Part shown: positions 1 to 64,000 of the stretch, in pieces | Position numbering within the stretch: position 1 is the stretch's first letter | Layout: each line of letters starts with the position of its first letter | Source of the DNA: Eledone cirrhosa | Lineage: Eukaryota | Length of the DNA stretch: 64,000 nucleotides | NCBI GenBank assembly: GCA_964016885.1 | Contig: OZ024743.1 | Span: 184,450,001-184,514,000, forward strand | Direction of reading: 5' to 3' | Made by a program: the position numbers and the translations under genes | Notes under the pieces: model-generated | The model's input: only the letters and a program-made list of their open reading frames with translations | Told to the model about the DNA's origin: nothing | The model's database searches: none

Positions 1-2905
1 AAAACAAAGGAATTCCCACAAGAAATCTACTTGGCAAGAGAACATCAATCGCCAAATAAACCTTCTCCGATCTGACATAGAAATTTTAAAAAACTATAAA
101 GTAGGTGAACATGTTAAACAAACTAAACTTAGAAAATTGAAAAGAAAGTACAGTATAAAACCAACAAGTGACATAGGCATGCTGATAGAAATAATCAAGC
201 AAAAAGTGTCGGCCAAAGCTGCTCGTATAAGGCGCTTTGAAAAACGATCTAGATTCTATAAGGACAATAATATGTTCAAAACCAACCAAAGAAACTTCTA
301 CAGAAAAATTGGTAAGTCAACAATAACTGCTAAATCAATACCACCCAAGGAGAAAGTGCAAGAATTCTGGGAAAAGATCTGGGCCGAAGAAAAAGTTCAT
401 AATATACATGCCCCATGGATAGACAGACAAATGAAAGATACAGCTCACCTTGAGGAACAAATATGGGAAAATATAACAGTTGAACAGTTGCGTTTGGCTC
501 TAAGAAAAACCAGCAAATGGAAATTCCCAGGAAAAGACAAAATACAAAATTTTTTGGATAAATGCCTTCACAGAGTCTCATGAGCTGTTAGCCCAACTTT
601 ACAATGAAATAGTTAAGGAGCCAGAAAAGATACCATCATGGCTAGTTAACGGCATTACATTCCTGCTTCCGAAGAATGATGAGACAAACAATCCCAAAAA
701 TTACAGACCGATAACTTGCTTGACCACAATGTATAAAATTTTAACATCAGTCCTAACTGAATATACATATGACCACCTGATAACAAATGACCTATTCCCC
801 ATTGAGCAGAAAGGGTGTAAACGAGGCTCATATGGCTGTAAGGATCAGCTTTTGGTTAACAAAATGATACTGGAAGATTGTCATAATATACACAAAAATC
901 TATCAATTGCTTGGATAGATTATAAAAAAGCATTCGATAGTTTGCCACACAGTTGGATTGAAAAATGTTTAGAGATTTTCAAAATATCCCCCGTTGTCAG
1001 GAGGTTTTTGTCATTCAGTATGAAGACATGGAAAACGACACTCCTTTTGAATAGTGAAACAAAATCACTGGAAGCTGGAGAAGTTAATATTAATTGTGGA
1101 ATTTTTCAGGGTGACTCTTTATGACCGCTTTTATTCTGCATCGCACTTATACCATTAAGTAAAATGCTCAATGAAACAAAACATGGATATAAAGTCTATG
1201 ACAAAACCATTAATCACTTGTTCTACATGGATGACCTGAAACTATTTGCAAAAAATGAAGAACAATTGCAGGGGCTATTATCCACTGTGGAGCAGTTCAG
1301 TGATGACATTAAAATGGAGTTTGGACTAGATAAATGCGCCAAAGCAACGTTCACCAGAGGAAAGCTGCTGAAAAGTTCAGACATTAATCTTGATCGAGGG
1401 AATGTGATAAGAGAACTTGATCAAGAGGAAACTTACAAATATCTAGGTGTTTGTGAAGGAGACGGAATCAAGCACTCGACAATGAGGGAAAGGATAAGGA
1501 AGGAATGTTACCGCAGAGTAAGAGCAATCTTAAGAACGGAATTGAATGCAAGGAATAGGATCGATGCCATAAACACGCTTGCCATACCAGTAGTAACCTA
1601 CAGTTACAATGTCATCAACTGGTCAAGCACAGAGATCCGTAGGCTCGATACAAAAATTCGAAAATTCTTAACCATGCACAGAATGCATCACCCTAAGGCA
1701 GATACAGATAGAATATATCTCCCTAGGAAAGAAGGGGGACGTGGGTTAATCCAGTTAGACATTGCGTTGAAAACTGCAACAATTGGATTATCTACATATC
1801 TAAGGGAATCACATGATTGGATGATCAAACTCGTTTTGAAACACGAAAGCATCAAAAGATCATACTCCATTACAAAAGATGCACAAAGATACAGTAATGG
1901 ACTACACATTTCAGAAGTCCCATTTACTGCTGAAATGGAAAACACAGAAAAAGCAAAGCAGGTAAAAGTAACTGCAAAGAAAGAACTGCTACAGAAACTG
2001 GCTAAGAAATGGCAAGAAAAGCCTCTGTATGGAAAATACCCAGAACGAGCTAACAATCCTGATGTTGACAAAACTTTAACCCATCAGTGGTTGGCATCCT
2101 CTGGACTGAAATCGGAGACTGAAGGACTGATTATATCAGCACAAGATCAGTGTCTGCCAACAAAAAATTACCAAGCCAACATAATAAAAAATGGATGCAG
2201 CCCATTATGCCGTGTATGTAAAAAACAACCAGAGACCATTGACCATATAATTTCAATGTGCAGTCCTATAGCTCCAACCGAATACCTAAACAGGCATGAC
2301 AGAGCTGCACAATACATACATTGGATAATGTGTAAGCATTTTGACCAACCCATCAAAAGAATTGGTGGGAGCATCAACCACCTCCCATACTTGAAAAAGA
2401 TCTTGTGGAACTTTAGCATCCAAACAGACCGAAAAATAGATGCAAATAGACCTGATATAATATTGAAGGACTTTAAAAAGAGGGTATGCCTGCTAATTGA
2501 TATGTCCGTTCCAATAGACAAGAATGTATCTATAAAAACATTTGAAAAATTGAGCAAGTATAAGGACCTGGAGATAGAAATTGGAAAAATGTGGAAATTG
2601 AGAACTAAAACAATACCAGTGGTTGTAGGCGCTCGAGGAATGATACCTAAGGGGTCTAATGATTACTTATCGCAAATCCCAGGAAACCCGCGTGTAGGAG
2701 AAATACAAAAGATAGTACTAATGGGAACTGCCCATATACTAAGGAAGATTCTGTCAATATAAGTACATCACAAGTCTAAACACTAAAGATGCATGTGTGA
2801 GTATGTATGTTCTTTCTTGAACATGGCGGACCTTGTTGTCTCTTGAGGTCACTGGTTGTGACTTGGTGATAACTCGTATGAACATAAAGCAAGATAAATG
2901 CAGCT

Positions 2906-2906
<1 letters not shown>
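1..2906 (+). mobile_element. R4/Dong-clade non-LTR retrotransposon (RT + CCHC + restriction-like endonuclease), degraded, 5' end outside window
   Basis: ORF pieces 137-583, 720-1124 and 1164-2762 carry EQKGCKRGSYGCKDQL, IDYKKAFDS, GIFQGDSL, HLFYMDDLKL, CRVC..ETIDHIISMC, RHD, RPDII and KYKDLEIEI. There is a frameshift near 560-580 and an in-frame TGA at 1122. The 3' UTR ends in (AAT)n. Confidence 0.92.
1164..2762 (+). pseudogene. C-terminal part of RT-RLE polyprotein of the R4/Dong element
   Basis: 532-aa ORF with YMDD RT motif, zinc knuckle and PD..D endonuclease motif. Confidence 0.88.

Positions 2907-2975
<69 letters not shown>
2907..2975. repeat. (AAT)n microsatellite joining the 3' ends of a Dong (+) and a Tx1 (-) element
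   Basis: Perfect AAT run. Confidence 0.98.
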
Positions 2976-5900
2976 GGATTTCTTTATTGGCCACAAGGGC
3001 TGACATCAAGAAAAACATTACAGACGGCACAGGACGGTACGATGTGGGTTTTGTGCGTGTAAATATTTTTATTATTTATATAAGAAAAGAAAAAAAGGAC
3101 ATAGAAACATATATATATATATAAACAATAAAAATGAAAATTGAAACAATGAAAAATTCCCCAATGGGGGGGGGGACCTCCGAGGGTTACCCGTGGCGAA
3201 AACCACACAAAAACCACGGCCACCCTGACCACCAGGGCAAGCGCCCTCTCTCAATTTTTCCATCTCTCAAACTACAGACGTATATTCAGAGTGGTTCCGT
3301 GCACTCGGTCCATTCTCGCTACATTCACCCACCTTTCAACAAACTTGCTAGAAGGCAGCACTTGCCTCTCCACCCTGATTTTCCTCTTCAAGTGAAACTT
3401 GAAAAAGTTAATTAGGGATTCGCCGAAGAGGAAAGTGTCTGTCTTTAACCCTTTTAACCTTGTCCACCACACAATCTCTTTCGCCATGGTCACCAGGCAG
3501 ATGAAAACCGCCTGCCCTTCCTCCTCGAAGGAAGACGGCGAGACCATCTGCACAATGGACTCAGTCGACAACCGGATCAGTCCTACACGCGACAGCAACT
3601 GTTCGACATAGCTCCACAAGTTAGCAATGCTCGGGCACTGAACGAGTGCATGCACGACGGTTTCGTCGCTCTGCACGCATCTCGGACAAGCTCGGCTGAC
3701 GGCACTTCCGTGCCTGTAGAGCTTATCTCGAACCGGCAGCGCTCCCCGGTAGCACTGCCAGGCCAGGGATTTTTGGAAGTTATCCATAGGCCTCGGGCTG
3801 AAAGTTCTCCAGAAGAGAGCAAACAGCTGATCTTCTTCAACACCCAGGATCTCTCCGAGAATGTCGTCGCTCTTCCCCTCCACTAGTCCTCTATAGAACG
3901 CCGAGGTGGATGTTCCACCGATACTGGTGCCCAGCTGGCAGAGGGCAGTGAGCTCCTGGAGACATTCCAGTTTCCAAGCGCTATCCCTCGGTCTTTTTCT
4001 GACCCAGGACTGCAGCTCCGTCAAGGAGACGAGCTGTGGGAAAACATGCCTGGCGAACAGCGACCACAATCAAGGGAGCACCAGAGATGTCGCAGCCTCA
4101 GCGCATGTTTGCGCATCATCAGCCATGGCATGCCCAGTCCTCCACGCAACGGGTGTTGACAGCAGATGGATCATCTGACCATGGGAGCGTGTCCATTCCA
4201 CAAAAAGCGGAAGAGGAGGCGCTCCATTTTGGTGAGAGTTGGGCTGGAGCAAGGGACGACGGTGAAGCGGTAGCAGATGACGGATGCGATGTACGCATTC
4301 GCCACCTCCGCCCGGCCTTTCAGGGACAGCTTCCTCTCGGCCCATTTCTGGGTGAGGGAGGCCACCCTGCTCGTCACCTCGTTCCAGTTTTTCTCCATCT
4401 GGAGGTCCGGTCCGAACCAGGCTCCGAGCAATTTAACTGGTCCCTCCGTCCAACGCCCCACGTCGCTGTCGGACGGCATGGACTTGCCTCTCCAGGTGCC
4501 GAGCTGCAAGCCCACCGACTTTTCCTGGTTTATCTTTGCTCCTGTCACCGTTTCGTATTCCTTGAGAGCGGTGCCGAGCATCTGGACGTGTCTGGTGCTC
4601 GACACCACCACGGTGACGTCGTCAGCGTAAGCCGACTCGGATTTCCCGCATCCTAGTTCGCGTGGGACGCCTCTCATCGCCCCCAGTTTGTGCAATAATG
4701 GCTCGAGAGCCAATACGTACAAGAGGGACGAGAGGGGACAACCCTGGCAGACTGAGCGCATGATGCTGAAAGGCTGCGACAGGTGACCGTTCACCCTCAC
4801 AACTGAGCAGATGTTGCTGTACATTGCTGCAATCCAACCCCTGAAAACGGGCCCGAAACCGGCTGCCTCGAGGACCGCCGCCAGGTACCGATGGTCGACT
4901 CTATCGAATGCTTTGGATTGATCCAAGTTGATCAGGGCCCCACCCGTGCTAGGTTCCTTAACCACCCTCTCTATGATTTATCGCATTAGGTGGAGGTTGT
5001 CGTGTATGGATCTGTCCGGAATGGTGCATATCTGCGCCTCTCCTACCAGTCCCTTGACGACAAGCGCCAACCTCGTTGCTAACACCTTGGCCAAAATCTT
5101 GAACTCTGCGTTTAGCAGGGTTATGGGCCTGAAATTATCGATAACATCCCCCTTGTTCGGGTCTTTTCTCAGCAGCGCCACTGCTCCCCGGCTCACAAAA
5201 CTGGGATCTCCCGATCTGCTGCCAGTTGCAGTAGATGTCTGCCAAGAGGTCACCGAACAAGTCTGGCATAAATGCATAAAGCTCGTAGGGCAGACCATCC
5301 AAACCTGGCGATTTACCCCTCGTGCAGTTAGCCATCGCTTCCCGTATTTCACCGGCTGTTATTGGCTTTACGCCACACTGTGCTGCGGTCGTCGAGAGCC
5401 GAGGCAGTCCGTCGAGGTATGCACTGAAGTCCATGCCCCGATCCGGGCCGCTGCCACTCCCGAACAGTTCAGCAAAGTGCTGCTGAAAAGCTTCACACAT
5501 CCGCTCAGGTTCGAGCATCACGCACCCGTTTTGGTCAGACAAAGACCGAATTGTGGCTTTGTTGCCACGACGCACCTCTGCCACCCGGGCCCATTGGATG
5601 GCTTTTGTCTCCTCATGTTTCAGAGCACGCGCTCTAGCTCTGACAACGCAGCCTTCGTGTTTTGCGTTAAAGAATTGGTCGAGTGCCAATCTCGCCGCAA
5701 GCACGTCGGTTGCGATGCCTGTCTGTCCTAAACGCCTCTTCTAGCTTTCTGACAAGCTCTCCCTCTACTCTATTTTCCTCTATCACTACTCCTTTGCTAA
5801 ACCTAATCGACTCTACTTTAATTGCCCTTTTCAGGGCGAACCACCACCTGTTGTTGACGACCGCTCCCGTCAACGCCCGCTTAACTAATACGCTAATCCG

Positions 5901-8536
5901 GTCTCTGTAGGCTTTGCGCGCCGGGAAAGACGCGTTCAGCTTCCAGTAACCGGGCCCTTGTCTATGAAGTCTGTCTATCTCGATATCACAGATCACAAAT
6001 TTGTGGTCTGTGTAGTCGACTATTTTAAATTGTGGACAACTTATACTAGCCTTATCTAGTTCTCTGCAGAATACCCTATCGAGATACGATCTGGATGACC
6101 CGATACGGTTTGTCCATGTCCACATTGGCACATTCGGGTGATCCAGTCGATACCTGTCAGACAGTTCAAAACGTCTGAGCAGGTTGGTGAGGCTCTTGCA
6201 CCCTCCTCCCCTATCCACTAGCCCCACACGATCCCAGCGTGCATCCAAGATACCGTTCCAGTCGCCCACTAACACTAAAGAGCGGGACGTTCCAAAAAAG
6301 GTCTCTAGACGTCTGAAGAAATCTGGCCGTCCTGCCCCTGTTGGGGCGTAGACGGCTACTAGCCTGAAAGCATTGCCTTTGCTGCCGGTCACGTCCAGTA
6401 CCACCGACTTACCTTCTGGGTCTAGGAAGATGGCCCGTATCGCGAAATCCAAGCCTCTCCAAAAAAGGACGGCAACCCCTCTCCCCCCCACCCGATCCTG
6501 GACGGCTGGGAGATGCGTATACATCATAGCCGCTGAAGATCGGTGCGAAGGCTCGTGCTTCGGAGATTCTGGTTTCACTGATGGCCACCACATCTATGTT
6601 TAGTGACCTGAGGTCGTTGAGCAGGTGACCCTGCTTCCAAGGCCACGTGCATTTATACTGCCTATTCTGAGTACGGCCATGTTGGATGAGAAACGGGGCA
6701 AGTGAGAAAGGGTCACTTACCTTGATCGTGTGGTGAAGGGACAGTAGAACCATCCCTTTCGCTGGTCATGGGTGTTTCCAAGAGGATGTCAGTGTATATC
6801 CGCTTGGTAACCGACCCTCTGAAGTCTCCAGCTGTGTTGGGGAATTTTTGTTTTAAAGGTTTGTATTGTTCTATTGAGATTTCGATGATGCTTATGTTTG
6901 TCGGGAGAGTTCTTGGTGTTGGTGGGGTGTAGAAGTTTTTTTCTGTGATGTCTGTGTGCTGCTTTATATTTGTATGAGTTCTTTTTTTGCCATGTTTATG
7001 GCTGTGTACTTTTTGGGGGGAGGGGGGATTTTGTTGCTGTTTTCTTCTTGTTGCTGTTTTCTTCTTGTTGCTGTTTGGTGTGTGTGTCTTGTTGTGTTTG
7101 CGTTGTTGGTGTTTTTGGTGATGCTGGTGGTGGTGTGGTTGTTGTCAGTGGTGCTTGTGGTGGTGATGGTGGTGGTGTTGCTGCAAGTTTCCTTGCTGCC
7201 TTTACCCCTCTTTGTATGCCTTCGCTTTTGGAGGGTAAATCTAAGGGTTTTTTCTTTTTTGTTTTTTGTGGCAGACCGTTTGCCACTTCACTCCCGCCTC
7301 AAACTCCATGTCGGATTCTGTGGCGTCTGGGAGGGGTATGTGCTCCACGGCTGTTGGTGGTGGTAGTGGAGCCCTCTTCGGCAATTTTGTTGCTGGTGTA
7401 GCTACTTCAAATGTAGCTATGGTGTTGCCGCCACTGATGATGCTGCTTTAGTTGTCCGTGGCCTTGGTACGGGTGCTACGGACGTTGCCCTCCTACTCAC
7501 CGTGGAAGGGGCTTCTTCGTTTGTTGCCTGCCCTGCTCTTGGTAGCAGCAGACCAGGTATTAGAAGGAGAGGGGCCTTCTTCTTCGCTGTCTTCTGCGGA
7601 CAAAAGGCCCTGAGGTGACTCTTTCACCCACAGAGATAACATTTTGGCCGTCTTCCTTCTACACTTATAGGGAGTTGGAGTCCTTCCTCGATGTCTATGA
7701 TATCGGGGATAGCGTCGATACATTCCTAGTCAGTTTGTATAAGCATTTGCATGCCTATACCTGACCAGTTCTCTTTCCCTATTTTTTCTACTTGCAGCAT
7801 GGTCGTCCTGTTCTCAATTCCAGCAAGGACAGACGCGGCCAGCCAAGGTATGGGCACGTCGGGTGGGACCTGGGTTACTTTGACCCTCACAATTTTCTGC
7901 CCGCAGTAGGAGGGCACTAAGACTATCTCCTCACTCTTTAGGGTTTCCAAAGAGTGAGACTTTGTTTCCTGGGGGGTGGCGAAAAGTACGTCTACTGTGG
8001 CATACTTTCTGCCTCGGGTGATGTGGGTTTTGCGTGCCCAGACGCACCCCAAGGCCTTTGGGATTTGAGCCTCCGTGGCTCTCTCCACCCGATGTGAGAT
8101 TTTGCTTACGGTGCGATGTGAGATTTTGTTCACCGTCCGTAGCTGCTGGTCCTTGAAAAAAAGCAGGTGGAGGTTTCAGGGAGACTCTATTTGCGCTTCT
8201 TGTCACCATGGCCCTTGTGACTGCCATCTCCTCCTCTGTGATTAACACTGTCTCGATATTTCGGGCGACACCTGCAAAAGAAGTGGTCCCTTTTTCAGCA
8301 GCACCACTATTGCTGCCACTACTGGTCTTACTGGTGGTGCTGAGATCGCTATTACAGGTATCGGTGTCATTGTTGTTGTTTTCGTTGGTACAGTTGTTGG
8401 TGTTGTTGTTGTTTTTGTTGATACTGTTGCAGTTGTTACTGTTATTGTGGCTGTTGTTATTATTGTTGTTTTTGTTGATACTGTTCCTACTATTATTGTT
8501 GTTGTGGCTGTTGTTATTGTCATTGTTATTGTCATT
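2976..8536 (-). mobile_element. Tx1/L1-clade LINE (ORF1 + APE-RT ORF2), frameshifted, 5' truncated
   Basis: APE motifs ISETR, VYAP, GDWN, YLDRVF, TDHK (about 6680-5670). RT motifs LDQSKAFDRVDH, QGCPLS, YADD (4965-4171). C-terminal CPRC..ETVVHALVQC (4069-3272). ORF1 remnants 8530-6780. AATAAA lies just before the (ATT)n tail. Confidence 0.9.
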
Positions 8537-8830
8537 GAGAAACTGTCCAAATATAAAGATCTAGAAATAGAAATAACCTGATTGTGGGTGTTGAAGACAG
8601 ATACAATACCTATAATTATAGGTGTCCTGGGAATTGTAAGAAAGCATGCAGACAGATACATAACCAAAACTCCAGGACTCACAAATATATACAACATACA
8701 AAACATATCACTACTAGGCATCACACACATATTACAAAGAGTATTCTCAAGACAATAGAACAAAAACCACACTGCACATACCCAAGGCACACAGAGCTGT
8801 GCTCGATAATGCAGTGATAACGCACAAAAT
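8537..8830 (+). mobile_element. 3' fragment of R4/Dong element (RLE end + 3' UTR)
   Basis: Translates EKLSKYKDLEIEIT...IPIIIGVLG...IQNISLLGITHIL, followed by a degenerate AAT tail. Confidence 0.82.
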
Positions 8831-8845
8831 AATGATAAGAATAAT

Positions 8846-8996
8846 GTTTCTACTTTTGGCTTTATTTTATCAACCCCATAAGGATGAAAGGCAACGTTAA
8901 CCTGACAGGATTTGAACTTAGAACGTAAAGAGCCATAACTCCTATGCTGCAAAGTATGGTGTCTGACGCTCTACAAATACTGCCAAACCACCACCT
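8846..8996 (-). mobile_element. tRNA-derived SINE (MetaSINE-like central domain)
   Basis: Reverse complement matches the copy at 35728-35912: A/B boxes and GCCTTTCATCCTTAYGGGGTYGATAAAA core. Confidence 0.8.
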
Positions 8997-9062
8997 TTAT
9001 AATGATAATAATAATAATAATTTAGCAGAGGATCATATGGATGCAAAGACCAGTTATCATTA

Positions 9063-10000
9063 TCTATAAAAGGCAGATTGTTGTTGTTGTGTGTGTGCAT
9101 GTTCCATGTTTATACATTTGCACAATTTCAAACCGATTCGACTCAAAGTCTGTAAGAATGTTGTAAATGGTCTAACTTAGGTCAACGACTATTCATTTCA
9201 TTCACACTCACCCATAATTACGGAAATAATCGATAAAACTAAATACATGACGCTGTACCCCTCTAATACAATCGGATTTCCTCTCTCTCTACTCCCCTTA
9301 AACTTTAAGAGAGAGAGAGAGAAAATGCTTGTTTTTGAGTGTGGAACGGTTAAACATTTATTTACTTCAATGACAAAGAGAACTTATTACATTTCATACG
9401 AAACAACAATTATTCAAAAGCAACAGATAAATTTATTCAACAACAAAAAAAATAGCGATAAATCTTTTTTAAAACATCTATCAACGAACGTGGAAGAAAG
9501 AAGTATCAGTTCATTTACTATACACAATAATATCCTCTATGTGGTCACTAAACCTGCTAGAAACAGCAGTTAATTCTCCCCCATATCATACCACTCCCTA
9601 CTGTCTTAAATTTAGAAAACATATCCTCTATGAGGTCACTAAACCTGCTAGAAACAGCAGCTAACTCTCCCCCATATCACCCCCCCCCCCCTACTGTCTT
9701 AAATTTAGAAAACACACATTAGACAACCATGCAGAACAACTCCATCGCAGCTCTGTTGTTCGGCTGTCATCGTCTACGTGTGTGTTGCGCAAGTAGTGTG
9801 AAACAATAAATTTCAACACTTCTTTGCACAGATATAATATCCATAGGCGAAACTACAATTGTCACTGCTGGCGCAGCTCTTGCTTCGGCAGTCCAGGTCA
9901 CCCAGTGCCTGGAAGACAAAAAAGTGCTGCCATAAAATGGGTAGTGCAACCTAATTTTGGTAACTTACTGACCCCGAGCAACGCCGGGCTTTAATGCTAG
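9063..10000 (+). mobile_element. Non-autonomous Helitron
   Basis: A|TC 5' end. The 3' end has a CCCGAGCAACGCCGGG hairpin followed by CTAG|T. Internal ~90-bp direct duplication at 9530-9712. Confidence 0.8.
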
Positions 10001-10956
10001 TTAATAGATAAAGCCATAACTGAAAACTGCAAAAGAAAAAATCAGCATGGTTTGGATTGACAAAAAAGAGTTTGACAGTGTTCCCCATACATGGATACTC
10101 AACACACTAGCCATGAGTAAAATATCAGCAAAAATAACATTTATCAAACATGCCATGAGTAAATGGCAATTCTGCTGTTACAAAGGATAAAACAATAAAA
10201 ACAGAGCCTATCCCAATGAACAGAGGCATATTTCAAGGAGACTTTTCTGCCTAGCATTAACACCACTAACTGAAATACTAAACAGAACTGGGTTAGGGTA
10301 TAAATGCTACATTGGAAAAATTAACCATCTCCTATATATGGATGATCTAAAGCTGTATGCTACAAAGGAAAAACAACTCCAAACACTGCTCCAAACTGTA
10401 CATGGATTCGCAAAAGAAATACGTACCAAGGCATCTCTGAAGAGTGGGGAAACTAGTGGAAAGCAATAATATCATGTTAGATAAAGAAACAGAAATAATA
10501 GAACTAGATCAAACTCAGACATACAAATACTTAGGAATCAACGAACTAGATGAAAGAAAAGATTAGAAAAGAATACTACATAAGAATTAGGTTAATACTC
10601 AAAACTAAACTAAATGCAAAGAATAAGGTGATTAGCATCAACACTTTAGCAATTCCAGTAATGAGCTACAGCATTAACATTCTGAATTATACTCTAAAAG
10701 ATCTAACTGGAATAGATAGAAAAACAAGAAAAATAATGACCGCATTTAGAAAGCACCATCCAAAATCAGACGTAGAAAGGGGCCTTATGCAACTAGAAAA
10801 CTCTTATAAAACTCTTATAAAATAACTACTGTAGGACTAAAAAAATACCTAATAAAAAACAAAGGAAAGTTAATACAAATAGCCACGAATCAGGAATAAA
10901 ACAAAAAGCTGTTCCCGGTCTTCAAAAAATTCAAACCAGAAATTGGACTAACAAAT

Positions 10957-11219
10957 TGTAGCAAGCTACTTTCCTATTTGTGCGTGATTTGGCTAAGTCA
11001 GGCCAATCGGGAGCCGCGCACGGATATATATTTCCAACTTCCACCTAAACAGAGATTTTCCCGCTTTCTGACATTGCCATATAACAAAACCGTTACATTT
11101 ATTGATATAACAAAACCATACCTTTCCGGCAACACAAATACACATTATTATTTTTTTTCTGTTATATTGGTGACCTCTGTTGATACAAATATTATTATCA
11201 TTATTAATCCTCTGCTACA
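10957..11219 (+). repeat. 5' LTR of non-autonomous LTR element
   Basis: TGTAGCA...TGCTACA inverted termini. Homologous to 12197-~12990. Confidence 0.82.
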
Positions 11220-11220
11220 A

Positions 11221-11236
11221 TGGTGACCCGAATGTG
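11221..11236 (+). promoter_or_regulatory. Primer-binding site resembling the tRNA-Trp complement
   Basis: TGGTGACCCGAATGTG lies 1 nt after the LTR end. The eukaryotic tRNA-Trp PBS is TGGTGACCCCGACGTG. Confidence 0.6.
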
Positions 11237-11669
11237 GGAATATTTCCGTACGAAATGTTCCTTTAAAAAAAACAACATGCAACCTTTCTTGTTCATATTG
11301 TATCGACACACCATTTAAAAACTTTCTTGTTGAAATTGTGCCAACATAGCATGGTGTTGTTTTCCTTCAATAAATTGATGAACCCGCCGTAGGAAACATT
11401 CCTTAAAAAAAAAAATTAGCAGTATTTCAAAAAATTACAGCACAAGAAAAATTTTTTTCAAGATGGCTTCCATTAACATCAACAGCGACAACTCTGGTAA
11501 ATCACTACCATAAACCGCACGGGGAAAATGTTTTCAAAACGACAACTTCCTCAACAATAGCAGTAGCAGCAGCGACAACACCAACGATGTGGCATCGTTA
11601 TAGTTATACTGCTGTAACCACCACCTCTACGAATAGCAGGATCACAGCTACAATTACGTCACCAACGAC

Positions 11670-11900
11670 AACAGCTCTGTAAAATATTTACCACACAACT
11701 ACAGCTACACAGCTCTAGTACAACATTTACCACAACTACAGCTACACAGCTCTGGTAAAACATTTACCACAACAACTACAGCTAGCTACACAGCTCTGGT
11801 AACATATTTACCACAACAACTACAGCTACACAGCTCTGGTAAAACACTATGAACAGCATCATCATTGACAACAGCTACTGGTAAAACATTTACCACAACT
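11670..11900 (+). repeat. ~35-42 bp minisatellite within the LTR element interior
   Basis: 5-6 copies of ACAGCTCTGGTAAAACATTTACCACAACAACTACAGCTAC. Confidence 0.85.
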
Positions 11901-12756
11901 AACAATTAATGCAAAAACAGCAACTTTTAAAACATTTCACAAATTTTTCGCTCATGTCAGACTTCATTTGTTTTCTATTAAGACCCTGGGTGGTCACGTT
12001 ATAAATAGCAAACAGCTAGTCATTTGACACAGTGGCTTACATAACACTGGCCCTTAGAGCCTCATTCACAATTTTCTTCTTGCATCTATTCTTTCATTCA
12101 TTTTTTTTCATTGATGTGCTCTTTTTCAGCATTTTCATACCTATGCGAATTCAATTTTTTCTTATGTATCGCCCTTCCGGTCTAAACAAGGGATATTGTA
12201 GCAAGCTACTTTCCTTTGGCGCATTGATAGGCTATTCTTACGTGATTTGGCTAAGTCAAGCCAATCGTGAGCCGCGCACGGATATATATTTCCAACTTCC
12301 GCCTAAACAGAGATTTTCCCGCTTTCTTTCAATATACTGTCTCTTGCAGCTTCAATGATGGAAAGGTAAACACTATTTTTCTTTTGTTGTTTGACCACTA
12401 GCCAATATGTAACGACAACAACATAACTACGGCCTGGCCAACACCTCAGCCAGTCGACCGTACCTTCTAAACTCTTAATTTGTTTATTCCTTTGTTTGGC
12501 ATTGCCAGCTCACCCTTTGTAATCGGTTTGCAAATAAAATATGTAAAGACATTGTAAAGTCTTGTGATGCTATTACCTCAGCCATAGCCTTTAAATGTGA
12601 TATGGAAAGATCCTTTCCAGAGTTATTATCACAGCAGAAACAGAACCTGGGACTTACAGCCGAACCTCAATTCAACTAACATTGCCATATAACAAAACCA
12701 TTACATTTATTGATATAACAAAACCACACCTTTCCTACAACACAAATACACATCAT

Positions 12757-12878
12757 TCAAATCCCGCCGCTGTTAACTTTGCCTTTCATCCTTTCGGGGG
12801 CGATAAAATAAAGTACCAGTAATACACTGGGATAATTACTGGCCTTGTGCCAGAAGTAAAACAATTATTATTATTATT
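12757..12878 (+). mobile_element. 5'-truncated SINE inserted in the 3' LTR
   Basis: TTCAAATCCCGCC...GCCTTTCATCCTTTCGGGG...GGCCTTGTGCCAGAAGTAAAACAATTATT, absent from the 5' LTR. Confidence 0.82.
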
Positions 12879-13821
12879 GCCGTTGATATTATTATTACAT
12901 GGCATAATATTATTTTTCTGCTAAACTGGTGACTATTAAATATCTGCTATACTGGTGACCCCTGTTGATACAAATATTATTATCATTACTATAAATCTGA
13001 TAAAAGATTGTGAGGAAAATGAAAACAAAGAAAAAACAACAGAAACTGTAAAATTTAAATTGAAAACTGACATCCAGAATACCATGTTAAGATGGTAAGA
13101 GAAATCCTTAAATGGACAATACTCCAAAAAGCTAATTAGAAAGGAAGTAGTCAAAGAAAACACACAAAACTGGCTCCGAAGCACTGAACTAAAAGCTGAG
13201 ACAGAATGATATCTAATTGCAGTGCAGGACCAGAGTCTACCCACCAGAAACTACCAGAAGTATATGCAACAAAGCACAATAAGTAACTGTAGAATATGTG
13301 GAGATAGGGAAGAAACATTTAACCATATAGTCTTTGGATGTCCAGTTCTAGCCAAAAAAGAATATATCCACAGGCATGATAGATTTGGTACCTTCATACA
13401 CTGGAAATTATGCCAGTATTATGAAATACCAACAGAAAAAAGATGGTACAAACACACACCCCAAAACGTATCAGAGAATGAGAAAGCAGCCCTTTTCTGG
13501 GATATGCCAATACATACAGACAGAGAGATCAAGGCCAACCGACCAGATATTATAGGCAAAGACCACAAAGAAAAGAAATGCCTTGTAATAGATGTATCTA
13601 TCCCCACCGACAACAATATATCTTCCAAGGAAATAGAGAAACTCTCCAAATATAAGGATCTAGAGATAGAAATAACTCAAATGTGGAAAATGAAAACAAT
13701 GCCTATAATAATAGGTGCTTTAGGAATGATTTAAAAAAAACAGACAAATACATAGCCCAAACCCCAGGACTAACAAATATATACAGCATACAAAAGATAG
13801 CACTACTAGGCACTGCACACA

Positions 13822-14324
13822 TGAGAAGTGGTATGAGCATAAGCCAGAGTCGGTGATAGAAAACGATCAGGTGAAGGTGCTATGGGATTTTAGGATACAG
13901 ACGGACAAGAAATTAGAACACAATAGGCCTGACCTGGTGGTTTTGGACAAGGAAAAAAGATTGTGCCTGATTGTAGATGTAGCCTACCCATTTGACACGA
14001 GAGTGCAAGAAAAGGAGAGGGAGAAAATTAACTGATACCAGGATTTAAAGTGGGAGTTAAAAAGGATTTGGAACTGACGTGAAATCAAGGTCGTCCAGAA
14101 TGTCATAGGCGCACTAGGTACTATCTCAAAGAGTTTCCAAGGATGGTTAAAGAAGACTAGTCCAGTCCAACCCCACTTTTTGGAACACTTCAAAAGGCAT
14201 GCTTGCTGGGAACAGCAAGAACACTCCGATACGTCCTGAATATCTGAGGCTGCAGGTAGCAGCTTGATATTCATTTCAATAAACTTTCCAGTTAAATAAC
14301 ATCAATGACTGAGACTCAAAGAAC
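13822..14324 (+). mobile_element. R4/Dong family B, short diverged 5'-truncated copy
   Basis: KWYEHKPE..VLWDFRIQTDKKLEHNRPDL with stop codons. 3' UTR TGAGGCTGCAGGTAG... is shared with the copies ending at 15970 and 19286. Confidence 0.9.

Positions 14325-14390
<66 letters not shown>
14325..14390. repeat. (AAT)n microsatellite between tandem Dong copies
   Basis: Perfect AAT run. Confidence 0.98.
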
Positions 14391-15970
14391 TATGCTGCGA
14401 AAAGTGAGAGCAGGATACAAGTTGGGAAGGGGAGAGCTTACCATCAATCACCTCCTCTTCATGGACGATCTTAAGCTCTTCGGGAAAAGTGAGGAGTTGG
14501 ATGTGCTTGTTGACACTGTCCGTATTTTCAGCAGTGATATATGTATGCAGTTTGGTATTGGTAAATGTGGAGTCATTGTGATGAGGAGGGGTAGGTTGAG
14601 CAGAAGTAGCGGGATCCAGATACCAACAGGTGAGATGATAAAGGAAATTGACTCTGAGGAAGGATACAAGTATTTGGGCGTTCTGGAGGCTGATGGCATA
14701 AAGAACAAAAAAATGAAGGAATTGTTAAGAACTGAATACACTCGGAGAGTAAGGAGCGTATTGAAGTCACATCTGAACAGCAGAAATGCCATAAGCGCAG
14801 TAAATTCCCGAGCTGTGTCTATTATTAGGTACAGTGCGGGAATTCTGAGATGGAATGTTGCTGAACAAAAAGAAATGGATAGGAAGACTAGGAAGCTATT
14901 GACTATCTACAACATGTTCCACAAGAGGAGTGATGTCGATAGACTCTACCTAAGGAGATCTGAGGGTGGAAGAGGTCTTATCAGCATAGAGGACTGTGTT
15001 CAGATGGAGAAAAACAACCTATACAAATACGTGACCTATAGTAAGGAGCCAATGCTCAAAACTGTACTGAAGAAGGGGACAGTAGGCCAGGGGATGTCCA
15101 AGGAGGAAATAACATCAAGGAGGAAGAGCAGCCTTAAGGGAAAATCCCTTCATAGTACCTTCTTTGAGAAAACTGAATTTAGAGATCCACAGACATGGAA
15201 CTGGTTGAGAAGAGGAGACCTCAAAAAGGCTACAGAAGGAATGATAATGGCTGCGCAGGAGCAGGCCCTCAAAACGAAGTGGTTGAAGCACCATATTTAC
15301 AAGGAGGAGGCTAGCCCACTGTGCAGGATCTGTGGAGAGAGAGAGGAGACTGTGGCTCACATTGTGTCCGAGTGTAAACACCTAGCCCAGACCCACTATA
15401 AGGGCTGGAGACACGATGTGATGGGCAGGGTGATCCACTGGCACCTGTGCAAAGTAAACAATTTACCACATTCTGAGAAATGGTATGAGCATAGGCCGGA
15501 GGCGGTGATGGAGAACAATCAGGTGAAGGTGCTGTGGGATTTTAGGATACAGACGGACAAAAAACTGGAACACAATAGACCTGACCTGGTGGTTGTGGAC
15601 AAAGAAAAAAGATCGTGTCTGATTGTGGATGTGGCCTGCCCGTTCGACACGAGAGTGCAAGAGAAGGAGAGGGAGAAAATTAACCGATACCAGGACCTAA
15701 AGTGGGAGGTGAAAAGGATTTGGAACTGCCATGAAGTCAAAGTGATCCCGATTGTCATAGGCGCACTGGGGACTATCTCCAAAAGTTTCCAGGGATGGTT
15801 AAAGAAAATCGGCCCCTTCACGCTTTTTGGAACGCTTCAAAAGGCATGCTTGCTTGGAACAGCAAGAACCCTCCGATACGTCCTGAATATCTGAGGCTGC
15901 AGGTAGTGGCTTGATATTCATTCCAACGGACTTTCCAGTTAACCAACATCAATGACTGAGATTCAAGGAA
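14391..15970 (+). mobile_element. R4/Dong family B, 5'-truncated young copy
   Basis: Open frame to 15894, near-identical to 17705-19286. Confidence 0.93.
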
Positions 15971-15974
15971 TAAC

Positions 15975-16035
<61 letters not shown>
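15971..16035. repeat. (AAT)n microsatellite between tandem Dong copies
   Basis: AAT run. Confidence 0.98.
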
Positions 16036-16038
<3 letters not shown>

Positions 16039-19000
16039 TCTGGAACGAGATTGGTTTATTTAAATTAGATGAACAAAAATTGGCCGGGCAGGCTCGGGTA
16101 ATAAGAACTAATGGGTGGATAAGCGAGCTGGAACTGGAGGAACTGAGCAGAGAGAATGGCTTGGAGATGGCGGGTGTAGTATGCCAGACAAGCGAGCCGG
16201 CGGGAAATGAAGGTGAGGAGGTCCTGAGAACGGAGGAACCACCCGAAGCAGACAATGATCTGAATACTGAGATAAATAATACCTGGAACAGAGATACGGC
16301 CACTGAGGAGATGAATGCTGACGGGCTAGGACAAGATTCGGTTGACATCCTAAATTTAGTGGTAGATGAGTTGAACAATGATAGTGGGAGACCTATGAAC
16401 CTAAGATTTGTAGACAGGAAAAAGTTAAAAGAAACAACAGCTAAGGTAAACAAAGTCATCCCATACCTTGAGGCGAGGAGTCTTCACCAGTGCAACAATA
16501 TCCTCAAAGCAACAGCAAATACGGTGAGGAAACTACTTGGTATAAAAGCGAGAGGAAACAACAGACAAGAAAGAGCAGAGCCGTGGTGGAAGAAGCGACT
16601 GAGTGGGCAAATCGGGGAAATGAGAAATGACATAGGAAAGCTTGAGTCACTACTGAATGGGACACTAAAAAACATAGGCACTAAAAATAGACTGGAAATA
16701 AAATACAAAACTAGGAGTAAAAAGCTAAATATTATCATAGAGGAATTGAAGCAACGCATTGTAGCAAAGAGTGCCAAAATCAGGCGATACGAGAACAGAG
16801 TCAGTCAGTATAAACAGAACCGCATGTTCGACAACAACCAGAAGATGCTGTTTGGACAGCTTGAGGGGAAAGAAAGAGGCAACGACTTGATCCCTGGGGC
16901 GGAACAAGCTAAAACATTCTGGAGAGGAATATGGGAGCAGGATGTTAGACACAATGCCCAGGCAGGGTGGATTGAGACAGTACAGAAGGAGATCGGTGAG
17001 CAGGCACAACAACAGACTGATTTGAGTATCACAGTTGAAACTCTTAAGGGGCAAGCCAAAAAACTAACCAACTGGAAATCACCAGGCCCAGATGGTGTGC
17101 AGGGGTATTGGATTAAACATTTAACATCCCTCCACCCGAAGCTGACGGCCATGTTCAATGACTGCTTGGTGTCGGGTGAGGCGCCAGAGTGGTTGACAAA
17201 AGGTACCACAGTTCTGATAATGAAAGACCGAATCAAGGGTAATGATGTTACCAACTATAGACCTATCACATGTCTGCCCGTAATGTGGAAACTGTTGACG
17301 AGCATTGTGTCTGAGGAAATCTACCATCACCTCCACACAAACAACTTGTTACCGGACGAACAGAAAGGATGCCGAAAGAAGTCACGTGGTACAAAGGACC
17401 AGTTGCTTATTGATAAGATGGTAATGGGGAATTGCAGGAGGAGACACACTGATCTTGCCATGGGATGGATAGACTACAGAAAGGCATTTGACATGGTGCC
17501 TCATTCCTGGATCACCAAAAGCCTGGAGATCTTCAGGGTGGCAGATAACATCAGACAGTTGCTGGGCAGGAGTATGGGGTCCTGGGAGACAGAGTTGACA
17601 TCAACTGGAGTATCCTTGGAAAGCGTGAAGATCAAGAGAGGTATCTTCCAGGGAGATAGCCTGTCCCCTCTGTTGTTTGTCCTTGCCCTGATGCCCTTGA
17701 CCATTATGCTGCGAAAAGTGAGAGCAGGATACAAGTTGGGAAGGGGAGAGCTTACCATCAATCACCTCCTCTTCATGGACGATCTTAAGCTCTTCGGGAA
17801 AAGTGAGAAGGAGTTGGATGTGCTTGTTGACACTGTCCGTATTTTCAGCAATGATATATGTATGCAGTTTGGTATTGGTAAATGTGGAGTCATTGTGATG
17901 AGGAGGGGTAGGTTGAGCAGAAGTAACGGGATCCAGATACCAACAGGTGAGATGATAAAGGAAATTGACTCTGAGGAAGGATACAAGTATTTGGGCGTTC
18001 TGGAGGCTGATGGCATAAAGAACAAAAAAATGAAGGAATTGTTAAGAACTGAATACATTCGGAGAGTAAGGAGCGTATTGAAGTCACATCTGAACAGCAG
18101 AAATGCCATAAGCGCAGTAAATTCCCGAGCTGTGTCTATTATTAGATACAGTGCGGGAATTCTGAGATGGAATGTTGCTGAACAAAAAGAAATGGATAGG
18201 AAGACTAGGAAGCTATTGACTATCTACAACATGTTCCACAAGAGGAGTGATGTCGATAGACTCTACCTAAGGAGATCTGAGGGTGGAAGAGGTCTTATCA
18301 GCATAGAGGACTGTGTTCAGATGGAGAAAAACAACCTATACAAATACGTGACCTATAGTAAGGAGCCAATGCTCAGAGCTGTACTGAAGGAGGGGACAGT
18401 AGGCCAGGGGATATCCAAGGAGGAAATAACATCAAGGAGGAAGAGCAGCCTTAAGGGAAAATCCCTTCATAGTACCTTCTTTGAGAAAACTGAATTTAGA
18501 GATCCACAGACATGGAACTGGTTGAGAAGAGGAGACCTCAAAAAGGCTACAGAAGGAATGCTAATGGCTGCGCAGGAGCAGGCCCTCAAAACGAAGTGGT
18601 TGAAGCACCATATCTACAAGGAGGAGGCTAGCCCACTGTGCAGGATCTGTGGAGAGAGAGAGGAGACTGTGGCTCACATTGTGTCCGAGTGTAAACACCT
18701 AGCCCAGACCCACTATAAGGGCTGGAGACACGATGTGATGGGCAGGGTGATCCACTGGTACCTGTGCAAAGTAAACAATCTACCACATTCTGAGAAATGG
18801 TATGAGCATAGGCCAGAGGCGGTGATGGAGAACAGTCAGGTGAAGGTGCTGTGGAATTTTAGGATACAGACGGACAAAAAACTGGAACACAATAGACCTG
18901 ACCTGGTGGTTGTGGACAAAGAAAAAAGATCGTGCCTGATTGTGGATGTGGCCTGCCCGTTCGACACGAGAGTGCAAGAGAAGGAGAGGGAGAAAATTAA

Positions 19001-19286
19001 CCGATACCAGGACCTAAAGTGGGAGGTGAAAAGGATTTGGAACTGCCATGAAGTCAAAGTGATCCCGATTGTCATAGGCGCACTGGGGACTATCTCCAAA
19101 GGTTTCCAGGGATGGTTAAAGAAAATCGGCCCCTTCACGCTTTTTGGAACGCTTCAAAAGGCATGCTTGCTTGGAACGGCAAGAACCCTCCGATACGTCC
19201 TGAATATCTGAGGCTGCAGGTAGTGGCTTGATATTCAATCCAACGGACTTTCCAGTTAACCAACATCAATGACTGAGATTCAAGGA
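16036..19286 (+). mobile_element. R4/Dong family B, near full-length young copy
   Basis: Single uninterrupted ORF flanked by (AAT)n on both sides. Confidence 0.95.
16080..19211 (+). CDS. RT-RLE polyprotein of R4/Dong element (1043 aa; true N-terminus probably truncated)
   Basis: WKSPGPDG, NYRPITCL, EQKGC, IDYRKAFDMVPH, GIFQGDSLSPLLF, HLLFMDDLKL, CRICGEREETVAHIVSEC, RHD, RPDLVVVD..DVACP, RYQDL. The frame is open upstream to the AAT run (IWNEIGLFKLDEQKL) and the listed start is TTG. Confidence 0.92.
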   Translation: MAGQARVIRTNGWISELELEELSRENGLEMAGVVCQTSEPAGNEGEEVLRTEEPPEADNDLNTEINNTWNRDTATEEMNADGLGQDSVDILNLVVDELNNDSGRPMNLRFVDRKKLKETTAKVNKVIPYLEARSLHQCNNILKATANTVRKLLGIKARGNNRQERAEPWWKKRLSGQIGEMRNDIGKLESLLNGTLKNIGTKNRLEIKYKTRSKKLNIIIEELKQRIVAKSAKIRRYENRVSQYKQNRMFDNNQKMLFGQLEGKERGNDLIPGAEQAKTFWRGIWEQDVRHNAQAGWIETVQKEIGEQAQQQTDLSITVETLKGQAKKLTNWKSPGPDGVQGYWIKHLTSLHPKLTAMFNDCLVSGEAPEWLTKGTTVLIMKDRIKGNDVTNYRPITCLPVMWKLLTSIVSEEIYHHLHTNNLLPDEQKGCRKKSRGTKDQLLIDKMVMGNCRRRHTDLAMGWIDYRKAFDMVPHSWITKSLEIFRVADNIRQLLGRSMGSWETELTSTGVSLESVKIKRGIFQGDSLSPLLFVLALMPLTIMLRKVRAGYKLGRGELTINHLLFMDDLKLFGKSEKELDVLVDTVRIFSNDICMQFGIGKCGVIVMRRGRLSRSNGIQIPTGEMIKEIDSEEGYKYLGVLEADGIKNKKMKELLRTEYIRRVRSVLKSHLNSRNAISAVNSRAVSIIRYSAGILRWNVAEQKEMDRKTRKLLTIYNMFHKRSDVDRLYLRRSEGGRGLISIEDCVQMEKNNLYKYVTYSKEPMLRAVLKEGTVGQGISKEEITSRRKSSLKGKSLHSTFFEKTEFRDPQTWNWLRRGDLKKATEGMLMAAQEQALKTKWLKHHIYKEEASPLCRICGEREETVAHIVSECKHLAQTHYKGWRHDVMGRVIHWYLCKVNNLPHSEKWYEHRPEAVMENSQVKVLWNFRIQTDKKLEHNRPDLVVVDKEKRSCLIVDVACPFDTRVQEKEREKINRYQDLKWEVKRIWNCHEVKVIPIVIGALGTISKGFQGWLKKIGPFTLFGTLQKACLLGTARTLRYVLNI

Positions 19287-19315
19287 ATAACAATAACAAT
19301 AATAATAATAATAAT

Positions 19316-20110
19316 TGACTCGTAATTATCAGGCCAATGTGATGAGAAACGGAATAAACCCAAAGTGCCGATTCTGCAATGCTGAGGTTGAAACAGTAGA
19401 TCACTTAGTCTCTGGATGTAAAGTTTTAGCACTAGTAGAATACAAATATAGACATGACAGAGTCGGCCAATATCTACACTGGGTAATATGTCGGCATTAC
19501 AAAATCAAAGCTGAAGACAAGTGGTACAATCATCACCCTGAGGCTGTAACTGAAGGAGAAAAAGTAACAATTCTCTGGGACTTTCCTGTACATACTGACA
19601 GGACCATAAAAGCAAATAGACTACATCATTGTAAAAGATCAACATAACAAGGTCTGTTTATTGATAGATATGAGCATCCCATGTGATCACAATATCGGGG
19701 CAAAAGAATTTGACAAGCTACGAAAATATAAAGATCTGCTTATTGAAATTGAGAAAATGTGGCACCTCAAGGCCGTTACAATACCAGTAATTGTGGGAGG
19801 ACTGGTAATGATCAAAAAAGGAACAGAACAATATTTGCGAATGATTCCTGGTTTACCCTCTCTGCACGGGGTGCAAAAAAATGTTTTGACTGGTACTCCA
19901 CACGTATTGAGAAGAGCACTTTCTCTGTAAGATTGATATCCCTCCTTGTATTTACTTATGCATATGCATATGTGTATATATGTATACTGTTTTTTTTGTT
20001 TTGTTTTTTATTATAATCAATGTGCTGTATTAACTGGCTTACCAATGCACACTGTGAATTTATTTGCCCTAGGTGTCAGGAAGACACTCGGCATATATCT
20101 CAGAAACAAT
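19316..20110 (+). mobile_element. R4/Dong element of another family, 5'-truncated and frameshifted
   Basis: TRNYQAN..CRFCNAEVETVDHLVSGC..RHD..LWDFPVHTDRTIKANR, IDMSIP..KYKDL. Flanked by AAT runs at 19287-19315 and 20127-20159. Confidence 0.88.
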
Positions 20111-22257
20111 AATGAAAGTAAATAAAAATAATAATAATAATAATAATAATGATAATAATGCTTTCTTTATTAACCACAAGGGTTTACATAAAGTAGACAT
20201 TAAGGACAGTACAGGACAATACAGGACGGTACAAATGGGCATTTCTGCGTGTAAAAAACAAAAACAGAGGATGTAACAAAAAAATAACAATGAAAAATTC
20301 CCCAATACGGAAGAGACTTCCGAGGGACATTCGTGGAGAAAGCCCATTAAAAAGCCACAGTGATCCTGACTACCAGGGCAAGTGCCCTCTCCCAGTTTTC
20401 CACCTTTAATTTACAGACACATACTCACTCGGGTCATTCTTGCCTCTCTCACCCATCTTTCAAAAAAATGGTGGGAAGAGAGCACTTCCCTCTACCCTGA
20501 TTTTCCTTTTCAAATGAAATTTGAAAAAGGTAATCAGGGCATCACCGAAGAGGTAAGTGCTCGTCTTCAGCCCTTTCAAACGTGTCCACCATACTATCTT
20601 TTTCGCCATGGCCACCAGACAGATAAAAACTGCCTGCCCTTCCCGGCTAAAGGAAGAGGGCGGGGCAATCCTCACGGTGGACTCAGCTGATAGCTGGATC
20701 CGTCCTACATGCGACAGCAAGTGTTCGACATAGACCCACAAGTCAGCAATGCTCGGACAATGGACGAGTGCGTGCAGGACGGTTTCGTCGCCCTGCGCGC
20801 ATCTCGGACATGCCTGGCTGACGGCACCTCCATGCCTGTAGAGTTTATCCCGAACCCGAACTGGCAAAACTCCTCGGTAGCACTGCCAGGACAGGGGTTT
20901 CTGGAAGTTGTCCATAGGGCCCGGCCCGAAAGTTCTTCCGAAGAGATTGGCTAGTTGATTTTCGTCGACGCCTAGAGTTTCCCCAAGTACGTCGTCGCTC
21001 TTCCCCTCCACTAATCCTCTATAGAACGCCAAGGTGGAGTTTCCACCGATCACATTGCCCGATTGGTCGAGGGCTGTGAGCGCCTGAAGACATTCCAGTC
21101 TCCAAGCGCTCCCTCTCGGTCTTCGCTTGACTCAGGACTGCAGCTCCGTCAAGGAGATGAGCTGGGGAAAGACGCATCTAGCAAACGGCGACCACACCTG
21201 ATCACCGTCGAGGAAGAGGTGGAGATGTCGTAGCCTGAGCGCGTGTCTGCGCATCATCAGCCACGGCATGCCCTGCCCTCCACGTAGCGGGTGTTGACAG
21301 CAGATGGACCACCTGACCATCGGAGCGCGTCTTTTCCACAAAAAGCGAAAGAGCAAACGCTCCAGCGCAGTCAGGCGGGGCTTAGGACAAGGTACGACGG
21401 TCAGGCGGTAGTAGATGACGGACACGATGTACGCGTTAGCCACCTCCGCTCAACCTTTCAGGGATAGCTTCCTCTCCGCCCATTTCTGGGTGAGAGAAGC
21501 CACTCTGCTCGTCACCTCGTCCCAGAATTTGTCCGTCTGGAGGTCCGGACCGAACCAGACCCCTAGCAATTTAACCGGTCCGTCCGTCCAGCGCCCGACG
21601 ACGCTGTTGGACGGCATGGACCTGCCTCTCCAGGTGCCGAGCTGCAGGCCCACTGACTTTTCCTCGTTGATCATTGCTCCTGTCACCGCTTCGTATTCTC
21701 TTAGTGTAGTGCCGATCGCCTCGATGTGTTTGGTGTTCGACACCACTACGGTGACATCGTCCGCATATGCTGACACGGATCTTCCGCATCCTAGTTCGCG
21801 CGGGATCCCCCTCAATGTCTCCAGTTTGTGCAGTAATGGCTCGAGAGTCAATACGTACAAGAGGGACGAGAGAGGACATCCTAGGGATGTTGAACGTTCC
21901 GAAAGGTGACCGTTCACTCTCACCACAAAGCAGATGTCGCTGTGCATGGCAGCGATCCAGCCTCTGAAGACGGGCCAAAAGCCAGCCGCCCTCAGGACTG
22001 CCGCTAGGTAACGATGGTCGACCCTATCGAAAGCTTTCAACTGATCTAAATTGATGACGGACCCACCCATGCCAGCTTCCCTAGCTACCCTCTCTACGAT
22101 GTATCGCATGAGGTGGAGGTTGTCGTGGATGGATCTGTCGGGAATGGCGCATGTCTGCGCCTCTCCCACCAGACCACCAACGACAAACGCCAACCTCTTT
22201 GCTAGCACCTTGGTCAAAATCTTGAACTCTGTGTTTAGCAGAGTTATGGGCCTGGAA

Positions 22258-23763
22258 TTATCTGTTATCCCCCTTGTTCGGATCCTTTCTCAGCAGCGCC
22301 ATCGCTCCTCCGCTCACAGAGCTGGGAATTCTCCCGTTCTGTTGCCAGTTGCAGTAGACGTCCGCCAAGAGGCCTCCGAACAAGTCTGGCATATGTACGT
22401 AAAGTTCATAGGGCAGACCATCCAAACCAGGCGATTTACCCCTTGTGCAGCCAGTCATTGCCTCCCGTATTTCAGCGGTTGTTATCGGCTTTTCGCAACA
22501 CTCCGCCTCAGTGGCCGAAAGCCGCGGCAGTCCGTTGAGGTAGACACTAAAGTCCATCCCTAGATCCGGCTCGCCGCTGCCCTCGAACAGCTGAGCGAAG
22601 TGTCGCTGAAAAGCTTCACACATTTGCCCGGGATCGAGTAGCATGCGCCCTTCGTGGTCCACCAAAGATCGGATCGTAGCTTTGTTGCCACGACGCGCCT
22701 CCGCCACTCGGGCCCATTGAACGGCTTTCGTCCCCTCGTGTCTGAGAGCACGCACCCTAGCTATGACCACGCAGCCTTCGTGCTTTGCATTGAAGAATTG
22801 GTCAAGGGCCAATTTCGCCACAAGTACGTTGGTCGCGATCCTTTTGCTAAGCGCCTCGTCTAATTTTCTAACTAGTTCTCCCTCTGCTCTATTTTTCTCT
22901 AGAGCTAAAGCCTTACTAAACCTAATCGACTCTATTCTAATTGCTCTTTTCAGAGCAAACCACCACTTGTTGTTGACGATGGCTCCCGTCAACGCCCGCT
23001 TAACTAGTTCGCTAATCCGGTCTCTGTAGGCCTTGCGCGCTGGTAAGGACGCGTTTAGCTTCCAGTAGCCGGGTCCTCGTCTATGAAGCCTATCTAACTC
23101 AAGCACACAGATCACGAATTTGTGGTCCGTGTAGCTGACTATCTTGAATTGTGGACAGCCTATGCTAGACCTATCTATTTCCCTACAAAATACTCTATCT
23201 AGATATGATCTGGATGACCCGATGCGGTTTGTCCAAGTCCACATTGACACATTCGGGAAATCCAATCGGTACTTGTCAGACAGTTCAAAACGCCTGAGCA
23301 GGTTGGTGAGGCTCTTGCACCCTCCTCCCCTATCGGCTAATCCCACAGAGTCCCAGCGTGCATCTAAGATCCCGTTCCAGTCGCCCACTAACACTAAAGA
23401 GCAGGACGTTCCAAGAAAGGTCTCCAGACGCCGGAAGAAATTAGGCCGCCCTGCTCCTGTTGGGGCATAGACGGCCACTAGCCTGAAAGCTTGCCCGTCT
23501 CCGCTGGTCACGTCTAGCACCACCAACTTACCTTCTGGGTCCAGGAAGATGGCCCGTATGGCGAGATCCAAACCTCTCCGAAAAAGCACAGCAACTCCTT
23601 CCCCCGATCCAGGACGGCTGGGAGATGCGTACACATCGTAGCCGCCGAAGATCGATGCGAAGGCCCGTGCTTCGGAGATTCTGGTCTCGCTGATGGCCAC
23701 TACATCTATGTTTAGTGACCTGAGGTCGTTGAGCAGGTGGCCCTGCTTCCATGACGACCCCAA
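22258..23763 (-). pseudogene. Tx1 ORF2 apurinic endonuclease + linker
   Basis: ISETR, VYAPTG, GDWN, YLDRVF, TDHK, GPGYWKLN, KSPGLDGLPYELY. Confidence 0.88.
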
Positions 23764-24377
23764 GCCATGCGCATTTATGCTGCGATTCTAAGTGAGGTCA
23801 TGTTGAAATGGAGTGGAAAAGATGGGAAAGACCACTTACCTTACTTCTCGTAGAGGAAGGATGGTTTCTCCATCCTGTTCACTGCTTGTGGCCTCCTCAG
23901 GAAGGATGTCCTTATAAATCCTCCTGGGGAGTGCTTGTCGAAAGTCTCCGATGTCTTTGGGGAATTTTTGTTTTAGTGCCGTTTACGTTTTCTGTGTGAT
24001 GCGAGTGATTTGTATGTGTGGAGGTGGTGTGAATTTTTGGGGTGTTATGTAGTCTTTTTCTATGATGCTGGTGTTGTGTTGGATGTAGTGTAATAATTGG
24101 TTGTTGTTCAAATTTAATGCTGTGTAGTGTGTATCGTTTTGGTTGTTTTGTTTTGTTTGCGTTTGTTGTGGGTTTGTTTCTGTTTCGCTTTTTGGTGACT
24201 TTTGTGGTGTTGGTGATGGTGGTGTTGGGGTTAATGATGGTGATGGTATTGGTGTTTGTGGTAATGGGGTTGGTGATGCTGGTGTGGATGGTGGCCTAGC
24301 TTTCCTAACTTTTTTGTTTGATAGTTTATTTGTTTCCCTCTGTATTTTGTTTTTGGAGGGGGAAGGAAGAGGATTTT

Positions 24378-25740
24378 TTATTTTTTGGCTTCTTTTTCTT
24401 TTTTATTTTTTCCTGATACCGTTTCCCACTCCTCGTCGTCACAATCTGACTCCAGTTGCGATAGGTCGGGGAGTGGAAAATCCTCCACAGGCGTTGGTTT
24501 TGGTTGTGGCGTGATGGATGGTGTAGGCGCTGGTGCTAGTTCTGGCGTGTTGGGTGGTGGTGGTTTTGCTACTGTTGCTGCTACAGTTGCTTCTGTTGTT
24601 GCTGCCATTTCTGCTGCTGGTGGTGTTGATGGTTGAGTCACTGTGGTGGGTAAGAGAGGTGGCCTCAACTTTTTAGCCTGAGGGCAGAAAGCCCTTAGGT
24701 GGGTTCCTTCACCACAAACGACACACCTAGACCTTCTGCCCTCGATGATTACGGTGAGGTGGCTGCCGTCAGTGAGGTCTATTGCCTCTGGGATCTCCTC
24801 AATGCTTTTTTGGTCCGCTTGGATCAGGAGCTCCATCCCAGATCCGGACCAGTTCTCCTGCTTTTCCTTTGCTATTTCGATTATCTTGGTGTTGGCCTCG
24901 ATGCCGGCGAGGACGGCAGCCATTAGCCAGGGAATTTCGATGGCCGGTGGAACATGGGTCACCCTGATCTTCACGAGTCTCTGGTCACAATAGCTTGGGA
25001 CGAGTGTGAAGTCGTCGCTTCTTAATAGGGCCATGGAGTGCTCTCTGGTCTCCTGTGGTGTTCCAAAGAACACGTCCACGGTTCCATATTTCTTCCCACG
25101 TCTTATGTGGGTTTTTTTCGCCCACACATGTCCCAAAGCTTTTTGGATTTGGGCCTCGAATGCCCGTTCAGTCGGCGCGATTTTATGTTAATCGTCCGAT
25201 AAGACACGGTGCATAGGCGCCGATGCTCCATTTTATTAGGTGAAGGGTGAGGCTGACCCTGTACCCATCTTTCTTTACCATTCTCTTGGCTTCATCTAAT
25301 TCCTCCTGAGTTACCTGGATTGCTTCGCATTTTTTGGCTGCTTTGGCAAACGACACGGTGTTGATGTTTTTGTTGTTATTCTCATTGTTGTTGTTGCTGT
25401 TGTTGTTATTGTTGTTATTGTTATTTTTAGTTTTAGTTGTGGTGGTGGTGGCATCAGTGGTGTTCGGTGTGGAAAAGTCGATTCTGGGTGAATCCATTTC
25501 GATGTCACGAGATAATTTATTTTTTTCTTTTGTTTCTGTTGTCGCTGTGGTGGTGGTGGGGGTGGCGGCTTCAACACCTGCAGTCATTGGTAAAGGCGGG
25601 AAATGAATGTCTGCATGGGACAAATTTAAATTATTGCTACTGCTTATATTTTTAGTGTTGGCAAACGTAGTAATATTTACAATGGTGGTGTCGGTGTGAG
25701 GTGTTAGATTGTGAGCAAGGTGTGGCTGTGAGTCGTCCAT
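24378..25740 (-). pseudogene. Tx1 ORF1 (gag-like, CCHC zinc knuckle), frameshifted
   Basis: ORFs 25740-25183 and 25136-24378. SFAKAAK motif, CX2CX4HX4C knuckle and Pro/Thr-rich tail. Confidence 0.8.
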
Positions 25741-25953
25741 GATATTTCAAAGAAATTTTTTGTTTGATAATTATAAAAGTTTAAATTTTGGGCTCAAGGC
25801 CCCAATCTTTTTGAGTGTCATTTTCCGAAAGCAAATTTTGTGACCTTATAAACAGTTAACAACAAAAATTTTCCATAAATGGCAATTTTAAACAAACGAA
25901 AACAACAAACCTTTGCGGAGCTCACGATAATACGATTTCCTACGTAGGTCGCC

Positions 25954-26007
<54 letters not shown>

Positions 26008-26011
26008 TAAT
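25954..26011. repeat. (AAT)n microsatellite at the Tx1 5' flank, also the tail of the adjacent SINE
   Basis: AAT run. Confidence 0.97.
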
Positions 26012-26149
26012 TATTTCTACTATAGGCACAAGGCTTGCAATGTGCAGGGAGGGGAAAGTCGATTAAACTATTACTTGTACTTTGTTATTTCAACCTCTTA
26101 AAGATGAAAGGCAAAGCTAATCTTGGCGGAATTTGAATTCAGAACGTAA
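26012..26149 (-). mobile_element. Diverged SINE copy
   Basis: TTTCTACTATAGGCACAAGGC...GATGAAAGGCAAAG...GGCGGAATTTGAATTCAGAACGTAA. Confidence 0.75.
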
Positions 26150-26476
26150 GTTATGTAAATTAGTAATGTTATTAGTACTACAAGTAGTGTATTCTTATAT
26201 ATCACTCATTATCATCATATTTACTACATTAATTAATTTATTATTGTCACCACTGTTTTGTTGTTGTTATCATCATCATCATTAACTTTGTTGTTGGATC
26301 TCTGAAGACGTAGGTGAATATCGCATCATAAGTTTTGTTGATTTCCAAGTATTTACAATGTATTCATTGTTACATTTTAGTACAAATTTTAGATAGGACA
26401 CCACACATTGCCTTGTAAAAAGGAGACTCTAAAATATTTGAACTTGGTCTTTTTTAAATTTTTTTTCTGTAAAACA

Positions 26477-27100
26477 TGGACAGTGTACGATCCCCAACGT
26501 TAAGTCAGCTGTCACGTGACAGCGGCTCAAACGTCTAGCGGAGTGACACCGCACCCACTACCATTTATGGTAGTATTGCCAAAAACAACCACGACCGCAG
26601 CACCAACAACGAAATCCCAACCTAAATGTCCCGGCCGGAGTAATGGCGGCAACACAAAGGAGAACTTTAATTTTTAGATGCATCTCAAAACAAACCCGCA
26701 AAGCAGAATCAGAAGTGAAGGCTGCACTGAAATGCACCAGAGAAGACATTGAGTACATAGCAAGGGGCAGAGAGCTCGACACCATCTCAGTGTTATTCAA
26801 AACCGAAGCCTTGCTATCAAACTTGGGCTGCATTGTAATGTACCCGGCCCACATGGGCAAAAAAGCTGTAAAGGTCCGCATTCCCAGAGTGCCGCCAGGA
26901 TTAGATTTATGGTGACTCCTGGGATGCATGATTGCGGAAAGTACCCACGGTACTCACATAGACATCACAAAAACAGCAAGAGAAGACTAGTTCGGGGTGG
27001 ATTTGGAGATTATTCTCTAAATCAAGCAGGATCAGCTCAAGAACATCCCGGATCATGTCCGACTGCAGGACGGGTCTGCAATACAAGTGGTCACTGATAT
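26477..27100 (+). pseudogene. Tx1-like ORF1 fragment (third family)
   Basis: IARGRELDTISVLF, KAVKVRIPRVPP and IPDHVRLQDGS parallel GKKYGTVDVFF, LVKIRVTHVPP and IPEAIDLTDGS in the Tx1 ORF1 at 24378-25136. Confidence 0.65.
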
Positions 27101-27196
27101 AAAACAGGAGAGAGGGAGTGGTCCGGCGTGCTGGTGTTGAGGGGTTCCACCATGTAGATTATCCAACAGTCAATTGTATAAATAACCCACCTTTAC

Positions 27197-27201
<5 letters not shown>

Positions 27202-27284
<83 letters not shown>

Positions 27285-27296
27285 CTCTCTCTCTCT
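27202..27296. repeat. (CT)n microsatellite
   Basis: CT run. Confidence 0.98.
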
Positions 27297-27299
27297 TAA

Positions 27300-27390
27300 G
27301 GAACCAGCGATAGAGAGACGCAAAGTAAGTACGAATGCCTCCGGCTACAAGCTATTTGGACTTACCTTGCGTCTCTCTATCGCTGGTTCC
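27300..27390. repeat. 31-bp inverted repeat with 29-nt loop
   Basis: GGAACCAGCGATAGAGAGACGCAAAGTAAGT ... ACTTACCTTGCGTCTCTCTATCGCTGGTTCC, 1 mismatch. Confidence 0.93.
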
Positions 27391-27429
27391 GCCGTCCACG
27401 TGGGATACTTTCCACTCGCGTCTGTTTTC

Positions 27430-30400
27430 ACACGTCCGTCACCTTGCCGGGCCTGTAGCTAAGAGAGGGCTGTTCACGGCCTGATCCCTCAAGTCTCCCC
27501 CATCCTCCTGCTTCCGGTCAGGCGTCCCCAACTTCCGGCAATCCCCCTCCCACGGCAGCTCTACACCCCCCTCTATCTCGCGGCAGTCCCCCCCCCCCCT
27601 GATCTCAAAGATCAATCCCCCCATCACACTGCTCCATCTCAAAATCCGCCATCCACCTTGGTTGGCGGCGGCCTGGTTGCGATCTCCACACTGTTGGGGC
27701 GGCACTTTCGTTTTCTTCTTCCTCGGAGTCCGTCACCACAACGACTCATGTGCAATGCGCGTTCGGGGGCTTGACCCATACCTCTTCGCCCACTTGTACG
27801 AATGTGCTCACTCTCTCCACCGGTTGCTGTGGTACCGTGCATGGGTGTCGCCATTCATATCTATATATTGCCCTGTGCGGCACCAACTCCTCGGTCTGTC
27901 CCACCCGAGAAGACATGTTGTACCAGAACACTGTCACCATTGACGAAATGTGCCCCCTTTCCGCCATGGCCTTGATCGTGCGATGGTCTCTCTCCGTGAT
28001 CCCATTTCCGCTCGGCCTGTATGCCGCTCTGTTAGAAGCGGTTCACCTTCCACTTGTCAAGTATTTCCCTCAGCGCATCCGAGCGAAACGCCGTGCTGTT
28101 GTCCATCAGCAGTTCATCCACAAGGCTCCGCTCCAAGAATATCTCTCTCAGCATCCGCACGATTTCCTCCGCAATCTCTGTCTTCATTTCCCTCCATGCC
28201 GCCATCCGTCTCGGCCCACAATCAACCATCGAAAGATACGTTCCTTGTCGGTAGTGTGTCGCGTCCACCGCTAATCGCTTCCAGTTGTGCTCCACCGGGA
28301 TGCTTCCTGTCTCGTGCACACTCGAGGCAGGGTCGATAGACTGGCATCTGTTGCAACTCCGACCACTCTCTGGACACTCTGTCTGCTAACATCAGATTCG
28401 ATTCTTCTGGCTAGGAATAGGGTCCTATCCACTCCTATGTGGTGCATGGCGTGCAGTCCCCTCAACTCCGAATCACTCAGCCGACATACTACCGCTATCC
28501 CCTTCTCTGCGTCCCTTGGCGTTTTCAGCCAGGCTTTCTTCACCCTGGTTAATAAGTCTGCCCTGTTTTTCTCTGAGGATAGAAAAACTACACTCAACTC
28601 CAGGCCGAACTCGGTGGACAGCTCTCCCAGAGTTCCTAGGTGGCGCTTTATCAACATTTCTGCTGCCCCTCTCGTTCGCACCATCCTCTTACTGGTAAGC
28701 ACTGATCTCACCCATCCAAGTACAATGGCCGAGTCAGTGCGAATTTTTATGGAGCGCAGCCCCCATCTCAGGGCGAGATTCACTCCTCTCAGCACAGCAT
28801 CCAGTTCGGCCACGTTGATGTGGTGGTAGTCCTCCTTCTTCCTGAGCCAGGCTGCATCCTCGACCTCGACGCCCCCTATCTCCAGAGTAACCCCTATTGC
28901 TATGCTGCTGGCATCACACCATATGATCCCGCTCTCCGATTTGGGGACGTACCAGCGTCCTCTCACTGGGTCATCCGCCTTTACCCTCTCCACGATTCCC
29001 TGCATCATGTCCACTGTCCTCTCTCCAATCCTGTCACCCCAGCTCACTCCGCCTTCCTGTCTCTTGACATAGCTGCATGCCGTCCGGAGCCACCCTGCGA
29101 TCGGATAGTGGCCCACCAATTTACCACACATTGAGAAGAGTTGCCGTCTATTCATATCGGGGCCCAGTTTAGGGACTTCGTTACCCCTCCGAAACACCAG
29201 TGTGCCCGTCTTATCCCTTTACAGCCTGAGTCCTAGCGCCGCTCTTCCCATCGCCTCCGGCGGTTTCGCGGTCAACCCGAACCTTCCCAAATGGCCTGAG
29301 ACCGCTGCTGCTGACACCACCATCTCGTCCACCAAGATGTCGTCGATGTAGGAGTTGGTGGCCCTCTTAACCTTGTCTGCTTTCCCCAGAATGGCCTTAA
29401 GGACCGTCACCATGATTTTTGGCGCAGAGTTCAACCCGAAGCCAAGCCTGGTCAGGCAGTATGTCTGGCCCTTATACCTGTCCAGCTGATATTCCACAGC
29501 TTCTCATCCACATGTAACTGCAGATATGCCGACTTTAAGTCGACAATCGTGGAGGCCTCCGTCATTCATCGCCACTCTCGCAAAGTTTCCCCGCAAACAT
29601 TCGTGACCTCAGCGCCTGTGTGGCATGACACATGTTCGTTCAGTTCACGAAAGTCCAGCACCATTAGCGGCAACACTCCACACTTCACCTCCTCCTTCCA
29701 AGGAAGCAGTACACCCTCCTCGGTCCATCTCTGTACCTCTCCCTCAAACTAGCTTCTGGCATTTCCTTTCAGGGTATGCTGATAGCAGCCCACTCTAATC
29801 TTCAGCGTTGGTGGATCTCCTTTCCAGTACCACTCAACTACGTACCGCTGCCCATCGAACACCGCCCTGAAATCCTTGTCCTGTATGGTATTTTCTTCGT
29901 GATCTCCCTGTTTTTCGTGGATTCTCCCAGCACACTCACAGCATATGATGTCCTCTCGCTACCAAACGTCACCCCGACTTCACTCACTGTAACACCTCCA
30001 AGGCAGCCAATCGCATCAATGCCCATTACTACATCGATTCCGTCAACCACCTGGTCAATCACGATCGCCCAAAGCCTAATTTTTCTTCCCCGTACCACCA
30101 TCGACACTTTGTCGGTACCTCTGCATCTAATCTCCCTACCGTCGACTGCCCTTATACTGCTCATCCCGCTCCACTTTTTAACCACCTCCGTGGTCACTTG
30201 TGTTGTCGTGCAACCCATGTCCACGAGTGCTCGCGATGCCCACTCCCCCACACACACACCAGAACTTCCACTACGGACAGCGACTGCAAAGGGGCCTCTA
30301 CTCGCTTCCAGGGGTGGCTACCGGCGCAGTAGTCCTCCTTAGACCATTTCCCTGGTTGCAATTATAAGCGATGTAGCCTGGTCGCTTGCAGCGATAGCAG

Positions 30401-31063
30401 ACTATGGTTGGCTTCGGCTCTCTGCAGTCCCTTGCCATGTGCGGGCCCTGGCACCTGAAGCACCGGCCTCCGAATGCACGCGGACCACTATTCACAGCGG
30501 CTGGTCTCCTTTCGTCATACGTCGGTTGCTGTCGAATGCCATGGGCTTCCATTGCTGCCAGCGCTGCAACACTCCACCTCGTGCCCTGTGTTATTTCGTG
30601 GGCCTGTGCGATGAGCTCGCTCATGCTCATCTCCCTGTTGCTGAGCAGCTGTTGGAGCTTCATGGAGATTTCGTCGGGGAACCCGTTCATAAAAGCCAAC
30701 CGCACAGCGCATTCGCGTTCTACCGCGAATCTGGCCAACGTAGCAACAACTCTGTCGTGAACACGTCCACGTGCTCTCCCTGCCATCTCGCTCTGCCTAG
30801 CTTGGCAAAAGCAGCGTACGGCCCCCTCGGTGAACGCTTCCTTAAGTCGCTGCCCTATCCTCTCTGCGTTCAGTTGGGCTCTCGTCTATCTCGAGGTACA
30901 GTGCTAGGGCATCCCCGTCGAGATATAGACCGATCAAACCAGCAACATTGTCAATGCCTTGCAGCGAGGCAACCATTGTAACCTTTCTCAAACAGGCCAC
31001 AACATCTCCTTCGCCGTTAAAAGCCTTAATCGTCTCGCTATTCAATCTCAGTTTCGCCGCCAT
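27430..31063 (-). mobile_element. Ty3/Gypsy LTR retrotransposon internal region (gag-PR-RT-RNaseH-IN), frameshifted; LTRs not identified
   Basis: gag start MAAKLRLN..FNGEGDV, knuckles CFRCQGPHMARDC and CYRCKRPGYIAYNC, protease ALVDMGC, RT RLGFGLNSAP and YIDDILV, RNase H WCDASS and HINVAELDA, integrase HHIGVDRT, LAVDATHY and LLMDNSTAF, in Gypsy order. Confidence 0.9.
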
Positions 31064-31779
31064 CTCCCCTGCCAGATCGGGAAAAAGTCAACACTTTTTG
31101 TTTTCTCATTGTTTTTGTATAAGAAAAAAAATTTTCTTCCACCGTTTTTGGTACATTTCAAAATTCTTTCCTCAATTTCAACTTCTTTTCTCCAATGTTA
31201 TAATATCTCACTGTTCTATTTTGTACTTTTATTGAATTTACTATTTTAAATGTTTACACATACACAACATCCATCTTAACATCTCACACACATGTCCACA
31301 CAAACACAGATTTTATATCTCTTTTACCTCACTCCCAACCTCCTATTCCCGTATGGTCCACACAGTCTTCTTACCTGCTCATCTCATGCTAGATTAAACA
31401 TTGGTTGTCAGTTTTTAAAAATGTCACCAGATTTAAATCTAAATTATTTTAAGGTCATGTGCTGAGTGACCAGGAGACCTGCATGGTTAAAAGATTTCAT
31501 AACATCCTATCATCCTTCATTCTCCCGTTCCCCAACACACCCTCCTCATTCTATAAGAGCTAACTTGTGTCTCCTATATCTCTCCTCCTTCCTCTATCAT
31601 CGGATTCAATCGAAAATAACCATATTCATCCCCTTATTCACCCCATTCCCGTAACAGTTAGCTTGCCTCCAACGCCAGCTGCCCCAACTAAGTCCCACTG
31701 CCAGAGTTAATGTTGTTCACTCCGTTCCTCCCCTCTATCATTAACCTACCCCCACCGTCTCGTCTTCTAACGCTGACCC

Positions 31780-34030
31780 CTCTGATGCTGCCAATTCACA
31801 ACCAAACTATGCTCTCTGCTCCTGTACCAGTCGATATCTAAAGACAATCGAATGTCATTCATGTAGCCTAAGCTATCACAAGAGCTGCATTTGGCATTAC
31901 TAAGGTTCAAGCCGAAAGTTATACAAACTGGATGTGTAACCAATGCTACTTCAGCTCCGCTTGCTTTGCAGGCCAGAACCTTGCTCTGACGTCCAGATCC
32001 CTGTTGAGGATTTTGCTGCTGCACTCTGGCACTTGTCTAAGTTGAAATTCATCAACCGGATCCCAAAGGGAGCTCGGACCAGTTTCGCCCATGCTCTCTC
32101 CAAATTGTTGAAGAACATCTGCCTATCCAACACCTCAGAATGGCAGAAACTGTTCTTATTTCCCTCTAGTTTCTCTCCACGTGTCTAACGCGTAAACCGG
32201 ATCCCTCACATCTCTAAAACGGCTGTTCAAGCTATTTGAGTCCACCCCAACTACTGCTCATCTCAGATCAGTGATCAACTCAGTCACAAACAATGGACGA
32301 TCACCGAACTTAAAGAAAGCCGTCAATGCCAAATTCAACGACATTATAAGGTCTGTTCGCCTTTTCTCTCTGCTCCCCCCTCGCTCAAAGCTCTACTGAT
32401 TCACTCAATCGACTGAAGGAGAAACATCCTCCAGCCCAAGGGATGACCACTTACACTGGCCCGACCCACCAGGTTATTTACAATCTGTCACACCCCAGTT
32501 GACATCAAGAAGGTGATTGTATCTTTTCCTGCGACTTCTGGCGCATAGAATGATGGTCTACGACCTCAGCACTTCATGGATGATATCTCTTTGTCGGTTA
32601 AAGATGCCGGCCATGAGCTCTTGAAGATCCTAACCCAATTTGTTAACATGTTCTTGTCCGAGAGTGTCCTCTCTTACATTCAGACCCTGTTATTTGGGGC
32701 TAAACTGTTTCGCCTCACAAAGTCCAATGGTCGCCTCCACCCCATGGCAGCTGGGTGTACTCTGCGATGGCTCACTCCAAAAATGTGTCTGTCCTCAATA
32801 TCAAACAGCCTGTCCACCGAATTTTCCCCTATTCAGCTAGGGGTGGGTACCATACTGGGTTGTGCGGCTGCCGCTCACATCACCAGAGCATTTACCAACT
32901 TGCCTTCTGAAACGCCCAAGATTATCCTCAAACTGGATTTCAGGAACGCCTTCAATTCCATCAGTTGGGATATAATCTTCCATTCAGTAAACGAGAGCGC
33001 CCCGCAGCTATACCACTTTTCTTAGCAAGCCTATCGGGGCCCTTCTACCACGTCTTCGGTGACCATTTCATGCTATTTGTCTTAGGTGTCCAACAGGGTG
33101 ACCCGCTCGGACCTGCTCTTTTCGCTGGGTATTGATGACGTCACCAAGATGGGAGTTGACATGGATTTGAGTGTCTAGTATCTGGATGGGGGGGGGGTCC
33201 TCCAGATAAGACCATTGCAGCCGCGTAGTCAATATTTGAGGAATTGGGACGTAAGGGCCTTCATGTTCCAAATGTGAGCTCTGCCTCCTCAACCACCCAG
33301 CTTCACATCAGTAGACAGTAAAACTGTTTACAGAGAACTTCCCTTCTATCGCGGTTTCTCCCTCATCAGCGTGGTGCATTCTTGGAGCCCCAATTACTGA
33401 CCAAGCCTTCGAGTCCATCTTTCAATCTAAGTAGGCTAACGACAAGGCTACTGAAATTCACCAAGGTTTTTTTTTATACTTAGGAATTACTCGTCGATTC
33501 CTAAATTGTTGTATTTCCTCAGAGTTAGTCTTTTACAGATTCTTGCCGTCTTACCAATGCTTTGACGACTTAATCTTAAGTGAACTCAAGGGTTTGGTCA
33601 ATGTCAGACTCTTTCCAGAGTCCCGTGACCAGGCTGCTTTGCCCAAACGGTTTGGAGGTCTCTGTCTCTACCTTGCTTTCTTTCTTCCATCCACCCTTGC
33701 ACCCCTTTAGTGAGTAACAACCTCTCCTTTCCAACATGGACTAGTTCCACCAGGGAGTTGGGTGAAGCTTTACTACAGTAGAGAGAGCTGGGTTTGTCAG
33801 TTCCTAATACTAACTAGGATAGAAGGAAGCAGAGAATATGGGACAATTTGCGTTCGACCGATACCTTCAACTCTCTCTTGAATCAATCTGATCAATTTTC
33901 AAAGTTCCACTTACTTTCTGCAAGCGCAAAATTATCGGGAGACTGGGTTGATGCCGTACCTGTTGCCAACATTGGTGGTTTTCTCAATCTGGACGAACTC
34001 CGCATCACCATTGCACTCCGAGTGGGAGCC
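31780..34030 (+). mobile_element. CRE-clade non-LTR retrotransposon RT region, heavily degraded
   Basis: RIPKGAR, GLRPQHF, GRLHPMAAG, QLGVG, LKLDFRNAFNSI, GVQQGDPLGP, YLDG, QAALP..GGL, SGDWVDAVP..LRITIALRVG. Confidence 0.8.
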
Positions 34031-34044
34031 GCAGAAAGCCATCG

Positions 34045-34213
34045 AGGTAGGCTTTCCGCGGCTCTCAGCGAGGGAGGAGGAATATTGCAAAAAACCGATA
34101 GCAGTCGAGGAAATATGGGATAGCTGTGGTTTGGAATTAATATAGTTAAACACCATAGATATTTTATCTTGAGAAGTTTGTGGCTGTTTGTCTTTTTCTT
34201 TTGCCGCACCCTG
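34045..34213 (+). mobile_element. Possible Tc1/mariner terminus
   Basis: Ends TTTTGCCGCACCCTG|TA, a CAGGGTG-type TIR with TA. The CRE sequence stops just before it. Confidence 0.5.
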
Positions 34214-34899
34214 TATACATGTTTAACACGCATCGCTTGGCAGCTATTACCACCTTTTATGCCGTACCTTCAACTTTTGTTCATAAGTTATATCAACCAG
34301 AAACCTGACGTCAGAAACGTTTTCAATGAACGATGGATCCAACTATCATTATTCAATGGTGAAAACAATAAACTTGTCTTTTTTAAAAGTACAAATCCAT
34401 AGTCACTATATATATGAAGAAAAGCTACTTGTACATTCCCATCCACCCTATCTAGTTATGAAAGACAAATAAACAACCAAAATTGTTACAAATGCTAGGC
34501 ATCAGTCTTTGTTGTTTAACTACTATGGCAGCCCTAATAAAGCAGAATTATGATAAATGACATTCCATTTTGTTTGTTTGTTTGTTGGTTGTTTTTTTCA
34601 TAAATGTATTCAAAGCCAGAACCCCATCCAGCCTATCCTTTTTGAGACACGGAGATGTAATTTGAGGGAGATCTGGCTACAATACGTTACTACATCGAAT
34701 GACTACATAGAGGATCTCTCGTGGTGAGTTCTAAGTACCTGGAAGCCAGAACCACATTATTCAGCCTGTCCCATTTTAAAAGTGTAATTTGAGGGAGATT
34801 TGGTTACTGTTTCTAACAGACTGAGTGACCACATACAGTCTTTCTTGCTGGCTGGATAATCTCTGAGGATATGTTATGGTGACCCCAAAATATATAACA

Positions 34900-35660
34900 T
34901 CGTTAAAAACCGCATCAGAAAGACTAAAATATTTGTTTGGAACCAGAAAAAAAACTCCAACCCCGATCAGTTGCATATACACAACACAAGTAACGCCCAC
35001 ATTTGAGTACTATTCATGTGTTTAACCAGAAAGTGTGTCGGCGTCTGTTGGTAACAGTTATTAAAATCCTCCGTTAAACATATTTTGCAACAGCAATATT
35101 AGGACCACGTATGGGAGGGATCAAACAAGGCCATTGGTCCAACCGTGAAAAAATTAGCTCCTTAAAGCCGAACTCTAATAAGGTCATTGTCGACAACAGT
35201 AAACAATTGGAAAGGTAGGTAGAGCATTGCTTAGAAGTGTTGTCCACAGAGAATACAGTATATGAGAAAAGTCTCGCCTGTACTACCAGTACTTCTGGAG
35301 CTTGATACTTAACCAAAAGCAGAACTAGGAAAAAAAACACCAACACTCTCGCCAGAGGTAAAGCTCCAGGAAATTATGCCATCCTGCTTGAAATCACCAA
35401 AGATGGAAAAAAAATCATCACTTCTGCCACATCTCATGAAAGATGCAAAGGTTATCACCCAGTTCAATAATATGTATAACTGACTAAAACACATACGTGG
35501 AATATCCCTACTTGTTGGTAATGTCTCTAGATTACAGATAAGAAGCAGTGTAGCTTTCAATCAGACCGATTAATCACTAATATTTTCTGAGACAACTCCA
35601 AGAAAAATAGAGAGCAACATCAACCACTGTAGCTTAGTTTTGTTGATATAATAAATGCTT
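34900..35660 (+). mobile_element. Old RTE-clade LINE fragment
   Basis: Remnant motifs KAPGNYAI, MKDAKVIT, RGISLL, REQHQPL.LSFVD. Confidence 0.55.
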
Positions 35661-35727
35661 CTATATCGATATAATAGATTTCCCTTCCCCACAAAACTTC
35701 TGACCTTGAGCCTAGATTAGAACCCAT

Positions 35728-35912
35728 TTTGGCAGTATCGGTAGAAGGTCAGACGCCATGCTTTTTAGCACAGTTACGTCCCTATACGGACTGAGTTCAA
35801 ATCCCGCCGAGGTTAACTTTGCCTTTCATCCTTACGGGGTCGATAAAATATAGTACCAGTAATGTACTGGGTAATTGCTGGCCTTGTGCCAAAAGTAGAA
35901 ACAATTATTATT
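35728..35912 (+). mobile_element. tRNA-derived SINE, near complete (MetaSINE-like)
   Basis: A box TGGCAGTATCGG, B box GAGTTCAAATCC, core GTTAACTTTGCCTTTCATCCTTACGGGGTCGATAAAAT..AGTACCAG, tail GGCCTTGTGCCAAAAGTAGAAACAATTATTATT. Confidence 0.88.
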
Positions 35913-36064
35913 ACGAGTTCAGATATCGGCGTTTCTAAGGGCATTTTTATACCTGGCGGAGCCCATCCCCTCTCCAGGCCTGGGTACAGCAGATATCTTC
36001 CATGAAAGGATAGAAAGTGAGAGAAAGGAAGTGAGAAAGGTATATAGAGAAAGAATCGATTCTA

Positions 36065-36125
36065 GTAATACACTGGTACTTTTTTTATCGACCGCGAATG
36101 AATGAAAGGCGATGTTGACCTCACT
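36065..36125 (-). mobile_element. SINE core fragment
   Basis: CTGGTACTTTTTTATCGACC..GAATGAAAGGCGATGTTGACCTC. Confidence 0.6.
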
Positions 36126-37599
36126 AAGATTAATATAACGCACAAGATACTCTTTTTAACCATAAAGGTAATTTATTATTACTCTAAAAATGTTATAACC
36201 TATTTTCTAATAAATCTAATTAACAATTATCCTGGTGTAGCGACATAGACAGTCACACAATTTCGCTAGCTAGCCTTGCTGAGATCGACACTAGTTGAGA
36301 AAATTTCCCAAAATAGGTTAGTTAAATATTATTACATTTGCACACATGACACTACAACTCTACATGCTTTTTACAAATAAAACATTAAAATTAGCGGTGT
36401 CTTGTTCATTTGTTTATGCTTATCCATGTGACATGGGAAAAATCATCTTCCTCATGGTAATGTCACTGCACACCACAAGCCTGTACAACTTCTTGTTTCC
36501 TTGAATATGGCATAGCTTCTCTCAACTCACCAGTATTTGACCAACAAGCTACCCACTCATCAACTTCGCACTTCACCTCTACCACCACAAATTAACAAAT
36601 CAACCAAGCTACCAACTCCTCAAAACTCATACCAACTACTGCTAAACAGGTAATTAATTTTACTCATCAGGGACGGATTATTAAAATGGACAACACATGA
36701 GTACATCACTGTGTGATGCAATTTGAAGGAGATCTGGCAACTATTTCTAGCAGGTTGAACTACCACCGCAGATAAATAATACGTAATTACACACGTATAT
36801 ATTCATTTATTCATAGTTGTATAAAAAGAAATATAATATATTGCTTACAGAACGAAAGCACAAACAAATATAAAATAAAGGAAAGGGGAAGGAAAAACAA
36901 AAAAGAAAGAAAACAAAACAAATACATAAGCAGGTAGCACACACATCCATGGACACATAGGAAATTTTACTTACTGTGTAATTTTTGTTAAATCATCCAT
37001 TGGTCTTAAACATATTTTTTGGTGTCACTAATAAAGATGTGAAAACGTATGTGTAGCTGTTAATACAATACACGTTACTCCAATATATCCAGTGCATGCA
37101 TCTCTGGGTTAACCATTAAGCAAAATAAGTGCATGCTTAGGGCCCCAAATAAACAGGGTCCTCAAAATAACCAAAAGGTTTCCATTTTTTGTAAGTCCTT
37201 CTTTTTAACGGGGGAGCCTCCAAGCTTAGGACCTCGCCAAGTTTCAATCCAACACTAAGTGTATGAGTATGTTTCTGCCTGGTTGATTTAGCATGGGAAT
37301 TTAGACATTTAAATGTCACTAACAAAAGTAAGTGTGAAAGCATGTGCGTGGCTATAATAATTACGTATTTTTGCCTGGTGTCACTAACGTGAGGAAGTGT
37401 GAGTGTAGCTTATGTTTACATTTTTGGGATAGTTTTTATTTGTCTTTTTTCTTTCTTTCTTTTTTTTTTTACTTTTACTCCATACTTATGATCAATGGTT
37501 TGTTATATACATCATGGTCTTACCTGATAAGGCTGAGATGTATCTTACTAACAACATAGAAGAAATACTTTTATTCACTGTTGTATAAAAAGGGATATA

Positions 37600-38110
37600 A
37601 TTATTGTGTCTACTTGTACTGCCAATCCACCGAGATATAATAATACAATGCTTACAGAACGAAAGCACAGACAAATATAATATAAAGGAAAGGGAAAGGG
37701 AAAACAAAAACGAAAAGAAAGAGATAAGAAATAAAAACACATATGGGACAACATACAACAAAAAGCGAGCGAAAGGGATAGACAACCGAGCTGCTACCAG
37801 AGTAAAAGATAACATTATCGCGAGGAGCACTGGGAAACCTCTAATTATTTTTGAGGCAAGCCATCACGCTTGCAACGTTACTTCGGGTGAAGGCGAGGCT
37901 GATGCACTGGAACAACCAAGCGCCCTCACGAGCTTCACTAGTTATCTATTTTAGGCGAGCCGCCAGTGAAGATAGGAATCTCGCAGTCAGTAGCCCGACT
38001 CCCCCAAACGTCTCGAACGCCACAGGCTGGAAGAAGGTAGTTAACCGACAGATCTTGGTATTTCAAAATGTTGTTCCGTTCGGCTATGAAGCTGTAGCTT
38101 TCGCCCTATA
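37600..38110 (-). mobile_element. CRE-clade element 3' end (RLE C-terminus + 3' UTR)
   Basis: Minus strand reads KYQDLSVNY.FQPVAFETFGGVG..ARFLSSLAARL..TSEAREGAWLFQCISLAFTRSNVASV. Part of the UTR recurs at 36842-36895. Confidence 0.75.
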
Positions 38111-38744
38111 TGCTGTATAGGACTTTTCCCCATCGGAAAATGGATGGGGGAGAGAAGGGACTTTTCATCCCATTTTGCGGCATGTTCGGAGTCAAGATTA
38201 GTTGATAGCACATAAAAAAAAAAAAACGAGGGAAAAAATAATAAAGACAACTCCGGGAGAGGGAGCTAAAAAGTCAGAGGGTCCCCACTCCCTTTTTTTT
38301 TCCTGGGAAAAGGTCCTTTACAACATGCTTGGAGGTAAGTTTAATTGATAGTACATGGGAAAAACGAAGAAAAATAATTATTTATTTGCCAAATTATTAT
38401 TATTATTTTTTTTTAAATAGATATTGAAAGCAGGGCAGTAGATGTGAAGTGGTGCAAAATTTCACCTGCCCTATCAAACCTACAAACTGAGATGGGGGCC
38501 ACGGAAGATGCTTTTATCATCCCTGGGAGCTGAGATAGATCACTTCCTACTCCAATGATCTAAGGGAAAACTATAAATATAAATGATATTTTAAAAGTAT
38601 GTCCCTTCTATAAATCGATCTTGAACACTTTTATCCTATCGATACAAACTGTGCACGAAACTACCAAAACTATCAGAATCCAGAATTCCATGAAAAAAAA
38701 CAAAGATAAATAACTTTTATATGTATATTTGAAATATGGGGTGC

Positions 38745-39303
38745 ACAGGACAATGACAATGGAAAAAAAACAACAGAAAGACGGATAGTCACATCTTCTC
38801 AGTCAACCTCTGGAAATCACTATGGTTTCAGTAATTTAAGGTTGATACCATTCATGCCAGCGTACATTGAGACATAACAAAACAGGTTGTGACATGTTAT
38901 GCCTTTAGGCAAATTACACAAATATAGAGTGTGCAAGGGCTTAGCCAAGGGAGAACGTATATAGAAAGGAGATAAATGGTGATACGGAAGAGAATGATAA
39001 GGATTGTAGTCCAATGTGCAGACAAAGAAAAAAGACACTGAGGCATATAAAATTTAAGAAGTGAGAATAAAGGAAAACAGACTGGGTGGTGTGATGTCTA
39101 TTATATAATAGTTTCAAAAAAGCTTGTATGACTAACTCTTTAGAATATATATACAAAACAGGAGGCACTCAGAACAAAGACAATGGAAAAAAACAACAGG
39201 AAGACAGACAATCCCATCTCCTCAGTCAACCTCTGGAAATTACTACAGTTGCTGTATATTAAGGTTGATACTATTCATTCCAGTGCAAATCGCGACATAA
39301 CAA
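38745..39303. repeat. Diverged ~135-bp direct repeat (38745-38880 and 39170-39303)
   Basis: GACAATGGAAAAAA..CAACAG..CTCAGTCAACCTCTGGAAAT..TAAGGTTGATAC..GACATAACAA in both copies. Confidence 0.85.
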
Positions 39304-39377
39304 GTGTGTGTGTGTAAAAAGAAAACAGAAACAACAAAGCAAACAACACAGTACAATGAAGAAATATATTAGTGTAA

Positions 39378-39598
39378 TCCTTTAGAATTTAAACTGGCGA
39401 TATCCGGCCAGCATTCTCTCACCTCTTTCTGTTCAAACCGGCCGTAACTGGCTGCTCATACTGATGTTAAGGTATTGTTCTCAACATAAATAATATGAAA
39501 ATCTCATAGATTCAATATTATGTCAGATAATTATGTGAGGTGAAGCATTTACCACGAAAATATAATAGTAAATATAGAGTAATGTAAATGCTAAAGGG
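39378..39598. mobile_element. piggyBac-like MITE
   Basis: Termini TAA-TCCTTTAGAATTTA ... TAAATGCTAAAGGG-TTAA (degenerate TIR, TTAA flank). Confidence 0.55.
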
Positions 39599-39614
39599 TT
39601 AAGACATATAATCT

Positions 39615-40310
39615 TCTTCGTCGTTTTTACATCTGCTTTTCCATGCTTAAATGGGTTGGATGGATCCTTCTCAACATCACTCCACTTGTCATGTTCCTTC
39701 ATCATCTCCTCTGTTAGACTTAGCGATTTGAGGTCAGCTCCCACAACCTCTGCCCAGGTCTTTCTTGGTTGTCCTCCACTGCGGCTTCTTTCCACTGGGA
39801 TTTCCCGGCATTTCTTCACCCATTGGTTATTGTCCAAGTGCATCACATGTCCATACCAACGCAGTCTTTTCTCCTGCACACCACCTCAGATTCCTCTTAA
39901 ACCCAGTTTCTCCCCCAGCTCGTTCAAGTTCTAACTTTCTCTCACATTTACATTGCACATCCAATGAAACATGCTTGCTTCATTTCTCTCCAGTCTACTA
40001 AGTGCACTAGCGTAATTTCTAACACATTTTCCCCCAACAACATCTCAATTCACACTAACACACAGCCTTGCAATACAGAACACTTCACATCTCTGATCCG
40101 CACGTCTTAAGACATTGGCAAATTTACTTTCTTCAGCCTGTCTCCAAGCTGAGTATACCTGTTTTCTTAGCTACTTGGTACTGGTGTCTGCTACCCTCAT
40201 TTTCCAGTCTTTCCATGCCTGTATCTTTACTTTAATGGCTGTATCTACTGTGTTGTTCCACTATCAAACCACCCACTGTCTGACTGACGCTTTACTCAAG
40301 CCGCAAGATG
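39615..40310 (-). mobile_element. RTE-clade LINE fragments (internally deleted)
   Basis: QEKRLRWYGHVM..WVKKC..GQPRKTW, plus an upstream WNNTVDTAIKVK segment and an RTE-type tail. Confidence 0.8.
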
Positions 40311-40436
40311 AGTATTGACGTACATGTACATCAATACTCATCTTTTTTCTATTTCTTAGAGAGTTCTAAACCACACTATCAGGCTAAAATTTCTTTAGTC
40401 AAAATATAATAAATAATATATAATATATATATAACG

Positions 40437-40600
40437 TCGTTGGTGTTAGGAAGGGCATCCAGCTGTAAAAACCCTAGCCAAATTTACACTCCCGTCGGAG
40501 CAAGGTATGACATGGCCAATTCTGGCCAGACTTGTCTCTTCGCGTGAACAAACCATCTAACCCATGCAAGCAGGGAAAATGGATGTTAAATGGTGATGAT
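40437..40600 (+). mobile_element. RTE-related 3' tail (SINE or LINE end)
   Basis: GGTGTTAGGAAGGGCATCCAGCTG...CCCATGCAAGCAGGGAAAATGGATGTTAAA-TGATGAT, recurring at 52070, 53240, 54230, 59030, 62280 and 62660. Confidence 0.75.
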
Positions 40601-40604
40601 ATAT

Positions 40605-41193
40605 CTTCTTAGTCCTAGATCCTTCCACGCCGTTCGGCGCATCAAGCAGTAAGTAGTCGTCAATGGTCATGATCAGCTGCGACTTTTTCGCGTCCAGGCC
40701 AAGTGATATTGGCTGCCCGGAACGTCTTTCCGGAGCGTTCGTCGCCAGGTGATCCAGGGGCAACCCCGCCTCTGTCTGCCGCCAGGTGGAGTCCAGTTCA
40801 TCGCTGTTTTCAAGTGTCGTTCATCGGGCAGGCGCAGAATATGGCCAGCCAGGCAGTACCGGCACTCTATAGCATCCACGACTCGGCTCTATGCAAGATT
40901 TCCTCGTTTTGCACTCGGTCACATCAGGACAAATAAAGGATCATTTGCAGGCACTGCTGGTGAAAAGCGTTCAGCTGTCTCTCTATCATTGCCGTGCTCT
41001 TCCAGGTTTCGCTCACGTAAAGTATTGTCGGTAACATGATGCTCTTGTACAGGCACAGCTTGTTCCTGGTGCTGATGCATGAAGATGACCAGACTGGGCG
41101 CATCCGCTGGAAAACTGCAGCTGCTTTGCTGATCCGATCCAACAGTTGATGTCGAGCTCTGCGTCCCCATTGCTTGCCAGGATGCTCGCCAGA
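40605..41193 (-). mobile_element. RTE (BovB-like) LINE 3' fragment, different family
   Basis: YLASIL..GDAELDI, KAAAVFQRM..VWSS, LPTILYVSETW, LAGHILRLPDERH.KTAMNWTPPGGRQRRG.P..TWRRT. Confidence 0.82.
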
Positions 41194-41221
41194 TATGTAT
41201 ATATATATATATATATATATA

Positions 41222-42180
41222 TTGTTATACTTTGGGAAGGTCTTGCTGCCAATAAAAACACATACTCCTGTTGGTTTTCACGTCAATTTAATATAAATTT
41301 CCAGTTGGTTAGTGTAATAACCAGATGGTTGTTTATTTGTTTATTGTCAGAGCTCTTTCGTCACACATCTGTAACCTCCTCAGTGACTAATTTGTTATTT
41401 TGTGTCCTCCCATTTGTTCTGTCCTACACCATCTTGTTTTGTGAGCTGTGAACTTGGCTTGCGCATGCGTTATATCCAGGTGTGTGTGTGTTTATTTATG
41501 TTTATTTACTTGTCACTAGTTGGTTGCTTGTTCTGTTTGTGTGCTTGGTTTGTTTTATTAATTTTGTTCTTATGTGTCTTTGTATGTCTTTATCTTGTCC
41601 TTAATTACTAGTTGTGATGTTGTTGCAATCCCACTCATGTTTTCAGTTTAGTTTTGATTGGAGTTTGTTTATGTTTGTCGCTTCTGTAATCTGTCGGAGC
41701 ATTGCGTCTTTTCTGTGTGTGGATATGATCTTTATCTCTATGCTCTCCAGTAGTCCTCCATGTTCCGCTTTGGCATGTTGGTGGAGTACTTATGAGTTCT
41801 TCCCATATTGTAGTTCTCGCCAGTGTTCTTTTATCCTTTCTTCTATGTTATGGGCTCTCTCACCTGTGTAAGTTGTGTTCCTATTTCTACCCTATCCCTC
41901 TGTACTTATTATGCGATATACTATGTTCCTAGTTTTGCAATTAATTTGTTGGCTTAATTTGCAGTCTATACATTTTCTATCAGTGCAGAGTCTTTCTTTT
42001 TTTTTCAAAAGGATATGTTCTACTAATTAGGGCTTTTATGGGAATACCTATTTTTTCAACTATCTTTATATTTAATTTTAGTTTGTCTAGAGCCCTTCTA
42101 AATCTATAAGCTAGTTTGCCTCTGGGGATTGCATTGATGAACCTTACACTCTGGTATTTATTCCTGTCTTACTATAAGGA
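41222..42180 (-). mobile_element. Penelope-like element 3' fragment (GIY-YIG endonuclease + 3' pLTR)
   Basis: Minus strand reads INCKTRNIVYRII...YTGE..NIEERIKEH...LHQHAKAEH...RQITEA.NI...LN.KHEW, with a hammerhead motif in the downstream UTR. Confidence 0.78.
41346..41387 (-). ncRNA. Minimal type I hammerhead ribozyme motif in the Penelope 3' region
   Basis: gtca CTGAGGA g-gttaca gatg tgtgac GAAA gagc TC tgac. Confidence 0.68.
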
Positions 42181-42256
42181 GCTGGACATATCGATATATT
42201 GACGGAGTAAACACACTTCAACAACATGTGTACCTATCTTTTCCACACCAATCGGA

Positions 42257-42309
42257 CTGCCTGAAGAGCTCACAGCCAATGATGGCTGTCACCGAAATAT
42301 ATATAGCAG
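42257..42309 (+). ncRNA. Type I hammerhead ribozyme motif with palindromic stem III
   Basis: ctgc CTGAAGA gctc-acagcca atga tggctgt-cacc GAAA tatata TA gcag. Confidence 0.68.
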
Positions 42310-42323
42310 TAATTTTTAATCTA

Positions 42324-43380
42324 TCTATATATATAAAACTGAGGATGTCTGTGTGTGCGTGTGTGAGTTTGAATCCCTAAAACTCGAGAAGCACCCAACC
42401 GACTGTTTTCAAACTTTACACATGTAATACTTATGTTTCAGGGAGTGTTCTGAGCAAAAAACATTTCAAATTTTCAATGCGTTAGGGACTGCATTAGCGA
42501 TCTCTCTCTATAATTCTTAATCTTTCTCTTTTTAGATAGATACATACATATAACGTCGCGCCTTTATAATATCTGTCTGTATGTCTGGCTGTCTGCATTA
42601 CGTCACTTCCCACAATTCCGTTATATATTTAATACAACACTAAAAATGAAAGCCAGTAACTATGTATTAGTCAGTCTCTTCTTCATACCGTGAGCAAAGA
42701 AAATACAACTTTTAGTGGAGCGAGTGAAATAAAGTCGATTCTGCTGCAATTCAAAAATCAGGTTTGCAGGTTATATATTTCACACAACACTAAAAATTAA
42801 AGCCGGTAGAGAAAAACATCGCTATAATAGCTTCAGTTTTCACAGTGTTGCTTACTTACGTGCCTTTACGAGAACAAAAGTTACTCAGGGAGTGTTATGT
42901 ACATAAATAATTCGACTTTTTGATCCCCTAGGTGAAAAACTGCGTTTTCTTTTCAGCTTTTTAGGGGCATTTTGAGGCCGATTTTCTTGAAATTGTAACT
43001 ATGTATTAGTCAGTCTCTTCTTCATACCGTGAGCAAAGAAAATCCAACTTTTTTTATGGCCTAGGAACCGCATTAGATGAAAAACTTCATTATTTCAGCT
43101 TTTTAGGGCTTTTTTTAGGCGTTACGTCTAGCCGATTTTCACGAAATTTCAAGGTACATAAAACAAATTCATTTTCTTGATGCCTTAGGTTCCGCATTAG
43201 GTGAAAACCTGCATTTTTCCTGCTTCATCGAGGAAAATCTTAAAGATTATCCAGCCATCAGAGTATTAAGTTTATTTTCTTTACATATTGTCGAGGCATG
43301 CAGTTTTTCCACGATTATGTCTGTAGGCGGCCCACGTTCCAAAATACCTTATCCCGTGCAACGCCGGGTACCACTGCTAG
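42324..43380 (+). mobile_element. Non-autonomous Helitron (family H2)
   Basis: 5' TCTATATATATAAAACTGAGG; 3' CCCGTGCAACGCCGGG hairpin + CTAG|T; internal subrepeats. Confidence 0.85.
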
Positions 43381-43480
43381 TTTATAATAAACGAAGCTAA
43401 ATTTTACATTTTTGACATAATTATTTTATAATATAATATATATATATATATAATATAATATATATATAAATATAATATAA

Positions 43481-44178
43481 TATATAAGAAAGTAAGTCCA
43501 TAGAATCATTTGATAAAATATATACAGTATTTCTTCTCCCAATCAGCATAATCAACCACATAAAAAAATCAATTAAACGAGGCTATAAGTTTAAAATGTA
43601 CCTATGAAGAAACAATAGATAAATAAATGATAGCTATTTTATCCGTGATCCCCAGCCACAGAAGATTTACCTAGTATTTCTAATAGCCCGTAGAAACTGA
43701 CTAGACATATAGTCAACTATACACAATTAGGTACAAAATCAAAGTTAGAAGAAAAAATGTACATAAACATACCAAAATCATGTTTCTACCCTGGAGGTTT
43801 CATTCGCTTTTTGGAAATATCCGATCATGGATAAATCAACGAGTTTCGAAATCATCAGGAAACAAACTCAATTGGACAAAGATTTTTCTTAAATGATCTC
43901 CGCCAGAAACGAATTCAAAATGGCTAAGAATTGTCACATGTACCTTAACTATATGTATAGTCGTTTTCTACGGGCTATTAGAAATACTGGGTAAATCTTC
44001 TGTGGCTGTGGATCGCGGATAAAATAGCTATCATTTATTTATCTATTGTTTCTTCATAGGTACATTTTAAACTTATAGCCTCGCTTAATTGATTTTTATG
44101 TGGTTGATTATGCTGATTGGGAGAAGAAATACTGTATATATTTTATCAAATGATTCTATGGACTTACTTTCTTATATA
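43481..44178. repeat. Foldback: ~235-bp inverted arms (43481-43717, 43945-44178) around a ~230-bp spacer
   Basis: Arms are near-perfect reverse complements. The spacer carries CTGATGAtttcGAAAC on the minus strand. Confidence 0.92.
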
Positions 44179-44332
44179 TTGCTCTGATTGTTGATTATTT
44201 AATTAATTAATTCGTCATTGAGCCACACCGTGAATGGTTGCCAAAAACATATATATATACCTATGGCTCTGTCTAGTTTATGTATATGTAAACCTCTATA
44301 TTTTAATATAATATATATATATATAATATAAT

Positions 44333-44750
44333 ATAATACAATATGTTGAAAAGGTAACACACTAGAGAGAGAGATAGTGCGCCATCAATCAAACAGGGAA
44401 AAACCACCAGTGTATGGAATCTATAACCCATGGAAGGCAGAGTAGACACACGATAATTAAAAGTATAAATTAAAGTGTAAATACATACCTCGATAACTAT
44501 CTAACACACACGTACAAATCCTAAGAGATCTCTTTCGCCAATAAGTTGTTGACAGAAATGAATAGCCCATGGTTCGTCAGCGATTGATGGCGCATAATCT
44601 CTCTCTCTGGTGTGTTACCTTTTCTACATATTGTATTATAAAGAGCTCGGGATTCCTTCTCCTTTGAGCACATTACTGACAGGGAATAGCGAGAGTCTAT
44701 GGCTCCGTTAATTTATCGTGATATTTCGCTCCTTATAACAGTCTTTCCTC

Positions 44751-44805
<55 letters not shown>

Positions 44806-45308
44806 GGTTGAGCACACTTCTCTGAGTGGTTTGGGCTGCCCTTTCTAGCAGCTCGTCCCTCAGAGGCCACTGGTTACTGCCCTAGGCCACTGTGACTTCT
44901 CCCTCCCACGTGTGGCTGGACCGTCGCTTTAGATTCTCTTAGAGTTGTCTGAAATGTATATCCTTACACACGCTGACGAACCATGGGCTATTCATTTCTG
45001 TCAACAACTTATTGGCGAAACAGAGCTCTTTGGATTTGTACGTGTGTGTTATATAGTTATCGAGATATGTATTTACACTTTAATTTATACTTTTAATTAT
45101 CGTGTGTCTACTCTGCCTTCCATGGGTTATAGATTCCATACACTGGTGGTTTTTCCCTGTTTGATTGATGGCGCACTATCTCTCTCTCTCTCTGGTGTGT
45201 TACCTTTTCAACATATTGTATTATAAAGAGCTCGGGATTCCTTCTCCTTTGAGCACATTACTAACTGGGAATAGCGAGAGTCTGTGGCTCCGTTAATTTA
45301 TCGTGATA
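44333..45308 (+). mobile_element. Hammerhead-bearing non-coding repeat (family R2): inverted 5' piece plus ~1.25-mer tandem of a ~580-bp unit
   Basis: 44333-44582 is the reverse complement of 44971-45222. 44583-44722 is repeated at 45164-45308. Confidence 0.8.
44966..45047 (+). ncRNA. Type I hammerhead-like motif
   Basis: acacacg CTGACGA acca...tggc GAAA c...g TA cgtgtgt. Stem I is 7 bp and the base of stem II is an A-C mismatch. Confidence 0.6.
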
Positions 45309-45337
45309 TAATATAATATATATATATATCTATAATA

Positions 45338-46857
45338 CTAGCAGTGGTACCCGGCGTTGCACGGGATAAGGTATTTTGGAAAGCGGGCCGCCAACAGACC
45401 TAATCGTGGAAAAACTGCATGCCTCGACAATATGTAAAGAAAATAAACTGAATACTCTGGTGGCTGGATAATCTTTAAGATTTTCCTCGATGAAGCAGGA
45501 AAATTGCAGGTTTTCACTTAATGCGGACCCTAGGGCATCAAGATAATGAATTTTTTTTTATGTGCATAATAACCCTTGAAATTTCGGGAAAATCAGCTAG
45601 ACGTAACGCCTAAAAAAAGCCCTAAAAAGCTGAAAAAATAAAGTTTTTTGCTTAATGCGGGCCCTAGGCCGTAAAAAAGTTAGATTTTCTTTGCTCACGG
45701 TATGAAGAAGAGACTGACTAATACATAGTTACAATTTCAAGGAAATCGGTCTGACGTAACGCCTCAAAATACCCCTAAAAAGCTGAAAAACGCAGTTTTT
45801 CACCTAATGTAGGGGATCAAAAAGTTGGATTTTTTATGTACATAACTGCCTGAAACATAACGCGGGCCGCCAACAGACCCAATCGTGGAAAAACTGCATG
45901 CCTGGACAATATGTAAAGAAAATAAACCGAATGCTCTGATGCAATTAGTATTAGGTATGTTTCTCCTTCCACGTGTAGAAAATCGGCTTGATGCTTTTGT
46001 ACTTTAATAAAGTGGCATGAGTCAGCAGGACAGATGTCACCACTTATGTCAGAGGGAAGTCTGCAATGATTGAGCAAGGCATGATGTGCAATCGGACAGC
46101 ATGTGGAGCCTTCTCGAAGGAGTCCACCGCATCTTAGTAAGTAAACGCAACTGGACAGACGTTTACCAAACTGGGTATAATTTAACAAATTTAAAGAGGA
46201 ATGGTGCAATAAAATGGGCCCCTAGGCGTGTGCGCGTTCACTGGCAGCCCTAAACGAAAGGGTCGCCATCAGCTATTTCAAGGGCCTTTAAAAGGGCCGT
46301 GTAAGCCGTTCACTGACACCCTAGTAAGGAAGGGTAACCATCACAATTTCAAGTGGTGGCCCTAAAAGAAGGCCATGAGAGCGTTGACTTGTAGCCCTTA
46401 ATAGTGACTTTGACTGCGTTCTCTGACATTTGAAGGGGGTTGTTACGGTTGCTTCCACTGGTAGCCTTTAGAATGAATCAGAATGCGTTCACGGTCCGAT
46501 TAACAGCCAAACATACAGACAGATATTATAAGGGCGCGTTCTGGACGCAGATGGAATTGTGGGAAGTGACGTAATGCAGACAGCCAGACATACAGACAGA
46601 TATTATATGGGCGCGACGTTATATGTATGTATCTATCTAAAAAGAGAAAGACTAAGAATTATAGAGAGAGATCGCTAAATCGCCTAATGCGGTCCCTAGA
46701 GCATTGAAAATTTGAAATATTTTGGCTCAGACCACTCCCTGAACCATAAGTATTACATGTGTAAAGTTTGAAAACAGTCGGTTGGGTGCTTCTCGAGTTT
46801 TAGGGATTCAAACTCACACACACATAGACAGACATCCTCAGTTTTATATATATATAT
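45338..46857 (-). mobile_element. Non-autonomous Helitron (family H2), longer copy, inverted relative to 42324-43380
   Basis: CTAGCAGTGGTACCCGGCGTTGCACGGG at 45338; 5' end homologous to 42324-42620; extra interior sequence at 45945-46490. Confidence 0.85.
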
Positions 46858-46869
46858 AATATATATACA

Positions 46870-48247
46870 TATATAATTAGATGAGAAGCAGTTTGGTTTT
46901 GTGCCCCGGAAAAGATGCCCTCTTCTTAGTGAGGCAACTACAAGAGAAGTTCTTAGAGAAGAATAAGCCACTATACTTAGCTTTTATTGACCTAGAGAAG
47001 GCCTTTGATAGGGTACCCTGATCTGTCATCTGGTGGTCCCTAAGGAAACTAGGTGTAGAGGAATGGCTTGTGAGGACAGTGCAAGCTATGTACAGGGGTG
47101 CTGTCAGTAAAGTCAGGGTAGGAATGGAGTTTAGTGAGGAATTCCAGATACAAGTAGGAGTACATCAGGGTTCTGTCAGCAGCCCGCTCTTGTTCATTAT
47201 AGTCCTCCAACCCATAACAGAGGAGTTTAAGACTGGCTGCCCATGGGAACTTCTCTATGCTGATGATCTGGTTCTTATAGCAGAATCGGTAGAGGAGCTA
47301 GAGAATAAATTCTGGCTATGGAAACAGCAGTTGGAATCAAGAGGTCTGAGAGTGAACATAGCTAAGACAAAAGTGTTGATACGTAGAAAAGAGGACAATA
47401 CTCTGATTCCGTCAGGGAAATGGCCATGTTCGATATGTAGGAAAGGAACTGGCATAAATTCCATAAAGTGTACGCAATGCAGATCTTCGGGTACACAAGA
47501 GATGTAGTGGGATAGCAGGCAAACTAACAGGTAGGGAGAAATATGTATGCAGATGTACAGGGAAAGTTGGCAGTAGTAATCGCAGTGATAGACACATTTT
47601 TCCAATACAGGTGAGTTCTATAGAAGTGGTTGATAGCTTCCGGTACCTAAGTGATCAGATTAGCATGGGAGTGGGGGGGGGGGGGGTCGAGGCCATAGTA
47701 TCTAGAATAAGGACGGGTTGGGAGAAGTTTAGAGAGCTGCTTCCTCTGTTGACAAAGAAGGGTTTTTCCCTGCATACGAAAGGACGGTTATATGATGCCT
47801 GTGTGAGATGCGAAATGCTGCATGGTAGTGAGACATGGGCAGCAACTGCAGAGGATATGCGACGGCTGGAGAGAGATGAAGCAAGTATGCTCTACTGGAT
47901 GTGCAATGTCAATGTGCGTGAACGACCAAGCATAGACGAGTTGAGAATGAAACTGGGTATAAGAGGGATAAGTTGTGGTGTGCAGGAGAGAAGACTGAGA
48001 TGGTATGGACATGTGATGCACATGGAGGATGACCGCTGAGTAAAGAAGTGCCAAGAAATCCCAGTAGAAGGAAGACGTAGTAGAAATAGACCACGAAAAA
48101 CATGGGCAGAGGTGATGAGAGCAGACCTCAGATCGCTGAAACTCACCGAGGAGATGACGAAGGACCGTGACAAGTGGAGAGATGCTGTGCTGAATAGGAC
48201 CCGTACAACCCTTGCAAGCAGGGAAAAGCGGACGTAAAATGATGATG

Positions 48248-48249
<2 letters not shown>
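46870..48249 (+). mobile_element. RTE-clade LINE, 5' truncated
   Basis: QFGFVP, AFIDLEKAFDRV, GVHQGS, ELLYADDLVL, KWPCSICRKG insert, LHGSETW, RRLRWYGHV, (ATG)n tail. Confidence 0.9.
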
Positions 48250-48314
<65 letters not shown>

Positions 48315-48317
48315 ATA

Positions 48318-48993
48318 TAAATGGAAAAAAAATGAAACGAAATTTCATTTCTCACTCTTAGTACGGTTGTTACTTAAATATAAGTATGTATACGTACATA
48401 CATATATGTATACAGACGTACAGTAGTATGTATATATACATACATGCACACATATATACATGTACGTATGGATTCACTGAACATTTATTATAATGCTCGG
48501 TGTGTTTGTAAACAAACATCCCGAATTAAGCCGTACAGTGTCTAGCAACCATCGTTGCTCATTTGTTCAACACTGACAAAGGAACGCTGTAATAATTTCA
48601 AGCTTATTAGCTATCGTCAGCAACGTATACCTTCCTGCCAGATGATTGAACGTCTGAAAGTATATACTTTCCTTATGCATATTACCGGCTGAGCAGCCTA
48701 ATTTGCATATCGAGTGAGTTAATCGGCCGGGCGCACTCAAACGATAAATGGAAAAAATTAAACGAAATTTCATTTCTCACTCTTAGTACGGCTGTTACTT
48801 AAATATAAGTATGTATATGTACATACATATATGTATACAGACGTACAGTAGTATGTATATACATACATGCACACATATATATATGTACGTATGGATTTAC
48901 CGAACACTTATTATAATGCTCGGTTTGTTTGTAAAGGAAAGTATATACTTTCAGACGTTCAATCATCTGGCATAAAGGTATATGGTGCTGACG
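48318..48993 (-). mobile_element. Hammerhead-bearing non-coding repeat (family R1), copy 1: ~1.45-mer of a 425-bp unit plus inverted 5' piece (48934-48993)
   Basis: Anchor CGAAATTTCATTTCTCACTC at 48338 and 48763. Homologous to 51117-51590 and 61500-62245. Confidence 0.85.
48584..48626 (-). ncRNA. Minimal type I hammerhead ribozyme motif
   Basis: acgttg CTGACGA tagct aata agctt GAAA ttat TA cagcgt. Confidence 0.7.
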
Positions 48994-49782
48994 TATCTCT
49001 TTTCTTTTCCTCTTTGTCTTCTTCTTCCCCCTGTCTCATCCTATCACTTCCTTCCACCCCCTATTTTCTTCCTCGTCTGCTTTTCCCCTTTCGCCTACAC
49101 CGATGCAGCCCACCGGGCCTCTGTAGCATCAGTACCCCCACCACAGTAATTTTAAGATAGAATTGGCCGATTACGTTTTACTAACTACTTATAGCAGATG
49201 TGTTAGACCCCTTTAATTTTGTATCAGTTTTGTTACTACTCAATTTTTACAAGTTTTTCTATTCTCAACTTATTAACCTGTAATTGTAAGATAGCATTGT
49301 GATTTTTTTATTCATTTCTCACTATCAAATTTTATATATATTTTCATTTATTTCTATTATCTTTTATTGTCTCCTACTCTCATTTGAATTACCTATTTCA
49401 TACACTATCCTTAGAATCTGCTGTATACATATCACTTTCAACGCTTGACCGCTCCCCTCACTCCCCTATTGTTCTACAGGTAAGTTCAGCCTCCCCTACC
49501 TCCCACCAAATGCCATGATAGACTTATTTGTGTTTACAAGAAATTTTAACAAATCCTCTTGACAACTACAATCTTCCCATATAAGGAAGTACTCCCTTGA
49601 CAAGTTCGGCTATTTATTCACCAGGTTGGCTAAAAATTCTAATTTAGTCCAGAAATAGCCGTCAAAACGGCTTGAGCTCTGCCATCGGGGTCATACTTTT
49701 TCCTATTTCCCACTCTACTACCCTAAGTATTGAGTACTCTGGTGCGTTATGGTCCATCTGGTTCCTTACCACAATTCCTTTG

Positions 49783-50225
<443 letters not shown>

Positions 50226-50231
50226 ATTACA

Positions 50232-50580
50232 TGCATATATGTATTTATTTTATTTTATTAATTGAGTTCTTTACACGAGGAATTAATATTGGTTTTGAAA
50301 TAACTAATTAACCCGCGTGTGTTTTATATTTTACTCTTAATAATTCGGCCGGAGAATTATATTCCCATTTGCCCTTTATAGCATAACTTTCTGCATTTAC
50401 TGCGGTTATGAGAAGCGGTTCTTATTCGGGTACAACTTCTGATTTAGCCTAAGAAAATATCTATATGCGTGTGTAATTTATACAAGCATATATTTACTTT
50501 TTTATTTTCAATTGAGTTCTTAAACACGTTGGATTGATAATGTTTTCAAAAAAACTAATTAACCCGCGTGTATATTATTT
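50232..50580. repeat. Diverged ~100-bp direct repeat, period ~255 bp
   Basis: AATTGAGTTCTT..ACACG...AACTAATTAACCCGCGTGT near 50260-50320 and 50510-50570. Confidence 0.75.
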
Positions 50581-51116
50581 TTTTTCCTCATTTCGTGGAT
50601 CGTGGGTTGTCTCCCCTTCCCGCTTCGTGTCGCTATGATACTTCCTCAATCAAAAACTGCTGGAATTTCAAATCTGGCGGTCATTCGAGGTGAGAGAGAG
50701 CAACTTTACGGACATGATTTTTGACAGCGGTAAGAAATTGTTTTCTTATATCAATGTTTAATGGGCTTCCACTGATGATTTATAAGTACCCACCTAAATA
50801 TATTCTTACATGAATATATATTAGGCTTCTACATAAACTGGAAACATTCTCCCAAACTTGTAGAAAACTTATAATGAAACAATTGTTTGGAAAGAGAGAT
50901 ATACTTTAACTTTAATTATATCTCATAAAATAATACAACTGGTTTTTCCACATTATACATATTATTAGCACCCCAAACACTTAAATTGGGTTTATATTTT
51001 AATATAACCTAATGTTTGTTGAGTGAGATGGTTACCAGTCAGAGTTTAGCTTTAAACTATCTCTGTTATTGTATTAAATATATATATATATAATATTATT
51101 TATATATATATATATA

Positions 51117-51590
51117 AACGGAAAAAATGAAACGAAATTTCATTTCTCACTCTTAGTACGGCTGTTACTTAAATATAAGTATGTATACGTACATACATAT
51201 ATGTATACAGACGTACAGTAGTATGTATATATACATACATGCACACATATATACATGTACGTATGGATTCACTGAACATTTATTATAATGCTCGGTGTGT
51301 TTGTAAACAAACATCCCGAATTAAGCCGTACAGTGTCTAGCAACCATCGTTGCTCATTTGTTCAACACTGACAAAGGAACGCTGTAATAATTTCAAGCTT
51401 ATTAGCTATCGTCAGCAACGTATACCTTCCTGCCAGATGATTGAACGTCTGAAAGTATATACTTTCCTTATGCATATTAACGGCTGAGCAGCCTAATTTG
51501 CATATCGAGTGAGTTAATCGGCGGGGTACCGAAAACGATAAACGGAAAAAATGAAACGAAATTTCATTTCTCACTCTTAATACAGCTGTA
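51117..51590 (-). mobile_element. Family R1 repeat, copy 2 (~1.1-mer, period 424 bp)
   Basis: Near-identical to 48318-48790; anchors at 51133 and 51557. Confidence 0.88.
51379..51421 (-). ncRNA. Minimal type I hammerhead ribozyme motif
   Basis: Same sequence as 48584-48626. Confidence 0.7.
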
Positions 51591-51984
51591 GCAAGAAAAG
51601 TGCAGGTTTTCACCTAATGCGGGCCCTAGGGGATCAAGAAAATGAATTTTTTTATGTGCATAATATGCCTTTAAATTTAGAGCCCGCATTAAGTGAAAAA
51701 CTTCATTTTTGAGGCGTTACGTCTAGCCGATTTTCCCGAAATTTCAAGGCCTATTATGCACATTAAAAAAATTCATTTTCTTGATCCCCTAGGGCCCGCA
51801 TTAGGTGAAAACCTGCATTTTTCCTGCTTCATCGAGTAAAATCTTAAAGATTATCCAGCCATCAGAGTATTCGGTTTATTTTCTGTACATATTGTCCAGG
51901 CTTGCAGTTTTTCCACGATTAGGTCTGTTAGCGTCCCACGTTCCAAAATACCTTATCCCGTGCAACGCCGGGTACCACAGCTAG
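51591..51984 (+). mobile_element. Helitron family H2 3' fragment
   Basis: Ends CCCGTGCAACGCCGGGTACCACAG-CTAG|T; 51595-51665 is inverted relative to 51755-51820. Confidence 0.82.
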
Positions 51985-52258
51985 TATACAATATAATATA
52001 ATTGTTTCAACTTTTGGGACAAGGCCAGCAATTACCCAGTTCATATATATAATATATATATATATATATCCAGACCCATGCTAGCGTGGAAAATGGACGT
52101 TAAACGATGATGATGATGATATATAATATAATATATATATATATACAATATAATATATATAATATAATATATATATATAATATAATATATATATATATAA
52201 TATAATATATATATATAATATAATATATATATATATAAATATATAATATAATATAATA

Positions 52259-53223
52259 TCTATATATATAAAGTTGTAGTTCCAGTCTGTTTTTTTGTTT
52301 GTTTGTTCACAAACAAGAGATAGACCCCCATAACCATATATATTCTGAAACTATATTGCCTAGGGTACTTGGATAAGTATATTTCATTTCAATTAAAGGG
52401 TTCCCTGGGGGCAGAAAGCCCCACTGAAAATGTTTTCCCTTCAATTTATATAAAATTTAAACCATAGGTAAATGACAAGATATGATGCCTATTCACAAAA
52501 TTTCAATAATATTAAGTCACCCTAATGGAGGTTAAACCCCCTATAGTGAAAGTTTTGGCCAATAAATGGAACAAGATTGCATGAGAACTTGATTGAAGCA
52601 ACCATTATATTCGGGACTTACAAAGGTGAAGCTCTTCTCATTCCGAGGATTCCACTTTTACCAAGTGATGGCAAGTTGCCTTTTACATTTAAGAGGCTGC
52701 AGTTCCCAGTGAGGCCATGCTTTGCCTTGAGCATCAATAAGAGTCAAGGTCAAACTTTCAAAACTATTGGTATAGATCTGACAAACCCATGTTTCAGTCA
52801 TGGTATGTTTTATGTGGCTGTTTCAAGGACTGGAACTTCAAAAAATCTCTACATTTTAGCCAATCAAAGAAAGACAAGAAATGGTGTTTACCCTGAAGTT
52901 CTTCATTAGGACAAAGTATGAAATAGAATTTCTAATTTGAAAATAATGCTTTACACAAAAATGAAATGATCAAGTTTTGAATTGATATTTTGAAAAAAAT
53001 TATTTACAAGAAACAAAATAAGAATAAGATTTAATAATGTAATTTTGATTTGATATATTACAAAAAATAATGTTTTCCAATTTTTCATACATTACATTTT
53101 ACATTGAGTAATGTTGAAATGCAGAGTTTTTCTCCATAAATTACACACTGATTTAAAATCAATCATCATTTTCTTACAAAAAGAAATGTGTGAAATGCAG
53201 CAAGGCGCAGGTAATTCAGCTAG
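52259..53223 (+). mobile_element. Internally deleted Helitron retaining the helicase C-terminus
   Basis: A|TC 5' end, PIF1 helicase fragment, degenerate TGCAGCAAGGCGCA hairpin, CTAG|T. Confidence 0.82.
52577..52909 (+). pseudogene. Helitron RepHel PIF1-like helicase C-terminal fragment
   Basis: IPRIPL..LPFTFKRLQFPVRPCFALSINKSQGQT..GIDL..CFSHGMFYVAVSR..TRNGVYPEVL. Confidence 0.92.
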
Positions 53224-53461
53224 TATATATATATATATATCATCATCATCATCGTCATCGTTTAACGTCTATCTTCCACGCTAGCATGGGTTTAGACGGG
53301 AATTGTCCCACTTGAGGCAAGATTGGTTGTCTTACTCGTGTAGGACTGGCTGGCAGGTTTTCTACATATAATATATATATATAATATATATATATATAAT
53401 ATATATATATAATATATATATAATATAATATATATATATAATATAATATATATATAATATA

Positions 53462-53646
53462 ATTGTTTCTACTTTAAGCACAAGGCCAGCAATTACCCAG
53501 TTCATTACTGGTACTTTATTTTATCGACCCCGTAGGGATGAAAGGCAAAGTCAACCTCGGCGAGATTTGAACTCAGATCGTAAAGGGACGTAACTATGCT
53601 GGGAAGCATGGCGTCCGACCCTCTACCGATACTGCCAATCCACCGA
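53462..53646 (-). mobile_element. tRNA-derived SINE, complete
   Basis: Reverse complement of the 35728-35912 family. Confidence 0.88.
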
Positions 53647-53683
53647 TAATATAATATAATATATAATATTTATATATATATAT

Positions 53684-54044
53684 ATGAATGTATATATATA
53701 GTGTATTTTACAATACACTGTATGCTTAATTAAAAGCATTTTGAAGACATTACGCTATTGTTTTAAAGTAGCGACAATGTCACTTACTTCTATTTTCAGC
53801 AAACAAGGGGAGATAAGCTGACGGAGCTCTGTTTCGTACTTGTTGGTACTTATCAAAGCTCACTACTCCTCCTGTTTGCTGAAAATTATGAATGTTGGAT
53901 TCTTATAGAATTCCAGTAATAATCAGGAACTGATTATACAGAGTGGTTGCCGGTCCAGCAAAAATTGAAAATTAGAATTGGTGCTCTGAAATAGCGATAT
54001 ATATATGAATGTATATACAGTGTATTTTGCAATACACTGTATGA
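53684..54044 (-). mobile_element. Non-coding ~320-bp unit (1.1-mer) with degenerate hammerhead (family R3)
   Basis: Terminal direct repeat ATGAATGTATATA..AGTGTATTTT.CAATACACTGTATG at 53684 and 54005. Minus strand 53861-53815 reads gagct TTGATAA gtac caacaa gtac GAAA cagagctccg TC agctt inside a longer stem. Confidence 0.6.
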
Positions 54045-54059
54045 TATATATATAATATA

Positions 54060-54100
<41 letters not shown>

Positions 54101-54152
54101 ATATATATAATATAATATATATATATATATAATATAATATATATAATATAAT

Positions 54153-54197
<45 letters not shown>

Positions 54198-54226
54198 ATA
54201 TATAATATATATAATATAATATATAA

Positions 54227-57200
54227 TCATCATCATCATCATCATTTAACGTCTATCTTCCACACTAGCATGGGTTTAGACGAGAATTGTCCCACGTGAG
54301 GCAAGATTGGTTGTCTTGCTCGTATAGGACTGGCTGGCAGGTTTTCTACGGCTGGATGCCCTTCCTAACACCAACCACATTACAGCGTGGACTGTGTGTT
54401 TTTTTTTGTTGTGACACCTACACGACCTCATTTATTTAGGACTGGATGTTGTGGCACCAACATAACTTTACAGAGAAAGGGGTGGTGTAGATGGGGTGGG
54501 GGTATGGGTTAGTGGGATGGGGGTGCATATTTGGTTAGGAGGTGCCTACTGACTGTAGGTTTTGCTTTGTACTTAGGCAAGGCGGGTCTTCTGTATTACT
54601 GCGTAGCGCCAAAGATCTCAGTTCAGTGACATTGTCTTTGAGAGGTGTAAGTGTGTAAAGTCAGAATTTATCAAATCGTCCCAGGTTTTTCTGGGTCTGC
54701 CTACTCTGTAGCTTTCATCTATTTTGATCGCCCTGCACTTTTTTATACAGCTGTCGTCTTTCATGCGCATCACGTGACCATACCAACGTAGTCTTCTCTC
54801 GAGTAAACAGCATCTGATCCCTCTTATAACTAATTTCTCACTTAGTTCATTTATGCTTTGCCGTTCACGTATATTACTATTACACATCCAACGGAGCATG
54901 CAAGCTTCGTTCCTCTCCAGTCTGCGCAGTTCCTCTGCACACAATGCTTTGTAACATTGCTGTTCTTTGTAACATGCTTTACAATTCTTTGTAACATGCT
55001 TTACTGCTATGTAACATTGCTGTTCGTATGCAGGCATCATACAGTCTGCCTTTCATTCTTAGGGAGAAACCTTTAGCGGCCAATAGTGGTATAAGCTCTC
55101 TGAACTTTTTCCATCCCGTTCTGACTCTAGCTACTGTACTTTCAGAGCACCCTCCACCACTGCTGATTTTGTCACCCAGGTAATGGAAGGTGTCCACTAT
55201 TTCTATAGAACCATCTGGGCAATGGAAGGAGCTAGTATCCTGTGGGCACTTGCTACTACTTATTGCACCTGAGCACCGGCCACATATAAAATCTATATTC
55301 TTAGTTAGCTTACCTGTGATCCCACTACATTTTTTATGTACCCATACTTTGCATTTGGGACATAAAATGGAGTTTCTGCCTACTCCTTTCCTACACACTG
55401 AGCATGGCCATTTCCCAGAGGGGACCAGTGCCCTATTTTCCTTCCTACATACTAGAACTTTAGTCTTAGACAAGTTAATTTTAAGGCCTTTTGATTCTAG
55501 GCCATGCTTCCAAGTTTGGAATTTCTTCTCTAGTTCAGCCATTGATTCAGCTATGTGCGTTAGATCATCTGCGTATAGAAGTTCCCATAGGCAGCTGGTC
55601 TTGAACTCCTCTGTAAGAGCCTGAAGGGCAATAATAAATAGGAGGGGGCTAAGGACAGAGCCCTGATGAACACCAACTTTTACGCTAAATTCTTCACTAT
55701 ATTCGTTGTTAATTCTAACCTTGCTGACTGTTTCTTTATACATGGCTTGTATAGCTCTCACAAGCCATTCATCAACACCTTGTTTTCTAAGAGCCCACCA
55801 GATAATGGAGCGGGGGACTCTGTCAAAGGCTTTCTCCAAGTCAACAAAAGCTAAGTATAGGGGTTTACTTTTAGCTAGGTACTTCTGTAGTTGTCGTACA
55901 AGGAAAAGAGCGTCTGTGGTACTTTTACCTGACACAAACCCAAACTGCATTTCATCTAGATCAATTCGCTCTCTCATTAGTTGCGCTATAACTCTTTCTG
56001 TGACCTTCATGACCTGGTCAATGAATTTAATGCCTCTATAGTTTCCCCTATCTAGGGCATCTCCTTTACCCTTTTAGCAGTTAATGATAATTCTGCTACG
56101 CCAGTCATTTGGTATAACCCCATACTGTATGACTTGGTTTACTATCCGGGAGACCACAGTGTGTCCCACCGATCCAGATGCTTTCAGCATTTCAGCAACT
56201 ATCTTCGAAGGCCCAGTTGCTTTGCCTGTCTTCATATCTTTGATTGCCTTACTTATTATACTACCTTCAACTTGCACTGCTGGTCCCTCTATTGGATCGA
56301 TTTGGGGCAGACTATCTTTTTCCCACTTATTCTCATTTAGTAGCCTCTCGTAGTGACACTTCCAAGCTACCTTCTTATCAGTATCAGTGATGGCAAGTAT
56401 ACCATCATCATTACGGATGCACTTCTCCCCGACAATATCACGGTTTTCCTTGACACATTGACTAGCAACCCTGAACACCTCACGTTTTTGGTCCTCGCGT
56501 TGTAGAACATGCTTGACCTTTCTTTTCTCTGCTTCCCTTCTTGCAAGGTACACTTGTCTCCTAGCTTCCCTCCTAGCCACTTGATAGTGTTCTCTACTTC
56601 CCCCATCCTGCCATAACTTCCAAGCTTGCTTTTTGGCCTTGATTGACTCCTCCACCTTACTGTTCCACCACCATGTTACTCTCCTCCTGCCTATAGGTCT
56701 GCTCCAGCCACAGATTTCATCTGTCGCCTTCAGCAGGTTAACTTTCAGGAATTCCCACTGTTCCTCTATACTGTACGTCTCTAATTGCTCTTCCTTACTG
56801 TCAAAAGCATCAAGTAATATGCTTTTAAATTTGTTACTGGCTGTGGAGTCCTTTAACTTCCATATTCTTCTTCTCAGGGTGGTCCTCCTCTGTTGTCGAG
56901 TACGTCTCGTCCTGATTATGAGGTCACTAACTATGAGGCTATGTTGGGAGGTGCAGTCTTCACGTGGGAGGGATTTAGTGTTTACAACCGACACTTTGTC
57001 ACGTCTTCTGGTAAGGATATAATCTATCTGGCTGGCGTGTTCCCCTGATCTATAGGTGATCAAGTGATTGTCTCGTTTTTTGAAGTTTGTTTTGCAGATA
57101 GGTTATTTGCGTCACAGAATTCTGAAGCCTTCCTCATTTCTGGTACCAAACCCGTAGCCTCCATGGATTCCGTCATAGCTGTCACAATGTTGTCCAACAT

Positions 57201-58524
57201 GACCATTTAGGTCGCCAGCAATAATTATGTAGTCACAGTCAGTTAGTTGGCAGGTAGTGAGCATTAATGACTCATAGAATTTGTCTTTTATAACGCCAGG
57301 CAGTTCAGATTGGGGTGCATAAGCGGATTCTATTTACGTCAATTACTTTATCTACCCATTTTTCTGCTAACATAATTCCTACTCCACCCAGCCCATTTTC
57401 ATTTCCCACCCAGAAAAGTTTATAGCATCGTTTTTTACCCACAATGAATCTAGCAGACCCACCTCTCCACCTAGTCTCTTGGACGCAACAAGCATCAACT
57501 TCCTTACGTTCAAGCATCTCTACAACCTCGTTAGAACGACCTTTTAAGGTGCCTACATTCATGGTACCAACTCTGAAGTTTGGGATTTCGTTTGATGGGT
57601 GGAAGGGTTGGGTTGGAGGTGTAGGGAGGGGTGTGGGAGATGGAATATGTTGGCCATCCGTGTCTGAAATAAAGAGGAATCCTTGCATTTAATAATGGTG
57701 GCGAGTGGGGGAGGGGGAGAGGGATATGGGGAAGTTAACTAGAAGGTTATTTTTTTTTTAATCTAAACCTATAAACGGACGTATAACAGTAATCAGTGTT
57801 TAAATACGAGAGGGTTATTAACCGAACGTATAACAGTAATCAGAGTTTAATACAAGAAAATTGTTTTTGAGGGTCTGACAGAATTAACGAATAAAATAGA
57901 AAGCTTGGATTCTAAGTAAATGGACTGTGTAAAACATAAAGAGAGACAAGAAAATGGCGTAAATACAATTACATTTCTCAAACGCCCCTTTGGCAGGGAT
58001 GAAGATTCGAAGAATTCTGAGATTTTTTACGACCGACAGGTTCATTTTATACTTGCTAAGAGAGAGAGAGGGAGGCCTGTAGGTTTATAGACAATGCATT
58101 GGGGGACAGAGTAGAGGAGAAGAAGAAGGAAGAATGTTCCAGAAAAAGTTATAACTAGAAGGTTATTTTTTTAAATCTAAACCTATAAACGGACGTATAA
58201 CAGTAATCAGTGTTTAAATACGAGAGGGTTATTAAACGAACGTATAACAGTAATCAGAGTTTAGATACAAGAAGATTGTTTTTGAGGGTCTGACAGAATT
58301 AACGAACAAAATTGAAATCTTGATTCTAAGTAAATGGACTGTGTAAAACGTAGAGAGAGACAAGAAAATGGAGTAAATACAATTACATTTCTGAAACGTC
58401 CCTTTGGCAGGGATGAAGATTCGAAGAATTCTGAGATTTTTTACGACCGACAGGTTCATTTTATACTTGATAAGAGGGTGGGGGAGGCCTGTAGGCTTAT
58501 AGACAATGCATTGAGGGACAGAGT
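54227..58524 (-). mobile_element. RTE-clade LINE, near full length, frameshifted
   Basis: APE motifs RVGTMNVGTL, CVQETRW, SQIDYIL and SQH; RT motifs QFGFV, AFVDLEKAFDRVP, GVHQGSVLSP and LLYADDL; cysteine-rich insert; RRLRWYGHV; 3' UTR ending (ATG)n. Confidence 0.92.
57737..58524. repeat. Tandem ~416-bp monomers upstream of the RTE ORF
   Basis: AACTAGAAGGTTATT starts at 57737 and 58153; the units are highly similar. Confidence 0.93.
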
Positions 58525-58570
58525 AATATATATATATATAATATAATATATAATATATATATATATATAT

Positions 58571-59088
58571 GTGATGCGTATGAAGGATGACAGCTGCATA
58601 AAAAGGTGCAGAGTACTAGAAGTCGATGGAAACCGCGGAGTGGGGAGACCCAAGATGACCTGGGATGAGGTGTTAAAAGCCGACCTTACCCAATTACACC
58701 TCTCAAAGGCGATGACACACGACCGTGACCTCTGGCGTCACGCAGTAATACAGAGTACCCGACCTCCCATGGGTACAAGCTGAAGCATATAGACAATATG
58801 CCCCCACACCCTCCACTGCAAGGTGGTCGTGGAGGTGCCACGGCAAAAAAGCACCCAGCCCACACTGTAAAGTGGACGTGTAGGCGCCAAGAAAAAGCAC
58901 CCAGCACTCACTGTAAATGAGGTTGGTGTTAGGAAGGGCATCCAGCTGCAGAAACCAAGCCAAATCAGTGCCTGTATGAGCAAGGCATGGTCAGCCGACC
59001 AGACACTGCCCACAACAGGACAACCCGTCTAACCCATGTTAGCGTGGAAGAACGGACGTAAAACGGTGATGATGATGATGATGATGAT
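58571..59088 (+). mobile_element. RTE LINE 3' fragment + 3' UTR
   Basis: VMRMKDDSCIKRCR..GRPKMTW, RTE-type UTR and (ATG)n tail. Confidence 0.85.
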
Positions 59089-59170
59089 ATATATAATATA
59101 ATATATGATATATTATATATATCATAAAATATATGTTATATATATATATATCATATAATATATGATATAT

Positions 59171-61182
59171 ATCATCATCATTTTACGTCCGCTCTTACCT
59201 GGTTGCAAGGGTGGGACGGGTCTTATTCAGCACAGCATCTCTCCACTTGTCACAGTCCTTCGTCATCTCCACAGTGAGCTTCAGCGATCTGAGGTCTGTT
59301 CTCACCACCTCCGCCCATGTTTTTCATGGTCTACCTCTACCATGTCTTCCTTCAACTGGCATTTCCTGGCACTTCTTTACCCATCGGTCATCCTCCATGC
59401 GCATCACATGTCCATACCACCTCAGTCTCCTCTCCGGTACACTACATTCTATCCCTCTCAGACACAGTTTCTCTCTCAACACATTCATGCTGGGTCGTTC
59501 ACGCACATTGACACTGCACATCCAACGGAGCATACTTGCTCCATCTCTCTCCAGCCGTCGCATATCCTCTGCAGTTGCTGCCCATGTCTCACTACCATGC
59601 AGCATTTCGCATCTCACACAGGCATCATATAACCGTCCTTTCGTATGCAGAGAGAAACCCTTCTTCGTCAGCCGAGGAAGCGGCTCCCTAAACTTCTTCC
59701 AACCCGTCCTTATTCTAGATACTATGGCCTCGGAACACCCCCCTCCCATGCTAATCTGATCTCCTAGGTACCAGAAGCTATCCACCACTTCTATAGCACC
59801 CGCCTGCATTTAAAAAATGTGTCTATCACTGCGACTTCTAATGTCTAATTTCCCTGTACATCTACTGCATACATATTTCTCCCTACCTGTTAGTTTGCCT
59901 GCTATCCCGCTACATCTCTTGTGTACCCGAAGATCTGCATTGCGTACACTTTATGGAATTTATGCCAGTTCCTTTCCTACATATCGAACATGGCCATTTC
60001 CCTGGCGGAATCAGAGTTTTGTCCTGTGTTATGGCTTGGAGGACTATAATGAACAAGAGCGGCCTGAAGACAGAACCTTGATGTACTCCTACTTGTATCT
60101 GGAATTCCTCACTAAACTCCATTCCTACCCTGACTTTACTGACAGTACCTCTGTACAAAGTTTGAAGTGTCCTCACAAGCCATTCCTCAACACCTAGTTT
60201 CCTTAGGGACCACCAGATGACAGATCGGGGTGCCCTATCAAAGGCCTTTTCTAGGTCAACAAAGGCTAAGTATAGTGGCTTATTTTTCTCTAAGAACCTC
60301 TCTTGCAATTGTCTCACCAAGAAGAGGGCATCTGTTGTACTCTTGTCAGGCACAAAACCAAACTGCATCTCATCTAGTTTGACCCTTTCTCTAATTAGTT
60401 GTGCTAATATCCTTTCTGCCACTTTCATAACCTGATCCATCAGTTTTATACCCCTATAATTGCTCCTCTCCAGAGCATCCCCTTTACCTTTGTAGCAATT
60501 TATGAGAATACTGCTGCACCAGTCTTTGGGTATGACACCACCATATATAGCCTGATTGATGATGCGTACAACCAGTTTAGTGCCTACGTCCCCTGATGCC
60601 TTCAGCATCTCAGTAACTATTCCCGATGGTCCAACAGCCTTACCATTTTTCATTTCCTTAATTTCCTCTTGGACCCTATATTCGTCAATCTCAATAGCTG
60701 GTCCCTCTGTCGGATCTACTGAGTGTAATTTCTCTCTCTCCCATTCGTTCTCCACATTCATCAGTCTCTCATAATGACATTTCCAGGCCTCCTTTTTCTG
60801 ATCATTTGTGACACTAAGTACACCGGCATCGTTCCGGACATATTTATCTCCAACAACATCCTGATTTGCATTGACACACTGCCTTGCAATGTGGAACACC
60901 ACACGCCCCTGATCTTCCCGTCGCAGAACATTGGCAAACCTCCTACTCTCGGCCTCCCTGCGTGCTAAGTACACCTGACGTCTAGCTTCTCTCTTAGCGG
61001 CTGTATATTCTTCCCTACTCCCACCCTTTTTCCAAGCCTTCCATGCTAGTCTTTTGTCTCTAATGGCCTTATCTACTGTGCTGTTCCACCACCAGGTCAT
61101 TCTCTGTCTGGTTGGAGCTCTGTTCCAGCCACAAGTTTCATCAGTAGCCTGCAGCAAATTGTCACGTAAGAAATTCCAGTTA
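59171..61182 (-). mobile_element. RTE LINE, 5' truncated, with internal deletion of the YADD region
   Basis: 446-aa ORF jumps from LQAITQ to DKTLIPPGKWPC. Same family as 46870-48249. Confidence 0.9.
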
Positions 61183-61218
61183 TTATCATATAATATATAA
61201 TATATATATATGTAATAT

Positions 61219-61410
61219 AATTGTTTGTACTTTTGGCACAAGGCCAGCAATTATCCCAGTGTATTACTGGTACTTTATTTTATGGACCCTGTAAGGATGA
61301 AAGGCAAAGTTAACCTCGGCGGGATTTGAACTCAGACCGTAAAGGGCCGTAACTCGTTGCTGCAAAGCATGGCGTCCGACCCTCTACCAATACTGCCAAT
61401 TCACCGCCCT
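61219..61410 (-). mobile_element. tRNA-derived SINE, complete
   Basis: Same family as 35728-35912. Confidence 0.88.
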
Positions 61411-61499
61411 TTGAATTTAATATAATATAATATATTTTATATGTAATATAATATAATATATATATATATATAATATAATATATGTATATATAATATAAT

Positions 61500-61551
61500 A
61501 TAAGTATGTATGTATACGTACATACATATATGTATACAGACGTACAGTAGC

Positions 61552-61605
<54 letters not shown>

Positions 61606-62081
61606 TCAGGCACACATGTATATATGTACGTATCAGTTTATATATATATATACATGCTACTGTACGTCTGTATACATATATGTATGTACGTATACATACA
61701 TACTTACATTTAAGTAAGTGCCGTACTAAGAGTGAGAAATGTAATTTCGTTTCATTCTATTCCAATTTATCGTTTTCGGTGCGCCTGGCCGACTGAACTC
61801 ACTCGATATACAAATTAGGCTGCTCAGCCGTTAATTTTCATAAGGAAAGTATATACTTTCGAACGTTCAACCATCTGGCAGAAGGGTATACGGTGCTGAC
61901 GATAGCTAACCAGCTTGAAACTAGTACATCGTTCCTGTGTCAGTGTTGAACAAAAAGGTGACGTGGTTGCCTTAACACCGTACGGCATAAATCAGGCTGT
62001 CCGTTTGTTTACAAACGAACAAAGCGAACGTTATAATAAATGTTCGCTAAACTGATACGTACATATATATATGTGTGCCTG

Positions 62082-62132
<51 letters not shown>

Positions 62133-62245
62133 GCTACTGTACGTCTGTATACATATATGTATGTACGTATACATACATACTTACATTTAAGTAAGTGCCG
62201 TACTAAGAGTGAGAAATGAAATTTTGTTTCATTCTATTCCAATTT
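61500..62245 (+). mobile_element. Family R1 repeat, copy 3 (diverged subfamily): inverted 5' piece (61500-61640) plus ~1.25-mer tandem
   Basis: 61650-61770 is repeated at 62127-62245; reverse-complement homology to 48318-48933. Confidence 0.85.
61890..61932 (+). ncRNA. Minimal type I hammerhead ribozyme motif with palindromic stem III (ACTAGT); predicted cleavage after 61926
   Basis: acggtg CTGACGA tagct aacc agctt GAAA ctag TA catcgt. Confidence 0.75.
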
Positions 62246-62280
62246 AATATAATGTATGTATATATAATATATATATAATA

Positions 62281-62632
62281 TAATATATATATATATATAT
62301 CATCATCATCATTTTACGTCTGCTTTTCCTTGCTTGCAAGGGTGGGACGGGAACTGATTCTGGCTTGATTTCTACAGCTGGATGCCCTTCCTAACACCAA
62401 CCTCATTTACAGTGAGTGCTGGGTGCTTTTTTGCCGTGGCACCTACACCACTTTGCAGTGGAATGATAGGGACCCCAGTCCCTATCATCTCATTTCTACA
62501 GCTGAGTAAACTGGAGCAATGTGAAATAAAGTGTCTTGCTCAAGGAAACAACACATCACCCGGTCTGAGAATTGAACTCACAACCTTTTGATTGCAAGGC
62601 CAATGCTCTAACCACTAAGCCATGTGCCTCCA
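62281..62632 (-). mobile_element. Second SINE family: tRNA head + CORE-like body + RTE-type tail
   Basis: Minus strand GGAGGCACATGGCTTAGTGG (A box), GAGTTCAATTC (B box), CCTTGAGCAAGACACTT, then GGTGTTAGGAAGGGCATCCAGC and an (ATG)n tail. Confidence 0.75.
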
Positions 62633-62659
62633 TGTAATATAATATAATATATATATATA

Positions 62660-63220
62660 ATCATCATCATCATCACCGTTTTACGTCCATGTTTCCACGC
62701 TAGCATGGGTTAGAAGAGTTCTCCTGTTGAGGGCAATGCTAGGTCAAGTGACCATGTCTTGCTCATACAGAACAGATATTGGTTACCTTTCCTAACACCA
62801 ACCCCATTTACAATGAGTACTGAGTGTTTTTTATCATGTCACCTACACGACCACTTTACAGAGTAGACTGGGTGCTTTTTGTCTTGAAACCTACATATCC
62901 ACTTTACAGTGTGGGCTGGGTGTTTTTTGTCATGACACCTACATGATCACTTTACAGTGGGCGCATGGAGGGTGGGGCATACTGTGTATGTGCTTCAGCT
63001 TCAACCTGTGTCAATGAGAAGTTGGGTCTTCTGTATTATTGCATAATGTTAAAGATCTCGGTCCTGTGTCATCGCCTTTGAGAGGTGCAATTGGGCATGG
63101 TAAGCTTTTATCACCTCATCCCAAGTATTCCTGGGTCTCCCCACTCCAAGACTTCCATTGACTTTGAGTGCTCTGAACCTTTTTATATAGCTGTTATCCT
63201 TCATATGCATTACATGTCCC
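62660..63220 (-). mobile_element. RTE LINE 3' fragment
   Basis: Reverse-complement homology to 58571-59088 (GHVMHMKDNS..GRPRNTW). Confidence 0.82.
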
Positions 63221-63299
63221 ACCTGGATTACGCACTGTATGTCATTATTGCACCCCTATAACTCCATCAGGAGTTATAGCACCATACACACAAATTATA

Positions 63300-63452
63300 G
63301 TACAGGTATAACAAATTTTTCAGTATAACAACATTTGTTTCATCCCTGGCCACACACTCAATATGTTAGGTCGATCTTATTATAAATAATTTTTTGTTAC
63401 AACAAATTTTTTTTATACCCCGTGAATTTCGTTATAGCGGAATTTCACTGTA
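63300..63452. mobile_element. Possible pogo/Tigger-like MITE end
   Basis: Ends TTCGTTATAGCGGAATTTCACTG|TA, with internal TATAAC/GTTATA subrepeats. Confidence 0.45.
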
Positions 63453-64000
63453 TAAGAGGTCAGCTTCCAACAAGCTGAGACAATGATGTGATTTTAATCC
63501 TTAACTAAAGCCATTTTACTTCTCTGACATTACTCACACCTTTAAGAAAGACATAATGCTGCCCTTCATGTCACTTTTAAGTGGAACTTTTGTGCATTCT
63601 AAGTTCAAATCGTGTCATTGAAAAAACAATGACGCTTCTTCCAGGAGTAGCGACTATTAATAATGGAAGACCAATGAAAACATAGTTTCCTTGGTTTGAT
63701 CTGATGGTTGGCACCTTTCCTTTTCCTGCACTTCTAGACATGTTGCTTCTATTGCAGCTTGTGAGAGTTCATGTCTCCCTCATAGTGAAGGATAGTTAAC
63801 CAACAACTAGTTATGACTGTCACAATTTGCTCTGCAAACTGGGGTTGATAGTTGGAATGAGGAAATCCACTTACTGCTTATGTGCATCTGCAGCATAAAA
63901 AAATCCATACTGTTGGGTGGCAGAAAAACTTTCTGGGTTAGAAAGTTTTTTTGGTTAACCATTAAACTCAGTGAAGAGGTCTCATCATTGTCAGATGATT

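Follow-up and report, generated by a model that had tools for sequence, protein, structure and literature searches.

Background

LINEs of the Dong group (R4 clade) have been described as Bombyx Dong, DongAg, snail DongBg and ostracod Dong, and TAA targeting by these elements has been published for insects, molluscs, and cnidarians. In Octopus vulgaris, Dong-R4 elements have been recently active, about 11.6% of the sequence consists of SINEs, and TE hotspots, 288 in all, have been mapped without a mechanism (PMC13282606). Among systems in which two families share a target, the available parts of the accounts of Bombyx TRAS and SART describe two LINE families that enter one tandem repeat, (TTAGG)n, with opposite directions of insertion, building up arrays (PMC10088271, PMC7265360), and annealing of the RNA to the target repeats has been proposed there for SART1 (PMC7265360). 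Keno (Tx1, APE-type) and Utopia (RLE-type) converge on U2 snRNA genes, with identical 3′ flanks and the same orientation in the portion of the account available (PMC4640811). The accessible sections of a third account (PMC4494074) report that Kibi and Koshi and crocodilian Tx1 families prefer microsatellites, namely (TC)n, (TTC)n, (TTCC)n, and (TTTC)n; among the targets that these sections name, neither (ATT)n nor (AAT)n appears. They also describe SINEU, a SINE with the same target preference, a Mariner transposon, as the Tx1-Mar family proposed to mobilise it.

The window analysed here, a stretch of 64 kb from an animal genome, likely that of an octopod, is rich in repeats throughout and begins with a 26-kb chain of eleven retrotransposon copies consisting of seven Dong/R4-type pieces, two L1/Tx1-type LINEs, and two junction SINEs (Table 1). 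The Dong/R4-type pieces differ in nothing essential from described Dong elements, but, in contrast to those systems, the window stacks four or more lineages in one chain and its tracts are shared with APE-type elements. Whereas TRAS and SART are both R1-clade APE elements with a telomeric target, the window combines RLE and APE elements at an internal microsatellite. RLE and Tx1-type APE elements meet here as in Keno and Utopia, but in opposite orientation and with tails that regenerate the target, rather than in a gene. The preference of the LINE looks looser than that of Kibi and Koshi, and its link to the SINE is a common 3′ end of ~24 bases and an ATT tail rather than a Mariner target. Our model is that the locus is probably a nested chain grown from an (AAT)n microsatellite through recurrent target-primed insertions, in which one strand received Dong LINEs and the opposite strand an ATT-tailed L1/Tx1-type LINE along with a SINE that is likely its partner.

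Layout and polarity of the chain

An AAT tract is present at 8 of the 10 top-level junctions, the exceptions being Tx1a/D2 (8533/8534) and D3/D4 (13821/13822). The initial annotation had described most junctions as AAT runs and had named eight, every one of which is an AAT tract on the forward strand. All eight perfect (AAT)≥3 runs on that strand of the whole window lie inside 2908–26011 (two of the eight entries being one tract). Positions 1–26149 contain seven (AAT)≥5 runs and one (ATT)≥5 run, compared to zero and one in the other 38 kb. AAT enrichment by chance was rejected, since 200 first-order Markov resamples of positions 1–26149 yielded no (AAT)≥5 or (ATT)≥5 runs. As D1 begins to the left of the window, 26 kb is a minimum length for the chain; its contiguity rests on the assembly, because none of the contigs placed on the window crosses 16040–25950.

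By tblastn, the Dong/R4-type pieces lie on the forward strand without exception (7/7), and the top-level Tx1 and SINE copies all lie on the reverse strand (4/4; both LINEs and both junction SINEs), the orientations that had been annotated. The accompanying statement that all Dong copies end in (AAT)n holds for six of the seven, as the D3/D4 and Tx1a/D2 junctions lack AAT. The annotation is also corrected by a third SINE within the chain span (12759–12878), which faces forward, its own sense strand carrying ATT, and by the interruption of D3 by Helitron-like and LTR-like elements, neither of which has AAT junctions. The label of the insertion at 9063–10000 is based on its 5′ TC and its 3′ hairpin followed by CTAG, which we take to be Helitron hallmarks; the Dong reading frame of D3 picks up again at 10001. 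Rfam matches within the chain span were limited to low-complexity sequence.

Table 1 Features of the 26-kb chain, in order along the forward strand
Feature	Position	Strand	Remarks
D1, Dong/R4-type RLE LINE	1..2906	+	Stops, frameshifts; ends in AAT; tblastn 32–41% to D6; RVT_1
(AAT)23 tract	2907..2975	+	D1/Tx1a junction, tail-to-tail
Tx1a, L1/Tx1-type APE LINE, frameshifted	2976..8533	-	Exo_endo_phos, RVT_1, zf-RVT; (ATT)n 3′ tail
D2, 3′ fragment of Dong-type element	8534..8827	+	5′ junction without AAT
Degenerate AAT tract	8828..8847	+	Holds ATAATGATAA, left copy of duplication-like 10-mer
SINE, head near-complete, internal deletion	8848..8998	-	ATT tract on both sides, own sense
AAT tract	8999..9021	+	Begins with ATAATGATAA (right copy); SINE/D3 junction, head-to-head
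D3, decayed 5′-truncated Dong-type, 3′ end absent	9022..13821	+	tblastn pieces 10001–10819, 13093–13731
Helitron-like insertion in D3	about 9063..10000	+	5′ TC, 3′ hairpin and CTAG
Non-autonomous LTR-like insertion in D3	10957..about 12990	+	TGTAGCA...TGCTACA repeat 10957–11219, second copy from 12197
SINE, 5′-truncated, (ATT)5 tail	12759..12878	+	In second LTR-like repeat copy; pairwise alignment
D4, 3′ fragment	13822..14324	+	About 87% nt to D5/D6; 5′ junction without AAT
(AAT)22 tract	14325..14390	+	D4/D5 junction
D5, young Dong copy, 5′-truncated, frame open	14391..15968	+	Versus D6: 22/1581 columns differ
(AAT)~22 tract	15969..16036	+	D5/D6 junction
D6, young Dong copy	16037..19285	+	1057-aa open frame: RT, CCHC, RHD, PD..D..K motifs
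AAC/AAT tract	19286..19315	+	D6/D7 junction
D7, 5′-truncated Dong-type fragment, distant lineage	19316..20108	+	tblastn, tree
Impure AAT tract (impure at left)	20109..20159	+	D7/Tx1b junction, tail-to-tail
Tx1b, apparently full-length L1/Tx1-type LINE	20160..25953	-	ORF1 and ORF2; ATT at both sides
(AAT)19 tract	25954..26011	+	5′ flank of Tx1b = 3′ tail of next SINE
SINE, 5′-truncated, ATT tail	26012..26149	-	5′ side without clear ATT tract

Dong/R4-type elements

The single ORF of D6 encodes a reverse transcriptase followed by a C-terminal CCHC motif and PD..D..K endonuclease, with no APE domain, which is the R4/Dong architecture. Residues C868, C871, H880, C885, R897-H898-D899, P954-D955, D970, and K986 are invariant across 19 sequences. 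The best solved relatives of D6 are R2 proteins (E 9e-31), with L1 behind (E 3e-14); an ESM Atlas search returned RT families alone and no clade names. The R4/Dong clade is further marked by a divergent N-terminal Myb-like domain and a 5′ HDV-like ribozyme; all Dong copies in the window lack their 5′ ends, and D6 is about 83 N-terminal residues shorter than P0002. The (TAA)n target at both flanks, also a feature of the clade, was found in window copies and relatives. AAT stands immediately 5′ of D3, D5, D6, and D7, four of the six visible 5′ junctions, and its absence from those of D2 and D4 counts against the model.

In a quick tree the pieces formed four groups (D1, D7, D2/D3, and D4/D5/D6), and we infer that at least four Dong lineages reached the site at different times. 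D5 and D6 are 98.6% alike with unequal start points; the reading that D5 duplicates D6 as a whole unit was rejected because the 5′ ends differ. A single minority letter, at 18683, is common to both copies and counts against the model.

Relatives were searched in eukaryote-derived contigs of MAG assemblies, giving 42 rows, 9 of which were set aside as contig-end or near-full-length. AAT was found at 10 of the 33 remaining alignment starts and ATT at 1 of 33, against a background of 115/8206 windows; many of the 23 starts without AAT are alignment breaks rather than true ends. The 3′ flanks were AAT-rich in 15/29 cases, with ATT in 1/29, and 14/29 3′ ends were negative. Another locus, L007, carries three or more tandem, AAT-joined Dong copies and is independent of the window chain. 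Target regeneration, as the annotation had proposed it, is thus supported for Dong by AAT 5′ of truncated copies in both the window and the relatives, and by the L007 chain. These data support AAT-repeat insertion and AAT-joined chains for Dong, a behavior that is already known and ordinary on its own. Viral contigs scanned with Dong or Tx1 protein queries and with the SINE/Tx1 3′ patterns gave zero matches.

The repeat content of all 64 kb, the similarity of D5 and D6, the interval that no placed contig spans, and the commonness of TE hotspots in Octopus vulgaris (PMC13282606) would all be consistent with copies having gathered mostly passively in a neutral region dense in repeats, combined with local duplication or with allelic copies having been mis-assembled. 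We consider this very unlikely, however, given that eleven copies follow one orientation rule, that the D5 and D6 5′ ends differ, that the pieces include at least four Dong lineages, and that an AAT-joined chain also occurs in unrelated data (L007).

The L1/Tx1-type LINE

The LINE is organised as ORF1 followed by an ORF2 with APE, RT, and C-terminal zinc-finger domains in Pfam, as in the L1 group (L1/Tx1), and its profile (A3) matched human L1 ORF2p at E 8e-103 and R2 at E 5e-39. The ORF1 of the Tx1 clade carries a CCHC zinc knuckle, and this feature is present in Tx1b as one C-x2-C-x4-H-x4-C knuckle in the translation of 24381–25187, with no Pfam zinc-knuckle match at E ≤ 5; ORF2 of Tx1b is frameshifted. 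Tx1a is 78% identical to Tx1b at the nucleotide level across 4.3 kb. Its 5′ end is missing, with the break inside the Asn-rich ORF1 region, and its 5′ junction has no ATT, so that an (ATT)n 5′ flank is found in one of the two window copies. For microsatellite Tx1 families, target specificity has been taken as more than 20% of family flanks carrying the repeat (available part of PMC4494074).

The LINE tree contained relatives without clade names and one Argonauta hians protein. In a metagenome scan, AAT or ATT tracts of ≥5 units were found in 0 of the best 80 of 206 L1/Tx1 relatives (24–44% identity), a count that is no test of the window's Tx1 lineage, as 0/19 treed loci fall in it. The L1/Tx1-like pieces of G001 and G002 are distant; AAT comes after L122 when that piece is read in its sense direction, and an ATT tract close to L121 sits well upstream of it.

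Sequencing reads provided one joint between the two LINE types. In run X24, a Tx1 sequence cut at 22640 is followed by an AAT run and by Dong sequence from near 19138, head-to-head, in 134 reads with one start. This joint lies 2 bases off a restriction-cut pile-up, yet without the cut-site letters, and its single start speaks against it. It is among the matches listed, beside which there were 1544 further joints and 8590 further loose ends; read placement skipped 269 letters at repeats and left out 142 joints and 89 loose ends there. At 18994–18995 and 22799, both AATT sites, there are large loose ends, which were rejected as library chimeras. Read depth climbs toward the 3′ end in both LINE families, as 5′ truncation predicts.

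The SINE and its probable link to the LINE

The SINE label is based on repeated copies, size, and tail; the copies had no tRNA match in Rfam at E ≤ 1, and a motif search of the literature gave no identification. The terminal ~24 bases and the ATT tail are common to LINE and SINE. When the Tx1 3′ 24-mers were scored against six SINE 3′ ends, scores at least as high were reached in 4 and in 19 of the 17850 null windows, and seven Dong/RTE control ends all fell below zero. The common end is a short, AT-rich stretch in which no significant fold is conserved (z -0.4 to -1.8), and the SINE/Tx1 3′ pattern matched 0/179 stored loci. Because the SINE end resembles the LINE end over ~24 bases, the chain likely reflects two machines, and its earlier description as three unrelated retroelement types is probably wrong.

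The SINE at 8848–8998 is flanked on both sides by the same duplication-like 10-mer, and that at 12759–12878 occupies a site where the first LTR-like repeat copy reads (ATT)3. Judged by eye, ATT-bearing A/T sequence lies on the 5′ side of five of the seven window copies and an AAT run on that of none (0/7). The 5′ sides of the copies at 26012–26149 and 35729–35902 have no ATT tract, which counts against the model.

A strictly (ATT)n-specific LINE of the Kibi/Koshi kind, with a sequence-specific APE endonuclease nicking the AAT strand alone, would account for the long ATT on either side of Tx1b and has precedent in the known microsatellite-specific Tx1 families (available part of PMC4494074); in a quick, midpoint-rooted tree the lineage falls on the same side as loci tailed with (TCT)n and (AT)n. 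The SINE sites are loose, however, being (TA)n tracts in which ATT occurs as single units and in one case just a 3-base ATT, which argues against such strictness if the same enzyme is used, as does the lack of a 5′ tract at one of the two LINE copies seen. We regard strict targeting as quite unlikely.

It is rather unlikely that the repeats are tails only, that is, that the LINE and SINE enter AT-rich sites without repeat preference and their tails seed tracts that Dong alone targets. Tail-to-tail polarity would follow, which covers all three tail-to-tail junctions (2907, 8828, and 20109), and the missing 5′ ATT tracts of Tx1a and two SINEs would be expected; RTE elements have microsatellite tails without targeting in the available part of one account (PMC9115989), and the Tx1b/SINE junction could represent one template-switch event. 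This would leave unexplained the head-to-head tract at 8999–9021, where the 10-mer is duplicated, the presence of a SINE at the paralogous (ATT)3, the head-to-head read joint, and a second, TAAT-polarised cluster in the window (39.5–64 kb), in which three SINEs all lie on the reverse strand. The proposed sharing of the tract by RLE and APE elements in opposite orientations has the support of a few junctions, namely those of the 10-mer SINE and the (ATT)3 SINE, the Tx1b flanks, and the read joint. The initial interpretation as a whole is partly supported, and the Tx1/SINE half of the model, its new part, has thinner support than the Dong half.

A model for growth of the chain

In the nested-chain model, Dong would enter in the orientation that puts AAT on its sense strand, with AAT left at either side, a pattern seen here with a mechanism taken from the Dong literature, so that one tract becomes two. 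The oldest, broken Dong copies would then lie outside and the youngest, open-frame D5 and D6 inside. From the few junctions available, the APE-type LINE appears to prefer ATT-containing AT-rich sites, loosely rather than strictly, and, judging from the common terminal bases and tail, its protein likely mobilises the SINE too. Orientation would be set by pairing between tail and primer: an AAU-tailed RNA would find its primer solely where the ATT strand is nicked, and an AUU-tailed RNA solely where the AAT strand is, giving opposite facing in one tract. Opposite orientation need not mean two strand-specific nucleases, as pairing of the RNA tail with the nicked primer strand would suffice. The ATT tails would seed fresh tracts for Dong. 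Later events would be two probable deletions and the insertion of the Helitron-like and LTR-like elements, none of which obeys the rule.

Conclusions

We tentatively propose that octopods may harbor a Tx1 lineage, as yet undescribed, that inserts into (ATT)n, drives one of the most abundant octopod SINEs and, together with Dong, forms a two-strand feedback loop building polarised multi-kilobase chains. Such a loop, in which each tail makes the target of the other machine, may lie behind many cephalopod TE hotspots, and the second cluster would be its (TA)n counterpart with RTE elements. If true, (ATT)n joins the known Tx1 targets, the system offers a simple test of RNA-tail pairing versus endonuclease as the setter of LINE orientation, and a common SINE gains a named autonomous partner as well as a rule for its insertion, in a group with unexplained hotspots.

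Anatomy of the AAT-joined chain

The window consists of eukaryotic repeat DNA, and the AAT-joined chain of retroelements at its left end is real and largely explained. The eight junctions that the initial annotation had described as AAT runs were all found to be AAT tracts on the + strand, and AAT is present at 8 of the 10 top-level junctions, the exceptions (Tx1a/D2 and D3/D4) probably reflecting deletions. All eight perfect runs of at least three AAT units in the whole 64 kb lie inside 2908-26011, and runs of at least five units occurred seven times in the chain span, 0 times in the other 38 kb and 0 times in 200 Markov resamples. In A/T-only tracts of at least 20 bases within 1-26200, TAAT was counted 91 times versus 3 for ATTA. 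Passive accumulation of elements, or mis-assembly, is a very improbable source of this arrangement. D3 is broken by two insertions, one LTR-like and one putatively Helitron-like by its hallmarks.

Positions of features in the window: top-level pieces of the chain (n = 11) in order, then other features
Feature	Position	Strand	Description
D1		+	Dong-type; starts left of the window edge
Tx1a	2976-8533	-	L1/Tx1-type LINE
D2		+	Dong-type
SINE	8848-8998	-	
D3		+	Dong-type; broken by two insertions
D4, D5, D6, D7		+	Dong-type
Tx1b	20160-25953	-	L1/Tx1-type LINE
SINE	26012-26149	-	
LTR-like insertion in D3	10957-12990		Small, non-autonomous; ends TGTAGCA...TGCTACA; primer-site-like TGGTGACC
Tandem repeat in LTR-like insertion	11671-11899		Internal, ~40 bp
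Third SINE	12759-12863	+	Carried by LTR-like insertion
Asn-rich stretches, Tx1 ORF1s	8370-8532; 25359-25429	-	From AAC/AAT repeats
Tx1-like ORF1 fragment	26682-27113	+	Third, distant; 26% to Tx1b ORF1
(TC)47	27202-27296		Follows the ORF1 fragment; (TC) repeat is the target of Kibi/Koshi-type elements
LTR-retrotransposon-like element	27300-31080	-	Broken; DUF7047 and RVT_3 matches; gag/pol-like layout by eye
Second cluster	39500-64000		LINE pieces that carry RT and end in (GAT)n, plus SINE copies and Helitron-like fragments; (TA)n tracts form the joints
LINE piece with PHD finger	54982-56073		(GAT)n-tailed

Dong-type elements and the AAT target

D6 carries a 1057-aa open frame with RT, its CCHC, RHD and PD..D..K residues are invariant across 19 sequences, and R2 proteins are its nearest relatives of solved structure, all of which identify it as an RLE element; it is called Dong-like because of its TAA target. 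The same label for the + strand pieces as a whole is putative, drawn from domains and the TAA target. A quick tree placed the Dong pieces of the window in at least four lineages. Between D5 and D6, 22 of 1581 columns differ, and so do the start points; at four listed sites D5 has the population-majority letter three times, the fourth being a minority letter common to both. The most plausible reading is that a single young subfamily inserted twice, independently.

AAT lies immediately 5′ of D3, D5, D6 and D7, that is, at four of six visible 5′ junctions. A scan of genome contigs for Dong relatives yielded 14 loci on eukaryote-like contigs in bacterial MAG assemblies, and with further loci added from the same assemblies the 5′ census comprised 37 loci and 42 pieces, of which 9 were excluded (three lying at contig ends and six nearly full-length) and 33 scored. 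At least three AAT units were found at 10 of the 33 alignment starts and at least three ATT units at one, with a background of 115 in 8206 windows; many of the AAT-negative starts are alignment breaks rather than true ends. In one assembly, G001, with 69 Dong-type matches of this sort, 15 of 29 Dong 3′ ends were AAT-rich and ATT was also present in one of the 29. AAT at truncated starts, together with a truncated Dong-type copy (locus L009) bearing AAT on both flanks, indicates that the repeat is a target and more than a tail, so this part of the initial annotation holds. A eukaryote-like G001 contig (locus L007, 515-10800) carries at least three Dong-type copies in tandem with short AAT tracts between them, indicating that AAT-joined chains occur outside this window too. 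In another assembly, G003, three loci (L010, L011 and L014) are tandem arrays of a different RLE-type element without AAT tracts. Insertion of Dong into (TAA)n is described for most insects, molluscs and cnidarians in the available parts of PMC7998251, PMC3812793 and PMC3774820, and the Dong half of the observation is thus known biology.

The L1/Tx1-type LINEs and their likely partner SINE

In both Tx1a and Tx1b, ORF1 bears a zinc knuckle, and ORF2, of APE-RT-zf layout, comes nearest to human L1 ORF2p; by these domains the - strand LINEs are assigned to the L1 group, within which the name Tx1 is putative. Their nearest named relative, an Argonauta hians protein (69% identity over 276 residues), clustered with both in a quick tree (SH-aLRT 100), which makes an octopod host likely. 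The Tx1a break falls exactly at the Asn-rich AAC/AAT stretch of ORF1, a stretch that gives the Tx1 element an internal tract Dong could target.

Both LINE families, Dong-type and Tx1-type, are high-copy in sequencing runs X1 and X24, with read depth climbing toward the 3′ ends, and pieces are also present in runs bearing two other organism labels. Twenty runs from 15 studies, under many organism labels, contain 10-65% of sampled words from 16040-25950. In both families, pieces from runs X5 and X7 agree at 96-99%, indicating that these families are common to different organism labels.

Over the final 24 bases the LINEs resemble the SINEs, with equal or higher scores in 4 and 19 of 17850 null windows, and all seven Dong/RTE control ends scored below zero. 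An unanchored 40-base comparison was weaker (34 and 143 of 9584), and no significant fold common to the LINE and SINE 3′ ends was found. The SINE is likely, though not certainly, a passenger of the Tx1-type LINE, judging from these 3′ ends. It is probably a common octopus repeat. In the accessible portions of PMC4758252 and PMC3531059, no LINE is given as the partner of an octopus SINE.

Proposed insertion of the LINE and SINE at ATT

For three tail-to-tail junctions, ATT tails and Dong targeting suffice. Five further observations ask for more, and the explanation that ATT is a tail only is unlikely. The tracts flanking the first chain SINE each hold ATAATGATAA with an identical G interruption, as target duplication would give. 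Where the first copy of the LTR-like repeat has (ATT)3, the second holds the third SINE, whose orientation opposes the chain and obeys the ATT rule. Tx1b has ATT on both flanks, its 5′ tract doubling as the tail of the neighbouring SINE, so that a template switch is possible. In run X24, a head-to-head joint links Tx1 (at 22640) across an AAT run with Dong (near 19138), in 134 reads that share a single start. The joint is only 2 bases away from a pile-up at a cut site, yet lacks the cut-site letters, and was given little weight. The second cluster, described below, supplies the fifth observation.

Other observations tell against insertion of the LINE and SINE at ATT. Tx1a has no ATT tract at its 5′ side, two of seven window SINEs lack a 5′ ATT tract, and AAT/ATT tracts of at least five units were found at 0 of 80 distant L1/Tx1 loci, but none of the 19 loci that were treed belongs to the Tx1a/b lineage. 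A strict ATT-specific endonuclease appears quite unlikely. At four distant L1/Tx1-like loci (L122, at 2344-2403, L090, L063 and L033) the 3′ ends are followed by (AAT)20, (TCT)n, (ATC)n or (AT)n in the element's own sense; microsatellite tails have arisen repeatedly within this group.

A second cluster

The (TA)n tracts of the second cluster are polarised on the + strand (TAAT 97 versus ATTA 9). All three SINEs face -, while of the eight GAT-tailed ends three face + and five face -; this polarity, too, asks for more than ATT tails and Dong targeting. The (GAT)n-tailed LINE pieces are presumably RTE-like. The cluster may have arisen as a hotspot that expanded out of a single polarised tract, or the pattern may reflect a sequencing bias.

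A proposed hotspot that regenerates its own target

We lean towards a hotspot that regenerates its own target, with two machines at work. Dong insertion would split and renew the AAT tract, a pattern observed here with a mechanism taken from the literature, while the ATT-tailed LINE and its SINE, from the few sites available, would favour AT-rich sites containing ATT. Base-pairing between an element's RNA tail and the strand that is nicked probably sets the orientation; comparable RNA annealing has been proposed for SART1 (PMC7265360, in part).

The literature covered described no (ATT)n-inserting Tx1 and no sharing between Dong and Tx1; Repbase, Kojima and Fujiwara 2004, Ohshima and Okada 1994, figures and supplements lay outside this coverage and could contain either. 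In Octopus vulgaris, Dong-R4, L1-Tx1, RTE and SINEs have been recently active, and the mapping of hotspots comes with no mechanism, in the available text of PMC13282606, PMC8967140 and PMC9115989. Every ingredient of the proposed hotspot has precedent. In the accessible parts of the respective sources, TRAS and SART occupy one repeat in opposite orientations, as in this chain (PMC10088271), Utopia and Keno provide RLE and Tx1 elements sharing one target, as proposed here (PMC4640811), and Tx1 families that prefer microsatellites, with a SINE that has the same target as a Tx1, parallel the Tx1/SINE half (PMC4494074).
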